IMG/VR virus record: IMGVR_UViG_2718217868_000001
Location: 1 to 40,101 of that record
Direction: 5' to 3' (one strand)
DNA length: 40,101 bases
Source of the DNA: a virus
Taxonomy: Duplodnaviria > Heunggongvirae > Uroviricota > Caudoviricetes
Part shown: piece by piece, positions 1 to 40,101 of the stretch
How positions within the stretch are numbered: the first letter of the stretch is position 1
Layout of the letters: every line of letters starts with the position of its first letter
Notes under the pieces: generated by a model
The model's input: the letters and a program-made list of their open reading frames with translations, nothing else
Told to the model about the DNA's origin: nothing
Databases searched by the model: none
Program-made: the position numbers and the translations under genes

Positions 1-201
1 TTACCCATTGGCGCGGCTTAAGAGCTTATTTTTGAATTCACAATGGTCACGATATAACCATCTTGCTCGCCCGTGGATAACTTTGGCTTTAGGCAGGTCT
101 CCGGACTTAATCCGGTCATAGATGAAGGTTTTACCGAAGCCAGTATCGGCCATGATGAATTTCAAATCAACCAGTGAATCAGGTTGTAGTTCGTGTTGCA
201 T
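1..201 (-). CDS. torI: Excisionase / recombination directionality factor, TorI-like (66 aa)
   Basis: Complete 66-aa ORF, stop codon at 1..3. The sequence matches my recollection of KplE1/CPS-53 TorI, a small winged-helix DNA-binding protein. It is the last gene of the leftward early operon. Confidence 0.75.
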   Translation of the reverse strand: MQHELQPDSLVDLKFIMADTGFGKTFIYDRIKSGDLPKAKVIHGRARWLYRDHCEFKNKLLSRANG

Positions 202-220
202 GAGTGCTATCTCCGAATAT

Positions 221-236
221 GGAATCGAACCTGCAA
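221..236. other. 16-bp segment identical to the T-arm region of the tRNA-Arg gene at 39033..39048
   Basis: Exact match ggaatcgaacctgcaa at both places, read directly from the sequence. The tRNA 3' acceptor end does not follow the copy at 221..236. Confidence 0.6.
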
Positions 237-245
237 ATCAGGCAA

Positions 246-266
246 GAAAAAACCGCATTGATGCGG
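246..266 (-). terminator. Putative intrinsic terminator on the minus strand between the 114-aa gene and torI
   Basis: Minus-strand hairpin ccgca/tgcgg followed by a TTTTTTCTT run. Confidence 0.4.
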
Positions 267-325
267 CAATGGTAGGTCTGGATATCTTGAGAAATGAAAA
301 TGCCACATCGAGTGTGAGACTGTGG

Positions 326-670
326 TTAGTCCTTGCGTAGCTCGCTGATTCTTCTGTAAGTCTCTGGTGCTTTGTTTCCGTGTATCTTCATTTCAGACTT
401 CAACAGAGCAACGAGGGAATCCCATTCGTTGAGGATGCCTTTGAATGCCGGAACGCGCTTTGCAACCTTGTCGAATGAATCCCTGATTTCTGGAATCTGC
501 TCAACAAGTGCAACGCATCGTCGGAAATCGGCTGCATCATGTGGAGCGCCGAAGTGATGACCATAGATATTCTTTTTCAGTCCACATGCGATTGAGGCAA
601 GAGTTGCGCTACTGATACCGACATCGCTAGTCGATTGCCATTTCAAAACCTTCATAGCCAAATCTGACAT
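326..670 (-). CDS. Hypothetical early-left phage protein (114 aa)
   Basis: ORF with a GGAGA ribosome-binding site upstream of the ATG; co-oriented with the early-left operon. No family recognised. Confidence 0.6.
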   Translation of the reverse strand: MSDLAMKVLKWQSTSDVGISSATLASIACGLKKNIYGHHFGAPHDAADFRRCVALVEQIPEIRDSFDKVAKRVPAFKGILNEWDSLVALLKSEMKIHGNKAPETYRRISELRKD

Positions 671-742
671 TTCTTATCTCCATAAAACAAAACCCGCCGT
701 AGCGAGTTCAGATAAAAGAAATCCCCGCGAGTGCGAGGATTG

Positions 743-1027
743 TTATTCAGTGCCGATATTCACCTTTATCGCGTACACCTTTACCGGTTTATCGCCGAAG
801 TGAGGATGTGTGATTGTCTTGATTTCATATCCGTCATACGGGACGTCAATTCTGCGGCTGGAATCGTCGCGCTTCGGATATCCCTTTGTGATAATCAGGC
901 GGTCATACTCCCGGAACATAATTCGCTTATTCCAGTAGTCATTACACAGGCGATACTCTTCCGTTTTCTCGCCCCGCTTCATCTGGTCGAAGTATTCGCC
1001 GTTCACTGCCAGTTGCAGATTAGCCAT
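743..1027 (-). CDS. Hypothetical protein, possibly ASCH/DUF3850-like (94 aa)
   Basis: Contains a GEKTEEYR motif resembling the ASCH-type GxKxxExR signature; its start overlaps the stop of the upstream gene. Confidence 0.5.
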   Translation of the reverse strand: MANLQLAVNGEYFDQMKRGEKTEEYRLCNDYWNKRIMFREYDRLIITKGYPKRDDSSRRIDVPYDGYEIKTITHPHFGDKPVKVYAIKVNIGTE

Positions 1028-1775
1028 TGTCAGCCTCCTGCTGCGGTGCTGCTGGTGCGGCGGCGAGCATTTTCGAGTAGCAATGCACTGTATTCAGCCA
1101 GAACCCAACCACCGATTGTCCAGCACGCAACATATCTTTTGTTGGGTCAATCGGAACAAGTTTCCATCCATTAGGAATTGGTGGGGTATTAACGCTTTCC
1201 TCCTGAAGCGCGGCAGCAGCTCGTTCCAAAAGCTCAGGTGATTTGATCTCTCCTTTTTCTCGAAGATATTTAGCCCTGCCGGTAAGCATGCAAATAAAAT
1301 CATCTGGAGACTTGTAAGTCGTCGTTACAGGCTCGTCACCCTGAAGTATGGCGGCGCGGCAGGCATCACTGCGAACTTCAATCCCCGCCTTATCCAACGC
1401 AAGCAACAAACCTCGTTCGCTGTCTCCGCAGTCGTCCAGTGTGTCATTGAGCACCGAAAGCGCTTTTTCGAAATCTTTATCGTGAATAGCGAGCACCACA
1501 GCCACCGCTGGCTGCGGTAACTGTGGTGCTGTGTAGAGTGGCGTAACACTGATTTCGTATTCGTTAATATCTTCATCGCTGATAGATGCATCAAAGCTTA
1601 AAAAGCCAGGTCTACCGAGACCACGGGCCTGTGCGTCCTGGATGATGTACGCCACAGCCTCAGCTTCGAGCGATGCCAGTGCGATACGCGCCAGCTCCCT
1701 TTCTTCTGACGCGGTTGGCTCAGGACCGTTGCCGAGGAAAATTTCTTGTGCGCGCTTTTTGGTAATTGTGCTCAT
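1020..1775 (-). CDS. Hypothetical early-left phage protein (251 aa)
   Basis: ORF with an AAGGAGAG ribosome-binding site; ATGA overlap with the upstream gene. Confidence 0.6.
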   Translation of the reverse strand: MSTITKKRAQEIFLGNGPEPTASEERELARIALASLEAEAVAYIIQDAQARGLGRPGFLSFDASISDEDINEYEISVTPLYTAPQLPQPAVAVVLAIHDKDFEKALSVLNDTLDDCGDSERGLLLALDKAGIEVRSDACRAAILQGDEPVTTTYKSPDDFICMLTGRAKYLREKGEIKSPELLERAAAALQEESVNTPPIPNGWKLVPIDPTKDMLRAGQSVVGFWLNTVHCYSKMLAAAPAAPQQEADNG

Positions 1776-2647
1776 GATGTCTCTCCTTTACCGGCTGCGG
1801 CGCGGTCTATGCGTTCAATTTCGGCCAGAATAAGTGCGCCAGCTTTCACAAGGTCACGACGCGGCCCAGATTGCTTCCACCAATCAGGAGCCCACGGCCA
1901 ATGCGCTGGCGTTGAGAGGCCTTGATTGTGTGCGTTAATCGCATAGCAAGCTGCAGCATCTGCCAGCTCACTGTTTTGATAGGCGTCGTCATGCTCCGAT
2001 GTCCAACCCTCAACAGCCCTCTGCCGCTGACGTTCTGATATCACATCCAGAAGTGCAGGATTGAACGCCAGCACCTCCAGTTCAGCAATCCGCTTCTCTG
2101 CGGCTTCCAGCTTCTCGCGCATATCGTCAACGTACTCGACCAGAGATCCGCCAGCAGGAATTTCGCATTCCTCGACCAGTTGGAAGTAGATATCAGCTGC
2201 GGCCCGTGTGTTGCTATGCCTAGCGTCGCCCATCTCACCTTCACGAAGAGCATCGCGTTCGGCGGTAAGATTGGCTATTTTGCTGTCTTTGCCTTCCAGC
2301 TCAACGCGCAGCTTCCCTACCGTTAGCGCAATTTCCTCGTTCTCCTGATCGCGGCGTTTTATGTATTGCTGGTTTCTTTCCAGCTCATCCAGCAGTGCCA
2401 GCACGGTAGCTGGACTGGCTGCGGCGATGAATTCAGCATTGGCCTGCTGTTCCATTTGGAAATCTTCATCGAAACCGCTTTCAGGATGCGCTCCTTCAAT
2501 TCTGCAAATGGGAATATATCCAGCAGCCTCGCGATGAATTAGGGCATCATCACCATCAAATCGGCTCTCTCCATATTCGAGCGACCACTCACCACACGTT
2601 GCTTTCTCTGCCTTGGCACGCAGTGCCTGATAGTCAATCTTGCTCAC
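1772..2647 (-). CDS. Ead/Ea22-like early protein (about 291 aa, GTG start)
   Basis: Likely GTG start at 2647 preceded by an AAGGAGG site (the six-frame ORF extends to 2839). N-terminus MSKIDYQALR and a coiled-coil middle are typical of prophage Ead/Ea22-like proteins; C-terminus carries a WPW..WWK motif. Confidence 0.55.
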   Translation of the reverse strand: MSKIDYQALRAKAEKATCGEWSLEYGESRFDGDDALIHREAAGYIPICRIEGAHPESGFDEDFQMEQQANAEFIAAASPATVLALLDELERNQQYIKRRDQENEEIALTVGKLRVELEGKDSKIANLTAERDALREGEMGDARHSNTRAAADIYFQLVEECEIPAGGSLVEYVDDMREKLEAAEKRIAELEVLAFNPALLDVISERQRQRAVEGWTSEHDDAYQNSELADAAACYAINAHNQGLSTPAHWPWAPDWWKQSGPRRDLVKAGALILAEIERIDRAAAGKGETS

Positions 2648-2867
2648 TGTTTGCCTCCTTTGCTCGCTGATTCCACTCTGCTCTAACCTCTGAATAAAAA
2701 ATCGCGCAGTCATTTCCAGGCGCTGCATATTTGCTACCAGATTGAGCGCGACACGTACCGCATCGAACGAAATAGAATCGACCGCCAGAGCCATATTCAG
2801 GGTGATCTGCTTCGCTGGCAACGTGCGCTGCACCGCCACAGAATGGACATGGTAGTAGGTTGCTCAT
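2634..2867 (-). CDS. Lar-family restriction alleviation protein (about 77 aa)
   Basis: N-terminus [12 protein letters not shown] plus a later CGTC motif fits the Lar (Rac prophage) Zn-finger anti-restriction family. Start from ATGA overlap with the upstream gene. Confidence 0.6.
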   Translation of the reverse strand: MSNLLPCPFCGGAAHVASEADHPEYGSGGRFYFVRCGTCRAQSGSKYAAPGNDCAIFYSEVRAEWNQRAKEANSEQD

Positions 2868-3442
2868 GAATGCACTCCCTTGTGAAGCTGTTCCGCACAA
2901 TGCAGCAGGGCGTCAGTCGCCTCTTTCACCGTAACGCAGTCGCCATCGTCCAGCCCGGACACCGACGCGTGCTTAACGAACGCCGCGCAAAGGTCATCAA
3001 ACGCCTTAGCCCGGACTTCAGTCAGGAAAGCATCGGTGGCTGGGGTGTCTGATTGCATAGACTTTGCGCGATAGTCATTCCACCCTCTTGCATACATGGG
3101 ATTAACTTGCACTCCATCTTTTACGCAATATGCCTGCCCTCCACGGTTGATAACCTTGATTTCGTCCATAGCGCCAGACTTCAGCCCCGCATTCTCCGCT
3201 GCCAGTGCCGAAAACTTCTCGTGTGCCAACTTAACAGCCGAATCAGCCTGCTTAATTGACTCAATCGCTTTCTGTTGGTCTTCGGCCAGCGCCAAAATCT
3301 TGGCCTCCGCTTCAGCAAATTTACGCACCAGATATTCAGCGTTTGTTTCGTTAACATTTAAATCTCGTGGGATGCATTTACCTTTCAGAAAACCATCCAT
3401 CTCAATTAGTGACATTTGTTTCATTTCTTCCCACTCCGCCAC
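2864..3442 (-). CDS. Hypothetical early-left phage protein (192 aa; start uncertain)
   Basis: Long ORF in the operon orientation; several in-frame candidate starts (3442, 3424, 3415). Confidence 0.5.
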
Positions 3443-3585
3443 ATCGCATTCAGATATTTGTTTTGATTCACTGATGGAAACGAGTTTCGCTTAAGCAATT
3501 CCTCTCTCGATGGCATTGGCTTTACGCGTTGGCGAATAATCATTTCTGCCGGAAGAATGCCGGGATTGTATGCAAGTCCTCTCAT
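3421..3585 (-). CDS. Hypothetical small protein (54 aa)
   Basis: ATG at 3585 preceded by a GAGGA site; the six-frame ORF 3421..3735 overlaps the upstream gene. Confidence 0.4.
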
Positions 3586-3595
3586 GGTAAATTCC

Positions 3596-3889
3596 TCAGT
3601 CATTACTGATAGCGCCATAGCGTGAGCGGTAATTACGCAGGCGCGGGTCAATTTCAGGGAAGTGGGTATATGTGGCTTTGCGGAATGGTCGGATTGATGT
3701 CTGGTAAATTCGCTCGCGTTCTTCTTTCTCTGCAAGCCATATACAGTGGCGAAATTCCTTTTCCTCTTTCGTTTCCTGCGGTAGCGACATTATCCGGTCG
3801 TAGTTTTTCCTGAATTTATCCAGCACCTCCGATACGGAATTGCCGGAACAGCGGCGTGGGTCATCCGCACCATACAGAGGCGCTGGCAT
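3596..3889 (-). CDS. Hypothetical early-left phage protein (97 aa)
   Basis: ORF with an AAGGA site upstream. Confidence 0.5.
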
Positions 3890-3912
3890 AATTAAATCCT
3901 TATTTTTCTAAA

Positions 3913-4296
3913 TCAGAATGGGATGGAATCGTCGTATACAGGAGTGTTCTGCTGGTTACTACTTTGCTGCTGCGGGCCATTTCCTGAAGCTGCAAATCCA
4001 ATCTTTGCATTCAGTAATTCAAGAGTGATTGATTGACCATTTTGCCCCTGATAAACATCAACCCTGATGTTTTCTCCGGTAATTTCCACAATGCCACCTT
4101 CAACAAGAACACTACGGTAGTAATCCGCTTGCGCTCCCGGCTTGGCAAATACAACGGCGCTGTAGTTTGTCCATTCTTTCTTTTTTGTCTGGCGATCGTA
4201 ATACTGAACGCCAGCACGGATGTTGAATCCGATATTTTCCCCGGTCTGAAACTCTCTTGCGGGCTTGTTTAGTCTTACAGTAATCGAATGTGCCAT
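3913..4296 (-). CDS. Phage single-stranded DNA-binding protein (SSB-like, 127 aa)
   Basis: Acidic C-terminal tail ending DDSIPF, like the SSB DDDIPF tail; lies immediately downstream of erf. Confidence 0.7.
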   Translation of the reverse strand: MAHSITVRLNKPAREFQTGENIGFNIRAGVQYYDRQTKKKEWTNYSAVVFAKPGAQADYYRSVLVEGGIVEITGENIRVDVYQGQNGQSITLELLNAKIGFAASGNGPQQQSSNQQNTPVYDDSIPF

Positions 4297-4901
4297 TAAG
4301 CAGCCGCTCCTTCTAATTCGTCTCGTCTGATGTTGTAAACGTCCTGCGCTTTGTGCTGCTCCGGTGTGCCTTCAAGCATCTTCCACGCTTTGGCGAACGC
4401 CTGTTTAAGCTCTTCTACGGTGTTTTTTTGCATTGCTGCGTCAGTGAATGCTTTTAGAACCTGTTCAGGTGTAGGTGATGGTTTTGATTGCTTTGCTGCT
4501 GCGTTCTGCTGATGTTTATGCTCGTCGGTATCTGCATCTTTCGCATCATCAATGCCGAATAAACCATTGAGGCAATACTTGCGTGCATAAGAGCTTGTAG
4601 CTCCCGTAACTTGTGCAGAATCCATTCCTTTCTTGCTTTCTTCCTCTCGTGCAAGAGCGGTTGCTTTATGGCTGTTTTCGCCATCGGTAATAGTTGCCGT
4701 GGCTTTCACGTAATACCGATCACCAATCAACACAACTTCATCGCTGATTGATAAAAACAGACCATTCAGTAACGGCTTAACGCCTTCAAGAATATCTTCG
4801 CAGCTTCTGTATTTATATTTACCGAATGAGTTGTACTGATTTTTTGGCGCGTTCAGATTCTCCTGAATGGCTGCCAGTCTTGCGTAAAATTCTTTGCTCA
4901 T
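4296..4901 (-). CDS. erf: Erf-family single-strand annealing recombination protein (P22 Erf-like)
   Basis: MSKEFYARLA..NQYNSFGKYKYRSCEDILEGVKPLL closely resembles P22 Erf as I recall it. Start placed at MSKEF (the six-frame ORF extends to 4931). Confidence 0.85.
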   Translation of the reverse strand: MSKEFYARLAAIQENLNAPKNQYNSFGKYKYRSCEDILEGVKPLLNGLFLSISDEVVLIGDRYYVKATATITDGENSHKATALAREEESKKGMDSAQVTGATSSYARKYCLNGLFGIDDAKDADTDEHKHQQNAAAKQSKPSPTPEQVLKAFTDAAMQKNTVEELKQAFAKAWKMLEGTPEQHKAQDVYNIRRDELEGAAA

Positions 4902-4990
4902 ATGTTTGTTCTCAGAATGGACATGGCCCAAGGAAATAACGCTGATTTAATACTTCGGTCTTTGCCGCATTTAAAAAGACGCGAACACCT

Positions 4991-5161
4991 TCACGATCTC
5001 CCTTCTGGCGATACATTAACGCCTGCTGCGTGTACATGCGTCTCTGTAACTTGCTCTCCTTCACTGTGGTTGCAAGTGACATGAATATCTCCTTCGTTAC
5101 CGATTAAATCTTTCATCTGACGAATGAATTCTTCGTCTGACCAGTTATCTGTAAAACTCAT
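4991..5161 (-). CDS. Small early protein at the P22 arf position (56 aa)
   Basis: ATGA overlap with the kil-like stop; located between the kil-like gene and erf. Confidence 0.4.
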   Translation of the reverse strand: MSFTDNWSDEEFIRQMKDLIGNEGDIHVTCNHSEGEQVTETHVHAAGVNVSPEGRS

Positions 5162-5310
5162 TTCCTGCGATACCACGGAAGGTTGATGACTGATTTCATC
5201 GCTTTATTTGCTTCAAGCCACATTTTTGAATCACCAATAAATCTGGCTATTACTGCTTTGTTCTGTGCAGCACGAAGCATCTGGTGATTGATGGCTATTT
5301 CATTGCGCAT
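5158..5310 (-). CDS. kil: Kil-like small protein (50 aa)
   Basis: 50-aa ORF immediately after cIII with an ..FIGDSKM.. motif reminiscent of lambda Kil. It falls below the 60-aa cut-off of the ORF track. Confidence 0.45.
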   Translation of the reverse strand: MRNEIAINHQMLRAAQNKAVIARFIGDSKMWLEANKAMKSVINLPWYRRK

Positions 5311-5426
5311 AATAAGACCTCAACTCTTTTCCATCCGTCACGTAATTTACGGGTGATTCGTTCAAGTAAAGATTCATTTAGTTGGAAGGCACCCATGCGA
5401 GCGCCTCCCGCGATTGCGTAAATCAT
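5295..5426 (-). CDS. cIII: CIII-like protease (FtsH) inhibitor (43 aa)
   Basis: MIYAIAG..SLLERITRKLRDGWKR matches the lambda CIII core (ESLLERITRKLRDGWKR); AAGGAA site upstream. Confidence 0.8.
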   Translation of the reverse strand: MIYAIAGGARMGAFQLNESLLERITRKLRDGWKRVEVLLCAMK

Positions 5427-5450
5427 GGGTGGTTCCTTATGTTGGTTTTA

Positions 5451-6419
5451 TTAGTAGGTTATTTTTGTTGCGAATACTTCGCCTTTTACGATGGCTGTTA
5501 TGATATTTTTAGCAACATCTTCTGATGCACCAACCTTGATAAGGTCAGCAAGTATTTTGTTATTTACTTCTTTCCGGTGAGCTTTATCCTTTGCTCTGCG
5601 CTCTTCTTCGTCCTTGATTCTTTTTTCTTCTGCTATTCTGGCTTGCTCTTTTGCTTCAGCATCGCGACGGATTTGTTCAGCCTCCTCCTGTGCTTTTCTG
5701 CGTTCTGCTTCAATTGCTGCCTGCTTTTCTCTTTCAGCTCGTTCTGCTGCCTCTTTTGCTTCGCGCTGTGCTCGTTGCTCGGCTTCAATGCGTTCACGCT
5801 CTGCACGTTCCGCTGCGGCCTTAGCTTCTGCTTCTCGCCTTGCTGCTGCTTCAATTTCGGCTTTTGCCTTTGCTTCGGCTTCTGCTCTGGCTTTCTCTTC
5901 AGCTTCTCTTTTTAAGCGCTCTTCATGCTCTCGCTTTTCCCGCTCCGCTTTGAGTCTTGCCTCTTCTCTTTGGCGGTCAAATTCGCGATCCATCAAAATC
6001 GCTATTTCATGGTCAGACTCAATTTGCTTTGCGAGAGCTTCAGCTGCTGCCTTAGCTTCTTCTTCGGCTTTAATCCGCGCCTGTTCTTCCTCATAATCAG
6101 TAAGAGGCTGGCGTGCCTTGGCTTTCAGCTCATCAAGGCGATCACGCACTGTTTTGCGGTTGGCATCAATTAGCTTTGGAATTTCCTTCAGTTCAGCAAC
6201 AAGGTCTTTGCCAAGACCATCGAGATATGTTTTCGTCTGCGCAACTTTATACGCCAGAGAAGCGATCTCCTTTCTGCCCTTTGCCGTTGTGATATCAGGC
6301 ACAAAGGACATAACTTCACGTTCAACCTTTTGAAGGATTTCTTCAATCTGGTCGGCAGACTGAAATACAGTCATTGCATTTGCTTTTTCAATAACAACTA
6401 AATCTGTTACTTCACTCAT
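5451..6419 (-). CDS. Charged coiled-coil protein with a TolA-like E/K/A/R-rich central region (about 322 aa)
   Basis: Start placed at ATG 6419 with a GGAGGA site (the six-frame ORF extends to 6473). About 170 residues of AEEKA/REAEA low-complexity helical repeat flanked by ordinary N- and C-terminal segments. Confidence 0.6.
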   Translation of the reverse strand: MSEVTDLVVIEKANAMTVFQSADQIEEILQKVEREVMSFVPDITTAKGRKEIASLAYKVAQTKTYLDGLGKDLVAELKEIPKLIDANRKTVRDRLDELKAKARQPLTDYEEEQARIKAEEEAKAAAEALAKQIESDHEIAILMDREFDRQREEARLKAEREKREHEERLKREAEEKARAEAEAKAKAEIEAAARREAEAKAAAERAERERIEAEQRAQREAKEAAERAEREKQAAIEAERRKAQEEAEQIRRDAEAKEQARIAEEKRIKDEEERRAKDKAHRKEVNNKILADLIKVGASEDVAKNIITAIVKGEVFATKITY

Positions 6420-6431
6420 ATATCCTCCATC

Positions 6432-6458
6432 AAAAAAATCGCCCTCACATTGGAGGGC
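6432..6458 (-). terminator. Putative intrinsic terminator (minus strand) downstream of the AT-rich cassette
   Basis: Hairpin gccctc/gagggc followed by seven T on the minus strand. Confidence 0.5.
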
Positions 6459-6551
6459 AAAGAAGATTTCCAATAATCAGAACAAGTCGGCTCCTGTTTA
6501 GTTACGAGCGACATTGCTCACATAGCAGACTCGCAAATCTGCTATAGGTGC

Positions 6552-6713
6552 TTATTCGCATCGCATGACAACATCAAATTTTTCGAGATTACTTTGTCGC
6601 AACAATCCTTCTTCTACGCGGTCAGCTTTTCTATAATTATCAAATTCGAAATGTTTAATTACTTCTTTCGTTTCTCGCTCTATAACTTCAACAATGTATT
6701 TCTTATTCATCAT
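6552..6713 (-). CDS. Hypothetical small protein (53 aa), last gene of the AT-rich early-left cassette
   Basis: ATGA overlap with the stop of the 98-aa gene; AT-rich; below the ORF-track cut-off. Confidence 0.4.
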   Translation of the reverse strand: MMNKKYIVEVIERETKEVIKHFEFDNYRKADRVEEGLLRQSNLEKFDVVMRCE

Positions 6714-7006
6714 TCTTCCCCAAGAGCTTTTCTGATTGCTGCAAGACCTTTATTAACAGCTCCATACCATTCTGGATATGTTGTCTTTGTTCTATTTTTG
6801 GTTTGCTTAAGTAATAACTGAAGTGCTTCGAGAAGGTCAGGTGCTGCCGCTATTAGATTGGCATCTTCAATGCATTGAACTTCCTCACAGATTGCAATAT
6901 ACGAACGCCAGCCTGCGCCATTTTCAAGTGAGTCTGCCTGGATGATTTTAATCTCATCGCCATCCATCATTATTTCCCACTTACCTTCAGTACCTTTAAA
7001 TTCCAT
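6710..7006 (-). CDS. Hypothetical protein (98 aa), AT-rich early-left cassette
   Basis: ORF with a GAGG site; low GC compared with its surroundings. Confidence 0.55.
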   Translation of the reverse strand: MEFKGTEGKWEIMMDGDEIKIIQADSLENGAGWRSYIAICEEVQCIEDANLIAAAPDLLEALQLLLKQTKNRTKTTYPEWYGAVNKGLAAIRKALGEE

Positions 7007-7052
7007 GTTAGCCTCTGTTGTTTATGCCAAAAATAAAGGCCGACTATGCGTC

Positions 7053-7523
7053 CTAGTAGAATACCCAATTTTCTGTTTCTTGGTTGTGTCCAAAGTTATA
7101 TTCAATATCTGGTGTTGATGTATCAATATTCTTCATCCCATCAACAAGAGTTGATACAACAGCCAAATCTTGTTTGATTCTCATTAAATGGTATTTCTTC
7201 CGGCGCAATAAACTCTCAATGGCAAGTTTCTTCGTTGGGAATGCAAAAGATCTTTCTGCATTTTTTGCTACTTTCTTAATTGCATATCTATTTCTCCTTT
7301 GTTTCCATTCCCGTAACCACTGATTTGGTGCTGGTTTAAAATCAACAATCCAATGCGCAGGAACCAACCATGCATAATGCTCTGTCTGATGAAAAGCTAT
7401 ATATTGAAGTGCGAATATTTTGATTCCATCTTCTTCAACTGTCGCTTGGAATCTCCAGAAAACAGGCATTCCATCATGTTCAGTTTCTGATTCAGGAAAA
7501 GGTACGCTCCATGATTTTGTCAT
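7053..7523 (-). CDS. Hypothetical soluble protein (156 aa), AT-rich early-left cassette
   Basis: ORF with a GAGGTGAG site; no transmembrane segment; no family recognised. Confidence 0.6.
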   Translation of the reverse strand: MTKSWSVPFPESETEHDGMPVFWRFQATVEEDGIKIFALQYIAFHQTEHYAWLVPAHWIVDFKPAPNQWLREWKQRRNRYAIKKVAKNAERSFAFPTKKLAIESLLRRKKYHLMRIKQDLAVVSTLVDGMKNIDTSTPDIEYNFGHNQETENWVFY

Positions 7524-7577
7524 ATCTCACCTCAAATAAGTGGTTTGCTGCGAAAGTAAATACGCTTAAGTTACCTG

Positions 7578-7715
7578 TTATTTATCCCACCAAGTTCCGT
7601 ATCTATCTATCCAGTTACACCAATCATCGACACTCCATTTTGTTGTGTCGCATTTTGGCAACTGGCATGAATATCTACCTTCTTTGTAAAGTCGGCGTTT
7701 GACTTTCTTGAGCAT
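7578..7715 (-). CDS. Hypothetical small Cys/Trp-rich protein (45 aa) immediately downstream of N
   Basis: GAGGTGAG site then ATG at 7715; contains a CQLPKC motif and a C-terminal tryptophan cluster. Confidence 0.4.
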   Translation of the reverse strand: MLKKVKRRLYKEGRYSCQLPKCDTTKWSVDDWCNWIDRYGTWWDK

Positions 7716-7723
7716 GGCTCACC

Positions 7724-8056
7724 TCAATCGTAATAAGCTGGAATTGATTTTCCGCGTTGCTTCTGGCGGCCTGAGCAAGTCACACCCATTTCACAGCGTG
7801 GCTTGCTGTACCATGTGCGCTGATTCTTGCGCTCAATACGTTGCAGGTTGCTTTCAATCTGTTCGTGGTATTCAGCCAGCACCGTAAGGTCTATCGGATT
7901 CAGTGCGCTTTCTACTCGTGATTTCGGTTTGCGATTCAGCGAGAGAATAGGGCGGTTAACTGGTTTTGCGCTTACCCCAACCAACAGGGGATTTGCTGCT
8001 TTCCATTGAGCCTGTTTCTCTGCGCGACGTTCGCGGCGGCGTGTTTGTGCATTCAT
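7724..8056 (-). CDS. N: Antitermination protein N (lambda N-like, about 110 aa)
   Basis: MNAQTRRRERRAEKQAQWKAANPLLVGVSAKPVNRPILSLNRKPKSRVESALNPIDLTVLAEYH.. is near-identical to lambda N including the arginine-rich motif. Start at 8056 (the six-frame ORF extends to 8146). Confidence 0.9.
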   Translation of the reverse strand: MNAQTRRRERRAEKQAQWKAANPLLVGVSAKPVNRPILSLNRKPKSRVESALNPIDLTVLAEYHEQIESNLQRIERKNQRTWYSKPRCEMGVTCSGRQKQRGKSIPAYYD

Positions 8057-8166
8057 CTGGATTCTCCTGTCAGTTAGCTTTGAGTAACGCGCCGTGATGC
8101 TTATCTCCACGGTTGCTGTCTTGCAGCTGCATTTCGCGCTACTCAAAGCCTTCTGCTTTGAATGCT

Positions 8167-8196
8167 GCCCTTCTTCAGGGCTTAATTTTTAAGAGC
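8167..8196 (-). promoter_or_regulatory. nutL (boxA plus boxB) N-utilisation site
   Basis: The minus strand reads GCTCTTAAAAATTAAGCCCTGAAGAAGGGC, which matches lambda nutL boxA and boxB. Confidence 0.85.
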
Positions 8197-8236
8197 ATCA
8201 CCTTCATGGTGGTTAGTGCGTCCTGCTGATGGCTAA

Positions 8237-8265
8237 ATAGTACGATTTGTACTTTATCGAGTCAA
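8237..8265 (-). promoter_or_regulatory. pL-like early-left promoter with an overlapping operator palindrome
   Basis: Minus strand -35 TTGACT, 17-bp spacer, -10 TACTAT. The palindrome AGTACnnnnnGTACT (8239..8253) lies in the spacer. Confidence 0.6.
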
Positions 8266-8328
8266 TACAAAATGTTCTAAATATAATTGGTTTTTTATAA
8301 CGCTTTGTATTTAATGGGTTTATATTTT

Positions 8329-8360
8329 GGAAAAAGAAAACCCGACACTAAGGTCGGGTT
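8329..8360 (-). terminator. Intrinsic terminator downstream of cI
   Basis: Hairpin acccgac/gtcgggt followed by a TTTTCTTTTT run on the minus strand, directly after the cI stop. Confidence 0.6.
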
Positions 8361-8390
8361 ATTGTTGTGTGCTTTAGAGTGGTGAGGCTG

Positions 8391-9044
8391 TTAACTAAAT
8401 GTCTCTTCAGGCCACTGGCTGGCGATAACTTTCCCTACAACGGAACAGCTATCATTGCATGGGATCATTGGATATTGCGGGTTTAGTGGCTGTAGGAACA
8501 CCTGACCGCTATCCCTGATCAGTTTCTTGAAGGTAAACTCGTCACCACCAAGTCTGGCTATGCAGAAATCACCTGGCTCAACAGCCTGCTCAGGGTCAAC
8601 GAGAATTAACATCCCGTCAGGAAAGCTTGGCTTGGATCCTGTTGGCGCGGTCATGGAATTACCTTCAACTTCAAGCCAGAACGCACAATCACTGGCTTTT
8701 TTGGTTGTGCTGACCCATCTCTCCGCATCACCTTTGGTAAAGGTTCTAAGCTCAGGCGAGAACATCCCGGCCTGAACATGAGAAAAAACAGGGTACTCAT
8801 ATTGTTTTTTAACGGGGGCAGATGAGTATTCGCCAACAGGTGAAAATGTACCGTCGTGGTTGAATGAGACGTTATCAATACCAAGGTATTTAAACACCAC
8901 ACCAATCTCGTCAAGAGATGGATGACGAGATCCGCGCAACCAGTGACCAATTCCACCCTGCGTCATACCAAGCTCTTCAGCTAACTTCTCTTGAGTTATG
9001 CCGAGCTCTTTCATTCTGGATCTAGCCAGTTCATACCATTTCAT
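8391..9044 (-). CDS. cI: CI-type prophage repressor with a lambda-like C-terminal S24 autoprotease domain and a heterologous N-terminal HTH domain
   Basis: The C-terminal ~135 aa (..[36 protein letters not shown]..) is nearly identical to lambda cI; the N-terminal ~80 aa is an unrelated XRE-type HTH. Start at 9044 or 9050 (the six-frame ORF extends to 9092). Confidence 0.85.
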
Positions 9045-9106
9045 TTTCATACCCTTATTATTACGCTCTGTACTAAAATCATCCATGCACAAGATGTATT
9101 TTTTGT

Positions 9107-9135
9107 TTGCATTCTAAAAGTACATATCGTATTAT
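9107..9135 (+). promoter_or_regulatory. PR-like rightward early promoter
   Basis: -35 TTGCAT, 17-bp spacer, -10 TATTAT, about 25 bp upstream of cro; inverted GTAC half-sites nearby. Confidence 0.55.
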
Positions 9136-9161
9136 TGTTTCATGGTTACTATGGAGGGCAT

Positions 9162-9377
9162 ATGAGCAACCTACGAAAATATCGAGAGTCACTGAATATC
9201 TCTCAAACAACACTTGCTAAGGCAGTTGGATGCACACAGGGAGCTATCGGACATTGGGAATCTGGTCGTCGCTTCCCAGACCTTAAAACATGCCGTGCTC
9301 TTGTTGAGTGCCTAAACAAGTTAGGCGCAAAAGTCAGTCTTGATGACGTGTTCCCGCCGGAACACAAAGTCGCTTAA
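9162..9377 (+). CDS. cro: Cro-like HTH repressor (71 aa)
   Basis: GGAGGG site then ATG; XRE-type HTH with a TQGAIGHWESG helix similar to the cI N-terminal domain; divergent from cI. Confidence 0.8.
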   Translation: MSNLRKYRESLNISQTTLAKAVGCTQGAIGHWESGRRFPDLKTCRALVECLNKLGAKVSLDDVFPPEHKVA

Positions 9378-9386
9378 GACATTCTA

Positions 9387-9417
9387 GCTCTTACACATCA
9401 CAGCCCTGAAAAAGGGC
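9387..9417 (+). promoter_or_regulatory. nutR (boxA plus boxB)
   Basis: GCTCTTACA followed by GCCCTGAAAAAGGGC, matching lambda nutR; the tR1-like region follows. Confidence 0.85.
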
Positions 9418-9496
9418 ATCAAATTAAACCACACCTATGGTGTATGCATTTATTTGCATACATTCAATCAATTGTTATCTAAGGAAATACTTACAT

Positions 9497-9775
9497 ATGC
9501 AACTTACAAGTACTCGCAAGAAAGCGAATGCAATTACAAGCAACATCCTGAATCGAATTGCTGTACGTGGCCAGCGAAAGGTTGCTGATGCATTAGGGAT
9601 CAATGAATCGCAAATTTCGCGATGGAAAGACAGCTTCATCCCAAAAATGGGAATGCTTCTGGCTGTTCTTGAATGGGGTGTTGAAGACGAGGAGTTGGCG
9701 GAACTGGCTAAGAAAGTAGCCAGAATGCTGACAAAAGAAAAAGCCCCGAAGAACGGCGAATTCTTCGAGGCCTAA
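9497..9775 (+). CDS. cII: CII transcriptional activator (lambda CII-like, 92 aa)
   Basis: ..GINESQISRWKDSFIPKMGMLLAVLEWGVEDEELAELAKKVA.. closely matches lambda CII; AAGGAAA site; start at 9497 within the six-frame ORF 9437..9775. Confidence 0.85.
   Translation: MQLTSTRKKANAITSNILNRIAVRGQRKVADALGINESQISRWKDSFIPKMGMLLAVLEWGVEDEELAELAKKVARMLTKEKAPKNGEFFEA
9731..9770 (-). terminator. Minus-strand intrinsic terminator inside the cII 3' end (oop-like antisense RNA terminator)
   Basis: The minus strand forms a 10-bp stem CCUCGAAGAA/UUCUUCGGGG followed by a U-rich tract; the position is analogous to the lambda oop RNA terminator. Confidence 0.45.
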
Positions 9776-9809
9776 TGTAGAAAGACTGGATCAATCCACG
9801 GGAGTAATT

Positions 9810-9971
9810 ATGACAAAACGTCGTAAGAAATACCAGGAAAAAGAAGAGATTCGACACCCTGATTCACCTGAGGGATTAGTGGTAGCCGCAGCAAATAACA
9901 GGGCGTTCGCAGAGCGCCTTGTTGGTGTTTACAGACTAGCCAAAGCAGGAGTGAAACATGGGCGTCGTTAA
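9810..9971 (+). CDS. Hypothetical small basic protein (53 aa) between cII and the replication gene
   Basis: GGAG site then ATG at 9810; overlaps the start of the O-like gene. Could instead be non-coding (oop promoter region). Confidence 0.3.
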   Translation: MTKRRKKYQEKEEIRHPDSPEGLVVAAANNRAFAERLVGVYRLAKAGVKHGRR

Positions 9972-10779
9972 GTTAGCTGATTACAGGCCTCAACTGGAGG
10001 TCGTGGAGCATCGCGTGGCAGATACCGAAGATGGTTTCATGCGCGTTGCTAACGAGATTACCGACAGTCTGCTGATGGCTGATTTAACCGTCCGGCAGCT
10101 GAAGGTGATGCTCGCTATCATGCGCAAGACATACGGATTCAATAAGCCGATGGATCGACTCACAAACACGCAGATAGCAGCCATGACAGGTATTCATCAC
10201 ACTCATGTTTGCGCTGCCAAGCGCCAGCTTATCGAGCGTAAATTCCTCATTGCTGATGGCGTGAAAATCGGAGTGAACAAGGTGGTTTCTCAGTGGATTA
10301 GCCAGGACAGCTTAACATTAGCTAAAACAGCTAATAAAACATTAGCCAAGTCGGCTAATGGGTATAAGCCAAGTCAGCTAAACACAAAAGACAATATACA
10401 AAAGACAATAAATACAAATACCCCCTTACCCCCTAACGGGGGCGGCGATGGGCAGGTTAAACCTGAACGTCGCAAGGCAGAACGAATCGACTACGAATCC
10501 TTCCTGAACGCCTACAACACCGAAGTCGGTGACAGACTTCCACATGCTGTTGCGGTCAACGAGAAACGCAAACGCCGCCTGAAGAAAATCATCCCGCAAC
10601 TGAAAACGCCAAACGTGGACGGTTTCAGAGCGTATGTCAGGGCGTTTGTGCATCAGGCCAAGCCGTTTTACTTCGGAGACAACGACACGGGCTGGACGGC
10701 TGATTTTGATTACCTGCTGAGAGAAGACTCGTTAACGGGAGTTCGGGAAGGGAAGTTTGCAGACAGGGGGATTGCATGA
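9958..10779 (+). CDS. Replication initiator, lambda O-like N-terminal domain (P22 gene 18-type)
   Basis: [32 protein letters not shown].. parallels the lambda O N-terminal domain; internal iterons; followed by a DnaB-type helicase as in P22. Confidence 0.8.
10311..10420. promoter_or_regulatory. Putative replication origin: iteron cluster plus AT-rich tract inside the O-like gene
   Basis: Repeated AGCTAA/GCCAAGTC motifs at roughly 11-bp spacing (10311..10385) followed by an A-rich stretch (10386..10420), analogous to lambda ori inside O. Confidence 0.5.
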
Positions 10780-12152
10780 GACAGGATATCGAAGCGAGCG
10801 TTATCGGTGGCCTGCTGATTGGTGGATTAACTCCAACCGCCAGCGACGTTCTGGCAACGCTAGAGCCGGAAGCGTTTTCAATTCCGCTCTACCGGAAAGC
10901 CTTCGAGGTTATTCGCAAGCAGGCGAGAAACAGAAACCTAATCGATGCGCTGATGGTTGCCGAGGCGTGCGGAGAGGAGCATTTCACGTCAATCCTGATG
11001 ACCAGCAAAAACTGCCCGAGCGCCGCAAACCTGAAGGGATATGCCGGAATGGTCGCGGATAACTATCACCGCCGTCTGGTGCTGGAAATCATGGATGAAA
11101 TGCGTGAACCAATCCAAAGCGGAACCATCGACGCATCGAGTCAGGCGATGGATGAACTTGTAAAGCGTCTTTCAGCCATCAGAAAGCCCCGTGACGAGGT
11201 TAAACCTGTACGGTTAGGGGAAATCATCACTGACTACACTGACACGCTTGACAGGCGTCTGAGGAACGGAGAAGAGTCAGATACCCTGAAGACCGGAATC
11301 GACGAACTTGACGCCATCACCGGAGGGATGAACGCAGAAGACCTGGTGATTATCGCCGCTCGTCCTGGTATGGGTAAAACCGAACTGGCGCTGAAGATTG
11401 CCGAAGGCGTTGCAAGCCGCGTTATTCCTGGTTCTGACGTCCGGCGCGGAGTGTTGATTTTCTCGATGGAAATGAGCGCATTGCAGATTGCAGAGCGAAG
11501 TATTGCCAACGCCGGGAGGATGTCGGTTAGCGTACTGCGAAATCCTGCATCGATGGATGACGAAGGCTGGGCGCGTGTTGCTAACGGCATGAGTCAGCTT
11601 GCAGATTTGGATGTATGGGTAGTCGATGCCTCGCGGTTATCGGTCGAAGAAATACGCTCAATCGCAGAACGGCACAAACAGGAAAACCCAAACCTGTCAC
11701 TCATCATGGCGGATTATCTTGGCCTGATTGAGAAGCCGAAAGCAGACCGCAACGACCTTGCAATTGCTCACATCTCCGGAAGCCTGAAGGCGATGGCGAA
11801 GGACCTGAAAACGCCTGTTATCTCCCTGAGTCAGCTTTCGCGCGATGTTGAGAAGCGACCAAACAAACGCCCGACAAACGCAGATTTGCGTGATTCAGGA
11901 AGCATTGAACAGGACGCAGACTCAATCATCATGCTCTATCGGGAAGCGGTATATGACGAGAACAGTAGCGCCGCGCCATTTGCTGAAATCATTGTGACGA
12001 AAAACCGTTTTGGCTCGCTTGGTACGGTTTACCAGCGGTTCTGTAACGGACACTTTGTTGCATGTGACCAGGATGAAGCCAGACAGATTTGCACACCATC
12101 AAATGCACCTGCTGCGCGTGGCAGACGATATGCACAAGGGGCTGACGTATGA
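10776..12152 (+). CDS. DnaB-family replicative helicase (P22 gene 12-like)
   Basis: 458 aa with a Walker A motif ([15 protein letters not shown]) and overall DnaB-like layout. Confidence 0.85.
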
Positions 12153-12177
12153 CCATCTACATCACTGAGCTAATAAC

Positions 12178-12210
12178 AGGCCTGCTGGTAATCGCAGGCC
12201 TTTTTATTTG
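12178..12210 (+). terminator. Intrinsic terminator after the helicase gene (tR2-like position)
   Basis: Hairpin AGGCCTGC-loop-GCAGGCCT followed by TTTTTATTT. Confidence 0.7.
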
Positions 12211-12224
12211 GGGGAGAGTAAATC

Positions 12225-12431
12225 GTGGCTGAGTTTATGCTCGTCGCATTCAAATGCGTTGGCGTTGGATGGATTCTTCTGACGTTTTTTATTGTTCTGC
12301 ATAGCTACATTCGTCTTGTGAATGACGGTAAAGACCCATGGTATACGTTGTTTGGCGCTGCATTTGTCTGGGTGATTATCGGTGTTATGCCTGTTGTCGT
12401 AGCAAAAATGGCGTGGCGTTTTGTGAGTTGA
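12225..12431 (+). CDS. Small two-helix membrane protein (68 aa; GTG start, or ATG at 12237)
   Basis: GGGGAGAG site; two hydrophobic segments. Confidence 0.45.
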   Translation: MAEFMLVAFKCVGVGWILLTFFIVLHSYIRLVNDGKDPWYTLFGAAFVWVIIGVMPVVVAKMAWRFVS

Positions 12432-12448
12432 ACTGAGGGTAAGTATCG

Positions 12449-12733
12449 ATGGACGAATCAAGAAAGCAGTTTGAAGAAAGTTGGTTGCGACGTGGAGGCG
12501 AATCATCAGACCTTATCCGTTACCCTGAAAATCACCATGAAATTGGCAGTGGTGATATTGGTGGTCAATACGTGATGGACGATGTTCAAGGCCACTGGCA
12601 AACGTGGCAGGCATCGCGAGCAGCTATTGAAATTGAGTTGCCTGTATGGTTTGTCAGTGATGCTATTGCTGTGTACGACCGTGACGATATCGATGAATCC
12701 ATCCGCGCCGCTGGAATCAAAGTGAAGGAGTGA
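12449..12733 (+). CDS. Hypothetical nin-region protein (94 aa)
   Basis: ORF in the operon orientation between two small membrane-protein genes. Confidence 0.5.
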   Translation: MDESRKQFEESWLRRGGESSDLIRYPENHHEIGSGDIGGQYVMDDVQGHWQTWQASRAAIEIELPVWFVSDAIAVYDRDDIDESIRAAGIKVKE

Positions 12734-12921
12734 GAATGAGTCGACGAAGTAGCTTTTTGGGGTTTGTAATATTCCTGTCCTGCACTGGTTACATCGTAAT
12801 CTGGTCAATTTCGAACATTGACCGTGGCGTGGCATATCTCATTGTAATGTTCTTTCCTTTGTTTCTTGGGTGGTACGCCGCAAGGTTGCTGGAAGAATGG
12901 GGTTACAGGCATAAAAAATAA
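12730..12921 (+). CDS. Small two-helix membrane protein (63 aa)
   Basis: Overlaps the upstream stop; two hydrophobic segments. Confidence 0.45.
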   Translation: MRMSRRSSFLGFVIFLSCTGYIVIWSISNIDRGVAYLIVMFFPLFLGWYAARLLEEWGYRHKK

Positions 12922-12932
12922 AGGAGTGTTCA

Positions 12933-13343
12933 GTGAAGCAAACAATCTTCCTCCGAAGTAAGCAACAACAGCAAGCCGCAATCAACGCCATCCTCGCAAC
13001 ACCACTCGATAAAGACAAGCCAGTCACCATCCGCATTACTGACTACAAGCGCAACCTTGACCAGAACGCAAAATTTCACGCGATGCTGGCGGATATCGCT
13101 CGTCAGGTTCAATGGTGCGGCAAATGGTTAAAACCGGAACAATGGAAGGTTTTGTTGATTAGCGGTCATGCAGTGGCAACAAACCTGGAAGCTGATGTTT
13201 TGCCCGGGCTTGAAGGCGAATACGTCAACATTCGCGAAAGCAGCGCGCAGATGAGCGTGAAGCGCATGGCAAGTCTGATCGAGTACACAACAGCCTGGGC
13301 TATTGGTCAGGGTGTCAGATTTACCGACAGGAGGTACGAATGA
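12933..13343 (+). CDS. ninB: NinB (Orf-family recombination mediator)
   Basis: ..[27 protein letters not shown].. parallels lambda NinB (RSLDQNRKLWACLGDVSRQVEWHGRWL). Confidence 0.8.
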
Positions 13344-13516
13344 GACGACAGCGACGAAGTTTCACCGACATCATCTGCGAAAACTGCAAATACCTTCCAA
13401 CGAAACGCTCCAGAAATAAACGCAAGCCAATCCCAAAAGAATCTGACGTAAAAACCTTCAACTACACGGCTCACCTGTGGGATATCCGGTGGCTAAGACA
13501 TCGTGCGAGGAAATGA
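13340..13516 (+). CDS. Small basic nin-region protein (lambda NinD/NinE-type, 58 aa)
   Basis: [52 protein letters not shown].. matches a small lambda nin protein as I recall it; which nin letter is uncertain. Confidence 0.7.
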
Positions 13517-13860
13517 CAATGGATTATTCACAGTTAAGTGATTTTGAAATTAACAGAATGGTAGGAGACATAATTTTTAAAGGCCTTTGGGCATGTAAAC
13601 CGGAAACGTCAGGGAATAACACCAACAAATGGTATTACGGAAATGCTGATACAACTTTTGAGCCATTAAACCCTTTACCTGACTACTGCAATGATCCGAG
13701 CGCTTCATGGCCGATTATTGAGAAATACAGGATTTCTATCTTAGACCAGTTAACTGAATGGTGTGTGGATGCAAAAGGCGTAAGCCCAATATTTGATACC
13801 AGACCTCTCCGCGCCGCCATGATTGTCTTTCTCCTGATGCAGGAGGCCAATAATGCTTAG
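13513..13860 (+). CDS. Hypothetical nin-region protein (NinX-like position, about 115 aa)
   Basis: ATGA overlap with the upstream gene; the six-frame ORF starts at 13477. Confidence 0.55.
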
Positions 13861-14029
13861 CCCATCCCAATCCCTTCAATACCAGAAAGAAAGCGTCGAG
13901 CGGGCTTTAACGTGCGCTAATTGCGGTCAGAAGCTGCATGTGCTGGAAGTTCACGTATGTGAGCACTGCTGCGCAGAACTGATGAGCGATCCGAATAGCT
14001 CAATGTTCGAGGAAGAAGACGATGAGTGA
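13853..14029 (+). CDS. Small Cys-rich nin-region protein (lambda NinE/NinF-type, 58 aa)
   Basis: [15 protein letters not shown] motif; overlapping start and stop with its neighbours. Confidence 0.6.
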
Positions 14030-14291
14030 TTTCTCTGAGCTTATTTCCTTCAAAAAAGACAGAGAAGAAATGCGGACTGAATCTGTCTATTACGTTCAAC
14101 ACCGGAATAAACGCTCTGTGCTTGATCAGGAGCTGGTTATTACCGGAGACCTGGCATTCAGAACATATAAGGCCAGCATGGAAATGAAGGATTTCCCTAA
14201 ATGTGGTTCTGAAAGAGAAGCCGCGTTAAAGCTGGCTGAGTGGATGCAGAGAATGGCTGCTGCAATTGAGAATTACTGGAGTGAACCATAA
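14022..14291 (+). CDS. Hypothetical nin-region protein (89 aa)
   Basis: ORF in the operon, translationally coupled to its neighbours. Confidence 0.55.
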   Translation: MSDFSELISFKKDREEMRTESVYYVQHRNKRSVLDQELVITGDLAFRTYKASMEMKDFPKCGSEREAALKLAEWMQRMAAAIENYWSEP

Positions 14292-14581
14292 TGGCTAACC
14301 TACGCAAAGAAGCGCGCGGCAGAGAATGCCAGGTACGTATTTACGGCATATGCAATGGCAATCCTGAAACTACAGTTCTGGCACATTACCGGATGGCTGG
14401 AATTTGCGGAACGGGGATGAAGCCTGACGACCTGATCGGTGCGTGGGCTTGTAGCGCGTGTCACGATGAAATCGACCGACGCACCCATAACCTCGACAAC
14501 AAAGACGCCAGACTTTACCACCTCGAAGGCGTGATCAGGACGCAGTCGATACTGCTGAAGGAGGGGAAGATTAAGTCATGA
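14291..14581 (+). CDS. Cys-rich nin-region protein (96 aa), putative zinc-binding
   Basis: CQVRIYGIC .. CSACH motifs. Confidence 0.55.
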   Translation: MANLRKEARGRECQVRIYGICNGNPETTVLAHYRMAGICGTGMKPDDLIGAWACSACHDEIDRRTHNLDNKDARLYHLEGVIRTQSILLKEGKIKS

Positions 14582-14940
14582 GCGAATATCAGTTTGTGCT
14601 TCCATACCCGCCGTCGGTGAACACCTACTGGCGAAGACGGGGAAGCCAATACTACATCAGCGATAAAGGCCAGAAATACCGAAAAGACGTTCAGCAAATC
14701 ATCCGCCAACTTAAGTTAGACATTTTCACCAAATCACGACTCCGCATCAAAGTCATCGCAGACGTTCCAGACTCCCGCCGCCGCGACCTCGACAACATCC
14801 TGAAAGGTTTACTCGACTCCCTTATCCACGCCGGATTTGCGGAAGACGACGAGCAATTCGATGACATTCGCGTAATTCGTGGCGTGAAAGTACCAGGCGG
14901 AAGGCTTGGAATAAAAATCACCGAACTGGAGAACGCATGA
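14578..14940 (+). CDS. rusA: RusA Holliday-junction resolvase
   Basis: ..LPYPPSVNTYWRRRG..DVPDSRRRDLDNILKGLLDSL.. matches RusA-family motifs. Confidence 0.85.
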   Translation: MSEYQFVLPYPPSVNTYWRRRGSQYYISDKGQKYRKDVQQIIRQLKLDIFTKSRLRIKVIADVPDSRRRDLDNILKGLLDSLIHAGFAEDDEQFDDIRVIRGVKVPGGRLGIKITELENA

Positions 14941-15125
14941 ACGCCACAATTCAAACGATACCAGAGCTTCTTATCCAGACACGAGGCAATCAGACTGAAG
15001 TGGCAAGGATGCTTTCCTGCGCAAGAGGAACAGTGCTCAAGTACAACCGAGACAGCAAAGGCGAGCGTCATGTAATAGTTAACGGCGTCCTGATGGTCAA
15101 ACAGGGCAAGAGGGGAAGACGATGA
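14937..15125 (+). CDS. ninH: NinH-like protein
   Basis: ..GNQTEVARMLSCARGTVLKY.. parallels lambda NinH. Confidence 0.7.
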   Translation: MNATIQTIPELLIQTRGNQTEVARMLSCARGTVLKYNRDSKGERHVIVNGVLMVKQGKRGRR

Positions 15126-15745
15126 GACTCGAAAGCGTAGCTAAATTTCATTCGCCAAAAAGCCCGATGATGAGCGACTCACCACGGGCCACGGCTTCTG
15201 ACTCTCTTTCCGGTACTGATGTGATGGCTGCTATGGGGATGGCGCAATCACAAGCCGGATTCGGAATGGCTGCATTCTGCGGTAAGCATGAACTCAGCCA
15301 GAACGACAAACAAAAGGCTATCAACTATCTGATGCAATTTGCACACAAGGTATCGGGGAAATACCGTGGTGTGGCAAAGCTTGAAGGAAATACTAAGGCA
15401 AAGGTACTGCAAGTGCTCGCAACATTCGCTTATGCGGATTATTGCCGTAGTGCCGCGACGCCGGGCGCAAGATGCAGAGATTGCCACGGTACAGGCCGTG
15501 CGGTTGATATTGCCAAAACAGAGCAGTGGGGGAGAGTTGTCGAGAAAGAGTGCGGAAGATGCAAAGGCGTCGGCTATTCCAGGATGCCAGCAAGCGCCGC
15601 ATATCGCGCTGTAACGATGCTAATCCCAAACCTTACCCAACCCACCTGGTCACGCACTGTTAAGCCGCTGTATGACGCTCTGGTGGTGCAATGCCACAAA
15701 GAAGAGTCAATCGCAGACAACATTTTGAATGCGGTCACACGTTAG
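15122..15745 (+). CDS. Q: Late-gene antiterminator Q (lambda Q-type)
   Basis: 207 aa beginning MRLESVAKFHSPKSPMMSDSPRATASD.., essentially the lambda Q sequence as I recall it, with the Zn-finger region CRDCHGTG..CGRCKG. Confidence 0.9.
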   Translation: MRLESVAKFHSPKSPMMSDSPRATASDSLSGTDVMAAMGMAQSQAGFGMAAFCGKHELSQNDKQKAINYLMQFAHKVSGKYRGVAKLEGNTKAKVLQVLATFAYADYCRSAATPGARCRDCHGTGRAVDIAKTEQWGRVVEKECGRCKGVGYSRMPASAAYRAVTMLIPNLTQPTWSRTVKPLYDALVVQCHKEESIADNILNAVTR

Positions 15746-15787
15746 CAGCATGATTGCCACGGATGGCAACATATTAACGGCATAATA

Positions 15788-15816
15788 TTGACTTTTTGAA
15801 TAAAGTTGGGTAAATT
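15788..15816 (+). promoter_or_regulatory. PR' late promoter with the qut region
   Basis: -35 TTGACT, 17-bp spacer, -10 TAAATT, matching the lambda PR' arrangement immediately downstream of Q. Confidence 0.8.
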
Positions 15817-15851
15817 TGACTCAACGATGGATAAATGCACTCGTTAAATAA

Positions 15852-15889
15852 AGCCCTGAGTTAATAGCTTGGGGCTTTTTGCGTTTTAA
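15852..15889 (+). terminator. tR'-type intrinsic terminator shortly downstream of PR'
   Basis: Hairpin aaagccc-loop-gggcttt followed by a T-rich tract about 35-65 nt from the predicted start. Confidence 0.5.
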
Positions 15890-16178
15890 GCACGGCCTTT
15901 CTGAAAGCACGTCAAACCAAATACCAGACAGACAAAAATAATCACCTTATCCGCTGTGGCTACGGTGCGGTGTGCTTTGCATAAAAGAAAACCAGCGCAA
16001 TGGCTGGCTTCGTGAAAGCGGGTGACAGGAGGTTGCGCTAACAACCTCATGCCGTTTTGCCCGTGCATATCGGTCACGAACAAATCTGATTACTAAACAC
16101 AGTAGCCTGGATTTGTTCTATCAGTAATCGACCTTATTCCTAATTAAATAGAGCAAATCCCCTTATTGGGGGTAAGAC

Positions 16179-16502
16179 ATGAAGATGCCAGAAAAACATG
16201 ACCTGTTAGCCGCCATTCTCGCGGCAAAGGAACAAGGCATCGGGGCAATCCTTGCGTTTGCAATGGCGTACCTTCGCGGCAGATATAATGGCGGTGCGTT
16301 TACAAAAACAGTAATCGACGCAACGATGTGCGCCATTATCGCCTGGTTCATTCGTGACCTTCTCGACTTCGCCGGACTAAGTAGCAATCTCGCTTATATA
16401 ACGAGCGTGTTCATCGGCTACATCGGTACTGACTCGATTGGTTCGCTTATCAAACGCTTCGCTGCTAAAAAAGCCGGAGTAGAAGATGGTGGAAATCAAT
16501 AA
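16179..16502 (+). CDS. S: Holin S (lambda S107/S105)
   Basis: [41 protein letters not shown].. is near-identical to lambda S, including the dual-start MKM. Confidence 0.95.
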
Positions 16503-16962
16503 TCAACGTAAGGCGTTCCTCGATATGCTGGCATGGTCAGAGGGAACTGATAACGGACGACAGAAAACCAGAAATCATGGTTATGACGTCATTGTTGGCG
16601 GAGAGCTATTCACTGATTACTCCGATCACCCTCGCAAACTTGTCACGCTAAACCCCAAACTCAAATCAACAGCCGCCGGACGTTACCAACTTCTTTCCCG
16701 TTGGTGGGATGCCTATCGCAAGCAGCTTGGCCTGAAAGACTTCTCTCCGAAAAGCCAGGACGCTGTGGCACTGCAGCAGATTAAGGAGCGTGGCGCTTTA
16801 CCGATGATTGATCGCGGTGATATTCGTCAGGCTATCGACCGTTGCAGCAATATCTGGGCTTCACTGCCGGGCGCTGGTTATGGTCAGTTCGAGCATAAGG
16901 CTGACAACCTGATTGCAAAATTCAAAGAAGCAGGCGGAACGGTCAGAGAGATTGAGGTATGA
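16486..16962 (+). CDS. R: Endolysin R (lambda R lytic transglycosylase)
   Basis: [39 protein letters not shown].. is near-identical to lambda R. Confidence 0.95.
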
Positions 16963-17396
16963 GCAGAGTCACCGCGATTATCTCCGCTCTGGTTATCTGC
17001 ATCATCGTCTGCCTGTCATTGGCTGTTAATCATTACCGTGATAATGCAATCGCCTACAAAGAGCAGCGCGATAAAGCCACATCCATCATCGCTGATATGC
17101 AGAAGCGGCAACATGATGTAGCAGAACTCGACGCCAGATACACAAAGGAGCTTGCTGATGCTAACGCGACTATCGAAAGTCTCCGTGCTGATGTTTCTGC
17201 TGGGCGTAAGCGCCTGCAAGTCGCCGCCACCTGTGCAAAGTCAACGACCGGAGCCAGCAGCATGGGCGATGGAGAAAGCCCAAGACTTACAGCAGATGCT
17301 GAACTCAATTATTACCGTCTCCGAAGTGGAATCGACAAGATAACCGCGCAGGTTAACTATCTGCAGGAATACATCAGGACGCAATGCCTTCGATGA
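16959..17396 (+). CDS. Rz: Spanin inner-membrane subunit Rz
   Basis: [20 protein letters not shown].. N-terminal transmembrane segment plus coiled coil, lambda Rz-like. Confidence 0.9.
17152..17343 (+). CDS. Rz1: Spanin outer-membrane lipoprotein Rz1, embedded in Rz in the +1 frame
   Basis: Signal peptide with a lipobox (LGVSAC) followed by a proline-rich segment, fully inside Rz. Confidence 0.75.
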
Positions 17397-17843
17397 TAGC
17401 GATAATTTTACTCATCATCCTTCACATCTGGCTCTGTAGACAGGGTGGTGATCACTTCTGGAGTGAATCCAGATTAAACATCTCATTGCTGATGCTTGAT
17501 ATTGAGCATCTGGCGCGCGGTAAGGGGCTGCGTTGAGATAAGAGCCAGTTCATTACAAAGCCTATCTACGGATGGGCTTGATAATGAAACCAAAATTTAT
17601 TCTGGGTAACCAGTTACGGCAGTACAGCGAAACAACCCAAGCCAGAAAGTGGGGAAATAACACTGGCAGCCACTGAAAGATGAACCTCCTGCCTTATGGC
17701 AAAAAAGATTCTTTGTGGTGGCGGACTGATGGAAAGACATCGGTTATTGCAGAGGCCATTCAATGAGTGGTCTCGACAATGGCTTATACCCTGCACGGGA
17801 TAACTTAACTGATATCCCTTTTAACGGATAAACGGAGCCAACA

Positions 17844-18086
17844 ATGGCAGAGATTATTCCCATGACTGAAGAACAGAAATTCCAGTTAGAGATTTACAAA
17901 CTGGTCATGAACCAGAACGCAGCCGCAGAAGAAGCATTTCAGTTCATCGGCACTGACGAGCTGAAGCTTGAGCTATTCAAAATTCACTTCCAGTCAGGCG
18001 GCGCTAATTCAGATATCACGACCCGTACTATCGAAGCGGTGCGTAAATCGAAGGAAGCGTTAGACCTGTTCACCGCTGGAGTGTGA
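17844..18086 (+). CDS. Hypothetical protein (80 aa), lysis-terminase interval
   Basis: ORF with an AACGGAG site; I recall an 80-codon ORF at this position in P22, but did not verify the sequence. Confidence 0.5.
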   Translation: MAEIIPMTEEQKFQLEIYKLVMNQNAAAEEAFQFIGTDELKLELFKIHFQSGGANSDITTRTIEAVRKSKEALDLFTAGV

Positions 18087-18087
18087 T

Positions 18088-18477
18088 ATGGCTAAGGCCA
18101 AATGGCACAAACTCCCGGCGTTCACCATTCCGCTGTTTCAAAGTGCACACGTCTACCTCGCAACAACCAGAGAACAGTTTCAGCACGCTGATAAATTCCT
18201 TGGCGGCAGCGGGGATGAGAAGCCATTCAATCTTGGGCTTGCAAGCAACTATGAAAACACTGATACGGGTGAGCGATGCTATCTGATTGGAGTATTCGAT
18301 CAGCAGATCGCTACGCTCGTTCATGAGTGCGCCCACGTCTGCTTTTACGTTTGCTCTGATGTCGGCGTGACGACAAGGCCTGAAGATGCCAACGAGACGT
18401 ACTGTTACATGCTGGACAGGATGGTTAATCACTTCCTGCCATTCATTCAGGAGAAACAAGATGTATCACTGGAATAA
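18088..18477 (+). CDS. Hypothetical protein with an HExxH motif (129 aa)
   Basis: Start overlaps the upstream stop; contains ..LVHECAHVCFY... Confidence 0.5.
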   Translation: MAKAKWHKLPAFTIPLFQSAHVYLATTREQFQHADKFLGGSGDEKPFNLGLASNYENTDTGERCYLIGVFDQQIATLVHECAHVCFYVCSDVGVTTRPEDANETYCYMLDRMVNHFLPFIQEKQDVSLE

Positions 18478-18655
18478 TCAATCCCCTTATTGCCAATGCC
18501 AACGCTGCCCGTGCTGCGGGAAGATTGTTAACCAATTTACTGGCAACAATTTCTTCAAGACTGGTTATGGATATGGTGTTGCGGGTAGCGTTAATTGCTC
18601 TGGGGCTGCTGCTGAAACGACATCAAACACAGGCAAGCAGAAAGGAGCTAAGTAA
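18461..18655 (+). CDS. Small Cys-rich protein (about 64 aa), putative zinc ribbon
   Basis: AGGAGAAA site; CQCQRCPCCGK motif; start within the six-frame ORF 18386..18655. Confidence 0.4.
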   Translation: MYHWNNQSPYCQCQRCPCCGKIVNQFTGNNFFKTGYGYGVAGSVNCSGAAAETTSNTGKQKGAK

Positions 18656-18749
18656 TGGTAATCAAAGTTTGTTCAGGCTCTCAGGGCTTCGACAACCCAT
18701 CCAAATTCCGCGATGAATGGGATAAGCAAGCAGAAGGGAAATAATCAAT

Positions 18750-19238
18750 ATGGCAGCACCAAAGGGCAACCGATTTTGGGAGGCCCGCAGTAGTCATGGG
18801 CGAAATCCTAAATTCGAATCGCCTGAGGCGCTGTGGGCTGCTTGTTGTGAATACTTCGAGTGGGCTGATGATAACCCGCTATGGGAGGGTAAGGTATTTT
18901 CATATCAGGGAGAAATAATTAAGGCTAATGTCCCTAAGATGCGAGCCATGACTATTTCAGGATTGTGCACCTTCCTTGATATCACTAGGCAAACATGGGG
19001 AACCTTCCGGTCAATGGAAGGTTTTTCTGACGTCACATCACGAGCGGAAGACATCATCTACGACCAGAAATTCTCTGGCGCTGCCGCTGACCTTCTCAAC
19101 GCTAACATCATCGCCCGTGATTTGGGCCTCAAAGAGCAGTCGCAAGTTGAAGACGTGACACCTGATAAGGGAGATCGCGATAAGCGGCGCTCTCGTATCA
19201 AGGAGCTATTCAACCGTGGAACTGGACGCGATTCTTGA
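18750..19238 (+). CDS. Terminase small subunit (P22 gp3-like)
   Basis: [38 protein letters not shown].. matches P22 gp3 as I recall it; 162 aa. Confidence 0.9.
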
Positions 19239-20715
19239 TAACCTGAGCGACGAAGAGCAAATAGAATTGCTCGAGCTACTCGAAGAAGAAGAGAACTACC
19301 GTAACACACACCTGCTATATGAATTTACGCCATACAGCAAACAGCGTGAGTTCATCGACGCCGGACATGACTATCCAGAGCGATGTTTTATGGCTGGTAA
19401 CCAGCTTGGTAAGTCATTTACTGGTGCTGCTGAAGTCGCGTTTCACCTTACAGGGCGTTATCCGGGAACAAAAGGCTATCCAGCTGATGGTAAATATGGG
19501 GGAGAGTGGAAAGGTAAGCGTTTCTATGAGCCTGTTGTCTTCTGGATTGGCGGAGAGACAAACGAGACGGTAACCAAAACGACTCAACGCATCCTGTGCG
19601 GTCGTATCGAAGAGAATGATGAGCCTGGCTACGGTTCCATACCGAAAGAAGACATCATTAGTTGGAAGAAGTCTCCTTTCTTTCCGAACCTTGTTGATCA
19701 TCTTCTGGTTAAGCATCATACAGCTGATGGCGTTGAAGATGGCATTTCAATCTGCTACTTCAAGCCATACTCGCAAGGCCGTGCTCGCTGGCAGGGTGAC
19801 ACAATCCACGGCGTGTGGTTTGACGAAGAGCCACCATACAGCATTTATGGCGAAGGTCTTACCCGTACCAACAAATACGGTCAATTCTCAATTCTGACGT
19901 TTACCCCGCTGATGGGGATGTCTGACGTTGTTACCAAGTTCCTGAAGAATCCCAGCAAGTCTCAGAAAGTGGTCAACATGACCATCTATGACGCTGAGCA
20001 CTACACCGACGAGCAGAAAGAGCAAATCATCGCATCCTATCCTGAGCATGAGAGAGAGGCGCGTGCTCGCGGTATTCCTACGATGGGTAGTGGTAGAATC
20101 TTCCAGATACCGGAAGAGACGATTAAGTGTCAGCCTTTCGAGTGTCCTGATCACTTCTACGTAATTGGCGGGATGGATTTCGGATGGGATCACCCACAGG
20201 CGCAGGTTCAGCTTTGGTGGGATAAGGACGCAGACACAATCTACGTTTCACGCGTGTGGAAGGCGAAAGAAAAAACAGCTGTTCAGGCATGGGGAGCTGT
20301 TAAATCATGGGCGCATAAAGTGCCAACCGCATGGCCTCATGACGGAAACCAGCATGAGAAGGGCGGCGGTGAGCAGCTCAAAGGGCAGTATGCAGACGCT
20401 GGTTTTATGATGTTGCAGGAGCATGCGACATGGCCTGATGGCGGTAATGCTGTGGAGCCTGGCATCACTGAATTGCGCGACATGATGCTCGATGGTCGCT
20501 TCAAAGTATTCAACACCTGTGAGCCATTCTTTGAGGAGTTCCGCCTCTATCACCGTGATGAAAACGGGAAGATCGTCAAGCTTAACGACGACGTTCTCTC
20601 AGCCGTTCGCTATGCATACATGATGCGCCGCTTCGCCAAAATGATGCGCGACATCAAAAAACCAAAAGAGAAAAAGATACCAGCCCCAATCAGGCCCATC
20701 GCACGGAGAACTTAA
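19216..20715 (+). CDS. Terminase large subunit (P22 gp2-like)
   Basis: 499 aa with an ATPase N-terminal region and nuclease C-terminal region, in the gp3-gp2-portal order. Confidence 0.9.
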
Positions 20716-22881
20716 ATGGCCGACGAAAACAGACTCAATTCCATTCTGTGTAAGTTTGACGCAGACTGGATGGCGAGCGATGAAGCCAGAACCGAGGCGA
20801 CAAATGACCTGTTTTTTAGCCGAGTGTCGCAATGGGATGACTGGCTATCAAACTACACCACCCTGCAATATCGCGGACAATTCGATGTTGTTCGCCCAGT
20901 GGTCAGGAAACTGGTCGCAGAGATGCGCCGGAACCCTATCGACGTTCTCTTCCGACCCAAAGACGGCGCTAATCCTGATGCAGCCGATGTGTTGATGGGG
21001 ATGTATCGTACTGATATGCGCCATAACACGGCAAAGATTGCCGTTAACGTTGGCGTTCGTGAGCAGATAGAGTCCGGCGTTGGTGCATGGCGTCTGGTCA
21101 CACAGTACGAAGACAACGATCCAACAAGCAACAATCAGGTAATCAGACGCCTGCCAATCCATGAGGCCTGCTCACACGTCATATGGGACGCCAACAGCAA
21201 GCAGATGGATAAGAGCGACGCTAAGCACTGCACGGTGATTAACGCCTTGTCACGCAATGGCTGGAAAGAGTTCGCAGAGGATTACGGTATTGATCCGGAC
21301 ACCTTGCCATCTTTCCAGAATCCGAACGACACATGGCTGTTTCCGTGGGTATCGAATGATGTCGTCTACGTCGCTGAGTATTACGAGATAGAAGAGAAGA
21401 AAGAGAAGGTCTTCATCTACCGCGACCCGCTGACAGGTGAGCCGGTCAGCTATTACCAGCAGGATATTAAAGACGTCATCGACGACCTGGCTAATCGTGG
21501 ATTCATTAAGGTAGCAGAGCGCAAGGTGAAGCGTCGGCGTGTGTATAAGTCGATCATCACCTGCACGCAGATACTGAAAGACCGCGAGAAGATAGCAGGA
21601 GAGCATATTCCAATCGTTCCAGTGTATGGCGAATGGTCATTCGCTGGTGACAAGGAGTGCTACGAAGGAGTGGTAAGGCTGACGAAAGACGGTCAACGCC
21701 TTCGTAACATGATCATGTCATTCAACGCCGATATTGTTGGTCGTTCACCGAAGAAGAAACCGACCTTCTTCCCTGAGCAAATCGAAGGCTACGAATACAT
21801 GTACGGTGGAAATGATGACTATCCGTACTATCTCCAGAACAGGACTGATGAAAACGGTAACGACCTGCCGATTGGTCCAATCTCCTACATGGAAAACCCT
21901 GAAGTGCCGCAAGCCAACGCTTACATGCTTGAGGCTGCCACCAACGCAGTGAAAGAGGTGGCTAGTCTTGGCGTGGATGCACAGGCAGCAAACTCTCAGG
22001 TCTCTTTCGATACCGTCAATCAACTGAACATGCGGTCAGACCTTGAGACATACGTGTTTCAGGATAACCTGGCTACCGCAATGCGGCGTGATGGCGAGAT
22101 TTATGCCTCAATGGTCAATGATATTTATGACATCCCTCGTCATGTAACGCTGACACTTGAAGATGGAAGCGAGAAAGACGTTCAACTCTACGCGCAAGTT
22201 GTCGATTACCAGTCCGGTAATGTGGTCACACTCAACGACATTCGCGGTCGCTACGAGTGCTATATAGGAGTTGGACCATCCTTCCAGAGCATGAAGGAAC
22301 AGAACCGCGCAGAGATTCAGGAGTTACTCACCAAGGTTCCGCAAGGTACTCCAGAGTTCCAGATGCTGATGCTGCAATACTTCACGCTGCTTGACGGTAA
22401 AGGCGTCGAGATGATGCGAGAGTACGCGAACAAGCAACTGGTGATGATGGGGCTGAAGAAACCAGAAACACCTGAAGAGATGGAGATGGTGCAGCAGGCA
22501 CAACAACAGCCGCAGCAGCCATCAGCAGAGCAAATTCAGGCGCAGGGCATCCTTCTGCAAGGTCAGGCTGAATTGCTCAAGGCAGAGAACCAACAGGCGC
22601 AGATTCAGGTTGAAGCTGCCAAGGTTGAAGCCCAAAACCAACTCAACGCCGCGAAGATTGCAGAAATCTTCAACAATATGGACCTCGACAAGCAGGCAGA
22701 ACTGCGTGAGTACCTCAAGCTCGTAGGTCAATTCCAGCAACAGCGCAGCAAAGACGCTCGCGCTAACGCTGAGCTGCTTCTTAAAGATGCAGACCAGACT
22801 CATTCACAACGCATGGATTTCGCGAATCTTATGCGTCAAGTTCAAATCCCCTCCGGCGGAGTAGCCGAGACACCTCAATAA
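20716..22881 (+). CDS. Portal protein (P22 gp1-like)
   Basis: 721 aa; N-terminus [24 protein letters not shown] and C-terminal glutamine-rich barrel region resemble the P22 portal. Confidence 0.95.
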
Positions 22882-22894
22882 GAGAGAGTTAATC

Positions 22895-23806
22895 ATGGAC
22901 CAAACCACCGATATTCAGGCTTCTGAAGAATTAACCCTGCCCGGCAATCATGCAGCGGCATCTGCTGATGGCTTAGTTGTCGATAATGCCAACGACAACG
23001 CAGGTCAGGAAGAAGGCTTCGAGATTGTCCTGAAAGACGATGAGAAACCAAAACAAGACCCGGCAACTAATGCTGAATTTGCTCGTCGCCGCATCGAACG
23101 CAAACGCCAGCGTGAGCTTGAGCAGCAGATGGAAGCGGTTAAGCGTGGAGAGTTGCCGGAGCACCTGCGGGTGAACCCTGAGTTACCAAAACAACCAGAC
23201 CCTAACGATTATCTTTCCGAAGACGCACTGGCTAAGTACGACTATGACCAGAGCCGCGCACTGGCGGCCTTCCAGCAGGCAAACAGTGAATGGCAGATCA
23301 AGGCTATGGACGCACGAAGCCAGGCTGTCGCCGAGCAGGGTCGCAAAACTCAGGAGTTCACCCAGCAATCAGCGCAATACGTCGAGGCAGCCCGTAAGCA
23401 CTACGACGCAGCGGAAAAGCTCAATATCCCTGACTATCAGGAGAAAGAGGATGCATTCATGCAACTGGTGCCGCCAGCAGTCGGTGCCGACATCATGCGC
23501 CTCTTCCCGGAGAAATCCGCTGCTCTCATGTATCACCTTGGTGCTAATCCTGAGAAAACACGCCAGTTGCTGGCGATGGACGGGCAATCCGCGCTGATTG
23601 AACTCACTCGACTGTCAGAACGTTTAACTCTCAAGCCTCGAGCCAAGCCTGTTTCAGAAGCCCCGTTACCTGATGAACCCATTCAGGGACACGCTGTTGC
23701 TGCAAATATCTCTGCGATTGAAAAGCAGATGGAAGCGGCAGCAAACAAAGGGGATGTAGAGACATACCGCAAGCTCAAGGCGCAACTGAATAAAGGAATT
23801 CGATAA
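22895..23806 (+). CDS. Scaffolding protein (P22 gp8-like)
   Basis: 303 aa; ..[52 protein letters not shown].. matches P22 gp8. Confidence 0.9.
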
Positions 23807-25101
23807 TGGCATTAAATGAAGGTCAACTGGTCACGTATGCTCTGGATGAAATCATCGAAACCGTCCAGAACCTGACGCCAATGGCGTCAAAAGTGACAAA
23901 ATACACCCCTCCGGCAGAATCCATGCAGCGTTCAAGCAACACCGTGTGGATGCCTGTTGAGCAGGAAGCGCCAACCCAGACTGGCTGGGATTTAACTGGC
24001 AACGCAACCGGGATTCTGGAACTCTCCGTGAAATGCAACATGGGCGATCCGGATAACGATTTCTTCGAGCTTCGTGCAGATGACCTGCGTGATGAGCGTT
24101 CTTACCGTCGCCGCATCCAGGCATCCGCCAAAAAACTGGCGAATAACATTGAGTCAGCGATTGCCAAACAGGCAACTGAAATGGGCTCGCTTGTTGTTCA
24201 CGATACCCGCGCAATTGGTCCATCTACTGGCCTGTCTGGCTGGGATTTTGTGTCTGATGCAGAGCGCCTGATGTTCTCCCGTGAGCTAAACCGCGATATG
24301 GGCATCAGTTACTTCCTGAACCCTGACGATTACCGCAAAGCAGGCCGCAACCTGGTAGATGGTGACATCTTCGGGCGCGTTCCTGAAGAAGCGTATCGCA
24401 ACGGTACTATTCAGCGTCAGATTGCTGGCTTTGATGAAATTCTTCGCTCACCGAAACTTCCGGCGGTTACCAAGTCAACCGCTACTGGTGTAACTGTTTC
24501 TGGTGCGCAGAAGTTTAAGCCGCAGGCATACACCCTTGATACCGATGGTAACAAAGAGAACGTCGACAACCGTGTTGCAACGGTGACCGTATCCTCCACC
24601 ACCGGATTTAAGCGCGGCGACAAAATCAGCTTCACTGGTGTGAAATTCCTGTCTCAGATGGCGAAGAACGTGCTGACTGATGACGCGACTTTCTCAATCA
24701 CCCGTGTGATCGATGGTACTCACATCGAAATCACGCCGAAGCCGATTGCGCTTGATGACGCTTCACTGACAAAAGAAGAGAAGGCTTACGCTAACGTAAA
24801 CACCTCTCTTGCTGATACCACTCCGGTAAACGTTCTGAACGTGGCAACAACCACCGCTAACGTGTTCTGGGCTGATGACTCAATCCGTCTGCTTTCTCAG
24901 CCGATCCCGGTAACCCATGAACTGTTTGCTGGCATGAAAACGTCTTCCTTCAGCATTCCAGGTATTGGTGTTAACGGCATCTTCGCAACGCAGGGTGATA
25001 TCAACACTCTGTCTGGTAAGTGCCGTATTGCTGTGTGGTATTCAGCATGTGCTGTACGACCAGAGGCAATTGGCGTTGGTCTGCCTAACCAGACTGCGTG
25101 A
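23806..25101 (+). CDS. Major capsid (coat) protein (P22 gp5-like)
   Basis: 431 aa; ..[41 protein letters not shown].. matches the P22 coat protein. Confidence 0.95.
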
Positions 25102-25107
25102 TAACCA

Positions 25108-25135
25108 GAGGGAGCTTTGGCTCCCTTTTTTATCT
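25108..25135 (+). terminator. Intrinsic terminator immediately after the coat gene
   Basis: Hairpin agggagc-tttg-gctccct followed by TTTTTTAT. Confidence 0.7.
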
Positions 25136-25145
25136 GGAGACAAAC

Positions 25146-25383
<238 letters not shown>

Positions 25384-25406
<23 letters not shown>

Positions 25407-25884
25407 TTTAGTTCTTGCGGCATTACGTAAGCTCGGTGTGGCATCAAATGCCACGTTAACCGATGTCGAACCGCAGTCTATGGAAGACGGCGTCAACGAC
25501 CTTGAAATGATGATGGCTGAATGGCTTGGCGGTGATGCGTCACCTGGGATCAACGTTGGCTACATTTTTGCTGATGCAGATGTCGCTCCGGATCCTGGCG
25601 ATGAGCACGGTTTATCAAATAACGCTATCAATGCCGTCATTTTCAACCTTGCCTGCCGCATTGCTCCGGATTATGCGCTGGAAGCGTCAGCAAAACTTAT
25701 AACCACTGCCAGATACGGGAAAGAGCGACTCGTCAAACTGTCTGCAATGGACAGAGCAAAAGCCGCTAAATGTAAGTCCGGTTATCCAAACCGTATGCCT
25801 GTTGGTAGCGGTAACCAGTTGGCGAAGTGGAACGGTTGGAATTACTTCCACCGAAAGGAACCTTGCGATAACGGGAGCGAATAA
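25384..25884 (+). CDS. Head completion / tail accessory protein gp4 (P22 gp4-like)
   Basis: ..[43 protein letters not shown].. matches P22 gp4. True start at 25384; the six-frame ORF from 25285 begins in the repeat. Confidence 0.85.
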
Positions 25885-27302
25885 TGCCGATTCAGCAACT
25901 TCCGCTTATGAAAGGCGTCGGCAAAGACTTTCGAAACGCCGACTATATCGACTATCTGCCAGTGAATATGTTGGCTACACCCAAAGAAATCCTGAACAGC
26001 AGCGGTTATCTTCGCTCATTCCCGGGCATTGCCAAACGTTCTGATGTGAATGGTGTATCGCGCGGAGTCGAGTACAACATGGCGCAGAGTGCTGTTTATC
26101 GCGTGTGTGGTGGGAAGCTCTACAAAGGCGAAAGCGAAGTCGGTGACGTCGCTGGAAGTGGTCGCGTATCAATGGCGCATGGTCGAACATCTCAGGCTGT
26201 AGGCGTTAATGGTCAACTGGTCGAGTATCGCTATGATGGTACGGTTAAAACCGTCTCAAACTGGCCTACAGACAGCGGATTCACACAGTACGAGTTAGGT
26301 TCAGTTCGTGACATTACGCGCTTACGTGGGCGTTATGCGTGGTCAAAAGACGGTACTGATTCATGGTTTATCACTGACCTTGAAGACGAATCACATCCTG
26401 ACCGATACAGCGCACAATATCGCGCAGAATCTCAGCCTGATGGCATCATCGGCATAGGTACATGGCGAGACTTCATCGTCTGCTTTGGTTCATCGACGAT
26501 TGAATATTTCTCCCTGACAGGCGCAACTACCGTTGGTGCTGCTTTGTATGTCGCGCAGCCATCGCTGATGGTGCAAAAAGGCATCGCCGGAACTTACTGC
26601 AAAACGCCGTTTGCTGATTCCTATGCGTTCATCAGCAATCCGGCAACAGGTGCGCCGTCTGTATACATCATCGGCTCCGGTCAGGTGTCACCAATCGCCA
26701 GCGCGAGCATTGAGAAAATCCTCCGCTCCTACACTGCTGATGAACTGGCTGATGGCGTGATGGAATCGTTGCGATTTGATGCTCATGAGTTGCTGATTAT
26801 TCACCTGCCGCGTCACGTCCTCGTGTACGACGCATCTTCAAGCGCCAATGGTCCGCAATGGTGTGTGTTGAAAACTGGCTTGTATGACGATGTGTACCGC
26901 GCTATCGACTTCATTTACGAAGGCAATCAGATAACGTGCGGCGATAAGCTGGAGTCCGTGACCGGGAAATTGCAATTCGACATCAGCAGCCAGTACGACA
27001 AGCAACAGGAACACCTGCTGTTTACTCCACTGTTCAAAGCGGATAACGCCAGATGCTTCGATCTGGAGGTGGAATCATCCACTGGCGTAGCTCAGTACGC
27101 CGACCGCCTGTTCCTCTCTGCAACCACTGACGGCATAAATTATGGGCGTGAGCAGATGATTGAGCAGAATGAACCGTTCGTTTACGACAAACGCGTTTTG
27201 TGGAAACGAGTAGGGCGCATCAGGAAAAACATTGGTTTCAAATTGCGCGTTATCACGAAGTCACCTGTCACTCTGTCTGGCGCTCAGATAAGGATTGAGT
27301 AA
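25884..27302 (+). CDS. Tail accessory protein gp10 (P22 gp10-like)
   Basis: 472 aa, [49 protein letters not shown].., near-identical to P22 gp10. Confidence 0.95.
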
Positions 27303-28150
27303 TGGCGGATTCGAATCTCAATGTGCCGGTAATCATTCAGGCCACACGGCTCGACACATCAGTCCTTCCACGCAATATCTTCTCGCAGTCGTATCTGCTT
27401 TACGTTATCGCACAGGGCACTGATGTTGGTAATGTGGCTAACAAGGCCAACGAGGCCGGACAGGGCGCTTATGATGCACAGGTCAGGAACGATGAGCAGG
27501 ATGTGATTCTCGCTGACCATGAGCAGCGAATTTCTGCTGCGGAAGCAACGCTTGTTAATCATGAGGAGCGAATCAGCCAGGCAGAATCAACTCTTCAGGA
27601 ACATGAAACACGAATAGCTCAGAATGAAAGCGATATTGCGTCTCTTGATACCAGAGTTCAGTCGCTCGAATCGCAGGTTTCAGACCATGAAACGCGCATC
27701 GATGCTCTGGAGTATGCCACTACTCGCAAAAAGTCAGAGGTTGTTTACTCTGGCGTATCTGTAACCATCCCGACAGCGCCGACCAACCTTGTTAGCCTGC
27801 TGAAAACGCTCACTCCGTCATCCGGCACGTTGGCACCGTTCTTCGACACCGTTAACAACAAGATGGTTGTGTTCAACGAGAACAAAACCTTGTTCTTCAA
27901 GCTGTCGATCGTCGGGACGTGGCCCAGCGGAACCGCCAACAGGTCAATGCAGCTAACCTTTTCCGGCTCTGTTCCTGACACACTGGTAAGCAGTCGCAAC
28001 TCGGCGACAACAACCGATAACATCTTGTTAGCTATGTTCTTCAGCGTGGATAAAGACGGCTTTCTTGCCACAAATGGCAGCACGTTAACCATTCAGTCAA
28101 ATGGTGCGGCGTTTACTGCCACAACCATCAAGATAATCGCGGAGCAGTAA
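27302..28150 (+). CDS. Tail needle protein (P22 gp26-like N-terminus and coiled coil, with a different C-terminal knob domain)
   Basis: N-terminus [43 protein letters not shown].. is gp26-like, followed by heptad repeats; the last ~140 aa are not P22-like (the Sf6 and HK620 needles carry a knob here). Confidence 0.85.
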
Positions 28151-28605
28151 TGATTCAGTTCAAACCAACGCGAAACATCGACCTGATCGAAGCAGTCGGA
28201 AATCACCCTGACATTATTGCCGGAAGCAACAACGGTGATGGATACGACTACAAGCCTGAATGCCGTTACTTCGAGGTGAACGTGCACGGGCAGTTCGGCG
28301 GCATTGTTTACTATCAGAAGATTCAGCCGCTGACCTTTGATTGCCACGCCATGTACCTGCCAGAGATTCGCGGATTCAGCAAGGAAATCGGGCTGGCTTT
28401 CTGGCGATACATTCTGACTAACACCACCGTTCAGTGCGTCACATCGTTCGCTGCACGCAAATTCCGCCACGGGCAGATGTACTGCGCAATGATTGGCCTT
28501 AAGCGTGTAGGAACCATCAAGAAATACTTCAAAGGCGTGGATGACGTGACGTTTTACAGCGCCACACGCGAAGAACTAATCGACTTCCTGAATCACGGGA
28601 GATAG
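28150..28605 (+). CDS. gp14-position protein (151 aa)
   Basis: ORF in the conserved position between the needle gene and the ejection proteins. Confidence 0.6.
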   Translation: MIQFKPTRNIDLIEAVGNHPDIIAGSNNGDGYDYKPECRYFEVNVHGQFGGIVYYQKIQPLTFDCHAMYLPEIRGFSKEIGLAFWRYILTNTTVQCVTSFAARKFRHGQMYCAMIGLKRVGTIKKYFKGVDDVTFYSATREELIDFLNHGR

Positions 28606-28607
28606 CC

Positions 28608-29300
28608 ATGTTATATGCATTTAAGCTGGGCAGAAAACTGCGCGGCGAGGAACCTTATTGCCCTGAAAAAGGCGGGAAAGGTGGCAGCTCTGATAAAAGC
28701 GCAAAGTATGCAGCAGAAGCTCAGAAGTATGCCGCAGACCTGCAAAATCAGCAGTGGCAGACGATCATGAAAAACCTTGCTCCGTTCACGCCGCTTGCGG
28801 AGCAGTATGTTAACCAGCTTCAGAACCTTTCCAGTTTAGAAGGTCAGGGGCAGGCACTTAATCAGTATTACAACTCTCAGCAGTATAAAGACCTTGCAGG
28901 TCAGGCTCGTTACCAGAGTCTTGCTGCTGCGGAGGCGACGGGTGGACTTGGTTCGACAGCCACAAGCAATCAACTGGCTACGATCGCGCCGACACTCGGT
29001 CAGTCTTGGTTATCAAATCAGATGAGCAATTACAACAATCTGGCAAACGTTGGGCTTGGTGCGCTGCAAGGTCAGGCAAACGCTGGGCAGACATACGCCA
29101 ACAACATGAGCAGCATTGCACAGCAAAGCGCAGCACTTGCCGCTGCTAATGCCAATAAACCATCAAGTCTTCAGACTGCAATTAGCGGTGGCACGTCTGG
29201 TGCGATTGCCGGTGCAGGTCTTGCCAGCCTTTTGGGAACATCAACGCCTTGGGGCGCTGGCATTGGTGCTGGTATCGGATTGCTTGGCTCGTTGTTTTAA
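28608..29300 (+). CDS. Ejection (internal virion) protein gp7-like
   Basis: 230 aa, Q/N/A-rich with a glycine-rich hydrophobic C-terminus, first of the three ejection proteins in P22 order. Confidence 0.75.
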   Translation: MLYAFKLGRKLRGEEPYCPEKGGKGGSSDKSAKYAAEAQKYAADLQNQQWQTIMKNLAPFTPLAEQYVNQLQNLSSLEGQGQALNQYYNSQQYKDLAGQARYQSLAAAEATGGLGSTATSNQLATIAPTLGQSWLSNQMSNYNNLANVGLGALQGQANAGQTYANNMSSIAQQSAALAAANANKPSSLQTAISGGTSGAIAGAGLASLLGTSTPWGAGIGAGIGLLGSLF

Positions 29301-29309
29301 GGGGTAATC

Positions 29310-30605
29310 ATGGCTACTTGGCAAGGAACAAACGGCGGATTGTTGGCTGGTATCGGCGGCGTCAACTCAAACGCTCCGAGCGTAAATGACATCGGCAATA
29401 CGCTTCAGCTTATCAGGCAGAACAATGATATTGAGCGTTCAGGCGCTAACAATGTTGGGCTGACTGCTTTGCAAGGCCTTTCAGGTATTGCGGGGGTGTT
29501 TCAGCAGGAAAAGCAGGCTCAGCGGCAGAAAGAATTTCAGCAGGCGTACGCTAATGCTTATGCGTCTGGTGATCGCGGTGCTTTGCGTCAGTTGGCTACT
29601 CAATATCCAGACCAGATTGAATCCGTTCGTAAAGGCATGGGATTCATTGATGAAGACCAGCGTAATTCTATCGGCACCTTAGCGGCTGGCGCACGCCTTG
29701 CGTCATCGTCTCCAGAAGCAATGCAATCATGGCTGCAAAACAACGCCAAGGAACTGACTCGCGTCGGTGTTGACCCTAACAGCGTTGCTCAGATGTATCA
29801 GCAGAACCCTTCAGGATTTGGTGAGTTTGTTGATCACCTTGGAATGGCTGCTCTTGGTCCAATTGATTACTTCAATGTTCAGGACAAGATGGCTGGTCGT
29901 GAGATTGATCGCGGAAAACTTGCAGAGACAATCCGCAGCAATCAGGCTGGCGAGGCACTAACAGCACGAGGTCAGGACATCCAGATACGTGGTCAGAACA
30001 TCAGCGCACAGAATGCTGCGCTTTCCCGCGAAATACAAAGAGCAGAATTACAAGAAAAGGCTCTGGACAGACAGATAGCCAGAGAAAGCAATCAGTTAAA
30101 GCTTGAAGAGTTAAAGCAGAAACAGGCAGATGTTCGGCAAAAGGCTGACATAGCCCGCGCTGACAGGCAGGCCGCCGCTCAGGGTGCAGTTGATACGTTC
30201 AGTACCGCGCTTGACTCTCTCAACGAGATAGAGCAAAGCCCCGGCCTTTCAAAAGCAGTAGGAATTCGCTCAGCGTTTCCGACAGTTCCTGGCTCTGATG
30301 CAGCTAACTTTGAAGCAAGGCTCGACACCTTTAAAGCTCAAACATTCCTTCCTATGGTGCAGTCTCTTAAGGGTATGGGGGCTCTTTCAGATGCTGAGGG
30401 TAAAAAATTATCCGATGCGGTTGGTGCCCTAAGCCCCAAAATGAGTGAAAAGGCTTTTCGTGACTCTATCGGAAAGATTAGAAATCAGCTTGAAAGTAAG
30501 TTGAGCACTGTTAAAAAACAGTTTGATTATCAGGAGCCAGTACAGAATACGCCAGGACAACAATCTCCTGCTGGCAGTAACTTTTCTTCACTATGGGGTG
30601 ATTAA
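29310..30605 (+). CDS. Ejection protein gp20-like
   Basis: 431 aa in the conserved position and order. Confidence 0.75.
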
Positions 30606-33091
30606 TGGCTAAAGCATGGAAAGATGTTATCGCCTCTCCACAGTATCAGGCGTTAGCACCAGAACAAAAAGCGCAGGCTCAGGAGCAATACTTCAATGAA
30701 GTCGTGGCCCCGCAAGCCGGAGAAAATGCAGAGCAGGCAAAACAAGCGTTTTACTCTGCTTACCCTAGAGGTCTGCTAGAGAAGGGTAATATTGACATTC
30801 ACAATCGGCCTGTTGTTAAAAACTCTGATGGCAGCATTAGCACTGTGCGGAGCATGTCTACCAATATAGATGGTAGAGAGGTGCTGATTCCTACCGTTAG
30901 TGATGATGGTCGCATTATGTCTGATGATGAAGCTATTGATAACTTCATGAGGACGGGAAAGCATCTTGGTATGTTCGACAATCCTGACGATGCCACTGCA
31001 TATGCGGAGAGTCTGCACAACCAGCAAGCTGATGAATACCTCCCTAGGAAGAATCAAGCTACACAACAGCCTGTACAGCAAAGTACACAGGCAGCGCCTC
31101 AGCAGCAGAAAGAAGAACCATCATTGATGCAACAAGCTGGCGATTGGCTCACAGGTGGTCAAAGTGCAGGGCAAATTGCAGAGCAGGCTGGTCGTGGTCT
31201 GGTAAACATACCATTTGACGTATTGCAGGGTGGCGCAAGTCTGATTAATGCAATCAGCCAGGGGCTTGGTGGCCCCAAGGTTTTGGACGATGTCTATCGT
31301 CCAGTAGATCGACCAACAGACCATTATGCGCAAGCTGGTGAAACAATTGGTGGGTATCTCCTGCCAATTGGCACAGCGGCAAAAGCTGCTGGAGCGCCAG
31401 CAAAGCTCGCTGGAGATATCGGTTCCACAGGAAACATGATTGCAGGTTCTCTTGCTGATGCTGCAAATCAGGAGGGCGACTTTGCACAAAATGCTGCCAT
31501 TAACGGTGGTATCAATATTGGTGCTCAAGGCGTTCTTTCAGGTGTCGGGCGCGTTATTGCGCCAAGGGTTTCACAGGCTCTTGGTGGTGCAGCACTGAAT
31601 TCTGCTAATGATGTTTCCAGGATGGCAAAGTCAGGTGCTGGGCGTCAGTCAATTGCCAGTCAGGCCGCTAATGTGTCCGAAGATGTAGCAAAAGCGGCTG
31701 AGTCTGCTGGAATTGATATAAACGCATTAACACCAGGAATGCGATCTGGAAGTCGTGGAATTGCACAAGCCGAAGGCGCATTGGCATCAACACCAGGAAT
31801 TGTTCAGGACGCCCATCAGGCAGCATTTAACGAAATATCATCAAAGTTAAGTCGAAACCTTGATGAATTTGGGGCCGCATCTGGAACGGCATCAGAAAAA
31901 AGTGCGGCTATAAAACAAAGGATTCTTCAAAATCTTGATCAGATGAAGGATGCCGAGCGCGCGGCATGGGATGACGTGCGGTCAACAATGCCAAATCAAA
32001 AAGCAAGAATGCTAAATGGTAATGCCGTTATTCAGGCAGAGCGATCTGCTGGCATACCGCTTACTCCTGAAATGAAACAGTTTGTTCAGGCAAACAATCA
32101 AGGTGGAGTAACATTTGATGGCATGAAAGCATGGAGAGCGAAATTTGCTGATGCGGAGCAAAAATATAAGCGTAGCGGAGAGGCAAATGCGGCAAGGAGA
32201 GCAGGGGAAATACGCCGGGCAATTACTGATGATATGCGCACAATGGCGGAAAACGGCGGATTTCTTGATGACTGGCAGAAAGCTAATAATCTGTCTAAAG
32301 CTAGGTTATCAGCACAAGAGAGTGCAGAGTCTGTTTTCGGGCGTGATTTGGCAACAGATGCACTGATTACGAATGGAGTAAAATCCCTTCAATCATCGTC
32401 AGCTAAAGGTCTTAATGGTCCTGCAGGGTTCCATTCTATGATCCGCGCGCTGCCAGAATCAGAGCGTGTTCCTGCTATATCATCAATGTTGCAAGATGCT
32501 ATCTCGCATGGTGTACGTGGTGGCAAAGCTGATGCAGCAGGAATTAACCATATCGCAGGGATACTTACCCCACAAAATGTAAAAGCCATTAGCAGATATT
32601 CCTCAGAACTCGGAAGAATTGCTGATGCATATGGCACTCTTGCAAGAGCAGCAGTGAAACCTCAGCAGTATATTGAAAGAACAGGGAGAACTGCCAATGT
32701 ACTACGCGATCTGGATGCCGGTTTATCCAACGTCACATCAACAGTGTTAAATGCAATTGCCAACTCAACATCAGGTGCCATTGTTGGTGGAGCAGGAGGG
32801 GGCATTGCAGGCGCTGCCGCAGGTGCTTTAGTTGGCGCCGGGTTAAAAGGTGCTGTATCTAAAATTGCCACCACGCGTAGCGGCCGATATGCGATAGAGA
32901 AAGCAGTTCAGGAAGCCACCAAAGCAGTAAGAGCTGGCGGAAGTAAAGAAGCATTAGCGGCGGCGGAACGCAGATTTATGGCAAATAAAGCCGCCGTAAA
33001 AGCAATACGTGATGCAGTTGGAAACGAAGAGTTCAATCGCTTAGCGAGGGCTGGCATTGTAGCGTCGCTAAGCGGAATAGCACAGGAGTAA
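30605..33091 (+). CDS. Ejection protein gp16-like (828 aa, longer than P22 gp16)
   Basis: Large Ala/Gly-rich protein in the gp16 position. Confidence 0.75.
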
Positions 33092-33415
33092 TTAATCATC
33101 CATGGATGGATTGAGCTTATCTCGTGTTGATGTGGCGATTTGTCCTACATTCCTAATCCAAGATTTCAAATCCTTGATATTGTCATTGATTTCATGAATA
33201 TCTTCTTTTTTTAGCCTGTTAATATTATTCTCAATAATTTCAATGGATTGCTCAATATCAGATATGGTGAATGATAGTTTGTTCTTCTCATCTTTTATTG
33301 AGTTTTTAAGTGCTTCGTTCTCAGTCTTGAGGTCAGATATCTTTTGTTTTAAAGATGCCAGTTGGTACTGAACCACAATGAGTGCGATAGCTATCACGAT
33401 AACTGTTGTATACAC
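33092..33415 (-). CDS. Hypothetical membrane-anchored coiled-coil protein (107 aa), AT-rich
   Basis: N-terminal hydrophobic helix (MYTTVIVIAIALIVV) then a heptad-rich segment; very low GC; opposite strand to the late operon. Confidence 0.55.
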   Translation of the reverse strand: MYTTVIVIAIALIVVQYQLASLKQKISDLKTENEALKNSIKDEKNKLSFTISDIEQSIEIIENNINRLKKEDIHEINDNIKDLKSWIRNVGQIATSTRDKLNPSMDD

Positions 33416-33533
33416 ACCAACCTCCTTAGTTTTGAGCAGGATACCATGAAAAAAGTAAACATCTTTTGCCTACTTCACATTTGAATGGTTTGTCATTAGG
33501 ATGTTTCCGGTTTTTTCAAATATGGAAATTGAT

Positions 33534-33953
33534 ATGAAGAGGATTATCGGCGTTGTTGCTGGCGCTATATTGTTATCTGGGTGCGCAACTATTGTTGGTG
33601 ACGAAACACAGCTCGTGCAAGTGAACAGCAATCCTTCCGGTGCGAGCTTTAAAGTAAAAGACGAATCAGGCGTGATTGTTGCGCAAGGCAAGACCCCGCA
33701 AGGAGTAACTCTTGCCAAGTCAGATGGTAGTTATTTTGGCAAAAAGAGCTACCAGATCACTATGGAAAAGGATGGGTACGAACCAGTTACCCTGCCAATC
33801 AAAGCCAATGCTAATGGTTGGTATATTGGTGGAAACCTTGTGTTTGGTGGGTTAATTGGTTGGCTTGCTGTAGATCCTTTTAATGGTGGGATGTATACCT
33901 TGAAGCCAAAAGAGGCAAACGCATCTCTTATACCATCAACAAAGCAAGACTAA
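33534..33953 (+). CDS. Putative lipoprotein with a PEGA-like domain and glycine-rich C-terminus (about 139 aa)
   Basis: Signal peptide with a lipobox (LLSGC); ..VNSNPSGASFKVKDESGVIV..KDGYEPVTLPI.. resembles a PEGA domain; start at 33534 within the six-frame ORF 33501..33953. Confidence 0.65.
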   Translation: MKRIIGVVAGAILLSGCATIVGDETQLVQVNSNPSGASFKVKDESGVIVAQGKTPQGVTLAKSDGSYFGKKSYQITMEKDGYEPVTLPIKANANGWYIGGNLVFGGLIGWLAVDPFNGGMYTLKPKEANASLIPSTKQD

Positions 33954-33960
33954 TAAATAG

Positions 33961-33986
33961 GACCCACCTTCAGGTGGGTTTTTTGT
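33961..33986 (+). terminator. Intrinsic terminator between the convergent lipoprotein gene and mnt
   Basis: Hairpin cccacc/ggtggg followed by TTTTTT; overlaps the mnt stop codon. Confidence 0.7.
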
Positions 33987-34221
33987 ACAAATCCTTCAGC
34001 GTATCAAACACCATCTTCTTAACAAGCTCTGACTGCTCATCAGCGAGTCGTTCTGCATCGTCGCGATATCCAGTCACAGGCGATGGTTTTGATAGAGCAT
34101 CTTGGACGATTTGTAACAACTCGGAGTTCATTGATCTCCCATTCGCCTCCGCCCTGAATTTTAATTTCTCCCTTACTTCCATAGGCATACGGAAGTTAAA
34201 GTGCGGATCATCTCTAGCCAT
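33970..34221 (-). CDS. mnt: Mnt repressor (P22 immI)
   Basis: 83 aa, MARDDPHFNFRMPMEVREKLKFRAEANGRSMNSELLQIVQDAL.., matches P22 Mnt. Confidence 0.95.
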   Translation of the reverse strand: MARDDPHFNFRMPMEVREKLKFRAEANGRSMNSELLQIVQDALSKPSPVTGYRDDAERLADEQSELVKKMVFDTLKDLYKKPT

Positions 34222-34243
34222 GCCATCACTCCAAGTTAGTGTA

Positions 34244-34295
34244 TTGACATGATAGAAGCACTCTACTATATTCTCAATAGGTCCACGGTGGACCT
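34244..34295. promoter_or_regulatory. Divergent Pant/Pmnt control region with the Arc and Mnt operators
   Basis: -35 TTGACA (34244..34249); Oarc ATGATAGAAGCACTCTACTAT (34249..34269); Omnt AGGTCCACGGTGGACCT (34279..34295), as in P22. Confidence 0.9.
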
Positions 34296-34311
34296 ATATT
34301 GTGAGGTGAAT

Positions 34312-34473
34312 ATGAAAGGAATGAGCAAGATGCCGCAGTTCAATTTGCGGTGGCCTAAAGAAGTATTGGATTTGGTACGCAAGGTGGCGGAAGAGAATGG
34401 TCGGTCTGTTAACTCTGAGATTTATCAGAGAGTAATGGAAAGCTTTAAGAAGGAAGGGCGCATTGGCGCGTAA
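34312..34473 (+). CDS. arc: Arc repressor (P22 immI)
   Basis: 53 aa, MKGMSKMPQFNLRWPKEVLDLVRKVAEENGRSVNSEIYQRVMESFKKEGRIGA, matches P22 Arc; start at 34312 within the six-frame ORF 34249..34473. Confidence 0.95.
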   Translation: MKGMSKMPQFNLRWPKEVLDLVRKVAEENGRSVNSEIYQRVMESFKKEGRIGA

Positions 34474-34541
34474 AGTTGAAGCCCCAACTGCGGGAACAGT
34501 CAGGGCTTCGGTATCAACAAATCGTCTTAGGAAATATTGAC
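34474..34541 (-). ncRNA. Putative sar-like antisense RNA covering the ant ribosome-binding site and start
   Basis: Minus-strand promoter (-35 TTGATA at 34571..34576, 17-bp spacer, -10 TATACT at 34548..34553) and an imperfect hairpin in the arc-ant spacer; P22 has a ~68-nt sar RNA here. Ends are estimates. Confidence 0.45.
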
Positions 34542-35465
34542 ATGAAAAGTATAGCAACAGCAGTATCTACTATCAATGTACCATTCCACGGCGCAGAGCT
34601 TTATGTTGTCAATCACAACGGCGAACCGTATACCCCAATGAAACCTATCGTTGAGGGAATGGGGCTAGACTGGAAATCTCAGCATAAGAAGATTTCTCAA
34701 CGCTTCTCGAAGGGTATGGTGGAAATCACCATACCTTCTGCCGGTGGGGTGCAAGCCATGATTTGTATGGCTTTACGAAAATTGGCAGCTTGGTTGAACA
34801 GCATCAGTCCTAACAAAGTCCGCCCTGAAATCCGCGACAAGGTAATCCAGTATCAGGAAGAGTGTGACGATGTGCTCTATGACTACTGGACTAAAGGCCA
34901 TGTAGTTAACCCACGAAAAGCTAAAAAGGCGTTGCCGGGTAAAATCACCACTGAACAGCAGGAAGCCATTAAACAACTCGTCATGAGTCGCGGTCAGTCT
35001 CTGCCAAAGGAAAAACAGGCTAAGGCGATGATCACCATGTGGTCGTCACTGAAATCCCATTTTGGATGTTCGTACAAAGAAATCAGTGAGGAGCAGTTTA
35101 CCGAAGCACTGTCACTTGCAGCTCGAGTTCCACTTGAAGGCGAGTTCATTGGCAAACAAGAGAAGAAAGCAAACGAGCTTTCTGCAAAAGAAGCAAACAG
35201 CCTTGTATGGCTATGGGATTATGCTAACCGTTCACAGGCATTATTCCGCGAACTGTATCCGGCATTAAAACAAATTCAATCGAACTATTCCGGCAGATGC
35301 TACGACTACGGTCATGAATTCTCGTATGTTATCGGAATGGCGAGAGACGTTTTAATCAATCACACACGAGATGTTGATATTAATGAGCCAGACGGACCAA
35401 CGAATCTTTCCGCATGGATGAGACTTAAGAATAAAGAATTACCTCCTTCAGTACATAACTACTGA
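34542..35465 (+). CDS. ant: Antirepressor Ant
   Basis: AGGAAA site; position after arc as in P22; 307 aa; start at 34542 within the six-frame ORF 34476..35465. Confidence 0.75.
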   Translation: MKSIATAVSTINVPFHGAELYVVNHNGEPYTPMKPIVEGMGLDWKSQHKKISQRFSKGMVEITIPSAGGVQAMICMALRKLAAWLNSISPNKVRPEIRDKVIQYQEECDDVLYDYWTKGHVVNPRKAKKALPGKITTEQQEAIKQLVMSRGQSLPKEKQAKAMITMWSSLKSHFGCSYKEISEEQFTEALSLAARVPLEGEFIGKQEKKANELSAKEANSLVWLWDYANRSQALFRELYPALKQIQSNYSGRCYDYGHEFSYVIGMARDVLINHTRDVDINEPDGPTNLSAWMRLKNKELPPSVHNY

Positions 35466-35483
35466 CAGATAACCAACGCAACG

Positions 35484-35508
35484 ACCCAGCTTCGGCTGGG
35501 TTTTTTTA
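35484..35508 (+). terminator. Intrinsic terminator after ant
   Basis: Hairpin cccagc-ttcg-gctggg followed by TTTTTTT. Confidence 0.75.
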
Positions 35509-35565
35509 TGCCCAAAATTCACCGTGGCAATGCTGCGGCGATTCCTTGTATCTGGAGCAAATTAA

Positions 35566-37413
35566 ATGACAGACATTACAGCCAATGTGATTGTATCGAT
35601 GCCTTCGCAACTCTTCACTATGGCGCGTTCTTTTAAAGCCGTAGCCAATGGCAAAATTTATATCGGTAAAATTGACACTGACCCGGTAAATCCTGAAAAC
35701 CAGATTCAGGTTTATGTAGAGAACGAAGACGGATCTCACATTCCTGTTTCGCAACCAATCATTATCAATTCTGCTGGTTACCCTGTATATAACGGACAGA
35801 TTGCCAAATTCGTAACTGTGCAAGGCCATTCTATGGCTGTTTATGATGCGTATGGTGCACAGCAGTTCTATTTTCCGAATGTGCTGAAGTATGATCCTGA
35901 TCAGCTTGAAAAAAGGTTATCAAGCCCATCCGAAGGAATGGGAGATTCTCTAATTGCTGTTAAACAACCTTTTCCGAGAGCGGTTCCACAGACTCAACAT
36001 TTGTTTAATGCAATGACCTTTTCTGTTTTCAGTTGGGGAGCTAAAGCTGATGGCGTCAATGATGACACAACAGCAATTAAAAACTGTCTTCAAGACCTAA
36101 AGAGTTCATATCCATCTGGATGTAATGTATTTCTTCCAGCAGGAGAGTATAGAATTAGTGAAACTATTATTATCCCTGATAGAATTAATTTGTTCGGATG
36201 TGGAAACGGAACTCATATACGGCCAATAGGAGATATTTTAAGTAATAGTAATGCTTATATTATATGTTTTGATTATGGCCCTACAACAGCAGGTGCATTT
36301 ATTCGTGACATAACCATTACTGGAAACGATATAGTGAAGGGGATAGGAACTACCTTAAAAAAAAGCGATACAGTAATAAGGCAAGTTTACGCTCTTAATT
36401 TTGACTGCGTCACGGTACAAAATTGTTCAATAGGTTTTGAAATGCAAGGCTGGTGGCACAGCTCAATGACAAACTGCCGAGCTAGTGGGTGTAATATTGG
36501 TCTTAGATTGCTTGGTCAGTGTGTTAGTATACATATATCAGGATGTAAATTCACAGGAAAGGGGTTGTCTCAACCATCGTCTATAGGAATAGATATTGCA
36601 CCAGAAACTTACTCATGGTCTGGTGGTGAAGTGATAAGCGAGGGGATAATTATTGATGGTGAGACAATGTGTATCTCAAATAACGTTGGGATATGGGTAA
36701 AAGGTAGCCTTTATATGCATCTTTCGAATGTCGATATTGATTTCGTAGGGTCAACTGGGATAATTCTTGAAAATAACAATTCTGTTTTTTCTGTAAGAGA
36801 TTGCTGGATTGCCGCACAAGGTGACAGCATTAATCAGTTTGTTGGAATAGACTTTAGATCTCAGACGCCTTCAGTTCTTCGTAATATAGAAGGAGTGGAA
36901 ATTAGGTGTGAAAACAATAACCCTATCAATAACAATATAGGTATATCTTTAAACAATGTCAGTAATGTTAATGTTTTGGGAGTAAATATAATTGGTGGTG
37001 ATAAATCAATTTATTCAAAAACATCAAGAAATATTAATATCAATGGATGTATGTTTGCTAGTGATTTGTTGTTTGATGATATTGACGGTCTCTCATTGAA
37101 CGGTAATTACATAACATCACTTACCTTATTAAACTCACCAAAAGATAGAAACAATAACTTTGGGGTTAATAACAATAAATTAACTAGAGGAAAGGTAACT
37201 GTACCTATGTCACCCGGAGCTACATCAGGAACTGCAGACATCCCAAACCCAATTTCTGGCGTCATATATTCTGCCAGCGTAATTCCAACTGATGCTGCAA
37301 ACTCAATGGACACTGTTTCAGTTTCAGGAACAACAATAACAATATCAAGACCAACACCTGTTGGTGTTTCCTTACCAACACTTGTTGAATACTATTTAAT
37401 ATCATCATTATAA
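35566..37413 (+). CDS. Tailspike protein: P22 gp9-like N-terminal head-binding domain fused to a different beta-helix receptor-binding domain
   Basis: N-terminal ~115 aa [58 protein letters not shown].. matches the P22 tailspike head-binding domain; the rest is an unrelated pectate-lyase-like region (..[25 protein letters not shown]..). Confidence 0.9.
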
Positions 37414-37442
37414 TCAGCCTGCCAATATTTTATTACACAATC

Positions 37443-37478
37443 AAAAGGCTTTCCTTGCCGACGAAGAAAAGCCTTTTG
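37443..37478. terminator. Bidirectional hairpin between the convergent tailspike and integrase genes
   Basis: About 10-bp stem aaaaggcttt/aaagcctttt with T-rich flanks on both strands. Confidence 0.5.
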
Positions 37479-37699
37479 TAGTATAATTTATGATTTCATA
37501 CGTTTATGGTGGGTTAATGTTTTTTTATCAACCAAGGAAGTTACATCACAAGAAATAAAAATATCTATTAAAAGATACTTTTCATGATAACGATGATATT
37601 TAAATTGAATGAATTATGTTTTGTGAGAAAAAACTGAGACACACAAAGCTTTGCACTGGATTGCAAGGCTTTGCGCTATTCGATAAGGGTTAAGGTGGG

Positions 37700-38893
37700 T
37701 CACTCCACCTTTTCATCAAGCCAGTCCGCCCACCACTGCATCATTTCTCTGCGCTTGTCGAGATACTGAGCATGGTTGTAAATCCCGCGCACAGATCCGC
37801 CGTTGGCATGTGCAAGTTGCACTTCAATAGCATCAGCAGGCCATTCGTGCTCGTTCATAATCGTGCTGAATTCATGCCTGAATCCGTGACCGCTTTCCAG
37901 ACCCTCATAGCCGATTTGTTTGATCACAAGCAATACCGCGTTCTCGCAGATTGGCTTCTTCTTATCGTTGCGCCCGGCAAAAACAAACTCTGATACTGGT
38001 TTAGTGATGGAGCTTAGCGTAGTGAGAAGTTCAACTACCTGGTCCGACATCGGAACCACATGAATTTTGCGTCCCTTCATCACACTGGCGTCGATGGTGA
38101 TAATCCTGTTTTCAAAATCGACGTTCTTCCATAGCATGGAACGAAGCTCTTTTGTTCTGAGGGCTGTGTAGCGTAAAGCTTTGGTCGCAATGAGCGATAC
38201 GATACTTCCTGAAAATGTTGCCAGTGCTTTGTTGAATGCCGGGATCTGGTCTGCAGGAAGAAACGGGAAGTTCTTCTTGCGGTATCCCTTCATGGCGTCA
38301 GCAAGGTCAGGTGCCGGGTTATATTTAGCCCTTCCGGTGACAATAGCGTAACGGAAAACCTCTCCGCATCTTCTGCGGGCTTTGTTGGCTCGCTCAATTG
38401 CACCGCGATCTTCAAATCTGCGGATTACTTCCAGCAGTTGCATCGGCTCAATATCCTGAATTTCAAGGCTGCCGATGATAGGTAAAATGTCGTCATCAAA
38501 CATTTTGGCAAGTTCAGTTGCATAGCCTACTGACCAGACTTGCTTCTTGTGCTCGTACCATTCCTTGTAAATGGCACTAAAGGAATTGTTGTTAGACGAA
38601 GCCTTTTTCGCTTTTACCGGATCGATGCCAACCGAGATGTCTTTCCTCGCGGTCCATGCTTTATCCCTTGCCTCCTGCAAAGTCATAAGCGGATATTTTC
38701 CGACGGTCAGGATTTTCTCCTTACCGTCAATCTTGTAGCGAAGCTGCCATACCTTTTTCCCTGATACAGGGACATAAAGGTACAGGCCATTACCATCGAG
38801 TAGGCGGTATGGTTTTTCTTTCGGCTTTGCTGCTTCAATCTGCTTAACGGTGAGCATGGGTAAAAATCCGGTGGGTAAAATTATTTTATCCAC
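37700..38893 (-). CDS. intS: Tyrosine integrase (KplE1/CPS-53 IntS-type)
   Basis: 397 aa; C-terminal catalytic motifs HGFRHEF and ..VRGIYNHAQY; adjacent to and transcribed away from the tRNA-Arg gene. Confidence 0.9.
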   Translation of the reverse strand: MDKIILPTGFLPMLTVKQIEAAKPKEKPYRLLDGNGLYLYVPVSGKKVWQLRYKIDGKEKILTVGKYPLMTLQEARDKAWTARKDISVGIDPVKAKKASSNNNSFSAIYKEWYEHKKQVWSVGYATELAKMFDDDILPIIGSLEIQDIEPMQLLEVIRRFEDRGAIERANKARRRCGEVFRYAIVTGRAKYNPAPDLADAMKGYRKKNFPFLPADQIPAFNKALATFSGSIVSLIATKALRYTALRTKELRSMLWKNVDFENRIITIDASVMKGRKIHVVPMSDQVVELLTTLSSITKPVSEFVFAGRNDKKKPICENAVLLVIKQIGYEGLESGHGFRHEFSTIMNEHEWPADAIEVQLAHANGGSVRGIYNHAQYLDKRREMMQWWADWLDEKVE

Positions 38894-39032
38894 TTTTTAC
38901 CCGTCATGGAGTGCGGCTGTCAACGATCTGACGCGAACCATTACGAACTGTGAATCTACGGAAGGCTTGATATTCAGGGGATTTTGCGGACTGGTACGGA
39001 TGAGAGCGAACTGATAAATGGTGTCCCCTGCA
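38894..39032. promoter_or_regulatory. Prophage-host junction (att region with probable integrase promoter and arm sites) overlapping the tRNA 3' end
   Basis: Position between int and the tRNA; exact core and crossover are not determinable from one junction. Confidence 0.5.
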
Positions 39033-39093
39033 GGAATCGAACCTGCAATTAGCCCTTAGGAGGGGCTCGTTATATCCATTTAACTAAGAGGAC
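39019..39093 (-). tRNA. argW: tRNA-Arg (anticodon CCU), argW-type
   Basis: 75-nt minus-strand sequence GTCCTCTTAGTTAAATGGATATAACGAGCCCCTCCTAAGGGCTAATTGCAGGTTCGATTCCTGCAGGGGACACCA with a cloverleaf and CCU anticodon. Confidence 0.9.
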
Positions 39094-39168
39094 AATGCGG
39101 CATGAGTATACCCGCTAATGGAGTGCGGGGTAAGTACGCTGCCGCTCGATTGCTTAAACCCTCGCCAT

Positions 39169-40101
39169 TTATGCCGGGTTTTTATAATTTTTCTTAATGT
39201 TTTCCGCACGTTCTGCTTTTTGGCGTGCTTCTGCTTTACGCTTATTGCTCATGTCGTTACGAATCTGTGCATGACTCATTAACGCGAAGATAAAGGTGCC
39301 GCCGCAGATGTTCCCCGCTAAAGTAGGTAGTGCGAAGGGCCAGATGAAATCGCTCCAGTGCAGCGTACCGTTAAACACCAGATAGAGGATTTCAACAGAA
39401 CCGACCACGATATGGGTGGTGTCACCCAGGGCAATAAGCCAGGTCATCAATATAATCACCACAATCTTTGCCGCACCCGCTGCAGGAAACATCCAAACCA
39501 TAGTGGCGATCAGCCAGCCGGAAATGATCGCGTTGGCAAACATCTCGCTGGGGGTGTTCTTCATCACATCCATGCCGATTTTGACAAATGCATCGCGAGT
39601 TTCTTCATTGAAGATAGGCATATATTCAAATGCCCACGCCGCAATACCTGTCCCGAGAATATTACCCAGCAGCACGACGCCCCATAACCGTATAAGTAAG
39701 CCGACGTTGCTCATTGTCGGTTTTTGCATGACGGGTAGTACCGCAGTCACGGTATTTTCGGTAAATAATTGCTGGCGGGCCATAATGACGATAATAAAAC
39801 CAAAGGTATAACCGAGATTCTCCAGCAAGAAGCTGCCCGGCACACCTTCCAGTTCGACATGAAATATCCCTTTTGCCAGTAACGAAGCGCCCATCGACAG
39901 ACCCGCCGCAATGGCTGACCACAGTAGCGCCATTGCGTCGCGTTCCAGCTCTTTTTCACCATCCTGGCGGATATGCTCATGAATTGCCATCGCCCGGGAG
40001 GGGAGTCGGTCTTCATCTATTTCTATTTTTTTGCCGCGCTCTTTTTCTTCGCTCTCAACTTCAATTTCGTCGCTGTGTTGATCAATTTTGTCGTTGTCCA
40101 T
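39169..40101 (-). CDS. yfdC: Inner-membrane transporter of the formate/nitrite transporter family (YfdC-like), host gene
   Basis: 310 aa starting MDNDKIDQHSDE.. with multiple transmembrane helices; sits beside argW as in E. coli. Confidence 0.8.
   Translation of the reverse strand: MDNDKIDQHSDEIEVESEEKERGKKIEIDEDRLPSRAMAIHEHIRQDGEKELERDAMALLWSAIAAGLSMGASLLAKGIFHVELEGVPGSFLLENLGYTFGFIIVIMARQQLFTENTVTAVLPVMQKPTMSNVGLLIRLWGVVLLGNILGTGIAAWAFEYMPIFNEETRDAFVKIGMDVMKNTPSEMFANAIISGWLIATMVWMFPAAGAAKIVVIILMTWLIALGDTTHIVVGSVEILYLVFNGTLHWSDFIWPFALPTLAGNICGGTFIFALMSHAQIRNDMSNKRKAEARQKAERAENIKKNYKNPA

Follow-up and report, generated by a model that had tools for sequence, protein, structure and literature searches.

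The prophage at argW and its ends

The window, meaning the whole stretch of 40,101 nucleotides that was analysed, matches the chromosome of Escherichia coli strain H6 at 100% (NZ_CP010170.1, 1600890-1640990) and carries almost the whole of a prophage, the left end of which lies just beyond window base 1. According to the RefSeq annotation, its neighbours are dsdC on the torI side and yfdC on the argW side. The features are as follows; positions are those of the window, or of the extended 49.6-kb locus where L001 is given.

Left of the window: attR arm (KplE1 nomenclature), read as core, 73 nt of arm, then the torI stop codon
L001 7912-7927: second copy of the att core ATGGTGTCCCCTGCAG, in the dsdC-torI spacer, 73 nt from window base 1
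1..201, minus strand: torI, recombination directionality factor (RDF, excisionase) and TorR inhibitor (RefSeq torI); last gene on the early-left side
221..236, no strand: 16-mer GGAATCGAACCTGCAA, 19 nt upstream of the torI ATG, an exact copy of argW T-arm bases 39033-39048
252..267, minus strand: intrinsic-terminator-like hairpin with T-run, between torI and the upstream early-left gene (scan match GCCGCATCAATGCGGT+TTTTTC)
326..8056, minus strand: early-left gene string with N antiterminator (7724-8056), cIII, kil, ERF recombinase (4296-4901), anti-RecBCD and ea/ead genes
8391..9086, minus strand: CI-type repressor, Pfam HTH_3 and Peptidase_S24 (LexA-like, self-cleaving), annotated as LexA family
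9162..17536, plus strand: early-right, replication, nin, Q and lysis genes (RefSeq; Pfam Phage_rep_O, DnaB_C, Antiterm)
15122-15745, plus strand: Q antiterminator, within the preceding block
18750..33091, plus strand: P22-type virion module, gp3 to the gp16-position protein, collinear
33970..35465, no strand: immI-like region, Mnt/Arc-family repressors and Ant antirepressor (Pfam Arc, P22_AR_N/C; RefSeq)
35566..37413, plus strand: tailspike, Pfam Head_binding (1-113), Pect-lyase-like and Tailspike_C, with a P22-type head-binding domain
37442..37478, no strand: bidirectional terminator-like hairpin between the 3' ends of tailspike and intS
37700..38857, minus strand: intS, tyrosine integrase of the P4/DUF4102 type, 385 aa
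38858..39017, minus strand: attL arm (KplE1 nomenclature), holding PintS and five TorI pentamers (motif definitions: PMC2951348)
38894-38899 and 38918-38923, minus strand: -10 and -35 of PintS, both intact relative to K-12
38924, 38934, 38944, 38987 and 39007: TorI pentamers of the attL arm, all five intact
39018..39033 (L001 47018-47033), no strand: att core ATGGTGTCCCCTGCAG, 16 nt, an exact direct repeat overlapping the argW 3' end
39019..39093, minus strand: argW, tRNA-Arg(CCU), the bacterial attachment target (ARAGORN and RefSeq)
39169..40101, minus strand: yfdC, flanking host gene outside the prophage (Pfam Form_Nir_trans and RefSeq)

The element is very probably a temperate P22-like prophage of 39.1 kb (Lederbergvirus, HK620/Sf6-type) that resides in the 3' end of argW and carries a KplE1-type recombination module. 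Its size of 39,106 bp is the distance separating two exact copies of the 16-nt core, as found by a core-pair search of the extended locus, and this is the sole such pair in the 49.6 kb (2 matches against 0.02 expected by chance). The core is the reverse complement of the published KplE1 core CTGCAGGGGACACCAT (PMC2951348), and its duplication at the argW 3' end borders the prophage. An earlier note on this DNA had placed only one junction in the window and proposed a leftward extension for the other; both points were borne out, as the second copy lies just outside, next to dsdC, which ends at L001 7817 and leaves 94 nt before the core, free of other genes.

The empty-site tests agree with these ends. 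The predicted attB, with the prophage removed, is contiguous at 99.9% in 911 of 5426 complete E. coli genomes, while for the predicted attP, with the ends joined at the core, 15 phage records, HK620, Sf6, IME10, HZ41 and N7 among them, have the uninterrupted sequence at 96.6-98.5%, in the order intS - core - torI. Contiguity of both joined sites supports the prophage ends and places attP between torI and intS, the KplE1-type and not the lambda-type position, as had been proposed. The gene intS lies beside argW in one place in 1685 of the 5426 genomes (2.7-kb query, at least 80% covered, the 80% criterion also applying to the empty-site count), and the exact H6 mosaic was found in two sister genomes only, H5 and H6.

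The argW-dsdC interval is a hypervariable island region (Kapi1 paper, bioRxiv 10.1101/2021.11.03.467220), and a second tRNA-like sequence is present at 221-236. Both would suit a tandem or composite arrangement in which torI stems from a KplE1-like remnant and the P22-like phage is a separate insertion. This arrangement is exceedingly improbable: only two core copies exist in the locus, dsdC is directly adjacent to the left one, free phage genomes have torI, core and intS joined without interruption, and the 16-mer belongs to the module in HK620 and Sf6 virion DNA. The left junction of the single prophage is clean and holds no second element. The 16-mer was likewise considered as the true second junction, which would put torI outside the prophage, and was rejected, as its flanks are unlike a tRNA 3' end, the virion DNA of HK620 and Sf6 contains it, and the real core is found beyond torI.

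Integrase, excisionase and their attachment sites

The start of intS is the ATG at 38857; the GTG at 38893 in a mechanical ORF list over-extends the gene. H6 IntS is identical to K-12 IntS at 382 of 385 residues (99%) and to HK620 Int at 378 of 385 (98%), and in the alignment it equals K-12 IntS over the region of the HxxR, H and Y motifs. With the Pfam domains Arm-DNA-bind_3, Phage_int_M and Phage_integrase it is an orthologue of IntS equipped for arm binding, core binding and catalysis. As the earlier note had described, the integrase gene abuts the tRNA gene, whose 3' end faces it; both have the same orientation, with intS reading away from argW and converging with the tailspike gene. The hairpin between the two convergent genes has a fold energy of -15.5 kcal/mol on the plus strand and -19.8 kcal/mol on the minus strand (z of -4.0 and -5.7), and the GenBank record of HK620 has a terminator annotated downstream of int.

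Over positions 38858-39100 (243 nt comprising arm, core and argW) H6 differs from K-12 at 5 positions, all of them in the arm, and none of these substitutions touches the -35, the -10 or a TorI pentamer. PintS would accordingly be situated inside attL and overlapped by IntS arm-type and TorI sites, a reading that covers the -35, the -10 and the five TorI pentamers at the level of sequence.

The torI ORF is complete, with its stop codon at window bases 1-3, and its 66-aa product is identical at 66 of 66 residues to the KplE1 excisionase TorI (PDB 1z4h, E 6.6e-43). As Pfam returned a sub-threshold HTH_17 match only, the identification rests on the PDB sequence match, and the proposal that the ORF encodes an RDF stands, the product being orthologous to TorI. 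The stretch that begins with the core and runs up to the torI stop (89 nt) shows no difference from the K-12 KplE1 attR. IntS and the RDF are encoded at opposite ends of the prophage, just as the earlier note had it, and in the phage form attP separates their genes; the RDF gene is ~39 kb from intS and across the core in attP, which is not the int-xis operon of lambda and P22.

TorI first came to light because it inhibits the Tor response regulator and, given also its sub-threshold Pfam match, it could be a mere host-regulatory passenger in a lambda-type layout in which another excisionase is encoded beside the integrase. This is very unlikely, since no gene is annotated in either the 286-nt tailspike-intS spacer or the 161-nt intS-argW spacer, TorI is the proven RDF of KplE1 and HK620 substrates by genetics and biochemistry (PMC2951348, PMC3509656), and the true lambda-type order of P22 looks different. 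P22, lambda and H6 each have a tyrosine integrase plus a small RDF, and P22 shares with H6 the virion and immI architecture, including the order mnt-arc-ant-gene 9. In P22, however, the order is xis-int-attP with xis and int overlapping, so that integration leaves both genes at the same end of the prophage, as it does in lambda, whereas in H6 attP separates the RDF gene from int. In P22 and lambda, xis and int are co-transcribed from PL, and the integration site of P22 is thrW.

The opposite-end layout of IntS and TorI is already described and has been studied experimentally in KplE1, HK620, Sf6, CUS-3 and Kapi1, and attP between torI and intS is standard for this phage group (Panis 2007, 2010, 2012; Kapi1 paper). 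In HK620 (AF335538) and Sf6 (AF547987) the module int - attP core - hkaC/gene 18 (the TorI gene) is 96-98.5% identical to that of H6 at the DNA level, and their GenBank records annotate the attP core at the same position. The temperate P22-like phages Kapi1 (MT813197) and CUS-3 (CP000711) likewise occupy argW with yfdC and dsdC as neighbours: int is on the yfdC side and xis/TorI on the dsdC side, attP separating the two exactly as in H6; their accessory genes differ from those of H6, and the Kapi1 duplication is 17 bp with an extra 5' A (bioRxiv 10.1101/2021.11.03.467220) compared with the 16-nt H6 repeat. The comparison with the K-12 argW region that had been suggested gave the same result: KplE1/CPS-53 shares the site, the 16-nt core and the flanks yfdC and dsdC, with identical TorI, 99% identical IntS, a near-identical attL and an identical attR arm. 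KplE1 is, however, a cryptic remnant of 10.2 kb without repressor or virion genes that carries yfdGHI (gtr-like) beside intS, whereas H6 has a full genome of 39.1 kb.

The phage genome attached to the module

The early-left assignments derive from RefSeq and the Pfam families N36 and ERF, and this region shows mosaic similarity to mEp213, HK544, HK97 and HK022. On the early-right side lie cro-like, cII, O-like and DnaB-like helicase genes, nin genes, Q, holin, lysozyme and Rz. The virion module comprises gp3 small terminase, gp2 large terminase, gp1 portal, gp8 scaffold, gp5 coat, gp4, gp10, gp26 needle (with an Sf6-type knob), gp14, gp7, gp20 and the gp16-position protein, at 94-97% DNA identity to phages CurroJimenez, Dewey, Louie and IME10. 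End-to-end Pfam matches were obtained for GP3_package, Terminase_6N/6C, P22_portal, Phage-scaffold, P22_CoatProtein, P22_Tail-4, Phage_stabilise, Phage_tail_NK, DUF2824, P22_gp7 and Inj_translocase, that is, for all but the gp16-position ORF, whose 828-aa product has no Pfam match and is annotated as a DNA transfer protein. Together with the P22-type head-binding domain of the tailspike, this is a collinear Lederbergvirus virion set, and the virion and regulatory gene sets are apparently complete and full length.

Because the gp16 ORF is unmatched and none of the top phage hits closely matches the receptor-binding part of the tailspike at the DNA level, viability is not assertable from sequence. 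The prophage may be defective in the manner of KplE1, with a working recombination module and no infectious particles. In keeping with this, the mosaic includes unique pieces, namely the distal tailspike and several early genes, and inactivating point mutations, which are common in prophages, are invisible at the ORF level. We nevertheless consider a defective prophage rather unlikely, as the other P22-type structural genes match Pfam end to end, the prophage has its repressor, N, Q, replication and lysis genes, RefSeq annotates no pseudogene or IS inside it, and its 39.1 kb fits the genomes of Sf6 (39,043 bp) and HK620 (38,297 bp). An intact-looking H6 prophage also shares with these two phages the P22-type virion gene order, while its early and immunity regions and the distal part of the tailspike are other mosaic pieces, and where Sf6 has oac between tailspike and int, H6 has the non-coding spacer.

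The earlier note had implied that a KplE1-type module on a P22-like virion set is something new; the full-length genes hold, but the combination is published for HK620, Sf6, CUS-3 and Kapi1 (PMC2951348; PMC3509656; bioRxiv 10.1101/2021.11.03.467220), and this recombination module is normally found together with a P22-like virion module. The split int/RDF layout, the autoregulation of the integrase and RDF-controlled excision were established more than 10 years ago for KplE1 and HK620. The H6 prophage, which looks intact, is therefore one more example of a common and much-studied phage group, integrated at a well-known hotspot, and adds little beyond annotation, where the practical gain lies in the exact prophage ends, the corrected intS start and a basis for junction PCR in H6.

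Proposed excision and the tRNA-like repeat upstream of torI

In the circular phage, the order on one strand would be early-left genes, torI, attP core and intS, and IntS would exchange strands within the 16-nt core common to attP and the argW 3' end. As this exchange falls between torI and intS, integration would split the module, leaving intS beside argW and torI ~39 kb away beside dsdC. The integrase gene would be expressed from its own promoter inside attL, and binding of IntS and TorI over PintS would, by analogy with KplE1, keep its expression low. TorI bound to the five attL pentamers would steer IntS to attL x attR recombination and so trigger excision. Both TorI-dependent excision and the repression of intS by IntS and TorI are experimental findings on KplE1 and HK620 substrates (PMC2951348, PMC3509656). 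In H6 the identity of the parts, the two junctions, the conserved binding motifs and the completeness of the gene set are observations, from which we infer PintS activity, the TorI induction route and the competence of the prophage for excision and infectivity.

The supply of TorI touches on the claim that torI is the terminal gene of the early-left operon. It is co-oriented with these genes and last in the string, but a terminator-like hairpin (267-252 on the minus strand; fold energy -8.2 kcal/mol, z -2.3) intervenes. Since this hairpin separates torI from the upstream gene, co-transcription with the early-left genes is presumptive, and since, in addition, the torI promoter has been described as uncharacterised (PMC2951348), the induction route is likewise put conditionally: repressor cleavage would lead to N-antiterminated leftward transcription through the hairpin. 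The hairpin occurs in two alternative versions among viral contigs, and homology to HK620 and Sf6 stops at it; it marks the edge of the conserved recombination module. A literature search on Rho or termination control of torI retrieved nothing relevant.

The 16-mer is located within the putative torI promoter. At its position the GenBank record of HK620 annotates a putative ‘phage integration’ promoter and a cII site; a scan with the sigma-70 consensus gave no promoter-like match upstream of torI, so that this simple search does not support the annotated promoter. GGAATCGAACCTGCAA occurs twice in the window, where 0.03 matches are expected, and is conserved in K-12, HK620 and Sf6, and torI lies at the left in 120 of 120 IMG/VR contigs holding the 22-mer, at an identity of at least 96%. 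No description of a 16-mer upstream of torI was found in the literature searched. Klebsiella phage vB_Kpn_Chronis (MN013086), with the int - core - RDF order of H6, ~77-80% DNA identity, a clear TorI homologue and a slightly different core (GTGTCCCCTGCA), was checked for a contiguous tRNA block. Unlike H6 it has no 16-mer upstream of its RDF gene, the start of which is overlapped by the upstream gene, and it says nothing about origin.

[quoted passage not shown] The argW bases copied in the 16-mer continue directly from the att core, and were the 293 bp between core and 16-mer (attR arm and torI) deleted, the argW 3' end would again be uninterrupted over 31 nt, which is why an RDF cassette may have entered an ancestral attP. 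A torI-less junction of this kind, with core, 16-mer and phage sequence contiguous (CCCCTGCAGGAATCGAACCTGCAAATCAGG), had 0 matches in IMG/VR. That the 16-mer is no accident, and reflects either such an insertion or recombination of the cassette or else a functional operator, is a doubtful suggestion. It is also the only possibly new point at this locus and could bear on the origin of the module or on torI regulation: the 16-mer contains a TorI-type GTTCG pentamer and, as an operator, could let TorI or IntS regulate torI.

Prophage boundaries at argW

The window matches the chromosome of Escherichia coli strain H6 at 100% (NZ_CP010170.1, 1600890-1640990), and the same sequence is present in the sister strain H5. 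For the analysis it was extended to a locus, L001, by 8 kb on the left and 1.5 kb on the right, a window position being the L001 position minus 8000. The annotation of this locus contains no pseudogenes or IS elements inside the prophage.

Layout of the H6 prophage and its host flanks, from left to right
Left host flank: dsdA, dsdX and dsdC, preceding torI
Left phage end: torI (minus strand), then the leftward early-left gene string ending at N
Right of the early-left string: CI-type repressor with an S24 peptidase domain
Rightward genes: cro/cII, replication, nin, Q and lysis
Full P22-type virion block, then the mnt/arc/ant immI region
35566-37413, plus strand: tailspike, then intS (minus strand)
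Right host flank: argW (minus strand), then yfdC and mlaA

In the host flank, emrY is broken by ISKpn26 (IS5 family) in H6 (L001 1135-3873, about 4-7 kb left of the window).

A 16-nt attachment core, ATGGTGTCCCCTGCAG, lies at the 3' end of argW (L001 47018-47033, window 39018-39033), and a second copy is found in the dsdC-torI spacer (L001 7912-7927), 73 nt past the torI stop codon. The 49.6-kb locus holds just these two copies, where chance would give 0.02, and the published core of the K-12 prophage KplE1, CTGCAGGGGACACCAT, is the reverse complement of ATGGTGTCCCCTGCAG (PMC2951348). The prophage is 39,106 bp long, counted from core to core. The earlier note had seen one junction in the window and suggested looking leftward for the other. 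Both points hold, as the second junction is in the dsdC-torI spacer and was invisible because it is just outside the window.

The ends of the prophage are confirmed in silico by two empty-site tests. For the predicted attB, the flanks on the dsdC and argW sides were fused at the core. The resulting 800-nt sequence is found uninterrupted at 99.9%, and among 5426 complete E. coli genomes 911 count as carrying it, the criterion being 80% or more of the query at a single place. For the predicted attP, the core was used to connect the intS side with the torI side; 15 phage records contain this join without interruption, at 96.6-98.5%, among them HK620, Sf6, IME10, HZ41, HK633, N7, HF4s, CurroJimenez, Dewey and Louie. 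The GenBank annotation of the attP core in HK620 and Sf6 has exactly the predicted position, and the uninterrupted order intS-core-torI in the 15 records places attP between the excisionase and integrase genes of the circular phage, as had been proposed. A tandem or composite arrangement is ruled out by the count of two cores, the direct adjacency of dsdC and the attP join. The argW/intS locus is common in E. coli: an intS-argW-yfdC query is found, at least 80% in one place, in 1685 of the 5426 genomes. In the reconstructed attP (window 38900-39033 plus L001 7928-8010), a 46-codon ORF spans the core on the torI/intS strand; it is the equivalent of HK620 hkaB and Sf6 gene 17 and is split by integration.

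Excisionase, integrase and probable recombination mechanism

The complete ORF at 1-201 on the minus strand encodes a protein that agrees with TorI of PDB 1z4h in all 66 residues, which establishes it as the recombination directionality factor (RDF) that the earlier note had taken it for; Pfam gives only a sub-threshold HTH_17 match. HK620 and Sf6 likewise have RDFs 100% identical to TorI (PMC3509656). IntS (385 aa) aligns ungapped with K-12 IntS (382/385) and HK620 Int (378/385) and carries the arm-binding, central and catalytic Pfam domains. Its start, conserved with both, is ATG 38857; the GTG at 38893 that begins the longest ORF was rejected, being 12 codons too long and running into the promoter region (38858-38893). 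ARAGORN places tRNA-Arg(CCT) at 39019-39093 on the minus strand, like intS, so that tRNA and integrase are co-oriented with the tRNA first. ARAGORN and the ORF coordinates thus agree with an integrase adjoining the tRNA, reading away from it and converging on the 3' end of the tailspike gene, with a strong, bidirectional, terminator-like hairpin at 37442-37478 in between.

Comparison with the argW region of K-12, also proposed earlier, revealed very little divergence. The attR arm (torI/dsdC side, 89 nt) is identical, and the 243 nt of attL arm (intS side), core and argW at 38858-39100 contain five differences, all in the arm. None of these falls in the core, in the experimentally defined -35 (38918-38923) and -10 (38894-38899) elements of the intS promoter, or in the five TorI pentamers at 38924, 38934, 38944, 38987 and 39007, which in attL are reverse complements of GATCG, GTTCG and GTCCG. 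As promoter, pentamers, core and attR arm are unaltered, the mechanism established for KplE1 and HK620 (PMC2951348, PMC3509656) should apply to the H6 prophage. On the circular phage genome, one strand carries torI, then the attP core, then intS, and integration into argW parts them. By analogy, a promoter within attL would give little IntS, which represses its own gene; TorI would repress intS as well, and excision would be decided by TorI rather than by a coordinated int-xis transcript. Transcription of int and the RDF gene is uncoupled in these phages (PMC2951348).

Expression of torI and the tRNA-like 16-mer

torI is the last, co-oriented gene of the leftward string starting at N, in agreement with its proposed terminal position in the early-left operon, and terminator-like hairpins intervene. 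One, followed by a T-run, is upstream of torI (267-252, -8.2 kcal/mol), and two further ones lie on the way to it (741-720 and 709-690). The most economical model for TorI production would be that, after repressor cleavage, N-antiterminated transcription from PL reads through these hairpins. The torI promoter has been described as uncharacterised (PMC2951348). Sequence similarity between phages ends exactly at the 245-270 hairpin, and the terminator therefore marks a mosaic boundary of the recombination module. Two alternative versions of this hairpin, CCGCCATCAGGCGG and CCGCATTGATGCGG, occur among the viral contigs (L006-L125), and on the torI-sense strand each can fold into a stem with a T-run behind it.

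Upstream of torI, 19 nt from its start codon, the 16-mer GGAATCGAACCTGCAA (window 221-236) exactly duplicates argW T-arm bases 39033-39048 (two matches, 0.03 expected), and the copied bases continue directly from the att core. It is conserved in K-12, HK620 and Sf6, and in the 120 IMG/VR contigs carrying it torI is always to its left. From the sequence, it looks as if the attR arm and torI (293 bp) sit inside a once-contiguous 31-nt argW 3' end. The 16-mer may be either a relic of this kind or an operator. It contains a GTTCG pentamer like the TorI sites; the HK620 GenBank record has a putative cII-dependent "integration" promoter at this site, and that of Sf6 treats the stretch from torI to the 16-mer as a mosaic "boundary sequence". 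The 16-mer is missing from the diverged module of Klebsiella phage vB_Kpn_Chronis, which has the same gene order, and a contiguous junction of core, 16-mer and phage was not found among the IMG/VR contigs.

Related phages and the virion genes

The layout of the H6 prophage is that of HK620, Sf6, CUS-3 and Kapi1, the last a P22-like phage between yfdC and dsdC (bioRxiv 10.1101/2021.11.03.467220). The observation in the earlier note is therefore correct but already known, its interpretation as a KplE1-type layout is supported, and a P22-like virion gene set is the usual rather than an unusual context of the TorI/IntS module. P22 itself, by contrast, is of the lambda type (xis-int-attP), and the genus thus includes both layouts. 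In vB_Kpn_Chronis (positions 2600-3140 of locus L005) int, core and RDF gene are arranged alike; DNA identity is about 77-80%, the TorI homologue is clear and the core, GTGTCCCCTGCA, differs slightly; this type of module thus reaches beyond phages of E. coli and Shigella. Between tailspike and intS the H6 prophage has no O-antigen-modifying gene; the interval (37414-37699) is an AT-rich spacer of 286 nt containing a hairpin, whereas oac in Sf6, gtrABC in P22 and yfdGHI in KplE1 are at or near this position.

To call the virion set apparently intact is a fair description at the level of sequence, as Pfam models are matched over essentially their whole length by the small and large terminases, portal, scaffold, coat, gp4, gp10, needle (Sf6-type knob), gp14, gp7, gp20 and the tailspike head-binding domain. 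The only member without a Pfam match is the 828-aa product of the ORF at 30605-33091, which occupies the place of gp16 (ejection protein) and is longer than its P22 counterpart. The late region is 94-97% identical in DNA to P22-like coliphages, with at most 71% of it covered by any one record, and the early region is mosaic, with pieces also present in mEp213, HK544, HK97 and CUS-3.

Among the best phage matches, late-region similarity ends soon after the tailspike head-binding domain, at positions 17205-17270 of the late-region query. What follows (window about 35970-37413), with the receptor-binding part, may be of an uncommon type. Between the coat gene and gene 4, a small ORF (25146-25406) contains a tandem hexanucleotide repeat, CAGAGC/GAGCCA, at 25291-25336 whose translation is an (EP)8 run. 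An early-left hypothetical gene (ORF 5451-6419, minus strand) contains, at 5621-6065, imperfect direct repeats about 27-37 nt long that are rich in GCTTC on the plus strand. The mEp213 record PV340538.1 matches the early region over 17 kb, and a "TolA" feature is listed somewhere within that match.

Follow-up and report, generated by a model that had tools for sequence, protein, structure and literature searches.

Prophages of the KplE1/HK620/Sf6 type make their integrase constitutively, and in the published view excision is decided by the timing of TorI synthesis; according to Panis et al., the control of excision in these phages must act on the gene for the recombination directionality factor (RDF). 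TorI recognizes attL at five 8-nt sites defined by GTTCG, GATCG or GTCCG (PMC2951348), and its binding over these five phased sites was cooperative when assayed at 10 uM protein (PMC3509656). TorI and IntS both repress PintS, and P4 Vis is also an RDF acting as a regulator (PMC2951348). The published attachment core of KplE1, HK620, Sf6 and Kapi1 is CTGCAGGGGACACCAT (PMC2951348; PMC8787464), and a 135-bp attR is sufficient for excision in vitro (PMC3509656).

The torI module occupies argW in E. coli K-12 and in many other E. coli genomes. We analyzed a stretch of 40,101 nucleotides, referred to here as the window, which is identical to E. coli strain H6 (NZ_CP010170.1) from position 1600890 onward and represents a complete P22-like prophage between dsdC and argW-yfdC. 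Its gene set includes N, cI, cro, cII, cIII, Q, P22-type head genes, a tailspike gene, intS and torI. A tandem hexamer, (CAGAGC)n, was seen at 25291-25330 within a small hypothetical gene (25146-25406) just downstream of the coat protein gene.

Upstream of torI the window carries a copy of part of the T-arm of argW, its integration target. From sequence comparison, we propose that this box is an argW-derived element kept by selection, and that it may serve in the torI leader as a DNA control site read by TorI and/or IntS; we assign this reading a probability of about 0.4. The recombination module is already known, and the region has been annotated as a putative promoter. The T-arm identity and deep conservation of the box were not found in the open literature searched, where the sequence string returned mainly unrelated papers on eukaryotic tRNAs and CRISPR constructs.

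Table 1. Positions of features in and next to the window (window numbering unless another sequence is named)
Feature	Position	Strand	Basis or remark
attR copy of att core	L001 (DNA left of window) 2913-2928, i.e. 73-88 bp left of window position 1		
torI, recombination directionality factor, 66 aa	1..201	-	identical to K-12 TorI by accession
torI Shine-Dalgarno GGAG, 6 nt downstream of box	211..214	-	read from sequence; spacing of about 6 nt recurs across lineages
Reported 16-mer	221..236	-	exact match; torI-strand reading TTGCAGGTTCGATTCC; 20 nt upstream of torI ATG
Conserved 13-nt T-arm box CAGGTTCGATTCC	221..233	-	k-mer test and alignments
TTGC-N5-TTGC box	233..245	-	HK620 annotation: cII binding site of putative pI promoter
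Intrinsic terminator, hairpin 267-252 and T-run	246..267	-	matches terminator annotated upstream of xis in phage 434
pRE cII box TTGCgagtacTTGT, then 13 nt, AAGTAT	9506-9519	-	cII 5' end
Second N6 cII box (TTGC-N6-TTGY)	9530-9543	-	
paQ cII box TTGCgagcacTTGC, then 13 nt, TAGTAT	15409-15422	-	inside Q
intS, P4-family tyrosine integrase	37700..38857	-	
P' arm of attL: five TorI sites, intS promoter, GGGTAAA-type IntS arm sites	38860..39017	-	PMC2951348 site definitions
TorI-site GTTCG-type pentamers	39007-39011, 38987-38991, 38944-38948, 38934-38938, 38924-38928	-	
attL copy of 16-nt att core, CTGCAGGGGACACCAT on tRNA strand	39018..39033	.	published core
tRNA-Arg(CCT) gene argW, integration target	39019..39093	-	ARAGORN
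Second 16-mer copy, within argW	39033..39048	-	exact match and ARAGORN tRNA position

Attachment junctions and the 16-mer repeat

The direct repeat ATGGTGTCCCCTGCAG was present at both junctions (Table 1), one of which was located in the sequence left of the window; neither junction involves the 16-mer. Core and 16-mer overlap by one base in the tRNA gene and lie about 290 bp apart at the torI end, with torI and the P arm between them. The inner primer of the 135-bp attR (attR-IHF2, CTCTTAAGCCGCGCCAATGG) maps to window positions 5-24, leaving the box outside; since that attR ends at position 24, the 16-mer is dispensable for strand exchange in vitro. The 16-mer is thus not an attachment junction. 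An earlier note on this DNA had considered it a possible relic of a former or secondary attachment event; as a junction this was not borne out, because the true junctions share the different, published 16-nt core, although an ancient rearrangement may be the source of the box. The note would have taken a different core together with absence of the 16-mer from related prophages as a refutation, and of these two only the former was found: the 16-mer is identical in K-12 KplE1, HK620 and Sf6.

It is extremely improbable that the box acts as a secondary or alternative attachment site or as a recombination substrate, with exchange between the 16-mers, by IntS or by homologous recombination, rearranging or deleting the prophage. 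The two copies do form 16-bp direct repeats at opposite ends of the prophage, but the box does not have the crossover region CTGCAGG and falls beyond the functional attR. A search of 5,426 complete E. coli genomes for the deletion junction that such exchange would leave (argW 5' part, T-arm, torI leader) found no instance, and recombination between the two copies is largely refuted.

The TorI sites of the window read TCAGTTCG, CCAGTCCG, ACAGTTCG, ATGGTTCG and TCAGATCG, with the general form nCAGTTCG or tGGTTCG. The T-loop GTTCG of argW and the five TorI pentamers (38924-39042, minus strand) start at 0, 31, 51, 94, 104 and 114 nt, spacings that all fall within about 1.5 nt of whole helical turns, and the T-loop-to-I1 distance of 31 nt is also constant across Erwinia, Klebsiella and E. 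coli modules. At the opposite end, the P arm beside the att core (L001 2919-2950, window -82 to -51; also L008-L144) contains an inverted repeat, TCCCCTGC...N16-18...GCAGGGGA, with its right arm belonging to the core. This repeat covaries, being CCCCTAC/GTAGGGG in Rouxiella (L019) and TCCCTGCA/TGCAGGGA in Edwardsiella (L020), which suggests a paired recognition element or a hairpin.

The 16-mer GGAATCGAACCTGCAA occurs in two exact copies only, both on the plus strand. No further copies were found on either strand of the window with up to two mismatches allowed (expected 0.03), and argW is the only tRNA gene that ARAGORN reports there. On the tRNA strand the argW copy begins 2 bases before the end of the variable region, runs through the 5' T-stem (GCAGG) and the T-loop (TTCGATT), and stops 2 nt into the 3' T-stem. 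The earlier note's description of the other copy proved accurate: it is an exact 16-bp copy of the tRNA-Arg T-arm, inside the prophage (the attR core being about 290 bp away), it is not followed by the tRNA acceptor end, and it lies ahead of the TorI-like gene in a stretch annotated as a promoter by the HK620 and Sf6 authors. The claim that a chance match is very unlikely holds for this 16-mer but not for any 16-mer in 40 kb: one further non-tandem exact pair exists in the window (17569-17584 and 35917-35932, inverted, CGGATGGGCTTGATAA), which is probably due to chance and calibrates the claim. We consider the torI-argW pair non-random because it matches the prophage's own target tRNA in the same orientation and abuts the att core in that tRNA, and most strongly because the central 13 nt are found again ahead of torI in many divergent lineages.

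Layout of the torI leader and conservation of the box

On the torI strand the order of elements is terminator hairpin, T-run, TTGC-ctgat-TTGC, AGGTTCGATTCC, (a/c)tattc, GGAG and ATG. In the HK620 annotation (AF335538) a "phage integration" promoter at 1664..1702 corresponds to window 208-246 and a cII site at 1689..1701 to 233-245; in Sf6 the same stretch is labelled pI and also closes a "boundary sequence". The terminator and the first TTGC of the window recur in phage 434 and in a lambdoid prophage whose xis is of the lambda type, where they are followed by the canonical TTGCgtgtaaTTGC of pI and then xis. The TTGC-N5-TTGC box aligns with the TTGC-N6-TTGC cII box of lambda/434 pI with a 1-nt gap. 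Homology to lambdoid phages runs outward from about 233-239, and homology of the Sf6/HK620 type runs from 1 to about 256-267. The 16-mer thus spans a mosaic joint, with TTG or TTGC at its start aligning to the lambdoid cII box and the remaining 12-13 bases belonging to the torI module.

The 16-mer can accordingly be divided into three bases, TTG, of the lambdoid terminator/cII-box module and the 13 bases CAGGTTCGATTCC, which form an old box with the sequence of the argW T-arm. The additional TTG that lengthens the match from 13 to 16 nt is probably a chance resemblance to the tRNA or a microhomology joint. The most conserved stretch of the 13-nt box is GTTCGATTnC, with the TorI core pentamer GTTCG at 226-230. 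In K-12 KplE1 (L147 641-751, ER2683; same in MG1655) the 16-mer is intact even though the terminator stem is degenerate (GCCGTCATAGAGCGT) and TTAC stands in place of the first TTGC. Window positions 215-220 read CATATT in the window and a minority of relatives vs CCTATT in most E. coli copies; CATATT is the better -10-like hexamer and lies 18 nt after TTGCCT.

Conservation was evaluated in 142 torI loci from genomes, phages and viral contigs, which gave 85 distinct upstream regions and 29 lineages (<92% torI nucleotide identity). The lineages were chosen by TorI similarity alone, and k-mers were counted without a prior motif over the 60 nt preceding the ATG. Among 8-mers, GTTCGATT was found in the most lineages, 16 of the 29 (shuffled maximum 3), followed by GGTTCGAT, AGGTTCGA and CAGGTTCG (14, 13 and 12 lineages, respectively). 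For comparison, the 8-mer of the IntS arm sites defined by experiment, GGGTAAAA, was present in the P arm of 21 lineages. The 11-mer CAGGTTCGATT was shared by 12/29 lineages vs 7 for the best 11-mer around the IntS arm sites. Lineages with the box include Escherichia, Enterobacter, Citrobacter-type, Serratia, Pantoea and Edwardsiella modules as well as Erwinia phages. Two MAGs labelled Actinomycetes (L013) and Parachlamydiaceae (L030) carry enterobacterial-type torI modules 85-92% identical to the window TorI, which looks like contamination or mis-binning.

Mean pairwise identity reached 0.87 in the box, compared with 0.58 for third codon positions of torI and 0.36-0.49 for the flanks, values that are partly circular in that the alignment was anchored on TTCGATT. 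The 6-nt spacer between box and Shine-Dalgarno sequence varied at most positions (ctattc, ctgtcc, cagtcc, caaacc, cggcac and others), and the upstream flank of the box was not alignable across lineages. The box is doubled with a 16-nt period in Erwinia phages and a 13-nt period in L047, and in Enterobacter with the second copy decayed. The other 13 of the 29 lineages have no box and a wholly different upstream region, with torI overlapping the upstream gene in at least one of them (L006); the Dryocola lineage shows a clean deletion of the box.

Judged from these alignments, the box is constrained as primary sequence at a near-fixed distance from the torI Shine-Dalgarno sequence. The 16-mer is the E. 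coli-lineage form of a conserved box of 11-13 nt, cAGGTTCGATTyC, that copies the 5' stem and loop of the argW T-arm and lies between the terminator and the torI ribosome-binding site, at the outer edge of the torI-attP-intS module of the KplE1/HK620/Sf6 type. With a degree of conservation close to that of the proven IntS arm sites and a sequence that copies the target tRNA, the box is a concrete candidate for a control point of torI.

Promoter and RNA readings of the leader

The leader has also been viewed as a promoter. The 16-mer would in this case be part of a cII-dependent pI that drives int during lysogenisation, spanning the promoter-proximal TTGC and the spacer before the -10, and its identity with the tRNA would be coincidental. 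We find this rather unlikely. HK620 has a promoter and cII site and Sf6 has pI annotated at this stretch, phage 434 has a cII-controlled pI directly after the homologous terminator, CII is encoded by the window prophage (9497-9775), and the window variant TTGCCT-18-CATATT has 8/12 matches when read by eye. The HK620/Sf6 annotation was made by analogy with lambda/434 pI. The position relative to the homologous terminator (267-252) and the RDF gene is the same and the upstream TTGC is homologous; in lambda/434 the promoter overlaps the xis start.

The spacing upstream of torI is N5, whereas it is N6 in the phage's own pRE and paQ and in lambda/434 pI. The second TTGC is not kept outside the E. 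coli lineage (ttCCagg, i.e. TTCC), and the first is TTAC in many K-12-type copies. Nor does the putative -10 appear to be kept, since other lineages have caaacc, ctgtcc or cacc at this position; the candidate -10 hexamers of the window, TATTCG or CATATT, have 3-4/6 matches. A promoter spacer would not be expected to form the best-conserved 11 nt of the region, and the conservation of the box reaches lineages without TTGC repeats. A canonical cII box upstream of torI was ruled out by the N5 spacing, and the consensus scan found no sigma-70 promoter in window 1-800. A literature search for torI start-site data gave nothing useful. A weak cII-assisted promoter may exist in the E. coli phages, but it would leave the conservation of the box unaccounted for.

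The promoter scan also bears on our preferred reading of the box as a DNA control site. A DNA-bound repressor downstream of a terminator needs an overlapping promoter, and since the scan found none, this counts against a control site. So does the fact that the 13 of 29 lineages without a box presumably still excise.

The box might instead act in the RNA: on read-through transcripts its AUUyCC half could pair with the Shine-Dalgarno region GGAG(A/G)U and limit TorI translation, with additional pairing of GGUU to AACC just before the AUG in some lineages. We regard this as quite unlikely. The nearly constant box-to-Shine-Dalgarno spacing of about 6 nt is in its favor, as are predicted Shine-Dalgarno-sequestering hairpins of -10.5 to -11.1 kcal/mol (z -2.2 to -2.8) in Citrobacter/Pantoea-type leaders and the ability of 87.5% of cells to pair in the UUyC:GGAG helix. 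This last value, however, equals that of shuffled columns, and no covariation in the form of two-sided changes was found in the helix. The folds of the window and HK620 leaders are weak (z about 0), no better than shuffles, and pairing accounts for 4-6 of the conserved bases but not for GGTTCG. RNAalifold gave no consensus structure of the leader, and no Rfam family matched window 1-700. The 3' T-stem is absent at 221-236 in the window, the full hairpin being present in Edwardsiella and Serratia-type lineages only.

Origin of the box, candidate readers and comparison with known systems

The suggestion in the earlier note that the 16-mer is a tRNA-fragment-derived sequence is supported, as CAGGTTCGATTCC matches argW at every position, is conserved across lineages, and in some of them the match runs further into the 3' strand of the T-stem. 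The extent of the match differs, being TTGCAGGTTCGATTCC in E. coli, CAGGTTCGATTCCTG in Serratia and GGTTCGATTCCTG in Pantoea: it is extended 5' by TTG in E. coli, 3' by CTG in Serratia and Pantoea, and to the whole hairpin ACAGG...CCTGT in Edwardsiella. Such lineage-specific edges fit an ancestral copy that covered most of the T-arm and then decayed at its ends in different ways. The stem bases of the box did not covary with the core of each module (in Edwardsiella the box has ACAGG...CCTGT and the core TGC).

On the P-arm side of the attP core, 55 distinct sequences (e.g. L014 2755-2775) read AAtT(c/a)GATGTn, that is AAtT(c/a)GATGTnTGCAGGGGAC, directly 5' of the identity block, where TTCGAT occupies the same register as in the tRNA T-loop. 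The argW homology therefore runs, imperfectly, past the published 16-nt core. Because attP keeps this T-loop-like TTCGAT beside the core, the box is a second copy and not the missing half of a split block, and the idea of a single tRNA segment interrupted by torI is weakened. One possible scenario is that argW DNA reached the outer edge of the module through an aberrant excision event or a rearrangement of att sites.

Such an argW piece, brought into an ancestral phage in this way, might also be a functionless relic that has simply not decayed so far, which we hold to be unlikely. The 16-mer abuts the core in the tRNA, as expected if both come from one tRNA segment, the box lies at the mosaic junction between modules, a further degenerate T-loop-like sequence adjoins the core in attP, and 13 of 29 lineages manage without the box. 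Against this, the box is intact where torI third positions are 58% identical and the adjoining spacer is mostly variable, and in no deep lineage was a decayed box found in a retained context, the changes being singleton variants and one clean deletion. The core-proximal T-loop remnant, moreover, marks the box as a second copy.

We return to the preferred reading, that of a DNA control site. An argW sequence would have entered the att region of an ancestral element and given rise to the box, which selection has since retained, as the comparison of lineages shows; the recombination proteins of the module may then read it and exert feedback on the synthesis of the excision factor. That the 16-mer is a protein-binding site common to both prophage ends, as the earlier note had also considered, is plausible from the sequence.

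TorI is a candidate reader in that the box contains its recognition core, (CAG)GTTCG. In the frame of a TorI site the box reads GCAGGTTCG, with GTTCG at 230-226 on the minus strand; its 5' flank CAG is as in I1-I3 and I5, and GGTTCG matches I4. Positions 6-8, however, are ATT as in the tRNA, vs the TorI-site consensus GTTCGC(C/A)A, which counts against TorI. Since TorI binding is cooperative and was assayed at 10 uM, a single isolated box may stay unoccupied. A phased array of sites is absent, the box being single in the window and most lineages and the doubled copies 13 or 16 nt apart. A ChIP-seq study of a TorI-like protein reports no TorI motif.

IntS is the other candidate, as the box equals the attB sequence flanking the crossover, where a B-type core half-site is expected. 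In argW the identical sequence lies directly 5' of the identity block. The crossover would lie at the 5' edge of this block because the rest rebuilds the tRNA 3' end, so that the left core-type half-site would be the T-loop in attB and, in attP, the stretch that contains TTCGAT. From this layout we infer that the attB flank is an IntS B site. A box that was a detached B half-site would explain its lasting identity with the tRNA. The overlap region and partner half-site are absent at the box; ATATTCGGAG follows in the window, and CTG is kept in some lineages only. To our knowledge, an isolated core-type half-site without an overlap region has no precedent as an operator.

It is conceivable, though rather doubtful, that the detached attB half-site copy in the excisionase leader is a regulatory mimic, which is bound by the integrase and/or the RDF, couples their level to excision-factor synthesis and so sets the excision switch. 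Tandem second islands at the argW core have GGTTCGAT 151-152 nt from the core start (L010, L018, L031) or GTTCAAT at 163 nt (L022), flanked in each case by short inverted repeats (e.g. GGGGCA...TGCCCC) and located shortly before their own P4-type int genes. If the box is such a mimic, the T-loop-like boxes that precede int genes in unrelated argW islands would follow the same principle.

Should TorI or IntS bind the box, an autoregulatory loop would be added to a well-studied model of prophage maintenance, and att-site mimicry would be used for regulation; if the box is only a promoter spacer or relic, it amounts to a minor annotation note. Cox of phage P2 is a recombination protein that also acts as a transcriptional regulator. 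The arrangement proposed for the box resembles it, as well as TorI/IntS at PintS and P4 Vis, in placing a recombination protein on a recombination-type site in a control region. It differs from them in that autoregulation of torI or control of torI by IntS is unreported, and the case for the box is one of sequence resemblance only.

Elements with P4-family integrases reportedly carry tRNA-derived identity blocks in attP. Like these, the box is a sequence from the 3' half of a tRNA carried by the element in the orientation of the gene. Those blocks adjoin the crossover and restore the tRNA, whereas the box is detached from it by torI and the P arm and restores nothing.

The closest system is the KplE1/HK620/Sf6 module (PMC2951348, PMC3509656), with which the window shares the same TorI, 16-nt core and P'-arm layout. 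The box resembles the TorI sites I1-I5 of KplE1 in its GTTCG core, orientation and CAG-type 5' flank. Unlike the KplE1 sites, which are on attL, it lies upstream of torI at the other end, beyond the mapped att regions and at a distance of about 290 bp from the attR core, and it is a single copy and not a phased array, with ATT and not C(C/A)A at positions 6-8.

Follow-up and report, generated by a model that had tools for sequence, protein, structure and literature searches.

The closest described relative of the protein analysed here is Lar of the Rac prophage (RalR, b1348) of E. coli K-12. As far as King & Murray (1995) is represented in the papers that cite it (PMC11482910, PMC4041452), Rac Lar is the only member of its family to have been assayed for restriction alleviation. 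Guo et al. (2014; PMC4041452) described the same protein as a Mg/Ca-dependent non-specific DNase toxin that is neutralised by the small RNA RalA; in their hands RalR was toxic and cleaved DNA in vitro, and it is said not to inhibit restriction-modification. Mutations at C14, T37, Y39, R49, N51 and K52 lowered its toxicity, and K52Q abolished DNase activity (PMC4041452). The NCBI name for RalR is 'endodeoxyribonuclease toxin'. A preprint describing a knockout screen (PMC11482910) noted an effect of a 'Lar' homologue from phage Bas63 in strains without intact type I systems, a result taken, speculatively, to implicate type IV systems in place of type I. Our search for literature on Lar function returned papers that cite King & Murray (1995), the report on the RalR toxin and this one speculative remark, and nothing further. 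[quoted passage not shown]

We analysed a 40,101-nucleotide stretch of phage DNA, here called the window, which is a P22-like (Lederbergvirus-type) prophage. Over 2500..3000, the 501 bases tested, it matches at 100% identity a prophage present in E. coli H6 and H5, where dsdC flanks it on one side and tRNA-Arg/yfdC on the other, and phages HZ41, Dewey and IME10 share about 97% identity with it over long stretches. A TorI-like excisionase sits at the left prophage end (window 1..201), next to dsdC, and the integrase IntS at the opposite end (about 37700..40101), next to tRNA-Arg and yfdC; from these two ends it follows that the window covers the whole prophage together with argW and yfdC. Excisionase and integrase at opposite ends fit the arrangement known from KplE1, HK620 and Sf6, in which attP lies between int and xis.

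The lar gene belongs to a long series of minus-strand genes. The series begins with a CI-type repressor gene (8391..), followed by a PL-like promoter called by consensus scan (TTGACT-17-TACTAT, 8265..8237, between the repressor gene and N), N (7724..8056), an AT-rich four-ORF cassette (6552..7715), a terminator-like site (6460..6439), a 322-aa coiled-coil protein, cIII and kil. After kil come the genes for Erf, an SSB-like protein, Abc2, a DUF2737 protein, an EaE-like protein (PHROG 614) and Lar, and after Lar those for an Ead/Ea22 protein, two further ORFs, an ASCH protein, terminator-like sites (741..690) and xis. Lying on the same strand as, and downstream of, the PL-like promoter, N, cIII, kil, erf and abc2, the gene does occupy the early-left position in which the earlier note had placed it. 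We found no strong minus-strand terminator-like site between 6460..6439 and 741..690, and this result, together with strand and gene order, places lar in the N-antiterminated leftward early operon. The transcript that reaches it is presumed to arise at the PL-like promoter.

Two parts of this operon deserve separate description. The cassette at 6552..7715, which the earlier note had singled out as a candidate, has 35–40% GC and consists of four small ORFs immediately after N, the place that ral takes in lambda; the ORFs match only DUF5484 and PHROGs to which no function is assigned. PADLOC, run on Lar, its neighbours and this cassette, returned no matches. Between the cassette and cIII, the 322-aa protein (5451..6419, minus strand) matches PHROG 1376, also of unassigned function. 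Its central part is repetitive, extremely rich in Glu, Ala, Lys and Arg and likely to form a coiled coil, and a strong AT skew within 5451..6419 reflects the repeat. The counterpart in phage HF4s is annotated 'similar to phage phi80 Agt; Gam antitoxin protein'.

The lar gene spans 2634..2867 on the minus strand (234 nt; 77 codons and a TGA at 2636..2634) and is a genuine protein-coding gene of this prophage, with a single-domain product of 77 aa. In the mechanically produced ORF list the frame is open back to TTG 2900. We prefer ATG 2867 as the start because the N-termini of homologues align there, because the Pfam match starts at residue 3, and because PGAP makes the identical CDS call in E. 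coli H6. A Shine-Dalgarno sequence, AAGGGAG (2881..2875, minus strand), can be read directly from the sequence 7 nt before this ATG. A profile built from 58 homologues matched a single one of the 763 six-frame ORFs of the window, namely the Lar ORF (E = 5.9e-31). Comparison with a Serratia homologue gave a pN/pS of 0.30 (pN 0.27; pS 0.87, with synonymous sites saturated), which indicates purifying selection in the Lar frame. This was the one usable comparison, codon-substitution counts among close relatives (97–99.6% identical) being uninformative.

The start codon of lar (2867..2865) overlaps the TGA (2866..2864) of the upstream gene, the product of which ends ...KGVHS*; the resulting ATGA (2867..2864, minus strand) is again read directly from the sequence. 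That upstream neighbour encodes the EaE-like protein and occupies 2864..3424 on the minus strand by the PGAP start, its ORF being open to GTG 3442; it has no assigned function. Because its stop overlaps the lar start, translation of lar is likely to be coupled to it. The earlier note had described ATGA coupling to both neighbours, and on the downstream side this did not hold. There the 291-aa Ead/Ea22-like protein (1772..2647, minus strand; Pfam PF13935, 102 bits) starts at GTG 2647, with an AGGAGG at 2659..2654, and its gene covers the last 14 nt of the Lar ORF. The GTG start is assigned from the Ead_Ea22 match, which begins at residue 2, from the identical PGAP call in E. coli H6 and from the reading frame. 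Coupling between lar and this gene is plausible.

The ribosome-binding site and start of the downstream gene are thus embedded in the tail of lar, and this tail is variable. Among copies of lar that are 97–99% identical, the last five or so codons (2634..2650) differ, giving C-termini EANSEQD, EATSERN, EATSECISY and EATSERKKND, and the variants track which gene follows (compared with the 3' ends at loci L005, L006 and L007). This covariation with the downstream module points to a mosaic recombination junction inside the lar tail.

Assignment to the Lar family is solid at the level of sequence comparison. The earlier note had proposed a search against the family profile, and Pfam PF14354 (Lar_restr_allev) matches the ORF over profile positions 2–58 of 58 with 38.5 bits (E = 1.4e-09), above the gathering threshold of 28.6 bits; the score of RalR with this model is 53.5 bits. 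A match to PHROG 599, 'Lar-like restriction alleviation protein', has an E-value of 8e-13. With TIGR03655 (anti_R_Lar), a narrower subfamily model of NCBIfam, the ORF scores 29.4 bits, under the trusted cut-off of 39.6. Relatives with 44–73% identity to the window protein (P0007, P0011 and P0042; 28.8–34.1 bits) also fall under it, and RalR scores 55.3 bits. Pairwise similarity to RalR is low (26% identity over 42 aa by BLASTP), and alignment of the 58-sequence family to RalR by hhalign gave 97.6% probability and E = 2.9e-12 over 55 columns. We are highly confident of gene and family membership taken together.

The translation of 2634..2867 contains the CPFCGG...CGTC motif that had first drawn attention to it, within the fuller set L-x-P-C-P-F-C-G, V-x-C-x-x-C and W-N-x-R. 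All invariant or near-invariant columns of the family are present (L4, P6, C7, P8, F9, C10, G11, C36, C39, W65, N66 and R68). Six of them, C7, P8, F9, C10, C36 and C39, are invariant in the 58 homologues; W65, N66 and R68 are kept in 54–57 of the 58 and align to RalR W50, N51 and R53. The predicted zinc ligands are C7, C10, C36 and C39. A segment specific to this subfamily, G51-N52-D53-C54, adds a fifth conserved cysteine.

An AlphaFold2 model from the 58-sequence alignment (mean pLDDT 83, pTM 0.68) has three strands (14–20, 30–36 and 46–48) that form a zinc-ribbon-like sheet, and a helix (55–65). In this model W65-N66-x-R68 falls at the C-terminal end of the predicted helix and just past it. 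The best structural neighbours in BFVD are predicted structures annotated Lar (TM 0.6–0.74). A sequence search of the PDB with the window protein found nothing (best E = 1.2), and Foldseek of the model against the PDB found generic zinc ribbons only (best E = 0.23). Our search for a solved structure or a known partner of any Lar-family protein found neither, which counts against reading a Lar-type function into the protein.

The family is large. An exhaustive profile search yielded 1,484 cluster representatives at E <= 1e-3, or 185 when the limit was set at E <= 1e-10. Many representatives are 100–350 aa long and carry the Lar domain at the N-terminus, followed by unrecognised sequence. When ten of the long proteins were scanned for informative fusion partners, DUF551 alone was recognised; at least two proteins, P0016 and P0027, are in-frame fusions of Lar to a C-terminal DUF551. 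Their Lar parts are 100% and 55% identical, respectively, to this subfamily, and the fusions are independent. Fusions and long proteins together suggest that the Lar ribbon is used as a module. An apparent Lar-Ead fusion (P0020) was discarded as a frameshift into an alternative frame.

Homologues occur in the early regions of temperate phages and prophages of Serratia, Kluyvera and Sulfitobacter. In a prophage of Kluyvera sp. Nf5 (L013 5001..5288), a 73%-identical homologue is found among the early-right (nin) genes, past the O and DnaB-type replication genes, with an Ead_Ea22 gene close downstream and one small ORF between them. lar and ead seem to travel together between the two early operons. 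A prophage of the marine alphaproteobacterium Sulfitobacter (L012 2789..5237) has a 44%-identical Lar gene in its early region, two small ORFs downstream of a gene for a 567-aa C5 cytosine DNA methyltransferase, a neighbourhood that is a possible hint of a tie between Lar and DNA modification.

What might such a protein do? Taking gene, family and function as one statement, we lean slightly towards an early zinc-ribbon protein that would modulate host type IA restriction-modification as Rac Lar does. If Rac Lar (King & Murray 1995) and its functional analogue lambda Ral are a guide, synthesis of the protein would begin soon after infection or prophage induction. Its target would be a type IA restriction-modification enzyme of the host, similar to EcoKI; by binding the methyltransferase core, the protein would bias this enzyme to de novo methylation, away from cleavage, and unmodified phage DNA that is replicating, recombining or superinfecting would thereby be protected. 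The four cysteines would coordinate a zinc ion with a structural role, and the W-N-x-R motif beside the C-terminal helix may form the functional surface.

This reading is favoured by the PF14354 and PHROG 599 matches, the homology to RalR, the invariant columns, the Lar-like model, the RefSeq name of the identical protein, the purifying selection in the Lar frame, the early-region location of homologues and an early position that mirrors Rac. For type I restriction alleviation as the actual activity of the protein, we put the chances close to even, though not quite there, since restriction alleviation is here extrapolated from one distant relative, Rac Lar, the function of which is itself disputed. 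Several observations weaken it. The sole assayed member shares 26% identity with the window protein over those 42 aa. The window protein falls below the TIGR03655 cut-off and differs from RalR by two insertions (8 and 9 residues) and the fifth conserved cysteine. PMC4041452 denies inhibition of restriction-modification, and the Bas63 result (PMC11482910) hints at type IV systems.

The alternative that survives best is that the protein is a Lar-fold ribbon with a role unrelated to type I enzymes, binding DNA or a different host protein, which could belong to some other defence system or act in recombination or replication. Lar would then be a small adaptor that travels with Ead/Ea22 and DUF551 modules. 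We regard this as a substantial possibility, but one with the odds against it. The size and diversity of the family (its 1,484 representatives, many with long unrecognised C-terminal parts) are in keeping with it, as are the recurring in-frame DUF551 fusions (P0016, P0027), the repeated occurrence of the gene beside Ead/Ea22 genes in either early operon, the divergence of the subfamily to below the TIGR03655 cut-off and the hint of a non-type-I target in the Bas63 screen (PMC11482910). In its sharper form, it says that the subfamily with the G-N-D-C insert does not act on type I enzymes and that CPFCG, CxxC and WNxR make up a portable adaptor, associated with Ead/Ea22 or DUF551, for some other host defence or DNA-metabolic target. 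We consider this version rather unlikely, although the score under the TIGR03655 cut-off and a glutamine at the position of RalR K52 raise it. No positive evidence favours any specific alternative target, and of the phenotypes seen by experiment in the family, only restriction alleviation suits an early gene of a phage. Moreover, the core held in common with Rac Lar (CPFCG, CxxC and WNxR) suggests that the two proteins have a surface, and perhaps a partner, in common.

That homology could also be read the other way, with the window protein a RalR-type DNase toxin of a type I toxin-antitoxin pair, cutting DNA non-specifically and restrained by an antisense small RNA. Toxicity and in vitro DNA cleavage have, after all, been reported for RalR (PMC4041452), and NCBI names it accordingly, but we hold this to be very improbable for the window protein. 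The RalR equivalog model NF007260 (cut-off 113 bits; RalR 166 bits) did not match at E <= 0.01. A RalA homologue was not found in the window by blastn, which returned only chance 10–13-mers, and no Rfam family matched in 1..9500 at E <= 1, though an antisense RNA unrelated to RalA is conceivable. In the hhalign alignment, RalR C14, T37, Y39, R49, N51 and K52 align to G12, S43, S45, E64, N66 and Q67, and four of these six toxicity-linked positions differ (C14 to G12, Y39 to S45, R49 to E64 and K52 to Q67). The glutamine that is native at the K52 position is the substitution that makes RalR DNase-dead. The missing NF007260 match, the missing RalA homologue and the four changed positions together weaken the toxin explanation, and the gene lies inside a lytic early operon rather than in a stand-alone addiction module.

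The idea that the Lar frame is not a real gene, and that the region instead encodes the N-terminal part of an extended Ead/Ea22 protein in a different frame (ORF 1772..2839), has hardly any chance of being right: that frame is open from GTG 2839 through the Lar region and the GenBank records of phages HF4s and HK106 annotate the extension without Lar, but the Ead_Ea22 Pfam match begins at residue 2 of the GTG 2647 product, where there is a perfect AGGAGG, a significant family match exists for the Lar frame and none for the extension, purifying selection is seen in the Lar frame, PGAP and the Salfasec13b record both call Lar, and other genes follow the same lar elsewhere (DUF7739 or a small hypothetical gene in related E. 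coli prophages, HNH in Serratia), so that the long frame is not conserved. On family match, start site, non-conservation and selection we judged the longer ORF already refuted. In the HF4s (L001 3029..3841) and HK106 (L005 1529..2539) records, the Ead/Ea22 CDS is stretched 5' in the other frame over Lar (window 2647..2839, minus strand), and these extensions look like annotation errors in the phage records.

The gene is correctly recognised here, and it is already known. RefSeq lists the identical protein (WP_072018156.1, from E. coli H6) under the name 'Lar family restriction alleviation protein', and Pfam, NCBIfam and PHROGs all have entries for the family, so that the finding carries little weight as a discovery. 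The allele is present in 47 of 5,426 complete E. coli genomes, named Lar family in all rows listed, and 12 phage records carry the protein at >= 95% amino-acid identity; among the phage records inspected, Salfasec13b names it Lar-like and HF4s and HK106 leave the gene unannotated. As a practical point, several GenBank phage records (HF4s, HK106) miss lar and over-extend the Ead/Ea22 ORF. The broader interest lies in the family name. The label 'restriction alleviation' on more than 1,000 diverse Lar-domain proteins rests on a single experiment of 1995, with a distant member and a result later disputed, and a direct test of a divergent member such as the window Lar would show whether the name can be trusted.

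Comparison with the known systems bears on such a test. Lambda Ral, a small protein expressed early from PL, relieves type IA restriction in that it stimulates de novo methylation, and the same role is presumed for Lar. The Ral proteins of lambda and P22 (PF11058; 66 aa) are similar in size to the window Lar, but there is no sequence relationship. PF11058 matched neither the Lar ORF nor any of the four cassette ORFs next to N (the model gives lambda Ral 162 bits), and a tblastn search of the whole window with the lambda protein found nothing. In a phage that lacks a lambda-type Ral, a Lar function would not be redundant, and such a phage offers a clean background for testing it. The positions in the operon differ as well: lambda ral lies just downstream of N, whereas the window lar lies about 4.9 kb further down, with the AT-rich cassette in the ral slot. 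Among zinc beta-ribbon folds, Elf1-type and other generic zinc ribbons count among the nearest known systems.

Rac offers the closer parallel. RalR, like the window protein, is a small single-domain protein with a CPFCG...CxxC ribbon and a C-terminal W-N-x-R. It is somewhat shorter (64 against 77 aa); relative to it, the window subfamily has an 8-residue insertion between the two knuckles and a 9-residue insertion, with the G-N-D-C segment, after the second. In Rac, ralR follows recE-recT in a leftward early operon, and the window lar is likewise downstream of erf and abc2, which are recombination and anti-RecBCD genes; beyond this point the two arrangements part, rcbA coming after ralR in Rac and the Ead/Ea22 gene after lar in the window.

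Follow-up and report, generated by a model that had tools for sequence, protein, structure and literature searches.

The closest described relatives of our locus are the immunity regions of Shiga-toxin phages. The CI repressor of VT2-Sakai combines a lambda-like C-terminal domain (CTD) with an N-terminal domain (NTD) unlike that of lambda, as described by Fattah et al. 2000 and recounted in passages of PMC10742460 and PMC4587872. The same passages report three OL and three OR sites. Cross-immunity between VT2-Sakai and lambda was reported earlier (Fattah 2000, as mentioned in a passage of PMC10742460). The operator sequences of VT2-Sakai are absent from the main text of PMC10742460 and PMC9803871, and the paper of the Koudelka laboratory (PMC5977221) concerns another repressor, BAA2326.

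Here we analyse the immunity region of a stretch of 40,101 nucleotides, which we call the window. At the DNA level, positions 8391-9377 are one known cI-OR-cro cassette, aligned end to end. The cassette is collinear with, and 93% identical to, the corresponding DNA of AP005153, AP005154, AJ413274, FM180578, the PA phages and NC_000902. Protein identity to the Stx1-converting phage, Stx2 II, VT2-Sakai, Nil2 and 2851 is 97%. The cassette is 99% identical in Dewey, Louie and vB_EcoP-720R6/683R2, and 100% identical in a prophage of E. coli H6 (NZ_CP010170).

The preliminary description of this DNA had taken the region for a recombinant immunity specificity. Relative to lambda the region is indeed a mosaic, but the specificity is not new: all of 8391-9377 matches a single known type, VT2-Sakai/Stx1/Nil2. 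The cI recognition helix, the Cro type and the three OL and three OR operators all place it there. It does not belong to imm-lambda, from which it differs in the NTD and in the operators (lambda's are of the TATCACCGCCAGTGGTA type), and it has no rexA-rexB co-transcribed with cI. The immunity type is already known and has long been recorded from Shiga-toxin phages such as VT2-Sakai.

With a probability of about 0.9 the region is an ordinary repressor/Cro/operator switch (immC: pL/OL, terminator, cI, PRM/OR/PR, cro). Judged from sequence, the element that hosts it is very probably a P22-like E. coli prophage integrated at argW, with an immunity region of the VT2-Sakai/Stx1-converting-phage/Nil2 type. 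As a discovery this has little significance. It is textbook lambdoid modular mosaicism, a Shiga-toxin-phage immunity cassette flanked by lambda N/nut modules in a phage of the P22 kind. There are two by-products: a map of operators, promoters and terminator for a repressor type that is very common in E. coli prophages, and exact limits for the cargo slot that lies between the cI stop and a conserved terminator, at the position of rexAB.

The cassette is widespread. Of 5426 complete E. coli genomes, 776 (about 1 in 7) hold at least 80% of 8391-9377. About 430 further complete genomes match only the CTD part of cI. The full cassette, with the same junction inside cI, is also carried by dozens of phages, roughly 60, whose sequences have been deposited from about 2000 onward. 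Many E. coli hold a second repressor with a lambda CTD.

The Shiga-toxin phages compared here are VT2-Sakai (NC_000902), the Stx1-converting phage and Stx2 II of O157:H7 Morioka V526 (AP005153/AP005154), Nil2 (AJ413274) and 2851 (FM180578). They share with the window the gene order, six operators that correspond in half-sites and in location, and the same lambda-type CTD. They differ in three respects. Between cI and OL they have additional ORFs, about 1.5 kb in all, in the slot that is empty in the window. Their N is HK97-like, whereas the window has lambda N and lambda nut sites. And the window encodes a P22-like podovirus, unlike the Shiga-toxin phages. A closer group consists of Dewey and Louie (Lederbergvirus; PMC12243541), vB_EcoP-720R6, 683R2 and the H6 prophage, which are 99-100% identical to the window across pL, cI, cro and nutR. 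As in the window, the slot after cI is empty and the genome is of the P22-like type. Differences in this group lie outside the immunity region, in the replication genes and the tailspike, and Dewey has an HNH gene after cII.

Lambda (J02459, 35.5-38.3 kb) shares with the window the cI linker and CTD, including the Ala-Gly site and the Ser/Lys dyad, and the terminator behind the cI operon. Both have three operators on each side, with OR1, OR3 and OL1 over promoters. N, nutL and nutR are shared as well, and the module boundaries lie at the pL start and before nutR. In contrast, the NTD of the window is only weakly related to that of lambda and has no N-terminal arm, the Cro proteins are of different families (HTH_3 in the window), and operator half-sites read TAnTAC where lambda has TATCAC.

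A third set of relatives is found in the P22-like Salmonella phages SPN9CC, g341c and epsilon34. Their cI is a full-length homologue (219 aa; 70% identical in SPN9CC) that pairs the same type of NTD with a lambda-type CTD, and their Cro is 42% identical. Their NTD is about 55% identical, and its recognition stretch (TKGAVSHWLNG) differs from that of the window. Hence their immunity specificity is presumably different.

The cI gene lies on the minus strand at 8391..9050 and encodes 219 aa plus the stop codon (8391-8393), with Pfam matches to HTH_3 and Peptidase_S24. The open reading frame called by the program ends at 8391 and extends to 9092, and it offers candidate starts at 9050, 9044 and 9086. 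The ATG at 9050 is the likely start, giving a protein that begins MKMKWYE, because the longer annotated starts would overlie OR3 and PRM and because SPN9CC cI aligns from residue 1. The NTD with its helix-turn-helix (HTH) covers aa 1-83; the linker and the lambda-type S24 CTD cover aa 84-219.

The near identity of the cI C-terminal region to lambda, which the preliminary description had pointed out, is borne out: aa 84-219 are about 98% identical to lambda cI, with about 3 positions differing. The corresponding DNA (8397-8801 against lambda 37233-37637) is 94.3% identical. The Pfam match of the peptidase domain has an E value of 9e-29, and the CTD matches the lambda structures 3bdn and 8gmu with E values of 1e-96 and 1e-89. 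Residues A94-G95, S132 and K175 align with A111-G112, S149 and K192, which in lambda cI form the cleavage site and the catalytic dyad. By this alignment the protein has the sequence features of a LexA/S24-type self-cleaving phage repressor, namely an Ala-Gly site and a Ser/Lys dyad.

Identity to lambda falls sharply at 8801/8802, in the linker-coding part of cI. A forced DNA alignment of NTD, OR and cro to lambda gives 43-48% identity; at the DNA level these parts are unrelated to lambda. A non-lambda HTH, cro and operators, as initially described, are indeed what we find. Against lambda NTD structures, cI reaches E values of only 7e-4 to 5e-3. The NTD is 96.4% identical to the VT2-Sakai/Stx1/Nil2 type, and a stretch of 30 aa that spans the recognition helix is identical. 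Over its full length cI is 97% identical to the CI of the Stx1 phage and 100% identical to that of Dewey.

Cro is encoded on the plus strand at 9162..9377 (71 aa; Pfam HTH_3, E 1e-12). It is of the all-helical HTH_3 type and lies outside the lambda Cro fold family. Identity is 97% to Stx1-phage Cro, with an identical HTH stretch, and 99% to Dewey. Its recognition stretch, TQGAIGHW, resembles the TQGGIGHW of cI.

Operators of one shared type can be mapped in both intergenic regions, as the preliminary description had proposed. We built a weight matrix only from the operators annotated in AP005153 and scanned the whole 40-kb window with it. The six best matches in the window all fall within the two intergenic regions, and each is the homologue of an AP005153 operator. 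They are 17 bp long, have the form tA(g/t)TAC-N5-GTA(c/t)Tn and are unlike the operators of lambda. The GTAC-containing palindromes reported before stand only in part: the full GTAC occurs in only some half-sites, and the invariant core is TAC/GTA.

On the left, OL1 (8238..8254, TAGTACGATTTGTACTT) has the best score of all (20.5 bits), OL2 (8263..8279, CAATACAAAATGTTCTA) the third best (16.4 bits) and OL3 (8296..8312, TATAACGCTTTGTATTT) the fifth best (14.9 bits). On the right, OR3 (9059..9075, TATTACGCTCTGTACTA) ranks fourth (15.0 bits), and OR1 (9118..9134, AAGTACATATCGTATTA) ranks second (18.3 bits). OR2 (9085..9101, ATGCACAAGATGTATTT) is the weakest site, ranking sixth with 11.1 bits, a score within the range of sixth-best matches in shuffled sequence. 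The centres of OR1 and OR2 are 33 bp apart, compared to 24 bp in lambda, and those of OR2 and OR3 are 26 bp apart.

For operators, only the clustering and the fuller weight matrix are informative; the bare pattern is insufficient. TACN5GTA is not enriched in the window: it occurs 7 times where 3.4 matches are expected, and 10 of 100 shuffled sequences contain at least as many. An inverted-repeat search of both intergenic regions returned trivial 6-mers only, the operators being imperfect palindromes.

The promoters fit this layout. A promoter scan places pL on the minus strand at 8237..8265 (TTGACT, a 17-nt spacer, TACTAT), and OL1 overlaps its spacer and -10. PR lies on the plus strand at 9106..9135 according to the promoter scan and the motif positions, with TTGCAT (9107-9112), a 17-nt spacer and TATTAT (9130-9135); OR1 overlaps its spacer and -10. 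A putative PRM can be read from the sequence on the minus strand at 9057..9085, with a weak -35 (TGGATG, 9085-9080), a 17-nt spacer and the -10 AATAAT (9062-9057). OR3 overlaps this -10 and OR2 abuts the -35. AP005153 bears a comparable annotation, 'putative maintenance promoter'.

The cassette sits between lambda modules. To the left, the N gene lies on the minus strand at 7724..8056 and encodes 110 aa from the ATG at 8056 (Pfam N36, E 2e-25). The protein is 92% identical to lambda N, its arginine-rich N terminus is identical apart from D2N, and the DNA (7800-8082) is 98.6% identical. The site nutL follows at 8167..8197 on the minus strand. Its boxB (8167-8181, GCCCTGAAGAAGGGC) is that of lambda nutL, and its boxA-like tGCTCTTA (8190-8197) differs from lambda at the first base only. 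From nutL to the pL start (8144-8231) identity to lambda is 97.7%. Homology to lambda starts at the predicted start of the pL transcript, near 8231; this is where the window begins to align with ATCAGCAGGACGCAC, which opens the pL transcript of lambda.

To the right, homology to lambda resumes at 9387. The site nutR is found on the plus strand at 9386..9417, with the boxA-like aGCTCTTA (9386-9393), which again differs at its first base, and a boxB identical to that of lambda (GCCCTGAAAAAGGGC, 9403-9417). From nutR to the cII start (9387-9499 against lambda 38250-38362) identity is 98.2%. The parts of lambda-type N antitermination, an N with an arginine-rich motif and nut sites downstream of pL and PR, are thus all recognizable from homology. 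N, nutL and nutR had rightly been called lambda-like. For cII the same word was too strong: the gene at 9497..9775 on the plus strand (92 aa) belongs to the Phage_CII family (Pfam PF05269, E 2e-42), but its product is only 53% identical to lambda cII by BLASTP. Inside the 5' end of cII, a pattern search finds a candidate cII-binding site of PRE on the minus strand, TTGC-N6-TTGC at 9530..9543. The window holds six matches to this pattern against 3.9 expected, and the position of this one alone makes it suggestive.

If these parts work as their homology and geometry suggest, the switch would operate as follows. Dimers of cI would bind the six 17-bp operators via the Xre-type HTH domain, and cI at OL1 and OR1 would block pL and PR. 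The lambda-type CTD would provide dimerisation and cooperativity. RecA-stimulated self-cleavage at Ala94-Gly95 via the Ser132/Lys175 dyad would lead to SOS induction. Cro, itself of the HTH_3 type and almost the same as cI in its recognition stretch, would bind the same sites and drive the lytic direction.

For PRM the argument is purely geometric. Transcription is predicted to start at or beside the cI ATG at 9050, from which we infer that the weak PRM probably makes a leaderless cI mRNA, as in lambda. OR2-bound cI would sit at about -43 of this promoter, a geometry that suggests activation by cI; the positive-control surface of lambda lies in the NTD and is not conserved here. OR3 over the PRM -10 would allow autoregulation. 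Lambda-style pairwise cooperativity at OR1-OR2 is assumed despite the wider spacing; it is conceivable, if rather improbable, that the extra helical turn rewires the cooperative operator pairs with the same CTD. The whole module sits between lambda-type N/nutL and nutR at the classical limits of an immunity region, with the start of the pL transcript as its left boundary and boxA of nutR as its right boundary.

Behind cI, a terminator scan predicts an intrinsic terminator on the minus strand at 8339..8360, about 30 nt past the cI stop. It consists of an 8-bp stem followed by TTCTTTTT. Positions 8333-8368 are 86% identical to lambda 35799-35834, and the one stem pair that differs from lambda does so in a compensatory manner (GAC/GTC instead of GGC/GCC). 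By homology the terminator is the counterpart of the lambda terminator after rexB (t_imm).

It is correct, as first noticed, that cI runs into this terminator and then pL without rexA or rexB. There is no ORF of at least 40 aa between the cI stop and terminator/pL, and a tblastn search of the window with RexA and RexB of lambda gave chance matches only (E above 2). A hidden rex-like gene is rejected on both counts. Rex is also absent from all same-cassette relatives looked at.

The rex position, from the cI stop to the terminator, is a variable cargo slot, which is empty here. In phi458 this very interval, from the cI stop to the terminator that both share, holds an insert of 1087 bp, Orf11. 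Elsewhere the slot holds an NYN-domain protein (2B8), b63 (the Stx1 phage) or rexAB (lambda). The slot genes of the relatives are unrelated, mostly uncharacterised and presumably expressed in lysogens, which makes them candidates for a role in phage defence or lysogenic conversion.

One could explain the absence of rexAB, and that alone, by a deletion from an ancestor with a rexAB-bearing, lambda-like immunity region. Since the 3' end of cI is lambda-like and the terminator 30 nt behind it is homologous to the one that follows rexB in lambda, the two sequences that border rexAB in lambda both occur here, 28 nt apart. Yet these 28 nt are not lambda-like, the same-cassette relatives hold unrelated genes in this place (Orf11, the NYN-domain protein, b63), and rex-free relatives fit an exchange between conserved flanks equally well. 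We consider such a deletion doubtful. Alternatively, the slot may never have been filled, or it may have been emptied by cassette exchange.

A more remote idea is that the window carries a functionally distinct allele of the same family, heteroimmune to the Shiga-toxin-phage allele through the 7% DNA divergence, which includes changes in the operators and the NTD. OR shares only 84.5% identity with its counterpart in the Stx1 phage, and OL about 79%, with differences mostly in operator centres and inter-site spacers. All six operators differ from their Shiga-toxin-phage counterparts at one to three positions, and three residues of the NTD differ (D60S, E61D, V74I). However, these residues lie after the HTH, and the HTH stretches of cI (24 aa) and Cro are identical in both alleles. 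Furthermore, the operator changes mostly fall in the central N5 and the outermost position, with a single half-site change at OL3, and the TAC/GTA cores are kept. Heteroimmunity is thus highly improbable. Small differences in operator affinity from the Shiga-toxin phages are possible given the divergence of OR.

That a new specificity was made in this very phage, by fusing a lambda cI CTD to a DNA-binding domain, cro and operators of other origin, would suit the sharp drop in identity within the cI linker and the flanks that are 98% identical to lambda, but it is scarcely tenable, because the same junction and cassette occur in the dozens of phages and 776 complete E. coli genomes mentioned above, because in CTD DNA the window and the Stx1 phage stand about equally close to lambda (93.7% and 92.9% identity), and because a Salmonella phage has the 70%-identical full-length homologue.

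Compared in pairs, the CTD DNAs of lambda, the Stx1 phage and the window all lie at about the same distance from one another (92-94% identity). We reject the idea that the CTD came recently from lambda along with the flanks: the flanks are 98% identical to lambda and the CTD about 94%, which argues that they did not arrive together. The full-length homologue in SPN9CC shows that the domain pairing is old and not a fresh chimera. The known-cassette reading places the origin of the lambda-like CTD in an old recombination within the linker-coding part of cI, common to the whole cassette family and not made in this phage.

The same prophage carries a P22-type immI antirepressor (Ant, 34539-35465). 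Together with the near-lambda CTD, this makes it conceivable, if rather improbable, that cI assembles into mixed oligomers with the lambda-type repressors that other prophages in the same cell produce, or is a target of the phage's own Ant. If either were true, the induction or immunity of heteroimmune prophages would be coupled via the shared CTD.

A few minor observations complete the picture. A 101-aa ORF that overlaps cI at 8651-8956 ('ORF b65' in AP005153) finds no support as a real gene, and RefSeq does not annotate it. Rfam has no family in the immunity region; a sar RNA and a tRNA are matched elsewhere in the window. In RefSeq, the cI-type repressor is labelled only 'LexA family protein'.

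The region at 8391-9377 holds two divergent genes: a cI-type repressor with HTH_3 and Peptidase_S24 domains (minus strand, ORF ending at 8391) and, in the position of cro, a plus-strand gene for a 71-aa HTH_3 protein (9162-9377). To the left of this cassette lies a lambda-type N gene (7724-8056); its product shares 92% identity with lambda N and has a match to Pfam N36. A gene of the Phage_CII family (9497-9775) follows on the right. We read the cassette as a standard lambdoid switch, in identity and in general mechanism, and put the probability of this reading at about 0.9.

Pairwise BLASTN against lambda (J02459) gives sharply bounded blocks: N (7800-8082, 98.6% identity), nutL as far as the 5' end of the pL transcript (8144-8231, 97.7%), the terminator found after rexB in lambda (8333-8368, 86%), the linker and C-terminal domain of cI (8397-8801, 94.3%), and nutR to the cII start codon (9387-9499, 98.2%). 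The rest of 8232-9386 is unrelated to lambda, with 43-48% identity in a forced alignment. Over residues 84-219 the cI protein shows about three differences from lambda cI. Its cleavage site (Ala-Gly) and its S24 catalytic residues line up with those of lambda cI, and the repressor would be cleaved in the SOS response. Both boxB hairpins are those of lambda, and in nutL and nutR alike the first base of boxA differs from lambda. These comparisons confirm the preliminary description in calling the cI C-terminal region, N, nutL and nutR lambda-like and the helix-turn-helix domain, cro and operators different. The cII gene, also described as lambda-like, is not close, being 53% identical to lambda cII. 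The N-terminal domain of cI (residues 1-83) matches lambda N-terminal domain structures weakly (E 7e-4 to 5e-3), and we found no convincing match to those of P22 C2 and 434 (E around 0.3). Cro, along its entire length, matches PDB 28tn chain A (82 aa) at E 4e-16, far better than it matches P22 C2 or 434 repressor; the entry is labelled 'lambda repressor-like protein', nothing more. A 101-aa ORF in another frame inside cI (8651-8956, minus) is called 'ORF b65' in AP005153, is absent from the RefSeq annotation and is probably no gene. In phage 434, Hex overlaps the repressor gene (PMC3564112).

As a novel type, the recombinant immunity specificity first proposed does not survive a database search: from end to end the region aligns with one immunity type that is already known. 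When 8150-9500 was compared by megablast with 50,697 phage records, Dewey, Louie, vB_EcoP-720R6 and vB_EcoP-683R2 matched over the full length at 98.7-99.0%. A second, large set of hits, from Stx phages, covers exactly 8391-9377 at 93-94%, among them the Stx1-converting phage and Stx2 II (both O157:H7 Morioka V526), Nil2, 2851, HUN/2013 and the PA series, together with the lambdoid phage 2B8. VT2-Sakai (NC_000902) carries the same block at 92.8%. The cI and Cro proteins are each 97% identical to those of the Stx1 phage, and their helix-turn-helix stretches are the same. The N-terminal domain occurs at 95% identity or more in 63 phage records. Among 5426 complete E. coli genomes, 1207 have a match and 776 contain 80% or more of the cassette. 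In strain H6 the copy is 100% identical and sits in a prophage among the same neighbours as in the window.

The cassette is thus already known; its description was right and the claim of novelty wrong. In GenBank AP005153, cI bears the annotation 'similar to phage lambda CI', and OL and OR, the operator groups at pL and PR, are marked with three operators each. According to Fattah et al. 2000, as cited in passages of PMC10742460 and PMC4587872, VT2-Sakai CI has a lambda-like C-terminal domain and an N-terminal domain unlike lambda, and the phage has OL1-3 and OR1-3. PMC4587872 identifies its PST1-1 phages, PA4 among them, with the Sakai Stx2a prophage, which ties the PA-series matches to VT2-Sakai. 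Nil2 cI was in use for comparative analyses by 2010 at the latest (PMC2903704). In the VT2-Sakai record an in-frame stop falls inside the cI helix-turn-helix (GMT*GG; L007, our VT2-Sakai locus, 3901-4596), so that cI is annotated as two fragments. The stop may reflect an error of sequencing, or the cI of that prophage may be truly defective.

The cI gene is a chimera relative to lambda only. DNA of the C-terminal domain is roughly equidistant in the three pairings (window and Stx1 phage 92.0%, window and lambda 93.7%, Stx1 phage and lambda 92.9%), whereas the N and nut flanks are 98% identical to lambda. Hence the C-terminal domain belongs to the cassette and arrived apart from the flanks. From end to end, the 219-aa cI of Salmonella phage SPN9CC has 70% identity (N-terminal domain about 55%, C-terminal domain about 80%; Cro 42%), so this combination of domains is an old full-length repressor family. 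Identity to lambda steps sharply at 8801/8802, a point within the linker and a little upstream of the cleavage site. This step shows that a past recombination in cI put different N-terminal domains on a common C-terminal domain. Lambda itself may be the recombinant.

Mapping the AP005153 operators places OL1 at 8238-8254, OL2 at 8263-8279, OL3 at 8296-8312, OR3 at 9059-9075, OR2 at 9085-9101 and OR1 at 9118-9134. A symmetrised weight matrix, made from the AP005153 sites alone and run on the whole window, ranks these six as its top positions (20.5 to 11.1 bits), the seventh-best scoring 10.2 bits. The score of OR2 by itself falls inside the shuffled-sequence range; the operator signal is clustering plus homology. 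In the consensus of the 12 half-sites, tA(g/t)TAC(a/g), the AC is invariant. The 'GTAC-containing palindromes' reported earlier are real as palindromes, with the full GTAC in only some half-sites. Changes relative to the Stx-phage operators mostly affect the central five bases or the outermost position of a site, and one lies inside a half-site, at OL3. OL1 extends over the spacer and -10 of pL, and OR1 over those of PR, as in lambda. Centres are 25 and 33 bp apart in OL, and 33 bp (OR1-OR2) and 26 bp (OR2-OR3) apart in OR; OR1-OR2 is about one turn longer than the 24 bp of lambda. Repressor would occupy these sites cooperatively.

A weak PRM, the promoter of cI, is plausible from sequence on the minus strand (-10 AATAAT at 9062-9057, 17 nt, -35 TGGATG at 9085-9080). 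Its start is predicted at or beside the ATG at 9050, so that the cI mRNA would be leaderless, like that of lambda. The centre of OR2 would then lie near -43 and OR3 over the -10, and repressor would activate the promoter. Because of this putative PRM we place the cI start at 9050 (MKMKWYE), not at the longer annotated start. Between the window and VT2-Sakai, 3 of the 12 extra residues of the longer form differ, compared with 3 of 83 in the N-terminal domain, and the Salmonella homologue lines up with cI from residue 1.

That cI runs into a terminator and pL with no rexA or rexB holds up. Beyond the cI stop codon (8391-8393) come an intrinsic terminator (8339-8360, minus; 8-bp stem and T-run) and pL (8265-8237; TTGACT, 17 nt, TACTAT). 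Only four ORFs, of 20-39 aa each, overlap the interval past the stop, and the best E over the whole 40 kb was 2.4 when lambda RexA and RexB were the tblastn queries. Lambda 35835-37232, with rexA and rexB, is replaced by 28 unrelated nucleotides. Between the terminator stem and that of lambda the difference is one compensatory pair, an argument for a functional terminator.

The missing rexAB is the empty state of a polymorphic slot, since relatives with the same cassette carry unrelated genes there. Lambda has rexAB in this place. In phi458 the cassette is present at 98%, and an insert of 1087 bp (1013-2099 of L005, its locus) fills precisely the interval bounded by the cI stop and the common terminator; the insert encodes Orf11 (348 aa), which had no match in Pfam or PADLOC. 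Downstream of cI, 2B8 has a 285-aa NYN-domain protein (1510-2367 of its locus, L006) and the Stx1 phage has ORF b63 (173 aa; 1478-1999 of its locus, L001) and others. Orf11, the NYN-domain protein and b63 are candidates for cargo or defence functions expressed in lysogens. The window, Dewey and the H6 prophage share the empty slot.

The window is a complete P22-like prophage, with portal, terminase, scaffold and tailspike genes of P22 type. It also has a second immunity region of P22 type, immI (33970-35465), with mnt (33970-34221, minus), arc (34312-34473, plus), sar antisense RNA (34474-34540, minus) and the antirepressor gene ant (34539-35465, plus). Immunity is therefore bipartite, as in P22, and Ant would act on a repressor with a lambda-type C-terminal domain. 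This bipartite arrangement was missing from the preliminary description.

The right prophage end (37700-40101) contains a tyrosine integrase (37700-38893, minus), beside it tRNA-Arg(CCT) (argW; 39019-39093, minus), and past the tRNA a 310-aa ORF, presumably a host gene, that runs off the window. In H6 the opposite end of this prophage adjoins a torI-like gene and dsdC, the insertion site of the K-12 KplE1 element as well.

An oop-like antisense unit lies at 9741-9819, its terminator (9741-9773, minus) overlapping the cII 3' end. PMC3349717 quotes a conserved oop promoter and 5' sequence, and its counterpart here is 9785-9819, a segment with 97% identity to the Stx1 phage. A 53-aa ORF (9810-9971) follows cII and precedes the replication gene, in a position like that of orf48 in HK022. 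In the early-left operon, a 340-aa ORF (5451-6473, minus) has a long central region, very rich in Glu, Ala, Lys and Arg, with a likeness to a coiled coil or to TolA. The H6 prophage annotation calls this ORF 'hypothetical', and one mEp213 record calls it 'TolA'.

Follow-up and report, generated by a model that had tools for sequence, protein, structure and literature searches.

Two small membrane-hairpin proteins encoded next to a phiTE_015 family gene where the nin region of a P22-like Escherichia coli phage begins

The nin regions of the lambdoid phages are assembled as mosaics from a pool of 30-50 genes, the functions of which are mostly unassigned (PMC5630979); their genes stand close together, the stop codon of one overlapping the start codon of the next, and are mosaic in occurrence and dispensable (PMC8022706; PMC5630979). 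The lambdoid nin pool comprises ren and ninA-ninI of lambda and ninA, B, D, E, X, F, G, Y, H and Z of P22, and it shares with the locus that is described here both the site, from tR2 to the late activator, and the early-right operon. Membrane proteins are, to our knowledge, not among the described nin functions, i.e. recombination, junction resolution, phosphatase and similar activities.

Outside the nin genes in the strict sense, the closest described systems are found among lysis proteins, exclusion proteins and small membrane regulators. The pinholin of phage 21 is a class II holin with two helices in an N-in/C-in arrangement; T4 Imm, P22 SieA and HK97 gp15 are small inner-membrane exclusion proteins, with T4 Imm being made early in the lytic infection; and Ren lets lambda escape Rex exclusion. 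The small membrane protein Gp11 of phage PhiNM1 blocks cell division in S. aureus (PMC11237401), and bacterial small membrane proteins as a group have been reviewed (PMC12648545). Such proteins are under-annotated and seldom characterised, and our result is mainly an annotation correction, along with two well-defined candidates for experiment. The families concerned are already present in the databases as hypothetical proteins, and specialists on lambdoid phages expect mosaic nin genes of this kind.

The stretch of DNA that we have analysed, to which we refer as “the window”, is 40,101 nucleotides long and belongs to a P22-like (Lederbergvirus) phage or prophage of E. coli; its region 12150-12950 shares 99.4% of its bases with phage vB_EcoP-611R6, and a prophage of E. 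coli strain H6 (NZ_CP010170) carries it at 100% identity. The original prediction had placed two hydrophobic two-helix proteins of 68 and 63 aa on either side of a soluble 94-aa ORF, all three overlapping or closely spaced, directly after a tR2-like terminator and outside the nin set of lambda. The three ORFs are indeed located where it had placed them, all on the plus strand: orf68 at 12225..12431, orf94 at 12449..12733 and orf61, named after the shorter of its two candidate products, at 12736..12921. The gaps that separate them are short, with 17 nt between orf68 and orf94, 2 nt between orf94 and orf61 (or an overlap of 4 nt, if orf61 starts at an upstream GTG) and 11 nt between orf61 and ninB.

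The genes that enclose the block are also on the plus strand. Upstream, an O-like initiator gene is followed by a DnaB-type replicative helicase of the P22 gene 12 type (10776..12152; Pfam DnaB_C 1.3e-77 and DnaB 4.6e-13; PHROG 19), which forms the left boundary. The start of a 27-aa mini-ORF (12149..12232) overlaps the stop codon of the helicase (ATGA); its translation corresponds to the ORF that is annotated as ninA in HK620, SPN9CC, HK630 and P22, its reading frame crosses the hairpin of the terminator, and its stop codon, TGA, shares bases with codons 2-3 of orf68. The idea that NinA and orf68 are the same gene has been rejected, since the annotated ninA of P22, HK620 and SPN9CC is this ORF of 26-27 aa that spans the terminator. 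The right boundary is formed by ninB, the gene of the Orf recombination mediator (12933..13343; Pfam NinB 2.2e-54), from where the region continues to a Q-like antiterminator gene (15122-15745), which is located upstream of a lysis cassette of holin (PHROG 126), endolysin and Rz spanin (16179-17396). The arrangement of the genes is suited to translational coupling, in one series from the helicase through the NinA mini-ORF to orf68, and in a second series from orf94 through orf61 to ninB. The block is located between tR2 and the late activator, is co-oriented with pR, is tightly packed and is missing from some relatives, as is characteristic of nin genes.

The comparison of the junction sequences with lambda and P22 has revealed how the block is set into this region. 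The terminator scan has identified an intrinsic terminator at 12178..12210, with an 8-bp GC-rich stem, an 8-nt loop and a T-run; the hairpin at 12178-12201 together with its T-run, AGGCCTGCTGGTAATCGCAGGCCTTTTTATTTGGGGGAGAG, agrees in every base with the sequence that precedes ninB in lambda and P22 and matches the tR2 of lambda exactly, and the terminator is annotated as tR2 in the record of HK620. The sequence GGGGGAGAG that follows the terminator is likewise base-identical in lambda and P22, where it is the ribosome-binding site of ninB; here it is the Shine-Dalgarno sequence of orf68. The gene order is P, ren, tR2, ninB in lambda and gene 12, ninA, terminator, ninB in P22, and homologues of orf68, orf94 and orf61 are absent from both phages, as judged from their annotations and by tblastn; the three proteins have no homologue among the named nin genes of lambda or P22, so that the block does lie outside the lambda nin set. 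Since the junction is identical to lambda and P22 and all three ORFs are missing there, the 697 bp can be described as cargo that has been inserted exactly at the tR2/ninB junction; judged by sequence comparison, the stretch is mosaic accessory cargo at the start of the nin region, which holds three independent genes. The segment that contains the terminator, the Shine-Dalgarno sequence and the start of orf68 is identical, or different by a few bases, in six other phages (HK620, HK022, HK630, Stx2-converting phage 86, phiv205-1 and Salmonella phage SPN9CC), and orf68 is always located directly behind tR2; that orf68 and tR2 travel together as a unit is a new finding of this analysis.

The first gene of the block, orf68, starts with GTG and encodes a protein with a GRAVY of +1.27 and two hydrophobic 19-residue windows (Kyte-Doolittle maximum 2.5). 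It matches PHROG 1165 over its full length (E 1.6e-38; residues 1-68 against profile positions 1-68 of 68), a family whose functional label in the database is “unknown function”, and it corresponds to the RefSeq entry WP_000807325.1, “hypothetical protein”. An AlphaFold2 model that was built with the family alignment is a helical hairpin (pLDDT 88), with helices at residues 2-33 and 38-67. Pairwise dN/dS between divergent alleles is 0.27-0.34 in the proposed frame, as opposed to 0.77-1.16 in the other two, and an excess of synonymous changes occurs in the proposed frame only (Fisher p 1e-4 to 7e-4); the ORF is intact in 66 of the 69 copies that were collected from phages and IMG/VR loci. We conclude that orf68 is a real gene under purifying selection, encoding a hydrophobic hairpin of two helices.

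The alignment of 22 orf68 sequences contains no indels and the full-length members always have 68 aa, with the longer entries being fusions to NinA or NinX and the shorter ones partial or truncated calls. Besides this fixed length, conservation is concentrated in helix 2 and the tail: W16, F21, G35, W49, I52-G53, P56-V57, A60-K61-M62-A63-W64 and F66 are invariant in the 22 sequences, and K36 and D37, which make up the turn together with G35, are conserved in at least 90% of them, as is R65. Two allelic types can be distinguished, type A (the window, HK620 and Salmonella phages) and type B (HK022, HK630 and Stx2 phages), which differ across codons 1-47 and are almost identical in the 3' third; because this near-identity extends to the DNA level, part of the conservation of the 3' third reflects recent recombination and not selection alone. 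The Salmonella allele has diverged in the 3' third as well, yet the motif AKMAWRF has been kept. The allelic type does not track the type of the helicase, as the P gene of HK620 is of the HK022 type and its orf68 is of type A.

Relatives of orf68 with identities of 52-98% are present in 107 phage records, which belong to E. coli, Stx-converting and Salmonella phages; in a large protein database these relatives form 43 protein clusters. Their host range is confined to phages and prophages of Escherichia and Salmonella; a scan of the GTDB species representatives has yielded only five loci, all of them in Escherichia or on contigs resembling E. coli phages that were binned into MAGs. Many Stx-converting and Salmonella phages carry the gene, as do roughly 4-10% of the genomes of E. 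coli.

The third gene, orf61, has two possible starts: the mechanical start is a GTG at 12730, giving 63 aa, and the alternative is an ATG at 12736, giving 61 aa. The ATG has the sequence AAGGAG located 6 nt upstream, is the annotated start in phage ON470589 and is kept in a divergent homologue, and for these reasons the product is more likely to have 61 aa; hence, of the sizes that were originally predicted, those of 68 and 94 aa stand, and that of 63 aa is probably two residues too long. The assignment of two helices is based on hydropathy and on the conservation pattern, with two hydrophobic stretches flanking an NIDRG turn. The divergent homologue, P0004, has 74% amino-acid identity and is encoded on a metagenome contig (locus L005) directly after a DnaB helicase gene; in this comparison dN/dS is 0.17 in frame and 0.77 and 1.93 out of frame, with the synonymous excess being restricted to the proposed frame (Fisher p 2e-6), a signal that comes from one divergent pair, as nearly all other copies are 93-100% identical. 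The ORF is intact in 26/26 phage and IMG/VR copies and in 26/26 full-length metagenome copies. In one variant (L130) the 5' end has been rearranged, and the hydrophobic core continues in frame from a new ATG; a variable spot occurs at residues 32-33, at the putative periplasmic turn. We conclude that orf61, like orf68, is a real gene under purifying selection that encodes a hydrophobic two-helix hairpin.

The protein encoded by orf61 is rare and has been assigned to no family in PHROGs, Pfam (E up to 1) or NCBIfam. It is found in 4 phage records, in 4 clusters among 5.8e9 proteins, on 27 metagenome contigs and in 195 of 5426 complete E. coli genomes (about 3.6%, at 95-100% identity); all copies with a named source are from E. 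coli or E. coli phages, and the metagenome copies have no host assignment. A profile search of 1.84e9 representative proteins returned 0 matches; not even the family's own members were recovered, so that this set seemingly contains no representative of it. The RefSeq annotation (PGAP) over orf61 is “none” among the genomes listed and in both of the regions that were inspected. The recognition of orf61 as a selected gene that carries no RefSeq annotation in the inspected genomes is new.

These last properties, i.e. the missing PGAP calls, the lack of a family in the libraries and the empty profile search, are the ones that would be expected of chance ORFs in spacer DNA, with no function and with a hydrophobicity that is a by-product of T-rich sequence. 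Such an origin is extremely improbable in view of dN/dS values of 0.17 (orf61) and about 0.3 (orf68) that are found in the proposed frames only, of the intact state of 52/52 copies of orf61 along with nearly all copies of orf68, of the strong Shine-Dalgarno sequences in front of both genes, and of the variant with the rearranged 5' end, where the membrane core is still in frame. Conservation across lambdoid phages had been proposed at the outset as a check on these ORFs, and in this respect both orf68 and orf61 are conserved and selected, and match no named nin protein of lambda or P22.

The middle gene, orf94, encodes a soluble protein, as had been expected, with a GRAVY of -0.70 and an acidic composition (20 D+E as opposed to 10 K+R). 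It matches PHROG 343 (E 1.2e-27), the identical RefSeq protein WP_000344553.1 is named “phiTE_015 family protein”, and the assignment to PF26207 has been made through the precomputed annotation of its relatives, being present on nearly all of the 120 listed ones, including P0048, which is 99% identical. In the family alignment, orf94 shares the phiTE_015 family motifs SRK.FE, W..W.ASR.AIE and AG.KVK. The family is internally mosaic, with an N-terminal SRKQFE, a central W..WQASRAAIEIELP and a C-terminal IRAAGIKVKE that are conserved around variable inserts, and its members are encoded by enterobacterial, Cronobacter and Pseudomonas phages, jumbo phages included. The AlphaFold model of orf94 has a pLDDT of 65 and a fold search with it has given no informative match. 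We conclude that orf94 is a soluble member of the widespread phiTE_015 family.

The close spacing of the three genes raises the question of whether they form a module, in which orf94 would be a soluble partner that is anchored or regulated by the two membrane hairpins. Their tight packing and probable translational coupling are consistent with this, although tight packing is common to nin regions in general (PMC8022706). Among the best 80 IMG/VR loci for orf94, orf68 is located directly upstream in 60/80, orf61 is present in 19/80 and all three genes in 17/80, and a search with the full block has returned 90 of 5426 E. coli genomes, along with 2 phage records; the 80 loci are, however, the nearest relatives of the orf94 of the window, and linkage among them is expected from shared ancestry. 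Elsewhere the genes are found apart: orf68 stands alone before ninB in HK620 and HK630, phage Gally carries a relative of orf94 and orf61 without orf68, the divergent homologue of orf61 follows a DnaB helicase gene, and in SPN9CC other genes separate orf68 from the orf94-like gene. Two unrelated Pseudomonas phages have a small hydrophobic ORF directly after their phiTE_015 homologue, a weak lead towards a module, while in phages Skate and Bas79 the homologue has no hydrophobic immediate neighbour, with a 48-aa hydrophobic ORF in Bas79 being located two genes further downstream. As the genes are known separately in other phages, we regard the block as mosaic cargo and not as a demonstrated module, and consider a joint function of the three quite unlikely; the “bracketing” of orf94 by two membrane proteins, as originally described, is not a conserved unit. 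As a more speculative possibility, suggested by the two Pseudomonas pairs, phiTE_015 proteins may cooperate with a small membrane protein in phages that are not related to one another.

The charges around the hydrophobic stretches of orf68 and orf61 are distributed in a similar way. Positive charges are located at both termini of orf61 (MSRRSS and RLLEEWGYRHKK) and at the C-terminus of orf68 (KMAWRFVS); both C-terminal tails are short, with charges of +2 in orf68 and +4/-2 in orf61, and the turns between the helices have zero net charge. By the positive-inside rule, this distribution suggests that both proteins are inner-membrane hairpins of N-in/C-in topology, in which a short turn faces the periplasm. 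Helix 2 contains a conserved proline in both proteins, and in orf68 also a conserved glycine; the two sequences are unrelated to each other (BLASTP E 3.6). A lipoprotein or spanin-like nature of orf61 has been considered and rejected, as the residues F-L-S before Cys16 (F-L-V, F-L-I and F-L-F in variants) do not fit the lipobox [LVI][ASTVI][GAS]C. That orf68 and orf61 are membrane hairpins, a type of protein outside the described nin functions, is the third new element of this analysis.

Small hairpin proteins can be pore formers, and the size and the putative N-in/C-in layout of orf68 and orf61 resemble those of class II holins; according to this explanation, oligomers of the hairpins would depolarise the inner membrane or render it permeable, either as a pinholin-like auxiliary of lysis timing or as a growth-arresting toxin. 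The hydropathy of both proteins, the AlphaFold model of orf68 and the conserved proline and glycine residues of helix 2 agree with this, whereas the searches and the genomic context do not. Searches of Pfam and PHROGs at E up to 1 have found no holin family for either protein, and those of Pfam, NCBIfam and PADLOC have returned only sub-threshold noise (T4SS_pilin 0.022, Acyl_transf_3 0.006), with no toxin family among the matches; the profiles of all three families of the block have found nothing below E 0.2 among the PDB sequences. Both genes are located in the early operon with no adjoining endolysin, the phage has its canonical, late-controlled holin/endolysin/spanin cassette, and a lethal pore that is expressed early would abort the infection. 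M5, the second methionine of orf68, is not conserved in type B alleles, so that there is no dual-start motif, and the Rfam search has revealed no antisense RNA or antitoxin signature. A pore-forming, holin-like or toxin-like role is therefore unlikely, including the holin-like role that had been suggested at first; the toxin and exclusion roles that had been named beside it have gained no support from the searches. The more specific case of a type I toxin (Hok/TisB-like) is disfavoured by the presence of two helices in place of one, by the lack of an Rfam family and by the lack of a promoter-like site.

The timing of expression bears on a further explanation, namely that orf68 and orf61 are superinfection-exclusion or defence factors, which are made from the prophage and block the DNA entry of competing phages to the benefit of the lysogen. 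Small inner-membrane proteins are the classic form of an exclusion factor, the genes are common in prophages of E. coli, being present in 195 to 539 of 5426 genomes, and the variable residues 32-33 at the periplasmic turn of orf61 could reflect an arms race; on the other hand, orf61 is almost undiversified, unlike typical arms-race genes. PADLOC at E up to 1 has given no defence match for either protein, and PHROGs and Pfam contain no exclusion family that matches them. Both genes are located downstream of tR2 in the pR operon, which is repressed in the lysogen, and a scan of 11800-13400 for sigma-70-like promoters has found none, against 2.0 expected by chance, with a crude consensus that weak or activated promoters could escape; Rfam families at E up to 1 have no match at 11500-13500. 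From the position behind tR2 and the lack of a promoter-like site, expression in the lysogen appears unlikely, and exclusion during the lytic cycle is already included in the explanation that we favour. We consider an exclusion function exerted from the prophage to be improbable.

We propose as the best explanation, tentatively and at a little less than an even chance, that orf68 and orf61 are delayed-early mosaic cargo, encoding inner-membrane hairpins that regulate one or more membrane proteins of the host. The genes would be transcribed only from pR transcripts that have been antiterminated by N/gp24, in the delayed-early phase of the lytic cycle, and would be silent in the lysogen. Both hairpins would insert into the inner membrane with N-in/C-in topology, where each would act as a small regulator that binds a host inner-membrane protein or complex, probably through the conserved helix 2 and the membrane-adjacent cytoplasmic tail, i.e. 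AKMAWRF in orf68 and ARLLEEW..RH.K in orf61. The effect would be a modification of the infected cell, such as the blocking of a DNA-entry route or of a membrane-acting abortive-infection effector, as opposed to membrane permeabilisation or lysis timing. Both would be dispensable accessory genes, and the narrow Escherichia/Salmonella range is consistent with a host-specific partner.

A bolder form of this proposal, which we regard as rather unlikely, is that orf68 and, independently, orf61 may be the founders of an undescribed class of delayed-early inner-membrane factors, each of which binds a particular enterobacterial membrane protein and thereby neutralises an abortive-infection or exclusion system that acts at the membrane, or closes a DNA-entry route in the course of lytic growth; the tR2/ninB junction would then be a counter-defence hotspot. 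If it is true that either protein modulates a membrane function of the host, a new function would be added to the classic nin region, and there would be a handle on how temperate phages treat the host envelope early in infection. The literature contains nothing that we could find on phiTE_015, PF26207, WP_000807325.1 or WP_000344553.1; the papers on ninA and the nin region do not mention these ORFs, and those on early small membrane proteins of lambdoid phages offer analogies only.

In comparison with the known systems, orf68 and orf61 share with class II holins and pinholins (S21-68 of phage 21) a length of about 60-70 aa, two helices and, by prediction, the N-in/C-in topology; they differ from holins in being located in an early operon, in matching no holin family and in occurring in a phage that has its own PHROG 126 holin; the strongly charged C-terminal domain that is typical of holins may be missing as well, the tails of both proteins being short. 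Lambda Ren resembles them as a dispensable accessory protein that is encoded at the P/tR2/ninB junction, but it is a soluble protein of unrelated sequence, the gene of which precedes tR2; a replacement of Ren by orf68 is made less plausible by phage H-19B, which carries both ren and orf68. PhiNM1 Gp11 and other small membrane regulators resemble orf68 and orf61 in size class and membrane location, and also in the early expression and the binding of a larger membrane protein that are proposed here, as an analogy and not as homologues. Finally, T4 Imm, HK97 gp15 and P22 SieA are similar in being small inner-membrane proteins that are encoded by phages, and differ in that searches of Pfam, PHROGs and PADLOC have detected no sequence similarity with orf68 or orf61 and in that no lysogenic promoter has been found at the present locus.

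The gene of the 61-aa two-helix membrane protein (orf61, window 12736-12921) is found in 195 of the 5426 complete E. coli genomes; among the matches listed from these 195 genomes, the RefSeq records carry no annotation over it, and in strain H6, where the gene occupies NZ_CP010170.1 1613625-1613810, the locus tags skip from RG48_RS08390 to RG48_RS08400 across it. The sole recurrently variable spot of the protein is formed by residues 32-33 (window 12829-12834), located at the predicted periplasmic turn: the window carries VA, a minority variant, while GE, GK, AA or WE occur in other copies. An annotation of a different kind is seen near the Q-like gene of phage vB_EcoP-611R6 (ON470589), where the 41-aa ORF that directly follows this gene (6554-6679 of the collected locus L001, approximately window 15700-15830) is labelled “polyubiquitin-A”, almost certainly an automatic mis-annotation.

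Small hydrophobic ORFs also directly follow homologues of the phiTE_015 family, to which the soluble protein encoded next to orf61 belongs, in Pseudomonas phage Deifobo (L017 1201-1347; 48 aa, two hydrophobic stretches) and in phage FBPa19 (L018 1149-1337; 62 aa, C-terminal transmembrane helix), which hints at a recurrent pairing in unrelated phages, two phages being too small a sample to judge.

The gene of the 68-aa membrane protein (orf68, window 12225-12431) occurs in two allelic types: approximately 60% of codons 1-47 differ between the window and phages HK022, HK630 and Stx2-86, whereas the 3' third is nearly identical in both types, and the homologue P0027 looks like a recombinant of the two. 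Taken together, these sequence comparisons suggest that this tiny gene contains a recombination breakpoint. In one E. coli prophage, the 115-aa protein P0016 joins orf68 residues 1-51 to a NinX-like (PF10765) C-terminus, and probably originated from a deletion that fused the two genes.

Upstream, the start codon of a 27-aa NinA mini-ORF (window 12149-12232) shares an ATGA with the stop codon of the helicase gene; the mini-ORF's reading frame passes directly through the tR2 terminator hairpin, and its stop codon overlaps the start of orf68 (GTGGCTGA). Some Salmonella prophages have a NinA frame that reads on, without a frame change, into the homologue of orf68, which yields predicted proteins of 93-94 aa (P0017 and P0022, the latter fusion being found on 47 contigs); in these variants, the G-run region after the terminator is altered relative to window 12149-12431, and the reading frame would encode a putative three-helix fusion protein.

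Judged from the sequence, the overlaps of the helicase gene, the NinA mini-ORF and the next gene look like a conserved translational-coupling chain that spans the tR2 terminator, and ribosomes on the mini-ORF could affect termination at tR2. In lambda and P22, the end of the NinA mini-ORF forms an ATGA with ninB.

Follow-up and report, generated by a model that had tools for sequence, protein, structure and literature searches.

The window analyzed here is the whole 40,101-nt stretch of DNA, within which the interval of interest runs from the end of the Rz gene at 17396 (Pfam Phage_lysis) to the gene for a gp3-type small terminase subunit at 18750-19238 on the plus strand (Pfam GP3_package, E 8e-31), its right boundary. 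The 80-aa, 129-aa, and 64-aa ORFs that the original prediction placed there, the second with a VHECAHV motif and the third rich in cysteine, are all present at 17844-18086, 18088-18477, and 18461-18655, respectively. The 29-codon ORF that was also proposed exists, but the coordinates 18656-18745 were off by one base and are 18655-18744. The approximately 450 bp between Rz and these genes (17397-17843) had been taken as non-coding. This is true of 307 nt, but the stretch is not ORF-free, since a 50-codon ORF at 17384-17536 reaches into it. A prophage of E. coli strains H6 and H5 has the same sequence as the window across the interval.

The interval is on the strand that carries the Q antiterminator gene, the lysis genes, and the terminase genes, and given this shared orientation it presumably falls within the Q-antiterminated late transcript. 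That the interval is a site of accessory genes was borne out by its relatives. It is a hot spot in P22-like and other lambdoid phages, in which varied genes occupy it, among them those for Rha, KilA-N, GIY-YIG, Sf6 gp66, anti-CRISPR, and Dec proteins and others. None of the ORFs of the interval matched a PADLOC defence model, and literature searches for orf129 and DUF2560, together with papers on the epsilon34 genome, BTP1 transcriptomics, and EHEC anti-sRNAs, yielded nothing on the interval.

The first ORF (17384-17536, plus strand, 50 codons) belongs to the Sf6 gene 65 family (RefSeq WP_001139680; phrog_11822, E 4e-38), overlaps the end of Rz by 13 nt, and encodes a hydrophobic N-terminus. 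Its coding status is ambiguous. The ORF is annotated, yet its substitution pattern lacks clear coding constraint: variable sites are spread 8/9/14 over the three codon positions, 13 codon variants are synonymous versus 20 non-synonymous, and two homologues have an in-frame stop. The 80-aa ORF (17844-18086, plus strand) encodes a DUF2560 protein of the P22 Orf80/HK620 hkbM family (phrog_571). Its match to Pfam PF10834 (E 1e-43) scored 147.7 bits against a gathering cut-off of 25 and covered profile positions 1-72 of 72, and its variable sites per codon position number 5/3/15.

The 129-aa ORF (18088-18477, plus strand) encodes a stand-alone zincin-like (HExxH...E) protein of the ST64T Orf-129 family. 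Profile searches, which had been proposed as a check, assigned it to phrog_1365, but no Pfam or NCBIfam model passed its cut-off. The SprT-like model PF10263 scored 12.7 bits (E 0.12), short of its cut-off of 25.6, and a weak profile match to myroilysin was found (E 0.008). The family contains 206 clusters, and a wider search raised this to 860 representatives at 50% identity. Variable sites in the gene fall mostly at third codon positions (13/11/73), and comparison with L008 gave 48 synonymous and 10 non-synonymous codon differences. All of 32 close homologues keep H79, E80, and H83, and these three together with E103 make up the only invariant columns in 83 homologues of 23-49% identity, 4 of which have a SprT-like Pfam match (best E 1e-4). 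HExxH is thus a real motif, conserved in close and distant homologues alike; loss of the motif in homologues, set beforehand as the outcome that would count against it, was not seen. In every context inspected, unrelated prophage types included, the zincin-like gene sits between the lysis genes and terminase.

An AF2 model of the protein (pLDDT 84.2, pTM 0.80) has strands at residues 11-13, 21-25, 50-56, and 63-69 and a helix at 28-37. HExxH is placed in a helix spanning residues 74-91, and E103 lies at the start of the helix that follows it (103-128). The model agrees with the zincin-like core as published, a mixed beta-sheet and an N-terminal helix that precede two active-site helices (PMC5512222). 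Searching BFVD gave 28 matches with E of 0.001 or below (best 6e-11) from phages of very different kinds, and the named matches in the wider list were two SprT-like proteins, one PolyVal metallopeptidase, and one metalloprotease. E103 is 20 residues downstream of H83, which makes it a candidate third zinc ligand; H146 and E166 of thermolysin have the same 20-residue spacing. By the model, the 129-aa protein is predicted to have a zincin-like fold of the gluzincin type, in which the zinc ligands would be H79, H83, and E103 and the catalytic base E80. Such a protein may be a late-expressed metallopeptidase that acts on a phage or host target.

The HExxH...E site could instead serve a non-proteolytic metal-dependent activity or hold a structural zinc, or the protein could be a regulator. 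A weak local match to TIGR04267, an HExxH-type peptide hydroxylase model (E 0.002, below cut-off), points in this direction, as does the lack of a strong structural match to any solved peptidase. We consider these options unlikely, given that an invariant tetrad on two consecutive helices after a beta-sheet is the signature of zincin peptidases (PMC5512222) and that the named phage relatives are called SprT-like or metallopeptidase. The predicted peptidase resembles the zincin domains of polyvalent proteins, the SprT-like family, and the minigluzincins in its HExxH helix, the Glu on the next helix, the small beta-sheet in front, its size class (about 110-130 residues), and its carriage by phages. 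Set against this group, it has no membrane or pro-segment context. Unlike the polyvalent-protein domains it is not fused into a large protein, and in contrast to sites of the SprT/WLM type it lacks a third histidine, the place of which Glu103 may take.

Between the lysis cassette and the DUF2560 gene lies a non-coding leader of about 307 nt (17537-17843, plus strand). It contains two short ORFs, 17584-17676 and 17696-17803, which were rejected as genes since both suffer frameshifts in homologues from indels, some of them in a poly-A run. It is only through a deletion joining it to DUF2560 that the second comes to be read as the N-terminus of ST64T orf118. Phage records with the leader sequence number 202, among them HK022, HK544, mEp phages, ES18, and Stx phages. 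Its full-length homologues share 93-100% identity, too high to read covariation outside the hairpins described below.

The leader carries two copies of a hairpin element on the plus strand, copy 1 at 17551-17586 (CATTACAAAGCCTATCTACGGATGGGCTTGATAATG; covariance model R1, 57.2 bits, E 2e-12) and copy 2 at 17745-17781 (TATTGCAGAGGCCATTCAATGAGTGGTCTCGACAATG; 22.7 bits, E 0.002). In copy 1 a CAUUA/UAAUG lower stem is followed by a CA/GA internal loop, a 9-bp upper stem, and a UACG loop. The architecture of copy 2 is the same, with the lower stem covaried to UAUUG/CAAUG. The consensus is 34-40 nt long and reads 5'-(G-UAG/UAA-Y)-CAUUA-CA-[8-11 bp variable stem + loop]-GA-UAAUG-3'. The terminal ATG was considered as a start codon and rejected, since it leads only into short ORFs that bear no relation to one another (MKP, MDIPLSG, MAYTLHGIT), and in some copies the last three letters are ATA, compensated by a U at position 1.

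The first 13 element sequences were gathered by flank sequence only and not by pairing. In their alignment 96.7% of pair cells are paired versus 84.5% in shuffles, both sides have changed in six pairs, and shifting the 3' partner by 1-3 columns reduced pairing to 31-43%. A set of 43 distinct sequences gave 96.8% of pair cells paired with compensatory changes in 10 of the 14 pairs; the lower stem occurs as CAUCA/UGAUG, UAUUA/UAAUA, and UAUUG/CAAUG. Across both alignments the shifted-partner controls were 31-50% paired, and none of 500 shuffles reached the observed percentage paired or covariation score. The structure belongs to one strand. The 43 elements contain 64 U.G pair cells, with U in the 5' arm and G in the 3' arm, which on the other strand become C.A mismatches. 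All 70 of the 70 covariance-model matches in 72 sources were on the plus strand, and a search by sequence only gave 118 plus-strand matches versus 9 on the minus strand, those 9 not being hairpins. An independent scan of IMG/VR found the element in at least 120 contigs as at least 46 distinct sequences. The covariation argues that the element is a structured cis-RNA motif of one strand only.

Within the window and within the whole genomes of Sf6 and HK544 the element occurs only in this interval. Among the IMG/VR matches listed, every recognised neighbour gene is on the same strand as the element; those upstream are lysis genes, and those downstream are DUF2560 or terminase. The conserved 5' flank of the element is where the sequences of different phages cease to be similar, and cassette junctions were mapped at 17551-17559 and at about 17741. 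In E212, HF4s, epsilon34, and HK544 the inserted gene is immediately upstream of the copy 1 element, whereas at the equivalent of copy 2 it is Sf6 gp66 and the HK544/Emek micro-ORF that are inserted just upstream. The element starts 0-2 nt past the stop codon of each accessory gene inserted in related phages, and at 30 of 64 distinct upstream ORF ends the stop lies exactly 1 nt before it. A G-TAG-Y sequence is conserved 5' of the hairpin. In E212, HF4s, and epsilon34 the 9-nt repeat CATTACAAA stands on both sides of the cassettes, and its right copy is the hairpin; on the left there is only a partial copy of 9 nt and then an ordinary terminator, with no second hairpin. Both insertion sites are empty in this prophage, and judged by the junctions mapped in its relatives the leader represents two unoccupied insertion sites for accessory genes.

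The best joint explanation of the hairpins and the downstream genes, to which we assign a probability of about 60%, is an accessory-gene (moron or cassette) zone at the lysis/packaging junction of the late operon in a P22-like prophage of E. coli. The element would act as RNA within the late mRNA, perhaps as intercistronic punctuation in which a stable 3' hairpin or a processing site insulates or stabilises the upstream cistron. Its conserved flanks could provide short stretches of homology for the exchange of cassettes from phage to phage. A simple stabiliser role leaves the conserved flanks and the CA/GA internal loop unexplained, and these features, which go beyond such a role, suggest a specific binding partner. 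A DNA-level joint is an alternative source of the 1-nt stop-codon spacing.

The elements might instead be weak or conditional terminators for accessory transcripts of the prophage, which Q-modified polymerase would read through during lytic growth. They do stand directly after the stop codons of accessory genes, and in E212-type phages a canonical terminator follows the gene-65 ORF behind the same CATTACAAA flank. However, the stem is followed by UGAUAAUG and not by a U-run, and the terminator scan made no call at the elements. The 3' flank also pairs and covaries with the 5' flank, which is unexpected of a U-tract, and the strict conservation of flank sequence is left unexplained, so we regard termination as distinctly unlikely.

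The element could also belong to a new class of signals that punctuate phage cassettes and are recognised by a specific factor, a proposal that we consider quite improbable. This factor would then recognise the conserved G-UAG-Y box on the 5' side, the CA/GA internal loop, which is invariant, and the fixed spacing of 1 nt from the stop codon. In one version the signal could be a folded-DNA site, attC- or REP-like, through which lambdoid late operons capture and shed accessory genes by means of a putative enzyme; in the other it could be recognised as RNA by a dedicated protein that processes or binds it.

Taken by itself, the proposal that the elements are folded single-stranded-DNA recombination sites (attC- or REP-like) at which a site-specific or HUH-type enzyme inserts and excises cassettes seems very improbable. 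The bracketing of cassettes by CATTACAAA with a hairpin on the right is in keeping with it, as are the conserved flanks around a variable center, the strand-specific structure, the ending of different genes exactly at the element, and the G-TAG-Y sequence, to which the GTAG carried by REP elements is a parallel. Yet no dedicated recombinase or HUH enzyme was seen among the annotated or called genes that adjoin the element, and the partial copy and ordinary terminator at the left boundary are not a second hairpin. Moreover, general phage recombination on short homology would yield the same joints; recombination of the Erf/Red type is annotated in Sf6 and HK544.

The slimmest chance is that of the earlier reading in which the leader encodes an independent sRNA or carries packaging (pac) signals: the leader is highly conserved and its plus strand folds far better than shuffled sequence (z-score -5.3 versus -2.7 on the minus strand), but the sRNA gene found no backing in a leader that lies on the sense strand of the late operon, has no promoter-like or terminator-like site on its plus strand (consensus scan of 17537-17843), and belongs to no Rfam family, and the known prophage anti-sRNAs map to the PR' site and not to the leader (PMC4104026), while the presence of the leader in cos phages (HK022, HK544) and headful phages alike argues against a packaging signal. 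The sole call of the consensus scan in this stretch was a weak terminator-like site on the minus strand (17706-17685), and the totals were at chance level. Rfam 15 gave no match with E of 1 or below in window positions 17200-18900, and no Rfam family was found at the hairpin elements in nine other loci. No observation in the leader suggested a packaging site; a search for the P22 pac site gave no match, but the query sequence may be wrong, so the result carries no information.

Among known systems, the element is like the PeSL cassettes of T4-type phages, where short conserved stem-loops flank small non-essential genes in variable regions and genes are gained, lost, and replaced between related phages at the stem-loops (Arbiol et al. 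2010, PMC2839356). Junction mapping likewise puts our element at the boundaries of variable cassettes. However, a PeSL consists of a strong sigma-70 promoter plus a stem-loop that terminates transcription (PMC2839356), whereas the consensus scan found no promoter-like site at either copy of the element, which has no U-run. The element also differs in its conserved lower stem and CA/GA internal loop and in its location in a lambdoid late operon. The boundary sequences (bsq) of lambdoid phages, given in the Sf6 record, resemble it in being short, common to otherwise different phages, and located at module junctions; they are thought to promote exchange between phages. The annotated Sf6 bsq2-bsq7 include neither copy of the element, and bsq are defined by DNA similarity only, whereas the element is marked by a covarying structure of RNA type.

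REP/BIME elements of enterobacterial chromosomes, of which REP elements act as mRNA 3' stabilisers, are similarly imperfect palindromes of about 35 nt that are strand-specific, intergenic within operons, and close to stop codons. Our element is unrelated to them in sequence and confined to one interval of phage genomes, and no RAYT-like gene was seen among its neighbors. Integron attC sites share with it conserved outer boxes, a variable center, a strand-specific fold, and a position at the 3' end of each gene cassette, but the element differs from them in its box sequences, its left cassette joint is the 9-nt repeat only, and neither an integrase nor an attI-like site was seen beside it.

The genes of this interval have been carried for decades as hypothetical proteins in the annotation of P22-like and other lambdoid phages, and the present results make them testable. 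A hairpin supported by covariation, absent from Rfam and unannotated in the phage records examined, marks the points at which the late operon gains and loses accessory genes; it offers a handle on the exchange of small genes in mosaic phage genomes and on possible punctuation of the 25-kb late transcript. The minimal stand-alone zincin family (860 clusters) is a candidate late-acting phage protease. The third result is a micro-protein of 23-30 residues, encoded in hundreds of viral contigs directly ahead of the small terminase gene and missed by many gene callers and phage records. None of the three alters the general understanding of phages.

The two remaining ORFs are probably real genes, the 29-codon ORF being the better supported. 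The 64-aa Cys-cluster protein (18461-18655, plus strand) has C11, C13, C16, C18, and C19 in the sequence CQCQRCPCC and a low-complexity C-terminal half; metal binding by this cluster would be a guess. The start of its ORF, with an AGGAG Shine-Dalgarno sequence upstream, lies within the end of the zincin gene, and the stop codon is overlapped by the start codon that follows (TAATG). In L008 the ORF is retained in the same gene order, as a homologue of 64% identity. The protein falls into only 6 protein clusters, gave no tblastn match in the phage collection, and matched no Pfam, PHROG, NCBIfam, or PADLOC model. Close relatives have 1 synonymous versus 6 non-synonymous changes, with no synonymous excess, and frameshifted, truncated, and fused variants occur.

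The 29-codon micro-ORF (18655-18744, plus strand) ends 5 nt upstream of the small terminase start, a position from which the micro-protein may be translationally coupled to the small terminase. It belongs to a conserved family with the core GF[DN]NP[ST]KFR[DE]EWD that 316 viral contigs encode, in most cases immediately ahead of the small terminase gene, and that precedes two different small-terminase types. Five diverged versions differ mainly at third codon positions, and all variants weakly match Pfam DUF2740.

The lysis-terminase interval of this P22-like (Lederbergvirus) prophage is encoded on the + strand, and its 17380-18760 segment is identical in E. coli strains H6 and H5. A Q-type antiterminator gene (15122-15745) and the holin and lysozyme genes (16179-16962) were placed by gene calls and annotation, Rz (16959-17396) by gene calls and Pfam, and the embedded Rz1 (17152-17343) by gene calls and comparison with Sf6. 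ORF calls then gave a 50-codon ORF (17384-17536), the DUF2560 gene (17844-18086; Pfam E 1e-43), a 129-aa ORF with HECAH (18088-18477), a 64-aa Cys-rich ORF (18461-18655) and a 29-codon ORF (18655-18744), followed by the small terminase gene (18750-19238; Pfam). The original prediction had listed the ORFs correctly, its last ORF being off by one base, but its 450 bp of non-coding DNA was overstated. The first third is the 50-codon ORF, annotated in RefSeq, in Sf6 (gene 65) and in PHROGs, whereas the remaining 307 nt (17537-17843, hereafter the leader) hold no credible ORF, as judged from ORF calls and indels in homologues. Overall, that prediction was partly confirmed as an observation and partly supported as an interpretation. 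The ORFs of the interval belong to families already catalogued, though uncharacterised. Coding constraint on the 50-codon ORF is not clear from its substitution pattern: variable sites by codon position were 8/9/14 and codon variants 13 synonymous versus 20 non-synonymous (by the same measure, Rz gave sites of 20/19/53). In phage HF4s (L003 1570-1737) the gene-65 homologue is labelled 'Rz2, o-spanin'; the Rz1 lipoprotein ORF proper, with lipobox LLGVSAC, is the one inside Rz.

The interval had been proposed as a site for accessory genes, and comparison with relatives by megablast and local BLAST bore this out, giving two insertion points. The first (~17551-17559) is occupied in E212, HF4s, epsilon34, HK544 and a chicken E. 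coli prophage by a Rha-like, KilA-N, GIY-YIG or unknown gene, and the second (~17741) by gp66 in Sf6 and by a micro-ORF in HK544 and Emek. Both lie inside the non-coding stretch and neither is filled in the window. A further slot follows the 129-aa gene, where ST64T, epsilon34 and phage L carry the decoration protein Dec; the window has the Cys-rich and 29-codon ORFs instead. This segment is bracketed by short direct repeats, AATAATCAAT (18473-18482 and 18740-18749) and GCAAGCAGAARGGA...TAA..AAT (18633-18656 and 18726-18749), as would be expected if it had been inserted or duplicated between the 129-aa and small terminase genes. In the diverged relative L008 the position of Dec in phage L is taken by a 110-aa ORF (1671-2003) with no PHROG match, between the 29-codon ORF homologue and a different small terminase. 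In HK022 (L110 1495-1933) the DUF2560 gene stops short at ~27 codons and gives way to a gene for an HNH endonuclease, the conserved leader and hairpin upstream being intact.

Both leader insertion points coincide with one repeated motif, a hairpin element of 34-40 nt at 17551-17586 (CATTACAAAGCCTATCTACGGATGGGCTTGATAATG) and 17745-17781 (TATTGCAGAGGCCATTCAATGAGTGGTCTCGACAATG). When 110 sequences (596 kb) were searched with the flanks only, pairing not being required, the gene-sense strand had 118 matches and the opposite strand 9, none of these 9 being a hairpin. The centres differ greatly between copies, yet pairing is always kept (arms AGCCCATC/GGTGGGCT, AGCGTCC/GGGCGCT, CAGGCAT/GTGCCTG, AAGCTCTTC/GAGGGGCTT and GAGGCCATTC/GAGTGGTCTC, examples that include Pantoea, Yersinia and Kluyvera prophage copies). 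In 13 equal-length sequences 96.7% of pair cells were paired versus 84.5% in shuffles and 31-43% when the 3' partner was moved by 1-3 columns, with both sides changing in six pairs. These sequences were used to build a covariance model, which found exactly the two known copies in the 40-kb window and 70 copies, all on the + strand, in 72 sources. Among 43 distinct sequences 96.8% of pair cells were paired, with compensatory changes in 10 of the 14 pairs, and a 2x2 internal loop (5'-CA/GA-3') was conserved. The lower stem also covaries (CAUCA/UGAUG, UAUUA/UAAUA, UAUUG/CAAUG) and thus the terminal AUG is part of the pairing; its reading as a start codon was rejected. An independent exact-pattern scan of IMG/VR gave at least 120 contigs with at least 46 distinct sequences. 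In the matches listed, every recognisable neighbour gene was on the strand of the element, those upstream being lysis genes and those downstream DUF2560 or terminase. Sf6 and HK544, searched as complete genomes, each have the element twice, in this interval only, and none of the boundary sequences or terminators in the Sf6 annotation corresponds to it. The element is without annotation in the phage records examined and absent from Rfam. One copy, in a Pantoea prophage (L019 39-74, 26 bits), is followed after 10 nt by a phage tRNA gene (85-157).

Of 64 distinct ORF ends upstream of the element, 30 fall exactly 1 nt short of it and 12 more within 0-3 nt. The bases just 5' tend to G-TAG/TAA-Y even where the ORF ended earlier, and therefore the element appears to carry its own stop codon. 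Spacing to the following start codon is variable, and the Shine-Dalgarno sequence of the next gene lies outside the hairpin. We propose that the element is an intercistronic structure of the late transcript ending each accessory cistron, its most likely role being in processing or in 3' stabilisation and insulation, and that its conserved flanks would provide short homology for cassette swaps by phage recombination systems. Conservation of the flanks and of the CA/GA loop hints at recognition by a specific partner. In E212-type phages the 9-nt repeat CATTACAAA stands on both sides of the inserted cassette, the left copy directly preceding an ordinary terminator (AGCCTCGCATTCGCGGGGCTTTTTT) and the right copy being the hairpin. 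That the element itself is a weak terminator is unlikely; a consensus scan of the leader found promoter-like and terminator-like sites no more often than by chance. The closest published analogue, the PeSL of T4-type phages, unites promoter and terminator, unlike the element (PMC2839356). An attC- or REP-like DNA site is less probable still. In 64 pair cells a U of the 5' arm faces a G of the 3' arm, a U.G pair that on the complementary strand would become a C.A mismatch, and hence the structure belongs to the + strand, as late mRNA or as + strand single-stranded DNA.

It is quite improbable that the leader is an sRNA gene or carries packaging (pac) signals, both of which the original prediction had raised. 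The + strand folds strongly as RNA (-102.5 kcal/mol, z -5.3 versus shuffled sequence; z -2.7 for the - strand), but an sRNA was not borne out, there being no promoter or terminator above chance and no Rfam match, and a packaging site was not supported. Known prophage anti-sRNAs map elsewhere, to the PR' site (PMC4104026). The leader is present in 202 phage records, almost never annotated, the phages that carry it including the siphoviruses HK022, HK544, the mEp phages and ES18 and, in part, Stx phages. Two short ORFs inside it (17584-17676 and 17696-17803) are disrupted by indels in homologues and were rejected as genes; the frame of the second, of 35 codons, is broken by poly-A indels in other phages. 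In ST64T orf118 (L006 1249-1605) a leader ORF, non-coding elsewhere, has been joined in frame to DUF2560 by a deletion of ~40 bp. A separate hairpin, GGGATA-N10-TATCCC followed by TTTT (17798-17823), lies 20 nt before the DUF2560 start; all of 21 homologues have it unchanged, the surrounding stretch is common to Stx phages, and the terminator scan makes no call on it.

The 129-aa protein, homologous to ST64T Orf-129, ST104 ORF47 and epsilon34 gp70, matched phrog_1365 (E 2e-37) in profile searches but no curated Pfam or NCBIfam model above its threshold. At 90% identity the family forms 206 clusters; at 50% it has 860 representatives, of which almost all stand alone and measure about 100-160 aa. 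The HExxH motif seen in the original prediction is kept: H79, E80, H83 and E103 are the only invariant columns in 83 homologues at 23-49% identity. Codon differences from the L008 relative were 48 synonymous and 10 non-synonymous. H83 and E103 are 20 residues apart, the spacing of thermolysin. In the AF2 model (pLDDT 84) a beta-sheet and one helix precede helix 74-91, which carries HExxH, and the last helix (103-128) begins at E103, the layout of the zincin-like core as described (PMC5512222). Many phage proteins in BFVD share the fold (28 at E <= 0.001, best 6e-11), from very different phages; in the wider list a few are named SprT-like, PolyVal metallopeptidase or metalloprotease, and matches to solved structures were weak. 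From motif and model, we conclude that this is a predicted minimal gluzincin-type metallopeptidase of late infection. The placement between lysis genes and terminase recurs in prophages of Pantoea, Yersinia and other E. coli whose terminases and portals differ, and in several loci the gene has hairpin elements on one or both sides. P0113, an E. coli protein of 87 aa that its source calls 'protein NinF', is 96% identical to the C-terminal 40% of the protein and is probably a truncated or misnamed entry.

The Cys-rich ORF has an AGGAG Shine-Dalgarno sequence; its start overlaps the end of the 129-aa gene and its stop the next start (TAATG). Its family has six clusters only. The homologue in L008, a diverged phage in which the order DUF2560, 129-aa gene, Cys-rich ORF and 29-codon ORF is kept, is 64% identical and retains the length and Cys cluster. 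Of the differences in the N-terminal 30 codons, 5 are synonymous and 4 non-synonymous; the C-terminal half is free to change, and some variants are truncated, frameshifted or fused. The ORF is probably a genuine gene that the phage can do without, and metal binding through CxCxxCxCC would be a guess.

The 29-codon ORF has a good Shine-Dalgarno sequence (AAGGAG) and diverged versions of 23 protein letters in E212, 30 in L008, MSAEGFNNPSKFRDEWDSSVKSK in HK544 and Emek and MKSCNATQGFDNPTKFREEWDRQTKEA in Cronobacter phage ES2. These share the core GF[DN]NP[ST]KFR[DE]EWD, with DNA differences mostly at third codon positions. The ORF probably encodes a conserved micro-protein. Relatives are encoded in 316 viral contigs, and the commonest form (23 aa) precedes small-terminase genes of two different types by a few bases. 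This position suggests translational coupling to, or function with, the terminase. On 445 contigs the 29-aa sequence bears the label "uncharacterised protein"; neither the protein collection nor PHROGs includes the 23-aa forms, and all forms match Pfam DUF2740 weakly (E 0.016-0.12). The family is without annotation in the phage records examined and absent from PHROGs. The region is unannotated in HK544 (L009 1207-1278), and in Emek (L010 1106-1267) orf53 is annotated in a frame running across MSAEGFNNPSKFRDEWDSSVKSK, the micro-ORF frame being the conserved one. In ES2 (L011 1501-1584) a copy lies directly after a terminator-like hairpin, between the Q antiterminator gene and holin, and thus the micro-ORF behaves as a movable cassette that is not terminase-bound.

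What the first reader, a model, noticed from the sequence alone, without database searches (positions are those of the whole stretch)
33092..33953. Two-gene AT-rich insert where P22 carries sieA: membrane coiled-coil protein plus PEGA-like lipoprotein
Between the last ejection gene and mnt, P22 encodes the superinfection-exclusion protein SieA. Here the slot holds a minus-strand 107-aa protein (N-terminal membrane helix, heptad-rich body, very low GC) and a plus-strand lipoprotein with a PEGA-like domain and a glycine-rich tail, transcribed divergently from a 118-bp spacer. The lipoprotein gene ends at a terminator shared with mnt. The arrangement looks like an independently expressed lysogenic-conversion or exclusion module.
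Basis: partly seen in the sequence, partly recalled or inferred. Interest (0 to 1): 0.65.

Follow-up and report, generated by a model that had tools for sequence, protein, structure and literature searches.

The report
Two swappable prophage envelope-protein gene cassettes
The region holds two real but uncharacterised prophage genes, an inner-membrane coiled-coil protein sitting exactly where phage P22 keeps its exclusion gene sieA and an outer-membrane lipoprotein; they are separate, independently shuffled cassettes rather than a pair, and were already listed as unknown genes 14 and 15 of Salmonella phage epsilon34.

Summary
A 107-aa minus-strand ORF (33092-33415) and a 139-aa lipoprotein gene (33534-33953) diverge from a 118-bp spacer between ejection gene 16 and mnt. 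The arrangement is 97.5% identical to epsilon34 genes 14 and 15, published in 2008 as unknown-function genes of the "ant moron". The window is 100% identical to an E. coli H6 prophage.

New here:
- The minus-strand gene (hkcB) replaces sieA exactly at the start codon. It keeps the same 34-nt leader plus GTG as P22 sieA.
- In 120 viral contigs that leader heads at least 12 unrelated small ORF families. Most have an N-terminal hydrophobic segment, and only SieA has a known function.
- The lipoprotein pairs with at least six different slot occupants, or with none, so the two genes are not a functional pair.
- The lipoprotein belongs to a very large, unnamed bacterial lipoprotein family. Its homologues sit in other phages' DNA-delivery moron slots, including the slot of HK97 gp15, a known exclusion gene.

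Exclusion of incoming phage at DNA entry is the best-supported function, but it rests only on position and context. Interest is moderate: known genes and a known kind of element, with a newly visible cassette hotspot.

The parts
30605..33091 (+). Gene 16 homologue (DNA-transfer/ejection protein, 828 aa). It gives context, and its stop codon abuts the hkcB stop.
   Evidence: phrog_770, E 9e-226. RefSeq names it 'DNA transfer protein'. The last 40 aa are nearly identical in all hkcB-carrying phages examined.
33092..33415 (-). hkcB homologue (epsilon34 gene 14). 107 aa, with an N-terminal membrane anchor, one long helix, and a conserved C-terminal motif W-x-x-NVG-x-x-A-x-S-x-x-DK-x-x-PS.
   Evidence: 98% identical to epsilon34 gp14 and 55% to HK620 HkcB. 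phrog_5962, E 6e-58. Alignment A2 has no indels. dN/dS 0.12-0.31. AlphaFold2 helix over residues 2-101.
33413..33446 (-). sieA-type leader including the GTG start: TGGTATCCTGCTCAAAACTAAGGAGGTTGGTGTG. It contains the Shine-Dalgarno sequence and a possible extended -10 (TGnTATCCT).
   Evidence: 33 of 34 nt identical to the P22 sieA 5' end, and the same leader heads unrelated ORFs. HK620 hkcB has the whole P22 PsieA region. In 120 IMG/VR contigs the ORF after the leader falls into at least 12 families.
33416..33533 (.). 118-bp divergent intergenic spacer (GC 34%).
   Evidence: The leader-to-lipoprotein-ATG distance is constant at 85-88 nt in the viral contigs, whatever the slot cargo.
33474..33502 (+). 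Weak sigma-70-like site upstream of the lipoprotein gene (TTCACA-17-TAGGAT, 9 of 12 matches).
   Evidence: This is a consensus match only: 4 such sites were found in the region against 3.4 expected by chance. Homology to other lipoprotein cassettes starts at 33473-33495.
33534..33953 (+). Lipoprotein gene (epsilon34 gene 15), 139 aa. Signal peptide with lipobox LLSGC (Cys17 codon at 33582-33584), Ala at +2, a beta-sandwich at residues 24-96, and the conserved motif NGWYIGGN..FGGLIGW..VDPFNGGMY.
33959..33982 (.). Bidirectional intrinsic terminator hairpin shared by the lipoprotein gene and mnt.
   Evidence: Annotated as a rho-independent terminator in epsilon34.
33970..34221 (-). mnt repressor gene (context, immI region).
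   Evidence: Pfam Arc (E 4e-30) plus Repressor_Mnt (E 7e-19).
34474..34540 (-). sar antisense RNA (context, immI region).
   Evidence: Rfam RF00262, 73.4 bits, E 9e-15.

Best explanation
The region consists of two independent moron cassettes in the variable segment between gene 16 and the tailspike gene of an E. coli P22-like prophage.

Shown:
1. hkcB is an ORF-precise replacement of sieA. It starts at the same GTG behind the same 34-nt leader, and that leader drives at least 12 unrelated small ORF families in related prophages, most with an N-terminal hydrophobic segment.
2. hkcB is a conserved protein-coding gene under purifying selection. It encodes an N-terminal membrane anchor, one long helix and a conserved C-terminal motif.
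3. The lipoprotein gene is a separate unit (spacer, gene, terminator) that combines freely with different slot occupants.
4. The lipoprotein belongs to a very large bacterial lipoprotein family. Its homologues also sit in tail and DNA-delivery moron slots of siphovirus prophages.

Inferred:
- HkcB is made in the lysogen from the sieA-type signals. It inserts in the inner membrane N-out/C-in, like the first helix of SieA. Like SieA, it blocks DNA delivery by incoming P22-like phages at the inner membrane, probably by interfering with the gp16/gp20 conduit.
- The lipoprotein is sorted by Lol to the outer membrane (Ala at +2). There it acts as a second, independent barrier at the outer-membrane or periplasmic step of phage entry, in the manner of Cor, Llp or Ltp. 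Because it lies in the late-operon orientation, it may also be made late in lytic growth.
For: Slot and leader:
- The leader is identical to that of P22 sieA, and HK620 hkcB carries the full PsieA region.
- P22 sieA with only 85 bp upstream is sufficient for exclusion from single copy (PMC10883804).
- Twelve cargo families follow the same leader, and 12 of the 14 slot-occupant representatives examined have an N-terminal hydrophobic segment.

hkcB:
- The hkcB stop abuts the gene 16 stop in 17 of 17 viral contigs and in all named phages examined.
- dN/dS is 0.12-0.31 with no indels.
- The N-flank has no Lys or Arg, while the C-flank has 2-3. P22 SieA TM1 shows the same pattern.

Lipoprotein:
- Lipobox, Cys17 and Ala18 are invariant.
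- One family member is fused to an OmpA-like barrel.
- Homologues lie between tail chaperone T and the tape-measure gene in E. coli HK97-like prophages. That is the slot of the HK97 gp15 exclusion moron (PMC3594210).
- Other homologues lie before the tape-measure gene in Proteus prophages, flanked by terminators and a promoter-like site, and between tail genes I and J.
Against: - There are no functional data for either protein.
- Neither shows sequence or fold similarity to any characterised exclusion protein. PADLOC gives nothing for the lipoprotein and only coiled-coil noise for HkcB. The Cor matches cover only the signal peptide.
- Lipoprotein homologues also occur outside prophages, among housekeeping genes in Enterobacter and Xenorhabdus. 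This suggests a general envelope role.
- The E. coli tape-measure-slot copy has no detectable promoter or terminator of its own.
- The -35 part of PsieA is not conserved in this window.
- The HkcB topology rests only on the positive-inside rule.
- Guilt by position is weak in a region known for high gene flux.
Confidence: 0.42

Rival explanations
1. Host-fitness (lysogenic-conversion) factors rather than phage exclusion. The lipoprotein would be an envelope-stress, serum-resistance or surface-property factor like lambda Bor, borrowed from a housekeeping bacterial family. HkcB would be an unrelated membrane modulator.
For: The family is very large (5482 representatives). It includes non-prophage chromosomal copies in Enterobacter and Xenorhabdus. 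Morons often encode such factors (PMC3594210).
Against: The phage copies lie repeatedly next to DNA-delivery genes in three different phage architectures, including a proven exclusion slot. hkcB uses the expression signals of an exclusion gene.
Confidence: 0.3
2. A cooperating two-component envelope module: the inner-membrane coiled-coil protein and the outer-membrane lipoprotein act together, like a spanin pair or a trans-envelope bridge.
For: The genes are adjacent and divergent. There are weak Rz-like spanin and DivIC/FtsL profile matches (E about 1e-3 to 2e-4, all below threshold).
Against: Only 11 of 74 lipoprotein-bearing contigs carry hkcB. hkcB occurs without the lipoprotein in HK620, CUS-3 and SEN22 and in 9 of 17 contigs. 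A near-identical lipoprotein (1 aa different) is paired with a 59%-identical hkcB. The predicted topology puts the HkcB helix in the cytoplasm.
Confidence: 0.04
3. Functions for the phage's own lytic cycle. For example, these proteins could stop progeny virions from ejecting into lysing or already infected cells (Llp-like), or modulate the phage's own ejection proteins. They would be expressed mainly by late-operon read-through.
For: The lipoprotein gene lies in the late-operon orientation in all four phage contexts. The E. coli tape-measure-slot copy lacks its own signals. P22 sieA is itself up-regulated on induction (PMC10883804).
Against: hkcB is antisense to the late operon. The region is absent from many fully viable relatives (PMC2629481).
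Confidence: 0.2
4. The minus-strand ORF is a chance ORF in AT-rich DNA, or a decaying remnant.
For: Low GC (33.6%), a GTG start and no Pfam family.
Against: A fixed length of 107 aa across homologues of 53-99% identity, dN/dS of 0.12-0.31, a strong Shine-Dalgarno sequence, and conserved N- and C-terminal motifs.
Confidence: 0.02

Closest known systems
Salmonella phage epsilon34 genes 14 and 15 (Villafane et al. 2008, 'ant moron') and HK620/CUS-3 hkcB
   Same: Same genes in the same order and orientation. The DNA is 97.5% identical over 32900-34300, gp14 is 98% identical and gp15 97.8%.
   Different: The host here is E. coli (100% match to strain H6). The tailspike and the gene 16 N-terminal part differ. 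The published description stops at 'unknown function'.
P22 SieA (inner-membrane superinfection exclusion protein; Leavitt et al. 2024)
   Same: Same slot and orientation, and the same leader and GTG start. Both are membrane proteins with an uncharged N-terminus followed by a Lys/Arg-rich flank. Both have a conserved C-terminal motif.
   Different: No sequence similarity (separate clusters in all-against-all BLASTP). HkcB has one hydrophobic segment against four scored in P22 SieA by the same hydropathy scan (three transmembrane domains predicted in PMC10883804). It is 107 aa against 164 aa. Its stop is 0 nt from the gene 16 stop, against 22 nt for sieA. Function is untested.
HK97 gp15 moron (YebO-family inner-membrane exclusion protein; Cumby et al. 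2012)
   Same: Lipoprotein homologues occupy the same slot between tail chaperone T and the tape-measure gene in E. coli HK97-like prophages (PMC3594210). Both appear to be host envelope-protein families captured by phages.
   Different: A different protein class (outer-membrane lipoprotein against a small inner-membrane protein). No functional data.
Cor, Llp and Ltp exclusion lipoproteins
   Same: Phage-encoded lipoproteins in or near tail modules. Ltp targets the tape-measure protein (cited in PMC10883804).
   Different: Only the signal peptide matches Cor profiles (phrog_1119 residues 1-20; NF047972 E 0.19). The mature domain has a different fold.

Membership tests
SieA (types A-C) | Sequence homology to SieA, including the FxRYPxEAxxFNK motif | tested here: not met
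   HkcB and SieA fall in separate clusters in all-against-all BLASTP at 1e-5. The motif is absent from alignment A2.
SieA (types A-C) | Three to four transmembrane helices | tested here: not met
   HkcB has one hydrophobic segment; P22 SieA has four by the same hydropathy scan.
SieA (types A-C) | Location between genes 16 and 9, antisense to the late operon, behind PsieA | tested here: met
   Same position and orientation. The leader plus GTG is 33 of 34 nt identical to P22 sieA. The -10-proximal part is shared in the window, and the full PsieA region is present in HK620.
SieA (types A-C) | Blocks DNA injection by P22-like phages | not testable with these tools
   Needs plating, K+ efflux and DNA-entry assays.
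Moron (Juhala/Hendrix definition) | Present or absent among otherwise syntenic relatives, and deviant GC content | tested here: met
   Slot contents vary. hkcB GC is 33.6% and lipoprotein GC 44.8%, against 47.6% for the window.
Moron (Juhala/Hendrix definition) | Own promoter and terminator | tested here: inconclusive
   The terminator is clear. The promoters are only consensus-level or inferred from the sieA leader. The Proteus copy has flanking terminators and a promoter-like site, but the E. coli tape-measure-slot copy does not.
Bacterial lipoprotein (Lgt/LspA substrate), outer-membrane sorted | Signal peptide with lipobox [LVI][ASTVI][GAS]C, and a non-Asp residue at +2 | tested here: met
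   LLSGC-A. Cys17 and Ala18 are invariant in 43 of 43 homologues. Actual localisation is not testable here.
Pfam PEGA domain (PF08308) | Score above the Pfam gathering threshold | tested here: not met
Cor exclusion lipoprotein (NF047972 / phrog_1119) | Homology over the mature protein | tested here: not met
   The match is limited to signal-peptide residues 1-20 or 1-30, with E 0.0034 and 0.19.
Rz-like i-spanin | Profile match, lysis-cassette location, a partner o-spanin, and N-in/C-out topology | tested here: not met
   There are only weak matches (E about 1e-3). The gene is not in a lysis cassette. It assorts independently of the lipoprotein. The positive-inside rule predicts C-in.
FtsB/DivIC/FtsL | Score above the curated thresholds | tested here: not met
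   DivIC scores 21.3 bits against 28.9. FtsL models score 15-16 bits against 42-55.
HK97 gp15 / YebO family | Sequence homology | not tested
Only slot equivalence was established.

The most novel reading that the evidence does not exclude
The sieA position of P22-like prophages would be an ORF-precise cassette hotspot. A fixed 34-nt leader and start codon would express any one of at least a dozen unrelated small envelope proteins, each a distinct entry-blocking exclusion factor. HkcB would be one new family. The neighbouring lipoprotein would be another: an outer-membrane factor that phages of several architectures have repeatedly captured from a large bacterial family into slots beside their DNA-delivery genes.
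Probability: 0.3. Interest if true: 0.7.

Novelty: new variant of a known kind. Interest (0 to 1): 0.45.

Why it matters
Only one occupant of this prophage slot, SieA, has a known function, and its mechanism was worked out only in 2024. If the other occupants are also entry blockers, the slot offers a ready-made panel of about a dozen small envelope proteins. These could be used to probe how short-tailed phages build their trans-envelope DNA conduit. The shared leader also gives a simple sequence handle for finding more of them in genomes. The lipoprotein belongs to a very large unnamed bacterial family, so any phenotype found for the phage copy would give a first functional clue for thousands of bacterial proteins.

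Tried and rejected
- Profile searches (Pfam, NCBIfam, PHROGs, PADLOC). They gave only unknown-function PHROGs, sub-threshold PEGA, and coiled-coil noise for HkcB such as SMC, JetC, spanin and DivIC.
- PDB sequence-profile search with A1. Only weak CnaB-type matches, best E 0.0055.
- The HkcB model is a single helix, so no fold search was run on it.
- Co-variation of hkcB with the gp16 C-terminus. None found: hkcB at 59% identity goes with gp16 C-termini at 94%, and hkcB at 85% with 67%. The stop-stop junction is therefore a recombination joint, not evidence of co-evolution.
- Literature searches by accession numbers, by 'ant moron' and by 'P22-like + hotspot + sieA + defense'. They returned nothing beyond the epsilon34 paper.
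- Homology between HkcB and the 109-aa membrane coiled-coil slot family. hhalign gave 68% probability over 50 columns, which is suggestive but not reliable for coiled coils.
- A remnant of the lipoprotein gene in P22 itself. None found.

Full report
**1. What is there**

The window carries a P22-like late region. Ejection gene 16 (30605-33091, phrog_770) is followed by a minus-strand 107-aa ORF (33092-33415) and a 118-bp spacer. Next come a plus-strand lipoprotein gene (33534-33953), a hairpin terminator (33959-33982), mnt (33970-34221, minus strand), arc, sar RNA (34474-34540, Rfam 73 bits), ant and the tailspike gene.

The only coordinate correction concerns the lipoprotein start. It is ATG 33534 rather than the upstream ATG 33501, as shown by the homologue alignment and by the epsilon34 and RefSeq annotations.

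**2. It is already in the literature as unknown genes**

Bases 32900-34300 are 97.5% identical to Salmonella phage epsilon34, where the two ORFs are genes 14 and 15. Villafane et al. 2008 (PMC2629481) describe them as unknown-function genes of the "ant moron". [quoted passage not shown] The stretch 32992-34053 is 100% identical to a prophage of E. coli strain H6. Only 10 of 5426 complete E. coli genomes carry both genes together, whereas 405 carry some part of that stretch.

**3. The minus-strand gene is real**

Fourteen homologues of 53-99% identity are all exactly 107 aa with no indels. They share an invariant membrane segment (V7 I8 A9 I10 ... Q16, Q18), a variable helical middle, and a strongly conserved C-terminal motif, W-x-x-NVG-x-x-A-x-S-x-x-DK-x-x-PS. 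dN/dS is 0.12-0.31 for diverged pairs. Longer database versions are gene-caller over-extensions into non-conserved upstream DNA. AlphaFold2 gives one continuous helix over residues 2-101.

The N-terminus carries no Lys or Arg in any member, and HK620-type proteins have Glu3. The flank after the membrane segment carries 2-3 Lys/Arg. The first helix of P22 SieA shows the same pattern. By the positive-inside rule the helical body is more likely cytoplasmic (N-out/C-in). This is an inference, not a measurement. Matches to spanin, DivIC/FtsL, SMC and similar profiles are all below threshold, as expected for a membrane anchor followed by a coiled coil.

**4. The main new result: hkcB is an ORF-precise replacement of sieA**

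In P22, sieA lies on the minus strand just after gene 16 and has an annotated promoter, PsieA. The 34 nt ending in the hkcB GTG start are TGGTATCCTGCTCAAAACTAAGGAGGTTGGTGTG (window 33413-33446). They are 33 of 34 nt identical to the corresponding P22 sieA sequence, and about 10 further upstream nt are also shared. HK620 hkcB carries the complete P22 PsieA region. Leavitt et al. 2024 showed that sieA with only 85 bp upstream confers full exclusion from a single copy (PMC10883804).

The ORF that follows the GTG falls into at least 12 mutually unrelated families:

| Family after the leader | Contigs |
|---|---|
| 129-aa secreted protein | 22 (plus 1 divergent singleton) |
| 109-aa membrane coiled-coil protein | 22 |
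| HkcB | 17 |
| SieA | 11 |
| 62-aa protein | 10 |
| 140-aa protein | 8 |
| 75-aa protein | 7 |
| 106-aa protein | 7 |
| 116-aa protein | 5 |
| 149-aa protein | 4 |
| 99-aa protein | 4 |
| 68-aa YobH-like protein | 2 |

One further contig gave only a truncated 15-aa ORF that matches the start of the 149-aa family.

None except SieA has a known function, and none has a Pfam family. I examined 14 slot-occupant representatives: these families, with three HkcB variants, plus the Gally 171-aa lipoprotein. Twelve of them have an N-terminal hydrophobic segment.

The hkcB stop abuts the gene 16 stop with 0 nt between them in 17 of 17 contigs and in every named phage examined. sieA instead sits 22 nt away, next to a different gp16 C-terminal type. 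hkcB alleles do not co-vary with the gp16 C-terminus.

**5. The lipoprotein is a separate cassette**

Its signal peptide, lipobox Cys17 and Ala at +2 are invariant in 43 of 43 homologues. By the standard +2 rule for E. coli lipoprotein sorting, this predicts Lol-dependent transfer to the outer membrane.

The family is very large: 5482 representatives at 50% identity with E <= 1e-3. It is not covered by Pfam or NCBIfam, apart from a weak LEPBI_I2678 match. One member is fused to an OmpA-like barrel.

**6. Independent assortment**

Among 74 IMG/VR contigs with the same lipoprotein gene (at least 96% identical), the adjacent minus-strand slot holds the following:

| Neighbour in the slot | Contigs |
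|---|---|
| 129-aa secreted protein | 20 |
| 171-aa lipoprotein with no sieA-type leader (as in phages Gally and 720R6) | 17 |
| HkcB | 11 |
| 109-aa membrane coiled-coil protein | 11 |
| 62-aa protein | 4 |
| 75-aa protein | 2 |
| Nothing | about 9 |

The distance from the leader to the lipoprotein ATG stays at 85-88 nt. hkcB occurs without the lipoprotein in HK620, CUS-3 and SEN22. One Salmonella contig combines a lipoprotein that differs by 1 aa with an hkcB only 59% identical. The pairing in this window is therefore one combination among many, and a two-component mechanism is very unlikely.

**7. Where else the lipoprotein sits**

- Homologues of 68-81% identity lie between tail chaperone T and the tape-measure gene in E. 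coli HK97-like prophages and other siphovirus contigs.
- Others lie immediately before the tape-measure gene in Proteus prophages. There the gene is bracketed by terminators and has a promoter-like site.
- Others lie between tail genes I and J.
- The slot between T and the tape-measure gene is exactly that of the HK97 gene 15 moron, a proven exclusion gene derived from the host YebO family (PMC3594210).
- Other homologues are ordinary chromosomal genes in Enterobacter and Xenorhabdus.
- Only three isolated phages in the phage collection carry the gene.

**8. Interpretation**

The genetics are solid. There are two cassettes in a high-flux slot, and one of them sits behind the sieA expression signals. 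The function is inferred.

The most economical reading is that HkcB is an alternative occupant of an exclusion slot. It would act at the inner membrane on the incoming ejection-protein conduit. The lipoprotein would be an outer-membrane factor that affects phage entry, recruited from a host family much as gp15 was from YebO.

Several points count against this reading:
- There is no similarity to any characterised exclusion protein.
- Non-prophage homologues exist.
- Promoter evidence in this window is absent or weak.
- Guilt by position is generally a weak argument.

A host-fitness role, especially for the lipoprotein, is a serious rival. A role in the phage's own late cycle is also possible, because the lipoprotein gene is always co-oriented with the late operon.

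**9. Verdict**

The genes are already catalogued, so the finding is not new as an object. The cassette behaviour behind a fixed sieA leader, and the recurrent capture of the lipoprotein family next to DNA-delivery genes, are useful and testable additions.

**Caveats**

The IMG/VR counts come from a truncated, non-dereplicated sample. Topology and localisation are rule-based predictions.

Noticed in passing
window 33413-33446 (minus strand); L019, L020, L021, L029, L030-L149: A 34-nt leader plus GTG start is shared by P22 sieA, hkcB and at least 10 other unrelated small ORF families in the same prophage slot. It contains TGnTATCCT, a possible extended -10 element that is conserved in all contexts, whereas the annotated PsieA -35 is not.
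   Followed up: yes
window 30605-33091: The gene 16 homologue is 828 aa, about 110 aa longer than in HK620, CUS-3 or epsilon34 (691-722 aa). tblastn aligns the first 265 aa to those phages in two pieces covering only 57%. The full N-terminal part is shared with Escherichia phage CurroJimenez_Bas106 (99%). The extra segment (roughly residues 55-165) was not characterised.
   Followed up: partly
L018 4645-4977 and 5001-5324: One metagenomic P22-like prophage carries the 109/110-aa membrane coiled-coil ORF (phrog_8100 family) in tandem, directly upstream of hkcB on the same strand. hhalign suggests the two families may be distantly related (68% probability, 50 columns).
   Followed up: partly
L017 4514-4918 (Leclercia) and L003 1925-2440 (phage Gally): Other lipoproteins unrelated to the window's occupy neighbouring positions. 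A 134-aa lipoprotein is divergent from hkcB in Leclercia. A 171-aa Gln-rich lipoprotein (phrog_6067) sits in the sieA position in Gally, 720R6 and VSe13, with homologues in a Proteus phage.
   Followed up: partly
L006, L008, L009, L010 (about 10261-11424): The E. coli HK97-like prophages that carry the lipoprotein homologue before the tape-measure gene also carry a porin gene (Pfam Porin_1) inserted between tail genes M and L. This is a second envelope moron in the same tail operon.
   Followed up: no
P0163 (365 aa): One member of the lipoprotein family is fused to a C-terminal OmpA-like transmembrane beta-barrel (residues 165-363). This fits an outer-membrane location for the family.
   Followed up: partly
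L129 (about 3608-3712): One sieA-carrying viral contig has a 35-aa remnant of the lipoprotein gene (100% identical), 65 nt from the leader. This suggests past deletion of the lipoprotein cassette next to sieA.
   Followed up: no
L002 (CUS-3) and L029 (HK620) gene 16: In my global alignment the CUS-3 and HK620 gene 16 products are 78% identical overall (92% in the first 300 aa, 64% in the last 150). Leavitt et al. 2024 state 26%. I did not resolve the discrepancy.
   Followed up: no
L225 3629-3910 and L226 3628-3912: In the prophages with the lipoprotein between tail genes I and J, a 93-94-aa secreted protein (signal peptide MKKF/LxLALxLLLP) lies directly upstream of the lipoprotein gene. It is another small envelope ORF in the same moron.
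   Followed up: no

Follow-up and report, generated by a model that had tools for sequence, protein, structure and literature searches.

An Sf6-type tailspike in a P22-like Escherichia coli prophage, probably directed at a Shigella flexneri-type O-antigen

Judged by its sequence, the body of the tailspike described here is a distant yet clear member of the Sf6 tailspike family, and the protein, which comprises 615 aa and is encoded by the ORF at 35566-37413 (+), constitutes a second tailspike of the Sf6 type, one that has diverged deeply, i.e. a new protein in a family that has already been characterised. It probably belongs to the O-antigen-cleaving enzymes of this family and is directed at the flexneri-type O-antigen of its host, a conclusion that we draw from the co-occurrence of tailspike and O-type across about three lineages and from full-length phage matches that come exclusively from phages of S. 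flexneri. A surface receptor different from that of P22, as had been proposed in a first-pass annotation of this DNA, is very likely, and the body has no match to the P22 endorhamnosidase. Compared with Sf6, the present phage carries a differing Sf6-type body and no serotype-converting gene.

The window, i.e. the whole stretch of 40,101 nt that was analysed, is the prophage of a temperate P22-like phage (Lederbergvirus-type) that occupies argW in E. coli H5/H6; at the DNA level the tailspike ORF is 100 % identical to a gene that both the H6 and the H5 chromosome carry under the annotation 'phage tailspike protein'. In the RefSeq annotation the prophage reads, from left to right, torI/xis at window position 1, early genes, replication, nin region and lysis genes, followed by terminase, portal, scaffold, coat, gp4/gp10/needle and three ejection proteins, and finally by an immI-like region (mnt/arc/ant), the tailspike and the integrase. 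The genes for virion, lysis, replication and regulation are all intact in this annotation, with zero pseudogenes; PADLOC and Pfam assigned nothing to the hypothetical genes located upstream of immI or in the early-left region. The blastn match to Sf6 terminates at the annotated attP core, and the prophage ends on the right at argW, beyond which yfdC lies. The ORFs of the tailspike and of the needle (282 aa) have exactly the coordinates given in the first-pass annotation. The features discussed below are collected in Table 1.

Table 1. Features of the tailspike region and of related virion genes in window coordinates.
Feature	Position	Strand	Basis or remark
Sf6-type tail needle	27302..28150	+	aa 1-144 gp26-like plug and coiled coil; aa ~130-282 TNF-like knob
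Third ejection protein, gp16-type, 828 aa	30605..33091	+	exchanged module; PHROG DNA transfer protein and transglycosylase
Tailspike aa 1-113, P22-type head-binding (tail-adaptor) domain	35566..35904	+	Pfam PF09008, Sf6 identity, P22 structures
Tailspike aa 114-150, linker/neck, site of the mosaic junction	35905..36015	+	drop in nucleotide identity to Sf6
Tailspike aa 151-541, Sf6-type right-handed parallel beta-helix	36016..37188	+	phmmer, Foldseek; 35.8 % identity to Sf6
Predicted catalytic Glu359	36640-36642	+	aligned with Sf6 E366
Predicted catalytic Asp392	36739-36741	+	aligned with Sf6 D399
Tailspike aa 542-615 and stop, Sf6-type C-terminal beta-sandwich	37189..37413	+	Pfam PF21519; 52 % identity to Sf6
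Non-coding AT-rich spacer, 286 bp	37414..37699		32.5 % GC; position of oac in Sf6
Integrase IntS, Sf6-/HK620-type	37700..38857	-	RefSeq; NCBIfam integrase domain match
tRNA-Arg(CCT), argW	39019..39093	-	integration site and right prophage end; ARAGORN and RefSeq

The tailspike was expected to retain the head-binding N-terminus of P22, and it does: Pfam Head_binding (PF09008) covers its full model at aa 1-113 (E 2e-66), and the tailspike chains of P22 in the PDB match aa 1-114 only (phmmer). In the same region the protein is 90 % identical to Sf6 gp14 (90.5 % at the DNA level). This adaptor DNA recurs at 90-96 % identity in Sf6, HK620, CUS-3 and E. coli prophages, of which there are more than 1,100, and DNA matches of the tailspike gene to other phages and prophages, among them epsilon34, are confined to its first 339-408 nt, at 84-96 % identity.

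Past the adaptor the protein is homologous to the Sf6 tailspike over its whole length. A phmmer search of PDB sequences returned the Sf6 tailspike with an E value of 1.4e-169 for the entire protein and of 5e-101 for aa 120-611 against Sf6 TSPdN, the N-terminally truncated crystal construct (2vbe, 4urr), and in a pairwise alignment aa 114-615 share 38.7 % identity with Sf6. Pfam places Tailspike_C (PF21519) at aa 542-611 (E 1.5e-16) and the start of a pectate-lyase-like beta-helix between Head_binding and Tailspike_C. The PHROG 'tail spike protein' family matches over the full length (1.8e-170), zero NCBIfam models match the tailspike, and NCBI already names close copies of it 'endorhamnosidase'. 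Homology to the beta-helix of P22 gp9 (residues ~125-666) is absent from the body, as the P22 chains stop at aa 114 and the structural similarity amounts to a TM of ~0.2. An alignment of the C-terminal part along the P22 endorhamnosidase, which had been named beforehand as the outcome that would speak against an exchanged receptor-binding part, does not occur in the PDB search. The description of the body as an 'unrelated beta-helix' thus holds with respect to P22, to which there is no sequence match past aa 114, but fails in general, since the body is a homologue of the Sf6 tailspike.

A comparison of predicted and known structures, which the first-pass annotation had proposed, ranks the folds in the same way. 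In a Foldseek search of the PDB with an AlphaFold2 (AF2) model, the Sf6 tailspike structures came first (E 1e-32 to 1e-35, target-normalised TM up to 0.74), far ahead of P22 (1e-13, TM ~0.2) and HK620 (~1e-7). The model is that of a monomer with a mean pLDDT of 68.8 and mostly 70-90 in the body; its N-terminal domain, built on a 4-sequence alignment, is poorly modelled, and the model served only for this ranking of folds.

An HMMER search run exhaustively over 1.84 billion representative proteins yielded only 14 clusters at E <= 1e-30, a family that a word-indexed protein search, which returned just 4 clusters, could not reveal. In the phage collection, full-length protein matches to the body were found in S. 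flexneri phages only (Sf6, SFN6B, Buco), and the body had no DNA-level match there; a literature search on the host range of SFN6B gave nothing useful. The catalytic residues of the Sf6 tailspike are E366 and D399 (PMC7463171), and when 14 members of the family are aligned, neither of their counterparts, E359 and D392, varies.

We infer from these comparisons the trimer geometry, the enzymatic activity, the cleaved linkage and the actual receptor, which together would give the following mechanism. The first 113 residues dock the tailspike onto the tail, and, by homology, the protein should form a trimer with its active site between subunits, to which one chain would contribute Glu359 and its neighbour Asp392 as the putative catalytic carboxylates; the active site is intersubunit in the Sf6 tailspike and intrasubunit in the P22 tailspike (PMC10408124). 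The tailspike would then bind and cut the rhamnose-rich O-antigen of the host as an endorhamnosidase, whereby the virion would be lowered to the outer membrane. The needle, being the standard one of Sf6, plugs the portal channel and influences DNA delivery, not the choice of host.

The specificity of the enzyme need not be that of Sf6. None of seven ligand-near positions of the Sf6 tailspike (taken from PMC7463171) is identical here in the pairwise alignment: V204 falls into a gap, and D245, S246, T315, N340, Y400 and T443 are replaced by G, P, G, G, F and S, respectively, two of the seven changes being conservative. Given a body identity of ~39 % and 0/7 identical ligand-near positions, the linkage or side-chain specificity could differ from that of Sf6.

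The galF-gnd cluster of H6 comprises rfbBDAC, wzx and wzy of the O13/O129/O135 family and two rhamnosyltransferases, and ends with genes for a GtrA-family protein, a GT2 protein and a GT87-family protein. O13, O129 and O135 O-antigens are related to those of S. flexneri types 1-5, as stated in the passages of PMC12243508, PMC4732683 and PMC7685785 that refer to Perepelov 2010, and the H6 cluster corresponds, in E. coli, to the rhamnose backbone of S. flexneri. The endorhamnosidase activity of the Sf6 tailspike is directed at the Rha-alpha-1,3-Rha bond of the flexneri backbone, and Sf6 infects serotypes X and Y only (PMC8973906).

This O-type is rare. The O13-family wzy is present in 27 of 5,426 complete E. 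coli genomes (0.5 %), and both genomes with the present tailspike, H5 and H6, are among these 27. Genuine Sf6 receptor-domain DNA (>=99 % identity) was found in three genomes, again all among the 27; CFSAN061762 carries an intact tailspike with oac, and LD93-1 and NCTC9967 carry remnants. Hence the complete E. coli genomes that contain an Sf6-type receptor domain, five in number, are without exception of the O13/O129/O135 type, an association that comes from few independent lineages, about three; even so, such a co-occurrence with an O-type of 0.5 % frequency is very unlikely to be due to chance. A survey of hosts could not be widened by DNA relatives, because a sensitive blastn search of the body in the 5,426 E. 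coli genomes hit H5 and H6 only. Independently of this, the host of a prophage may have changed its O-antigen after lysogeny. One further O13-family strain, PM06121, was considered as a second carrier and discarded: it harbours a P22-like prophage at argW, the 768-aa tailspike of which shares the N-terminal part only, has an unrelated body and ends in a Peptidase_S74 chaperone domain. The O-type does not, then, dictate the tailspike.

The three genes at the end of the O-antigen cluster (gtrA/GT2/GT87) allow a more specific, if tentative, proposal. H5 and H6 have an intact trio, whereas each of the three E. coli genomes with genuine Sf6 receptor-domain DNA has a broken one: in CFSAN061762, codon 158 of GT2 is a nonsense codon and GT87 is frameshifted by a 1-bp deletion, and in NCTC9967 and LD93-1 a large deletion has left 31 % of the trio region. 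Among the 27 O13-family genomes the trio is intact in about half and frameshifted, IS-interrupted or deleted in the rest, and the association of tailspike type with trio integrity (roughly p 0.06) is only suggestive. Based on the trio pattern and the seven differing ligand-near positions, the present tailspike may accept a modified backbone that is closed to Sf6. We may thus speculate that it is the natural counterpart of the Sf6 tailspike for a (Gtr-)modified flexneri-type O-antigen, a possibility to which we give distinctly less than even weight. The host GT87 protein (GtrC-like) had zero matches in a tblastn search of the phage collection, and hence no tie there to a known serotype-converting phage or to a defined linkage.

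The tailspike gene is a mosaic, and its boundaries are sharp. According to blastn, the window is 96.1 % identical to Sf6 over 26770-30751, i.e. from the end of the gp10 homologue (Sf6 gene 8) through the second ejection protein (Sf6 gp12), 90.5 % over 35551-35904, which contains the N-terminal domain of the tailspike, and 96.7 % over 37707-39033, from int through the attP core, with zero DNA match to Sf6 over 35905-37706. Across codons 101-140 the nucleotide identity to Sf6 drops from 0.8-1.0 to 0.4-0.6 with a sharp junction at about codon 113, and in codon windows of the body the third-position identity to Sf6 is near saturation. The GC content is 36 % in the tailspike body, 50 % in the late operon and 44 % in the Sf6 body. 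As judged from these sequence comparisons, the cassette 35905-37706 would most likely have been exchanged, relative to Sf6, by recombination at the domain linker; it comprises the receptor-binding body and the spot that oac occupies in Sf6.

Exchange of this kind is not restricted to the present phage. In other phages the body occurs behind at least three other types of N-terminal adaptor, as seen in the family alignment, and for many of the tailspike families in PHROG the similarity to our protein is limited to the N-terminal ~120 residues. As relatives from the same body family bear differing adaptors, the body is a mobile module, and the modular design that the first-pass annotation had read from the sequence, a conserved adaptor with a swapped body, is supported. 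The third ejection protein resembles Sf6 gp13 in its first 59 aa only, the high-identity match to Sf6 stopping at 30751, and the immI region is missing from Sf6; the virion gene block has the classic modular pattern of P22-like phages. Of the tailspike itself, 45 copies that are nearly identical were found among E. coli isolates and metagenomes, with a constant tailspike-integrase layout.

In Sf6 the O-acetylase gene oac is located between gene 14 (tailspike) and int. Here, the stop codons of tailspike and integrase are separated by 286 bp, as in the independent isolates and metagenomes, and this gap contains zero ORFs of 60 aa or more. The RefSeq annotation of the whole prophage lists zero glycosyltransferase or acyltransferase genes, and neither Sf6 Oac nor GtrA/GtrB/GtrC-like proteins gave anything meaningful when the whole window was searched with them by tblastn. 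The earlier observation that gtr and oac are missing beside the integrase is thus correct, and the prophage lacks the hallmark of a serotype-converting one, gtrABC or oac next to int/att. A hairpin is visible in the gap at ~37444-37480, which the terminator scan did not flag.

The needle is nearly that of Sf6: it is identical to Sf6 gp9 at 277 of 282 positions (98 %), and Pfam PF16532 ('Sf6-type phage tail needle knob') matches with an E value of 5e-117. It had been predicted to combine the N-terminus and coiled coil of gp26 with a domain of ~140 aa that P22 lacks, and both parts are found, aa 1-144 matching structures of P22 gp26 and aa 130-282 the knobs of Sf6 and HS1 (3rwn, 4k6b), with which the needle shares the order of gp26-like N-terminal plug, coiled coil and TNF-like knob. 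The Sf6-type knob is present in 69 of 164 P22-like genomes, all of Escherichia or Shigella phages (Leavitt et al. 2013, PMC3741392), and its copies all differ by 4.9 % or less (PMC3741392), a range that includes the five substitutions by which the present needle differs from Sf6 gp9. The interpretation of the needle C-terminus as a receptor-recognition part, however, runs against published experiments, in which P22 remained infectious for Salmonella when a knob of this type was introduced as a chimera (Leavitt et al. 2013, PMC3741392). By the published evidence the knob does not set the host range.

Other explanations of the tailspike have to be weighed against a flexneri-type receptor. The body could be a glycosidase of Sf6 fold for a polysaccharide unrelated to the flexneri backbone, e.g. 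another O-antigen or a capsule, the O13-family host being the result of a later switch or of chance. The strong divergence from Sf6 with saturated synonymous positions, the lack of conservation in the ligand-near residues, the frequent exchange of tailspike bodies (family alignment, PHROG; PMC10408124) and PM06121, with its different tailspike in an O13-family host, would all be compatible with such a substrate. Nevertheless, we regard it as unlikely, for the five complete genomes with Sf6-type bodies all lie within the small fraction that has the O13-family wzy, all characterised phages with a full-length match infect S. flexneri, and the host cluster encodes a rhamnose-rich O-antigen.

It is less probable still that the protein is an inactive relic, or one that only binds, in a defective prophage. 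The window does not include the left attachment site and shows the integrity of the prophage in part only, but the ORF is intact with both catalytic residues conserved, no pseudogene is annotated among the virion, lysis, replication and regulatory genes, and the near-identical copies come from independent samples. That the C-termini of tailspike and needle are new receptor-recognition domains without a characterised relative, as the missing DNA match in the phage collection and the missing NCBIfam model for the tailspike might suggest, can practically be dismissed in view of the overwhelming protein homology of both proteins to solved Sf6 structures and of the Pfam families dedicated to the two C-termini (PF21519 and PF16532). 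As uncharacterised domains, the C-terminal parts are refuted by Pfam, PDB phmmer, pairwise alignment and Foldseek alike.

Taken as an Sf6-family enzyme for a flexneri-type O-antigen, the present tailspike has its closest characterised counterpart in Sf6 gp14, an endo-alpha-1,3-rhamnosidase (2vbk, 2vbe, 4urr, 7sg7). Both proteins have the order of head-binding domain, beta-helix and C-terminal beta-sandwich, similar lengths (615 aa here, 623 aa in Sf6) and both catalytic carboxylates, and both are encoded by P22-like phages with an argW-specific integrase, the hosts of which possess a flexneri-type rhamnose O-antigen cluster. They differ in the sequence past residue 113, in the ligand-near positions and in GC content, and the present phage lacks the downstream oac; moreover, the in-cluster gtr-like genes are broken in the E. 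coli hosts of the Sf6 tailspike, whereas they are intact in the present hosts. With the endorhamnosidase P22 gp9 (2xc1, 8tvr) the protein shares the N-terminal head-binding domain and a trimeric beta-helix architecture on a P22-like tail, but nothing in sequence past residue 114. Members of the same body family, aligned over the whole body, are the metagenomic proteins P0002 (58 %), which has a divergent head-binding domain, and P0003 (53 %), which has a PF18668-type N-terminal domain, and the tailspikes of the S. flexneri podophages SFN6B and Buco (~31 %), which have differing N-terminal adaptors; other members bear other long N-termini in the alignment.

In the main, these findings confirm the textbook view that P22-like phages swap tailspike bodies at the linker behind a conserved adaptor, and the Sf6-type needle knob is widespread among phages of Escherichia and Shigella. 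What they add is modest, namely a diverged Sf6-type tailspike that is linked to E. coli strains whose O-antigen is Shigella-flexneri-like. Should its specificity not be that of Sf6, e.g. if a glucosylated backbone is accepted, the protein would be a comparison partner for the Sf6 tailspike-glycan system and possibly a probe or depolymerase for variants of the flexneri-type O-antigen. If the in-cluster trio adds a side-branch, the body, which is 39 % identical and altered in its groove residues, would represent a second specificity within the family, and the O13/O129/O135 strains would then constitute a natural system in which an on/off modification of the O-antigen co-varies with the type of tailspike.

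Among the distinct relatives of the tailspike body, P0002 is the closest, with 58 % identity, and is found on a 36.6 kb metagenomic contig (Logan SRR23073231; L004), where the ejection genes directly abut the tailspike gene. The phage backbone of this contig is unlike that of the window and comprises a GH108 lysozyme, Dam, RecT/YqaJ and a divergent head-binding domain. PM06121, an O13-family strain isolated from Galapagos seawater, carries a tailspike that has only the N-terminal ~135 residues in common with the window tailspike and whose C-terminus is formed by a Peptidase_S74 intramolecular chaperone domain. These features suggest that the PM06121 tailspike recognizes a different receptor, possibly a capsule.

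The third ejection protein of the window is longer than its Sf6 counterpart (828 vs 665 aa) and corresponds to Sf6 gp13 only over the first 59 residues (90 %), whereas the region beyond residue 59 matches a transglycosylase family as well as the PHROG category 'DNA transfer protein'. In another sample, L010, the same tailspike has a 703-aa variant of this protein encoded upstream of it. The interval from the ejection genes to the tailspike contains, as in P22, an immI-like region, which is absent from Sf6. Two hypothetical small genes of opposite orientation are located between the ejection genes and the immI-like region, and this pair is kept beside the same tailspike in other samples (L010, L013), with the second gene also being present in PM06121. 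In P22 the corresponding area harbors sieA and other exclusion genes.

At the left end, the attachment site is located just beyond the window edge, between dsdC and torI on the H6 chromosome. The early-left operon contains a further hypothetical ORF at a position that is a typical site of accessory or exclusion genes. This stretch has a low GC content (41-45 %), and its AT skew, calculated for the + strand, is strongly negative (-0.40); the only PHROG matches of the ORF, phrog_1376 and phrog_21365, are both annotated as unknown function, and neither Pfam nor PADLOC yielded a match.

Features in the window and in comparison loci
Feature	Location	Strand	Remarks
torI (xis-like gene)	window 1-201		window begins exactly at this gene
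Hypothetical ORF	window 5451-6473	-	322-340 aa; between cIII/kil and N
Third ejection protein (gp16-type)	window 30605-33091	+	828 aa
Hypothetical small gene	window 33092-33415	-	107 aa, predicted coiled-coil
Hypothetical small gene	window 33534-33953	+	139-150 aa
immI-like region	window 33970-35465		
Mnt/Arc-family repressor	window 33970-34221	-	in immI-like region
Arc	window 34312-34473		in immI-like region
P22-type antirepressor	window 34542-35465		in immI-like region
PM06121 tailspike	L007:4001-6307 (NZ_CM129866.1)		768 aa; in P22-like prophage at argW
P22-like prophage of CFSAN061762	L009 (NZ_CP042901.1 3232550-3244082)		adjoins ybhB/bioA, not argW
gtrA/GT2/GT87 (GtrC-like) trio	L006:29971-33132 (NZ_CP010170.1 2014971-2018132)		closes O13/O129/O135 cluster

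E. coli CFSAN061762, which originates from raw-milk cheese, harbors a P22-like prophage. In DNA sequence, the tailspike body of this prophage matches its Shigella phage Sf6 counterpart at 99.7 % identity, and it is directly followed by an oac-like acyltransferase gene. Thus, the Sf6 module for receptor recognition and conversion circulates in O13-family E. coli. The state of the gtrA/GT2/GT87 trio differs between the O13/O129/O135 clusters of complete genomes (the L006 region and 26 other genomes): about half retain all three genes intact, GT87 carries a 1-bp frameshift in at least nine, an IS element splits the trio in A21 and G3/10, and most of it is deleted in NCTC9967, LD93-1 and CUPF09. 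In published surveys, gene content failed to explain the serological split into O13, O129 and O135, and this variation of the trio might account for it.
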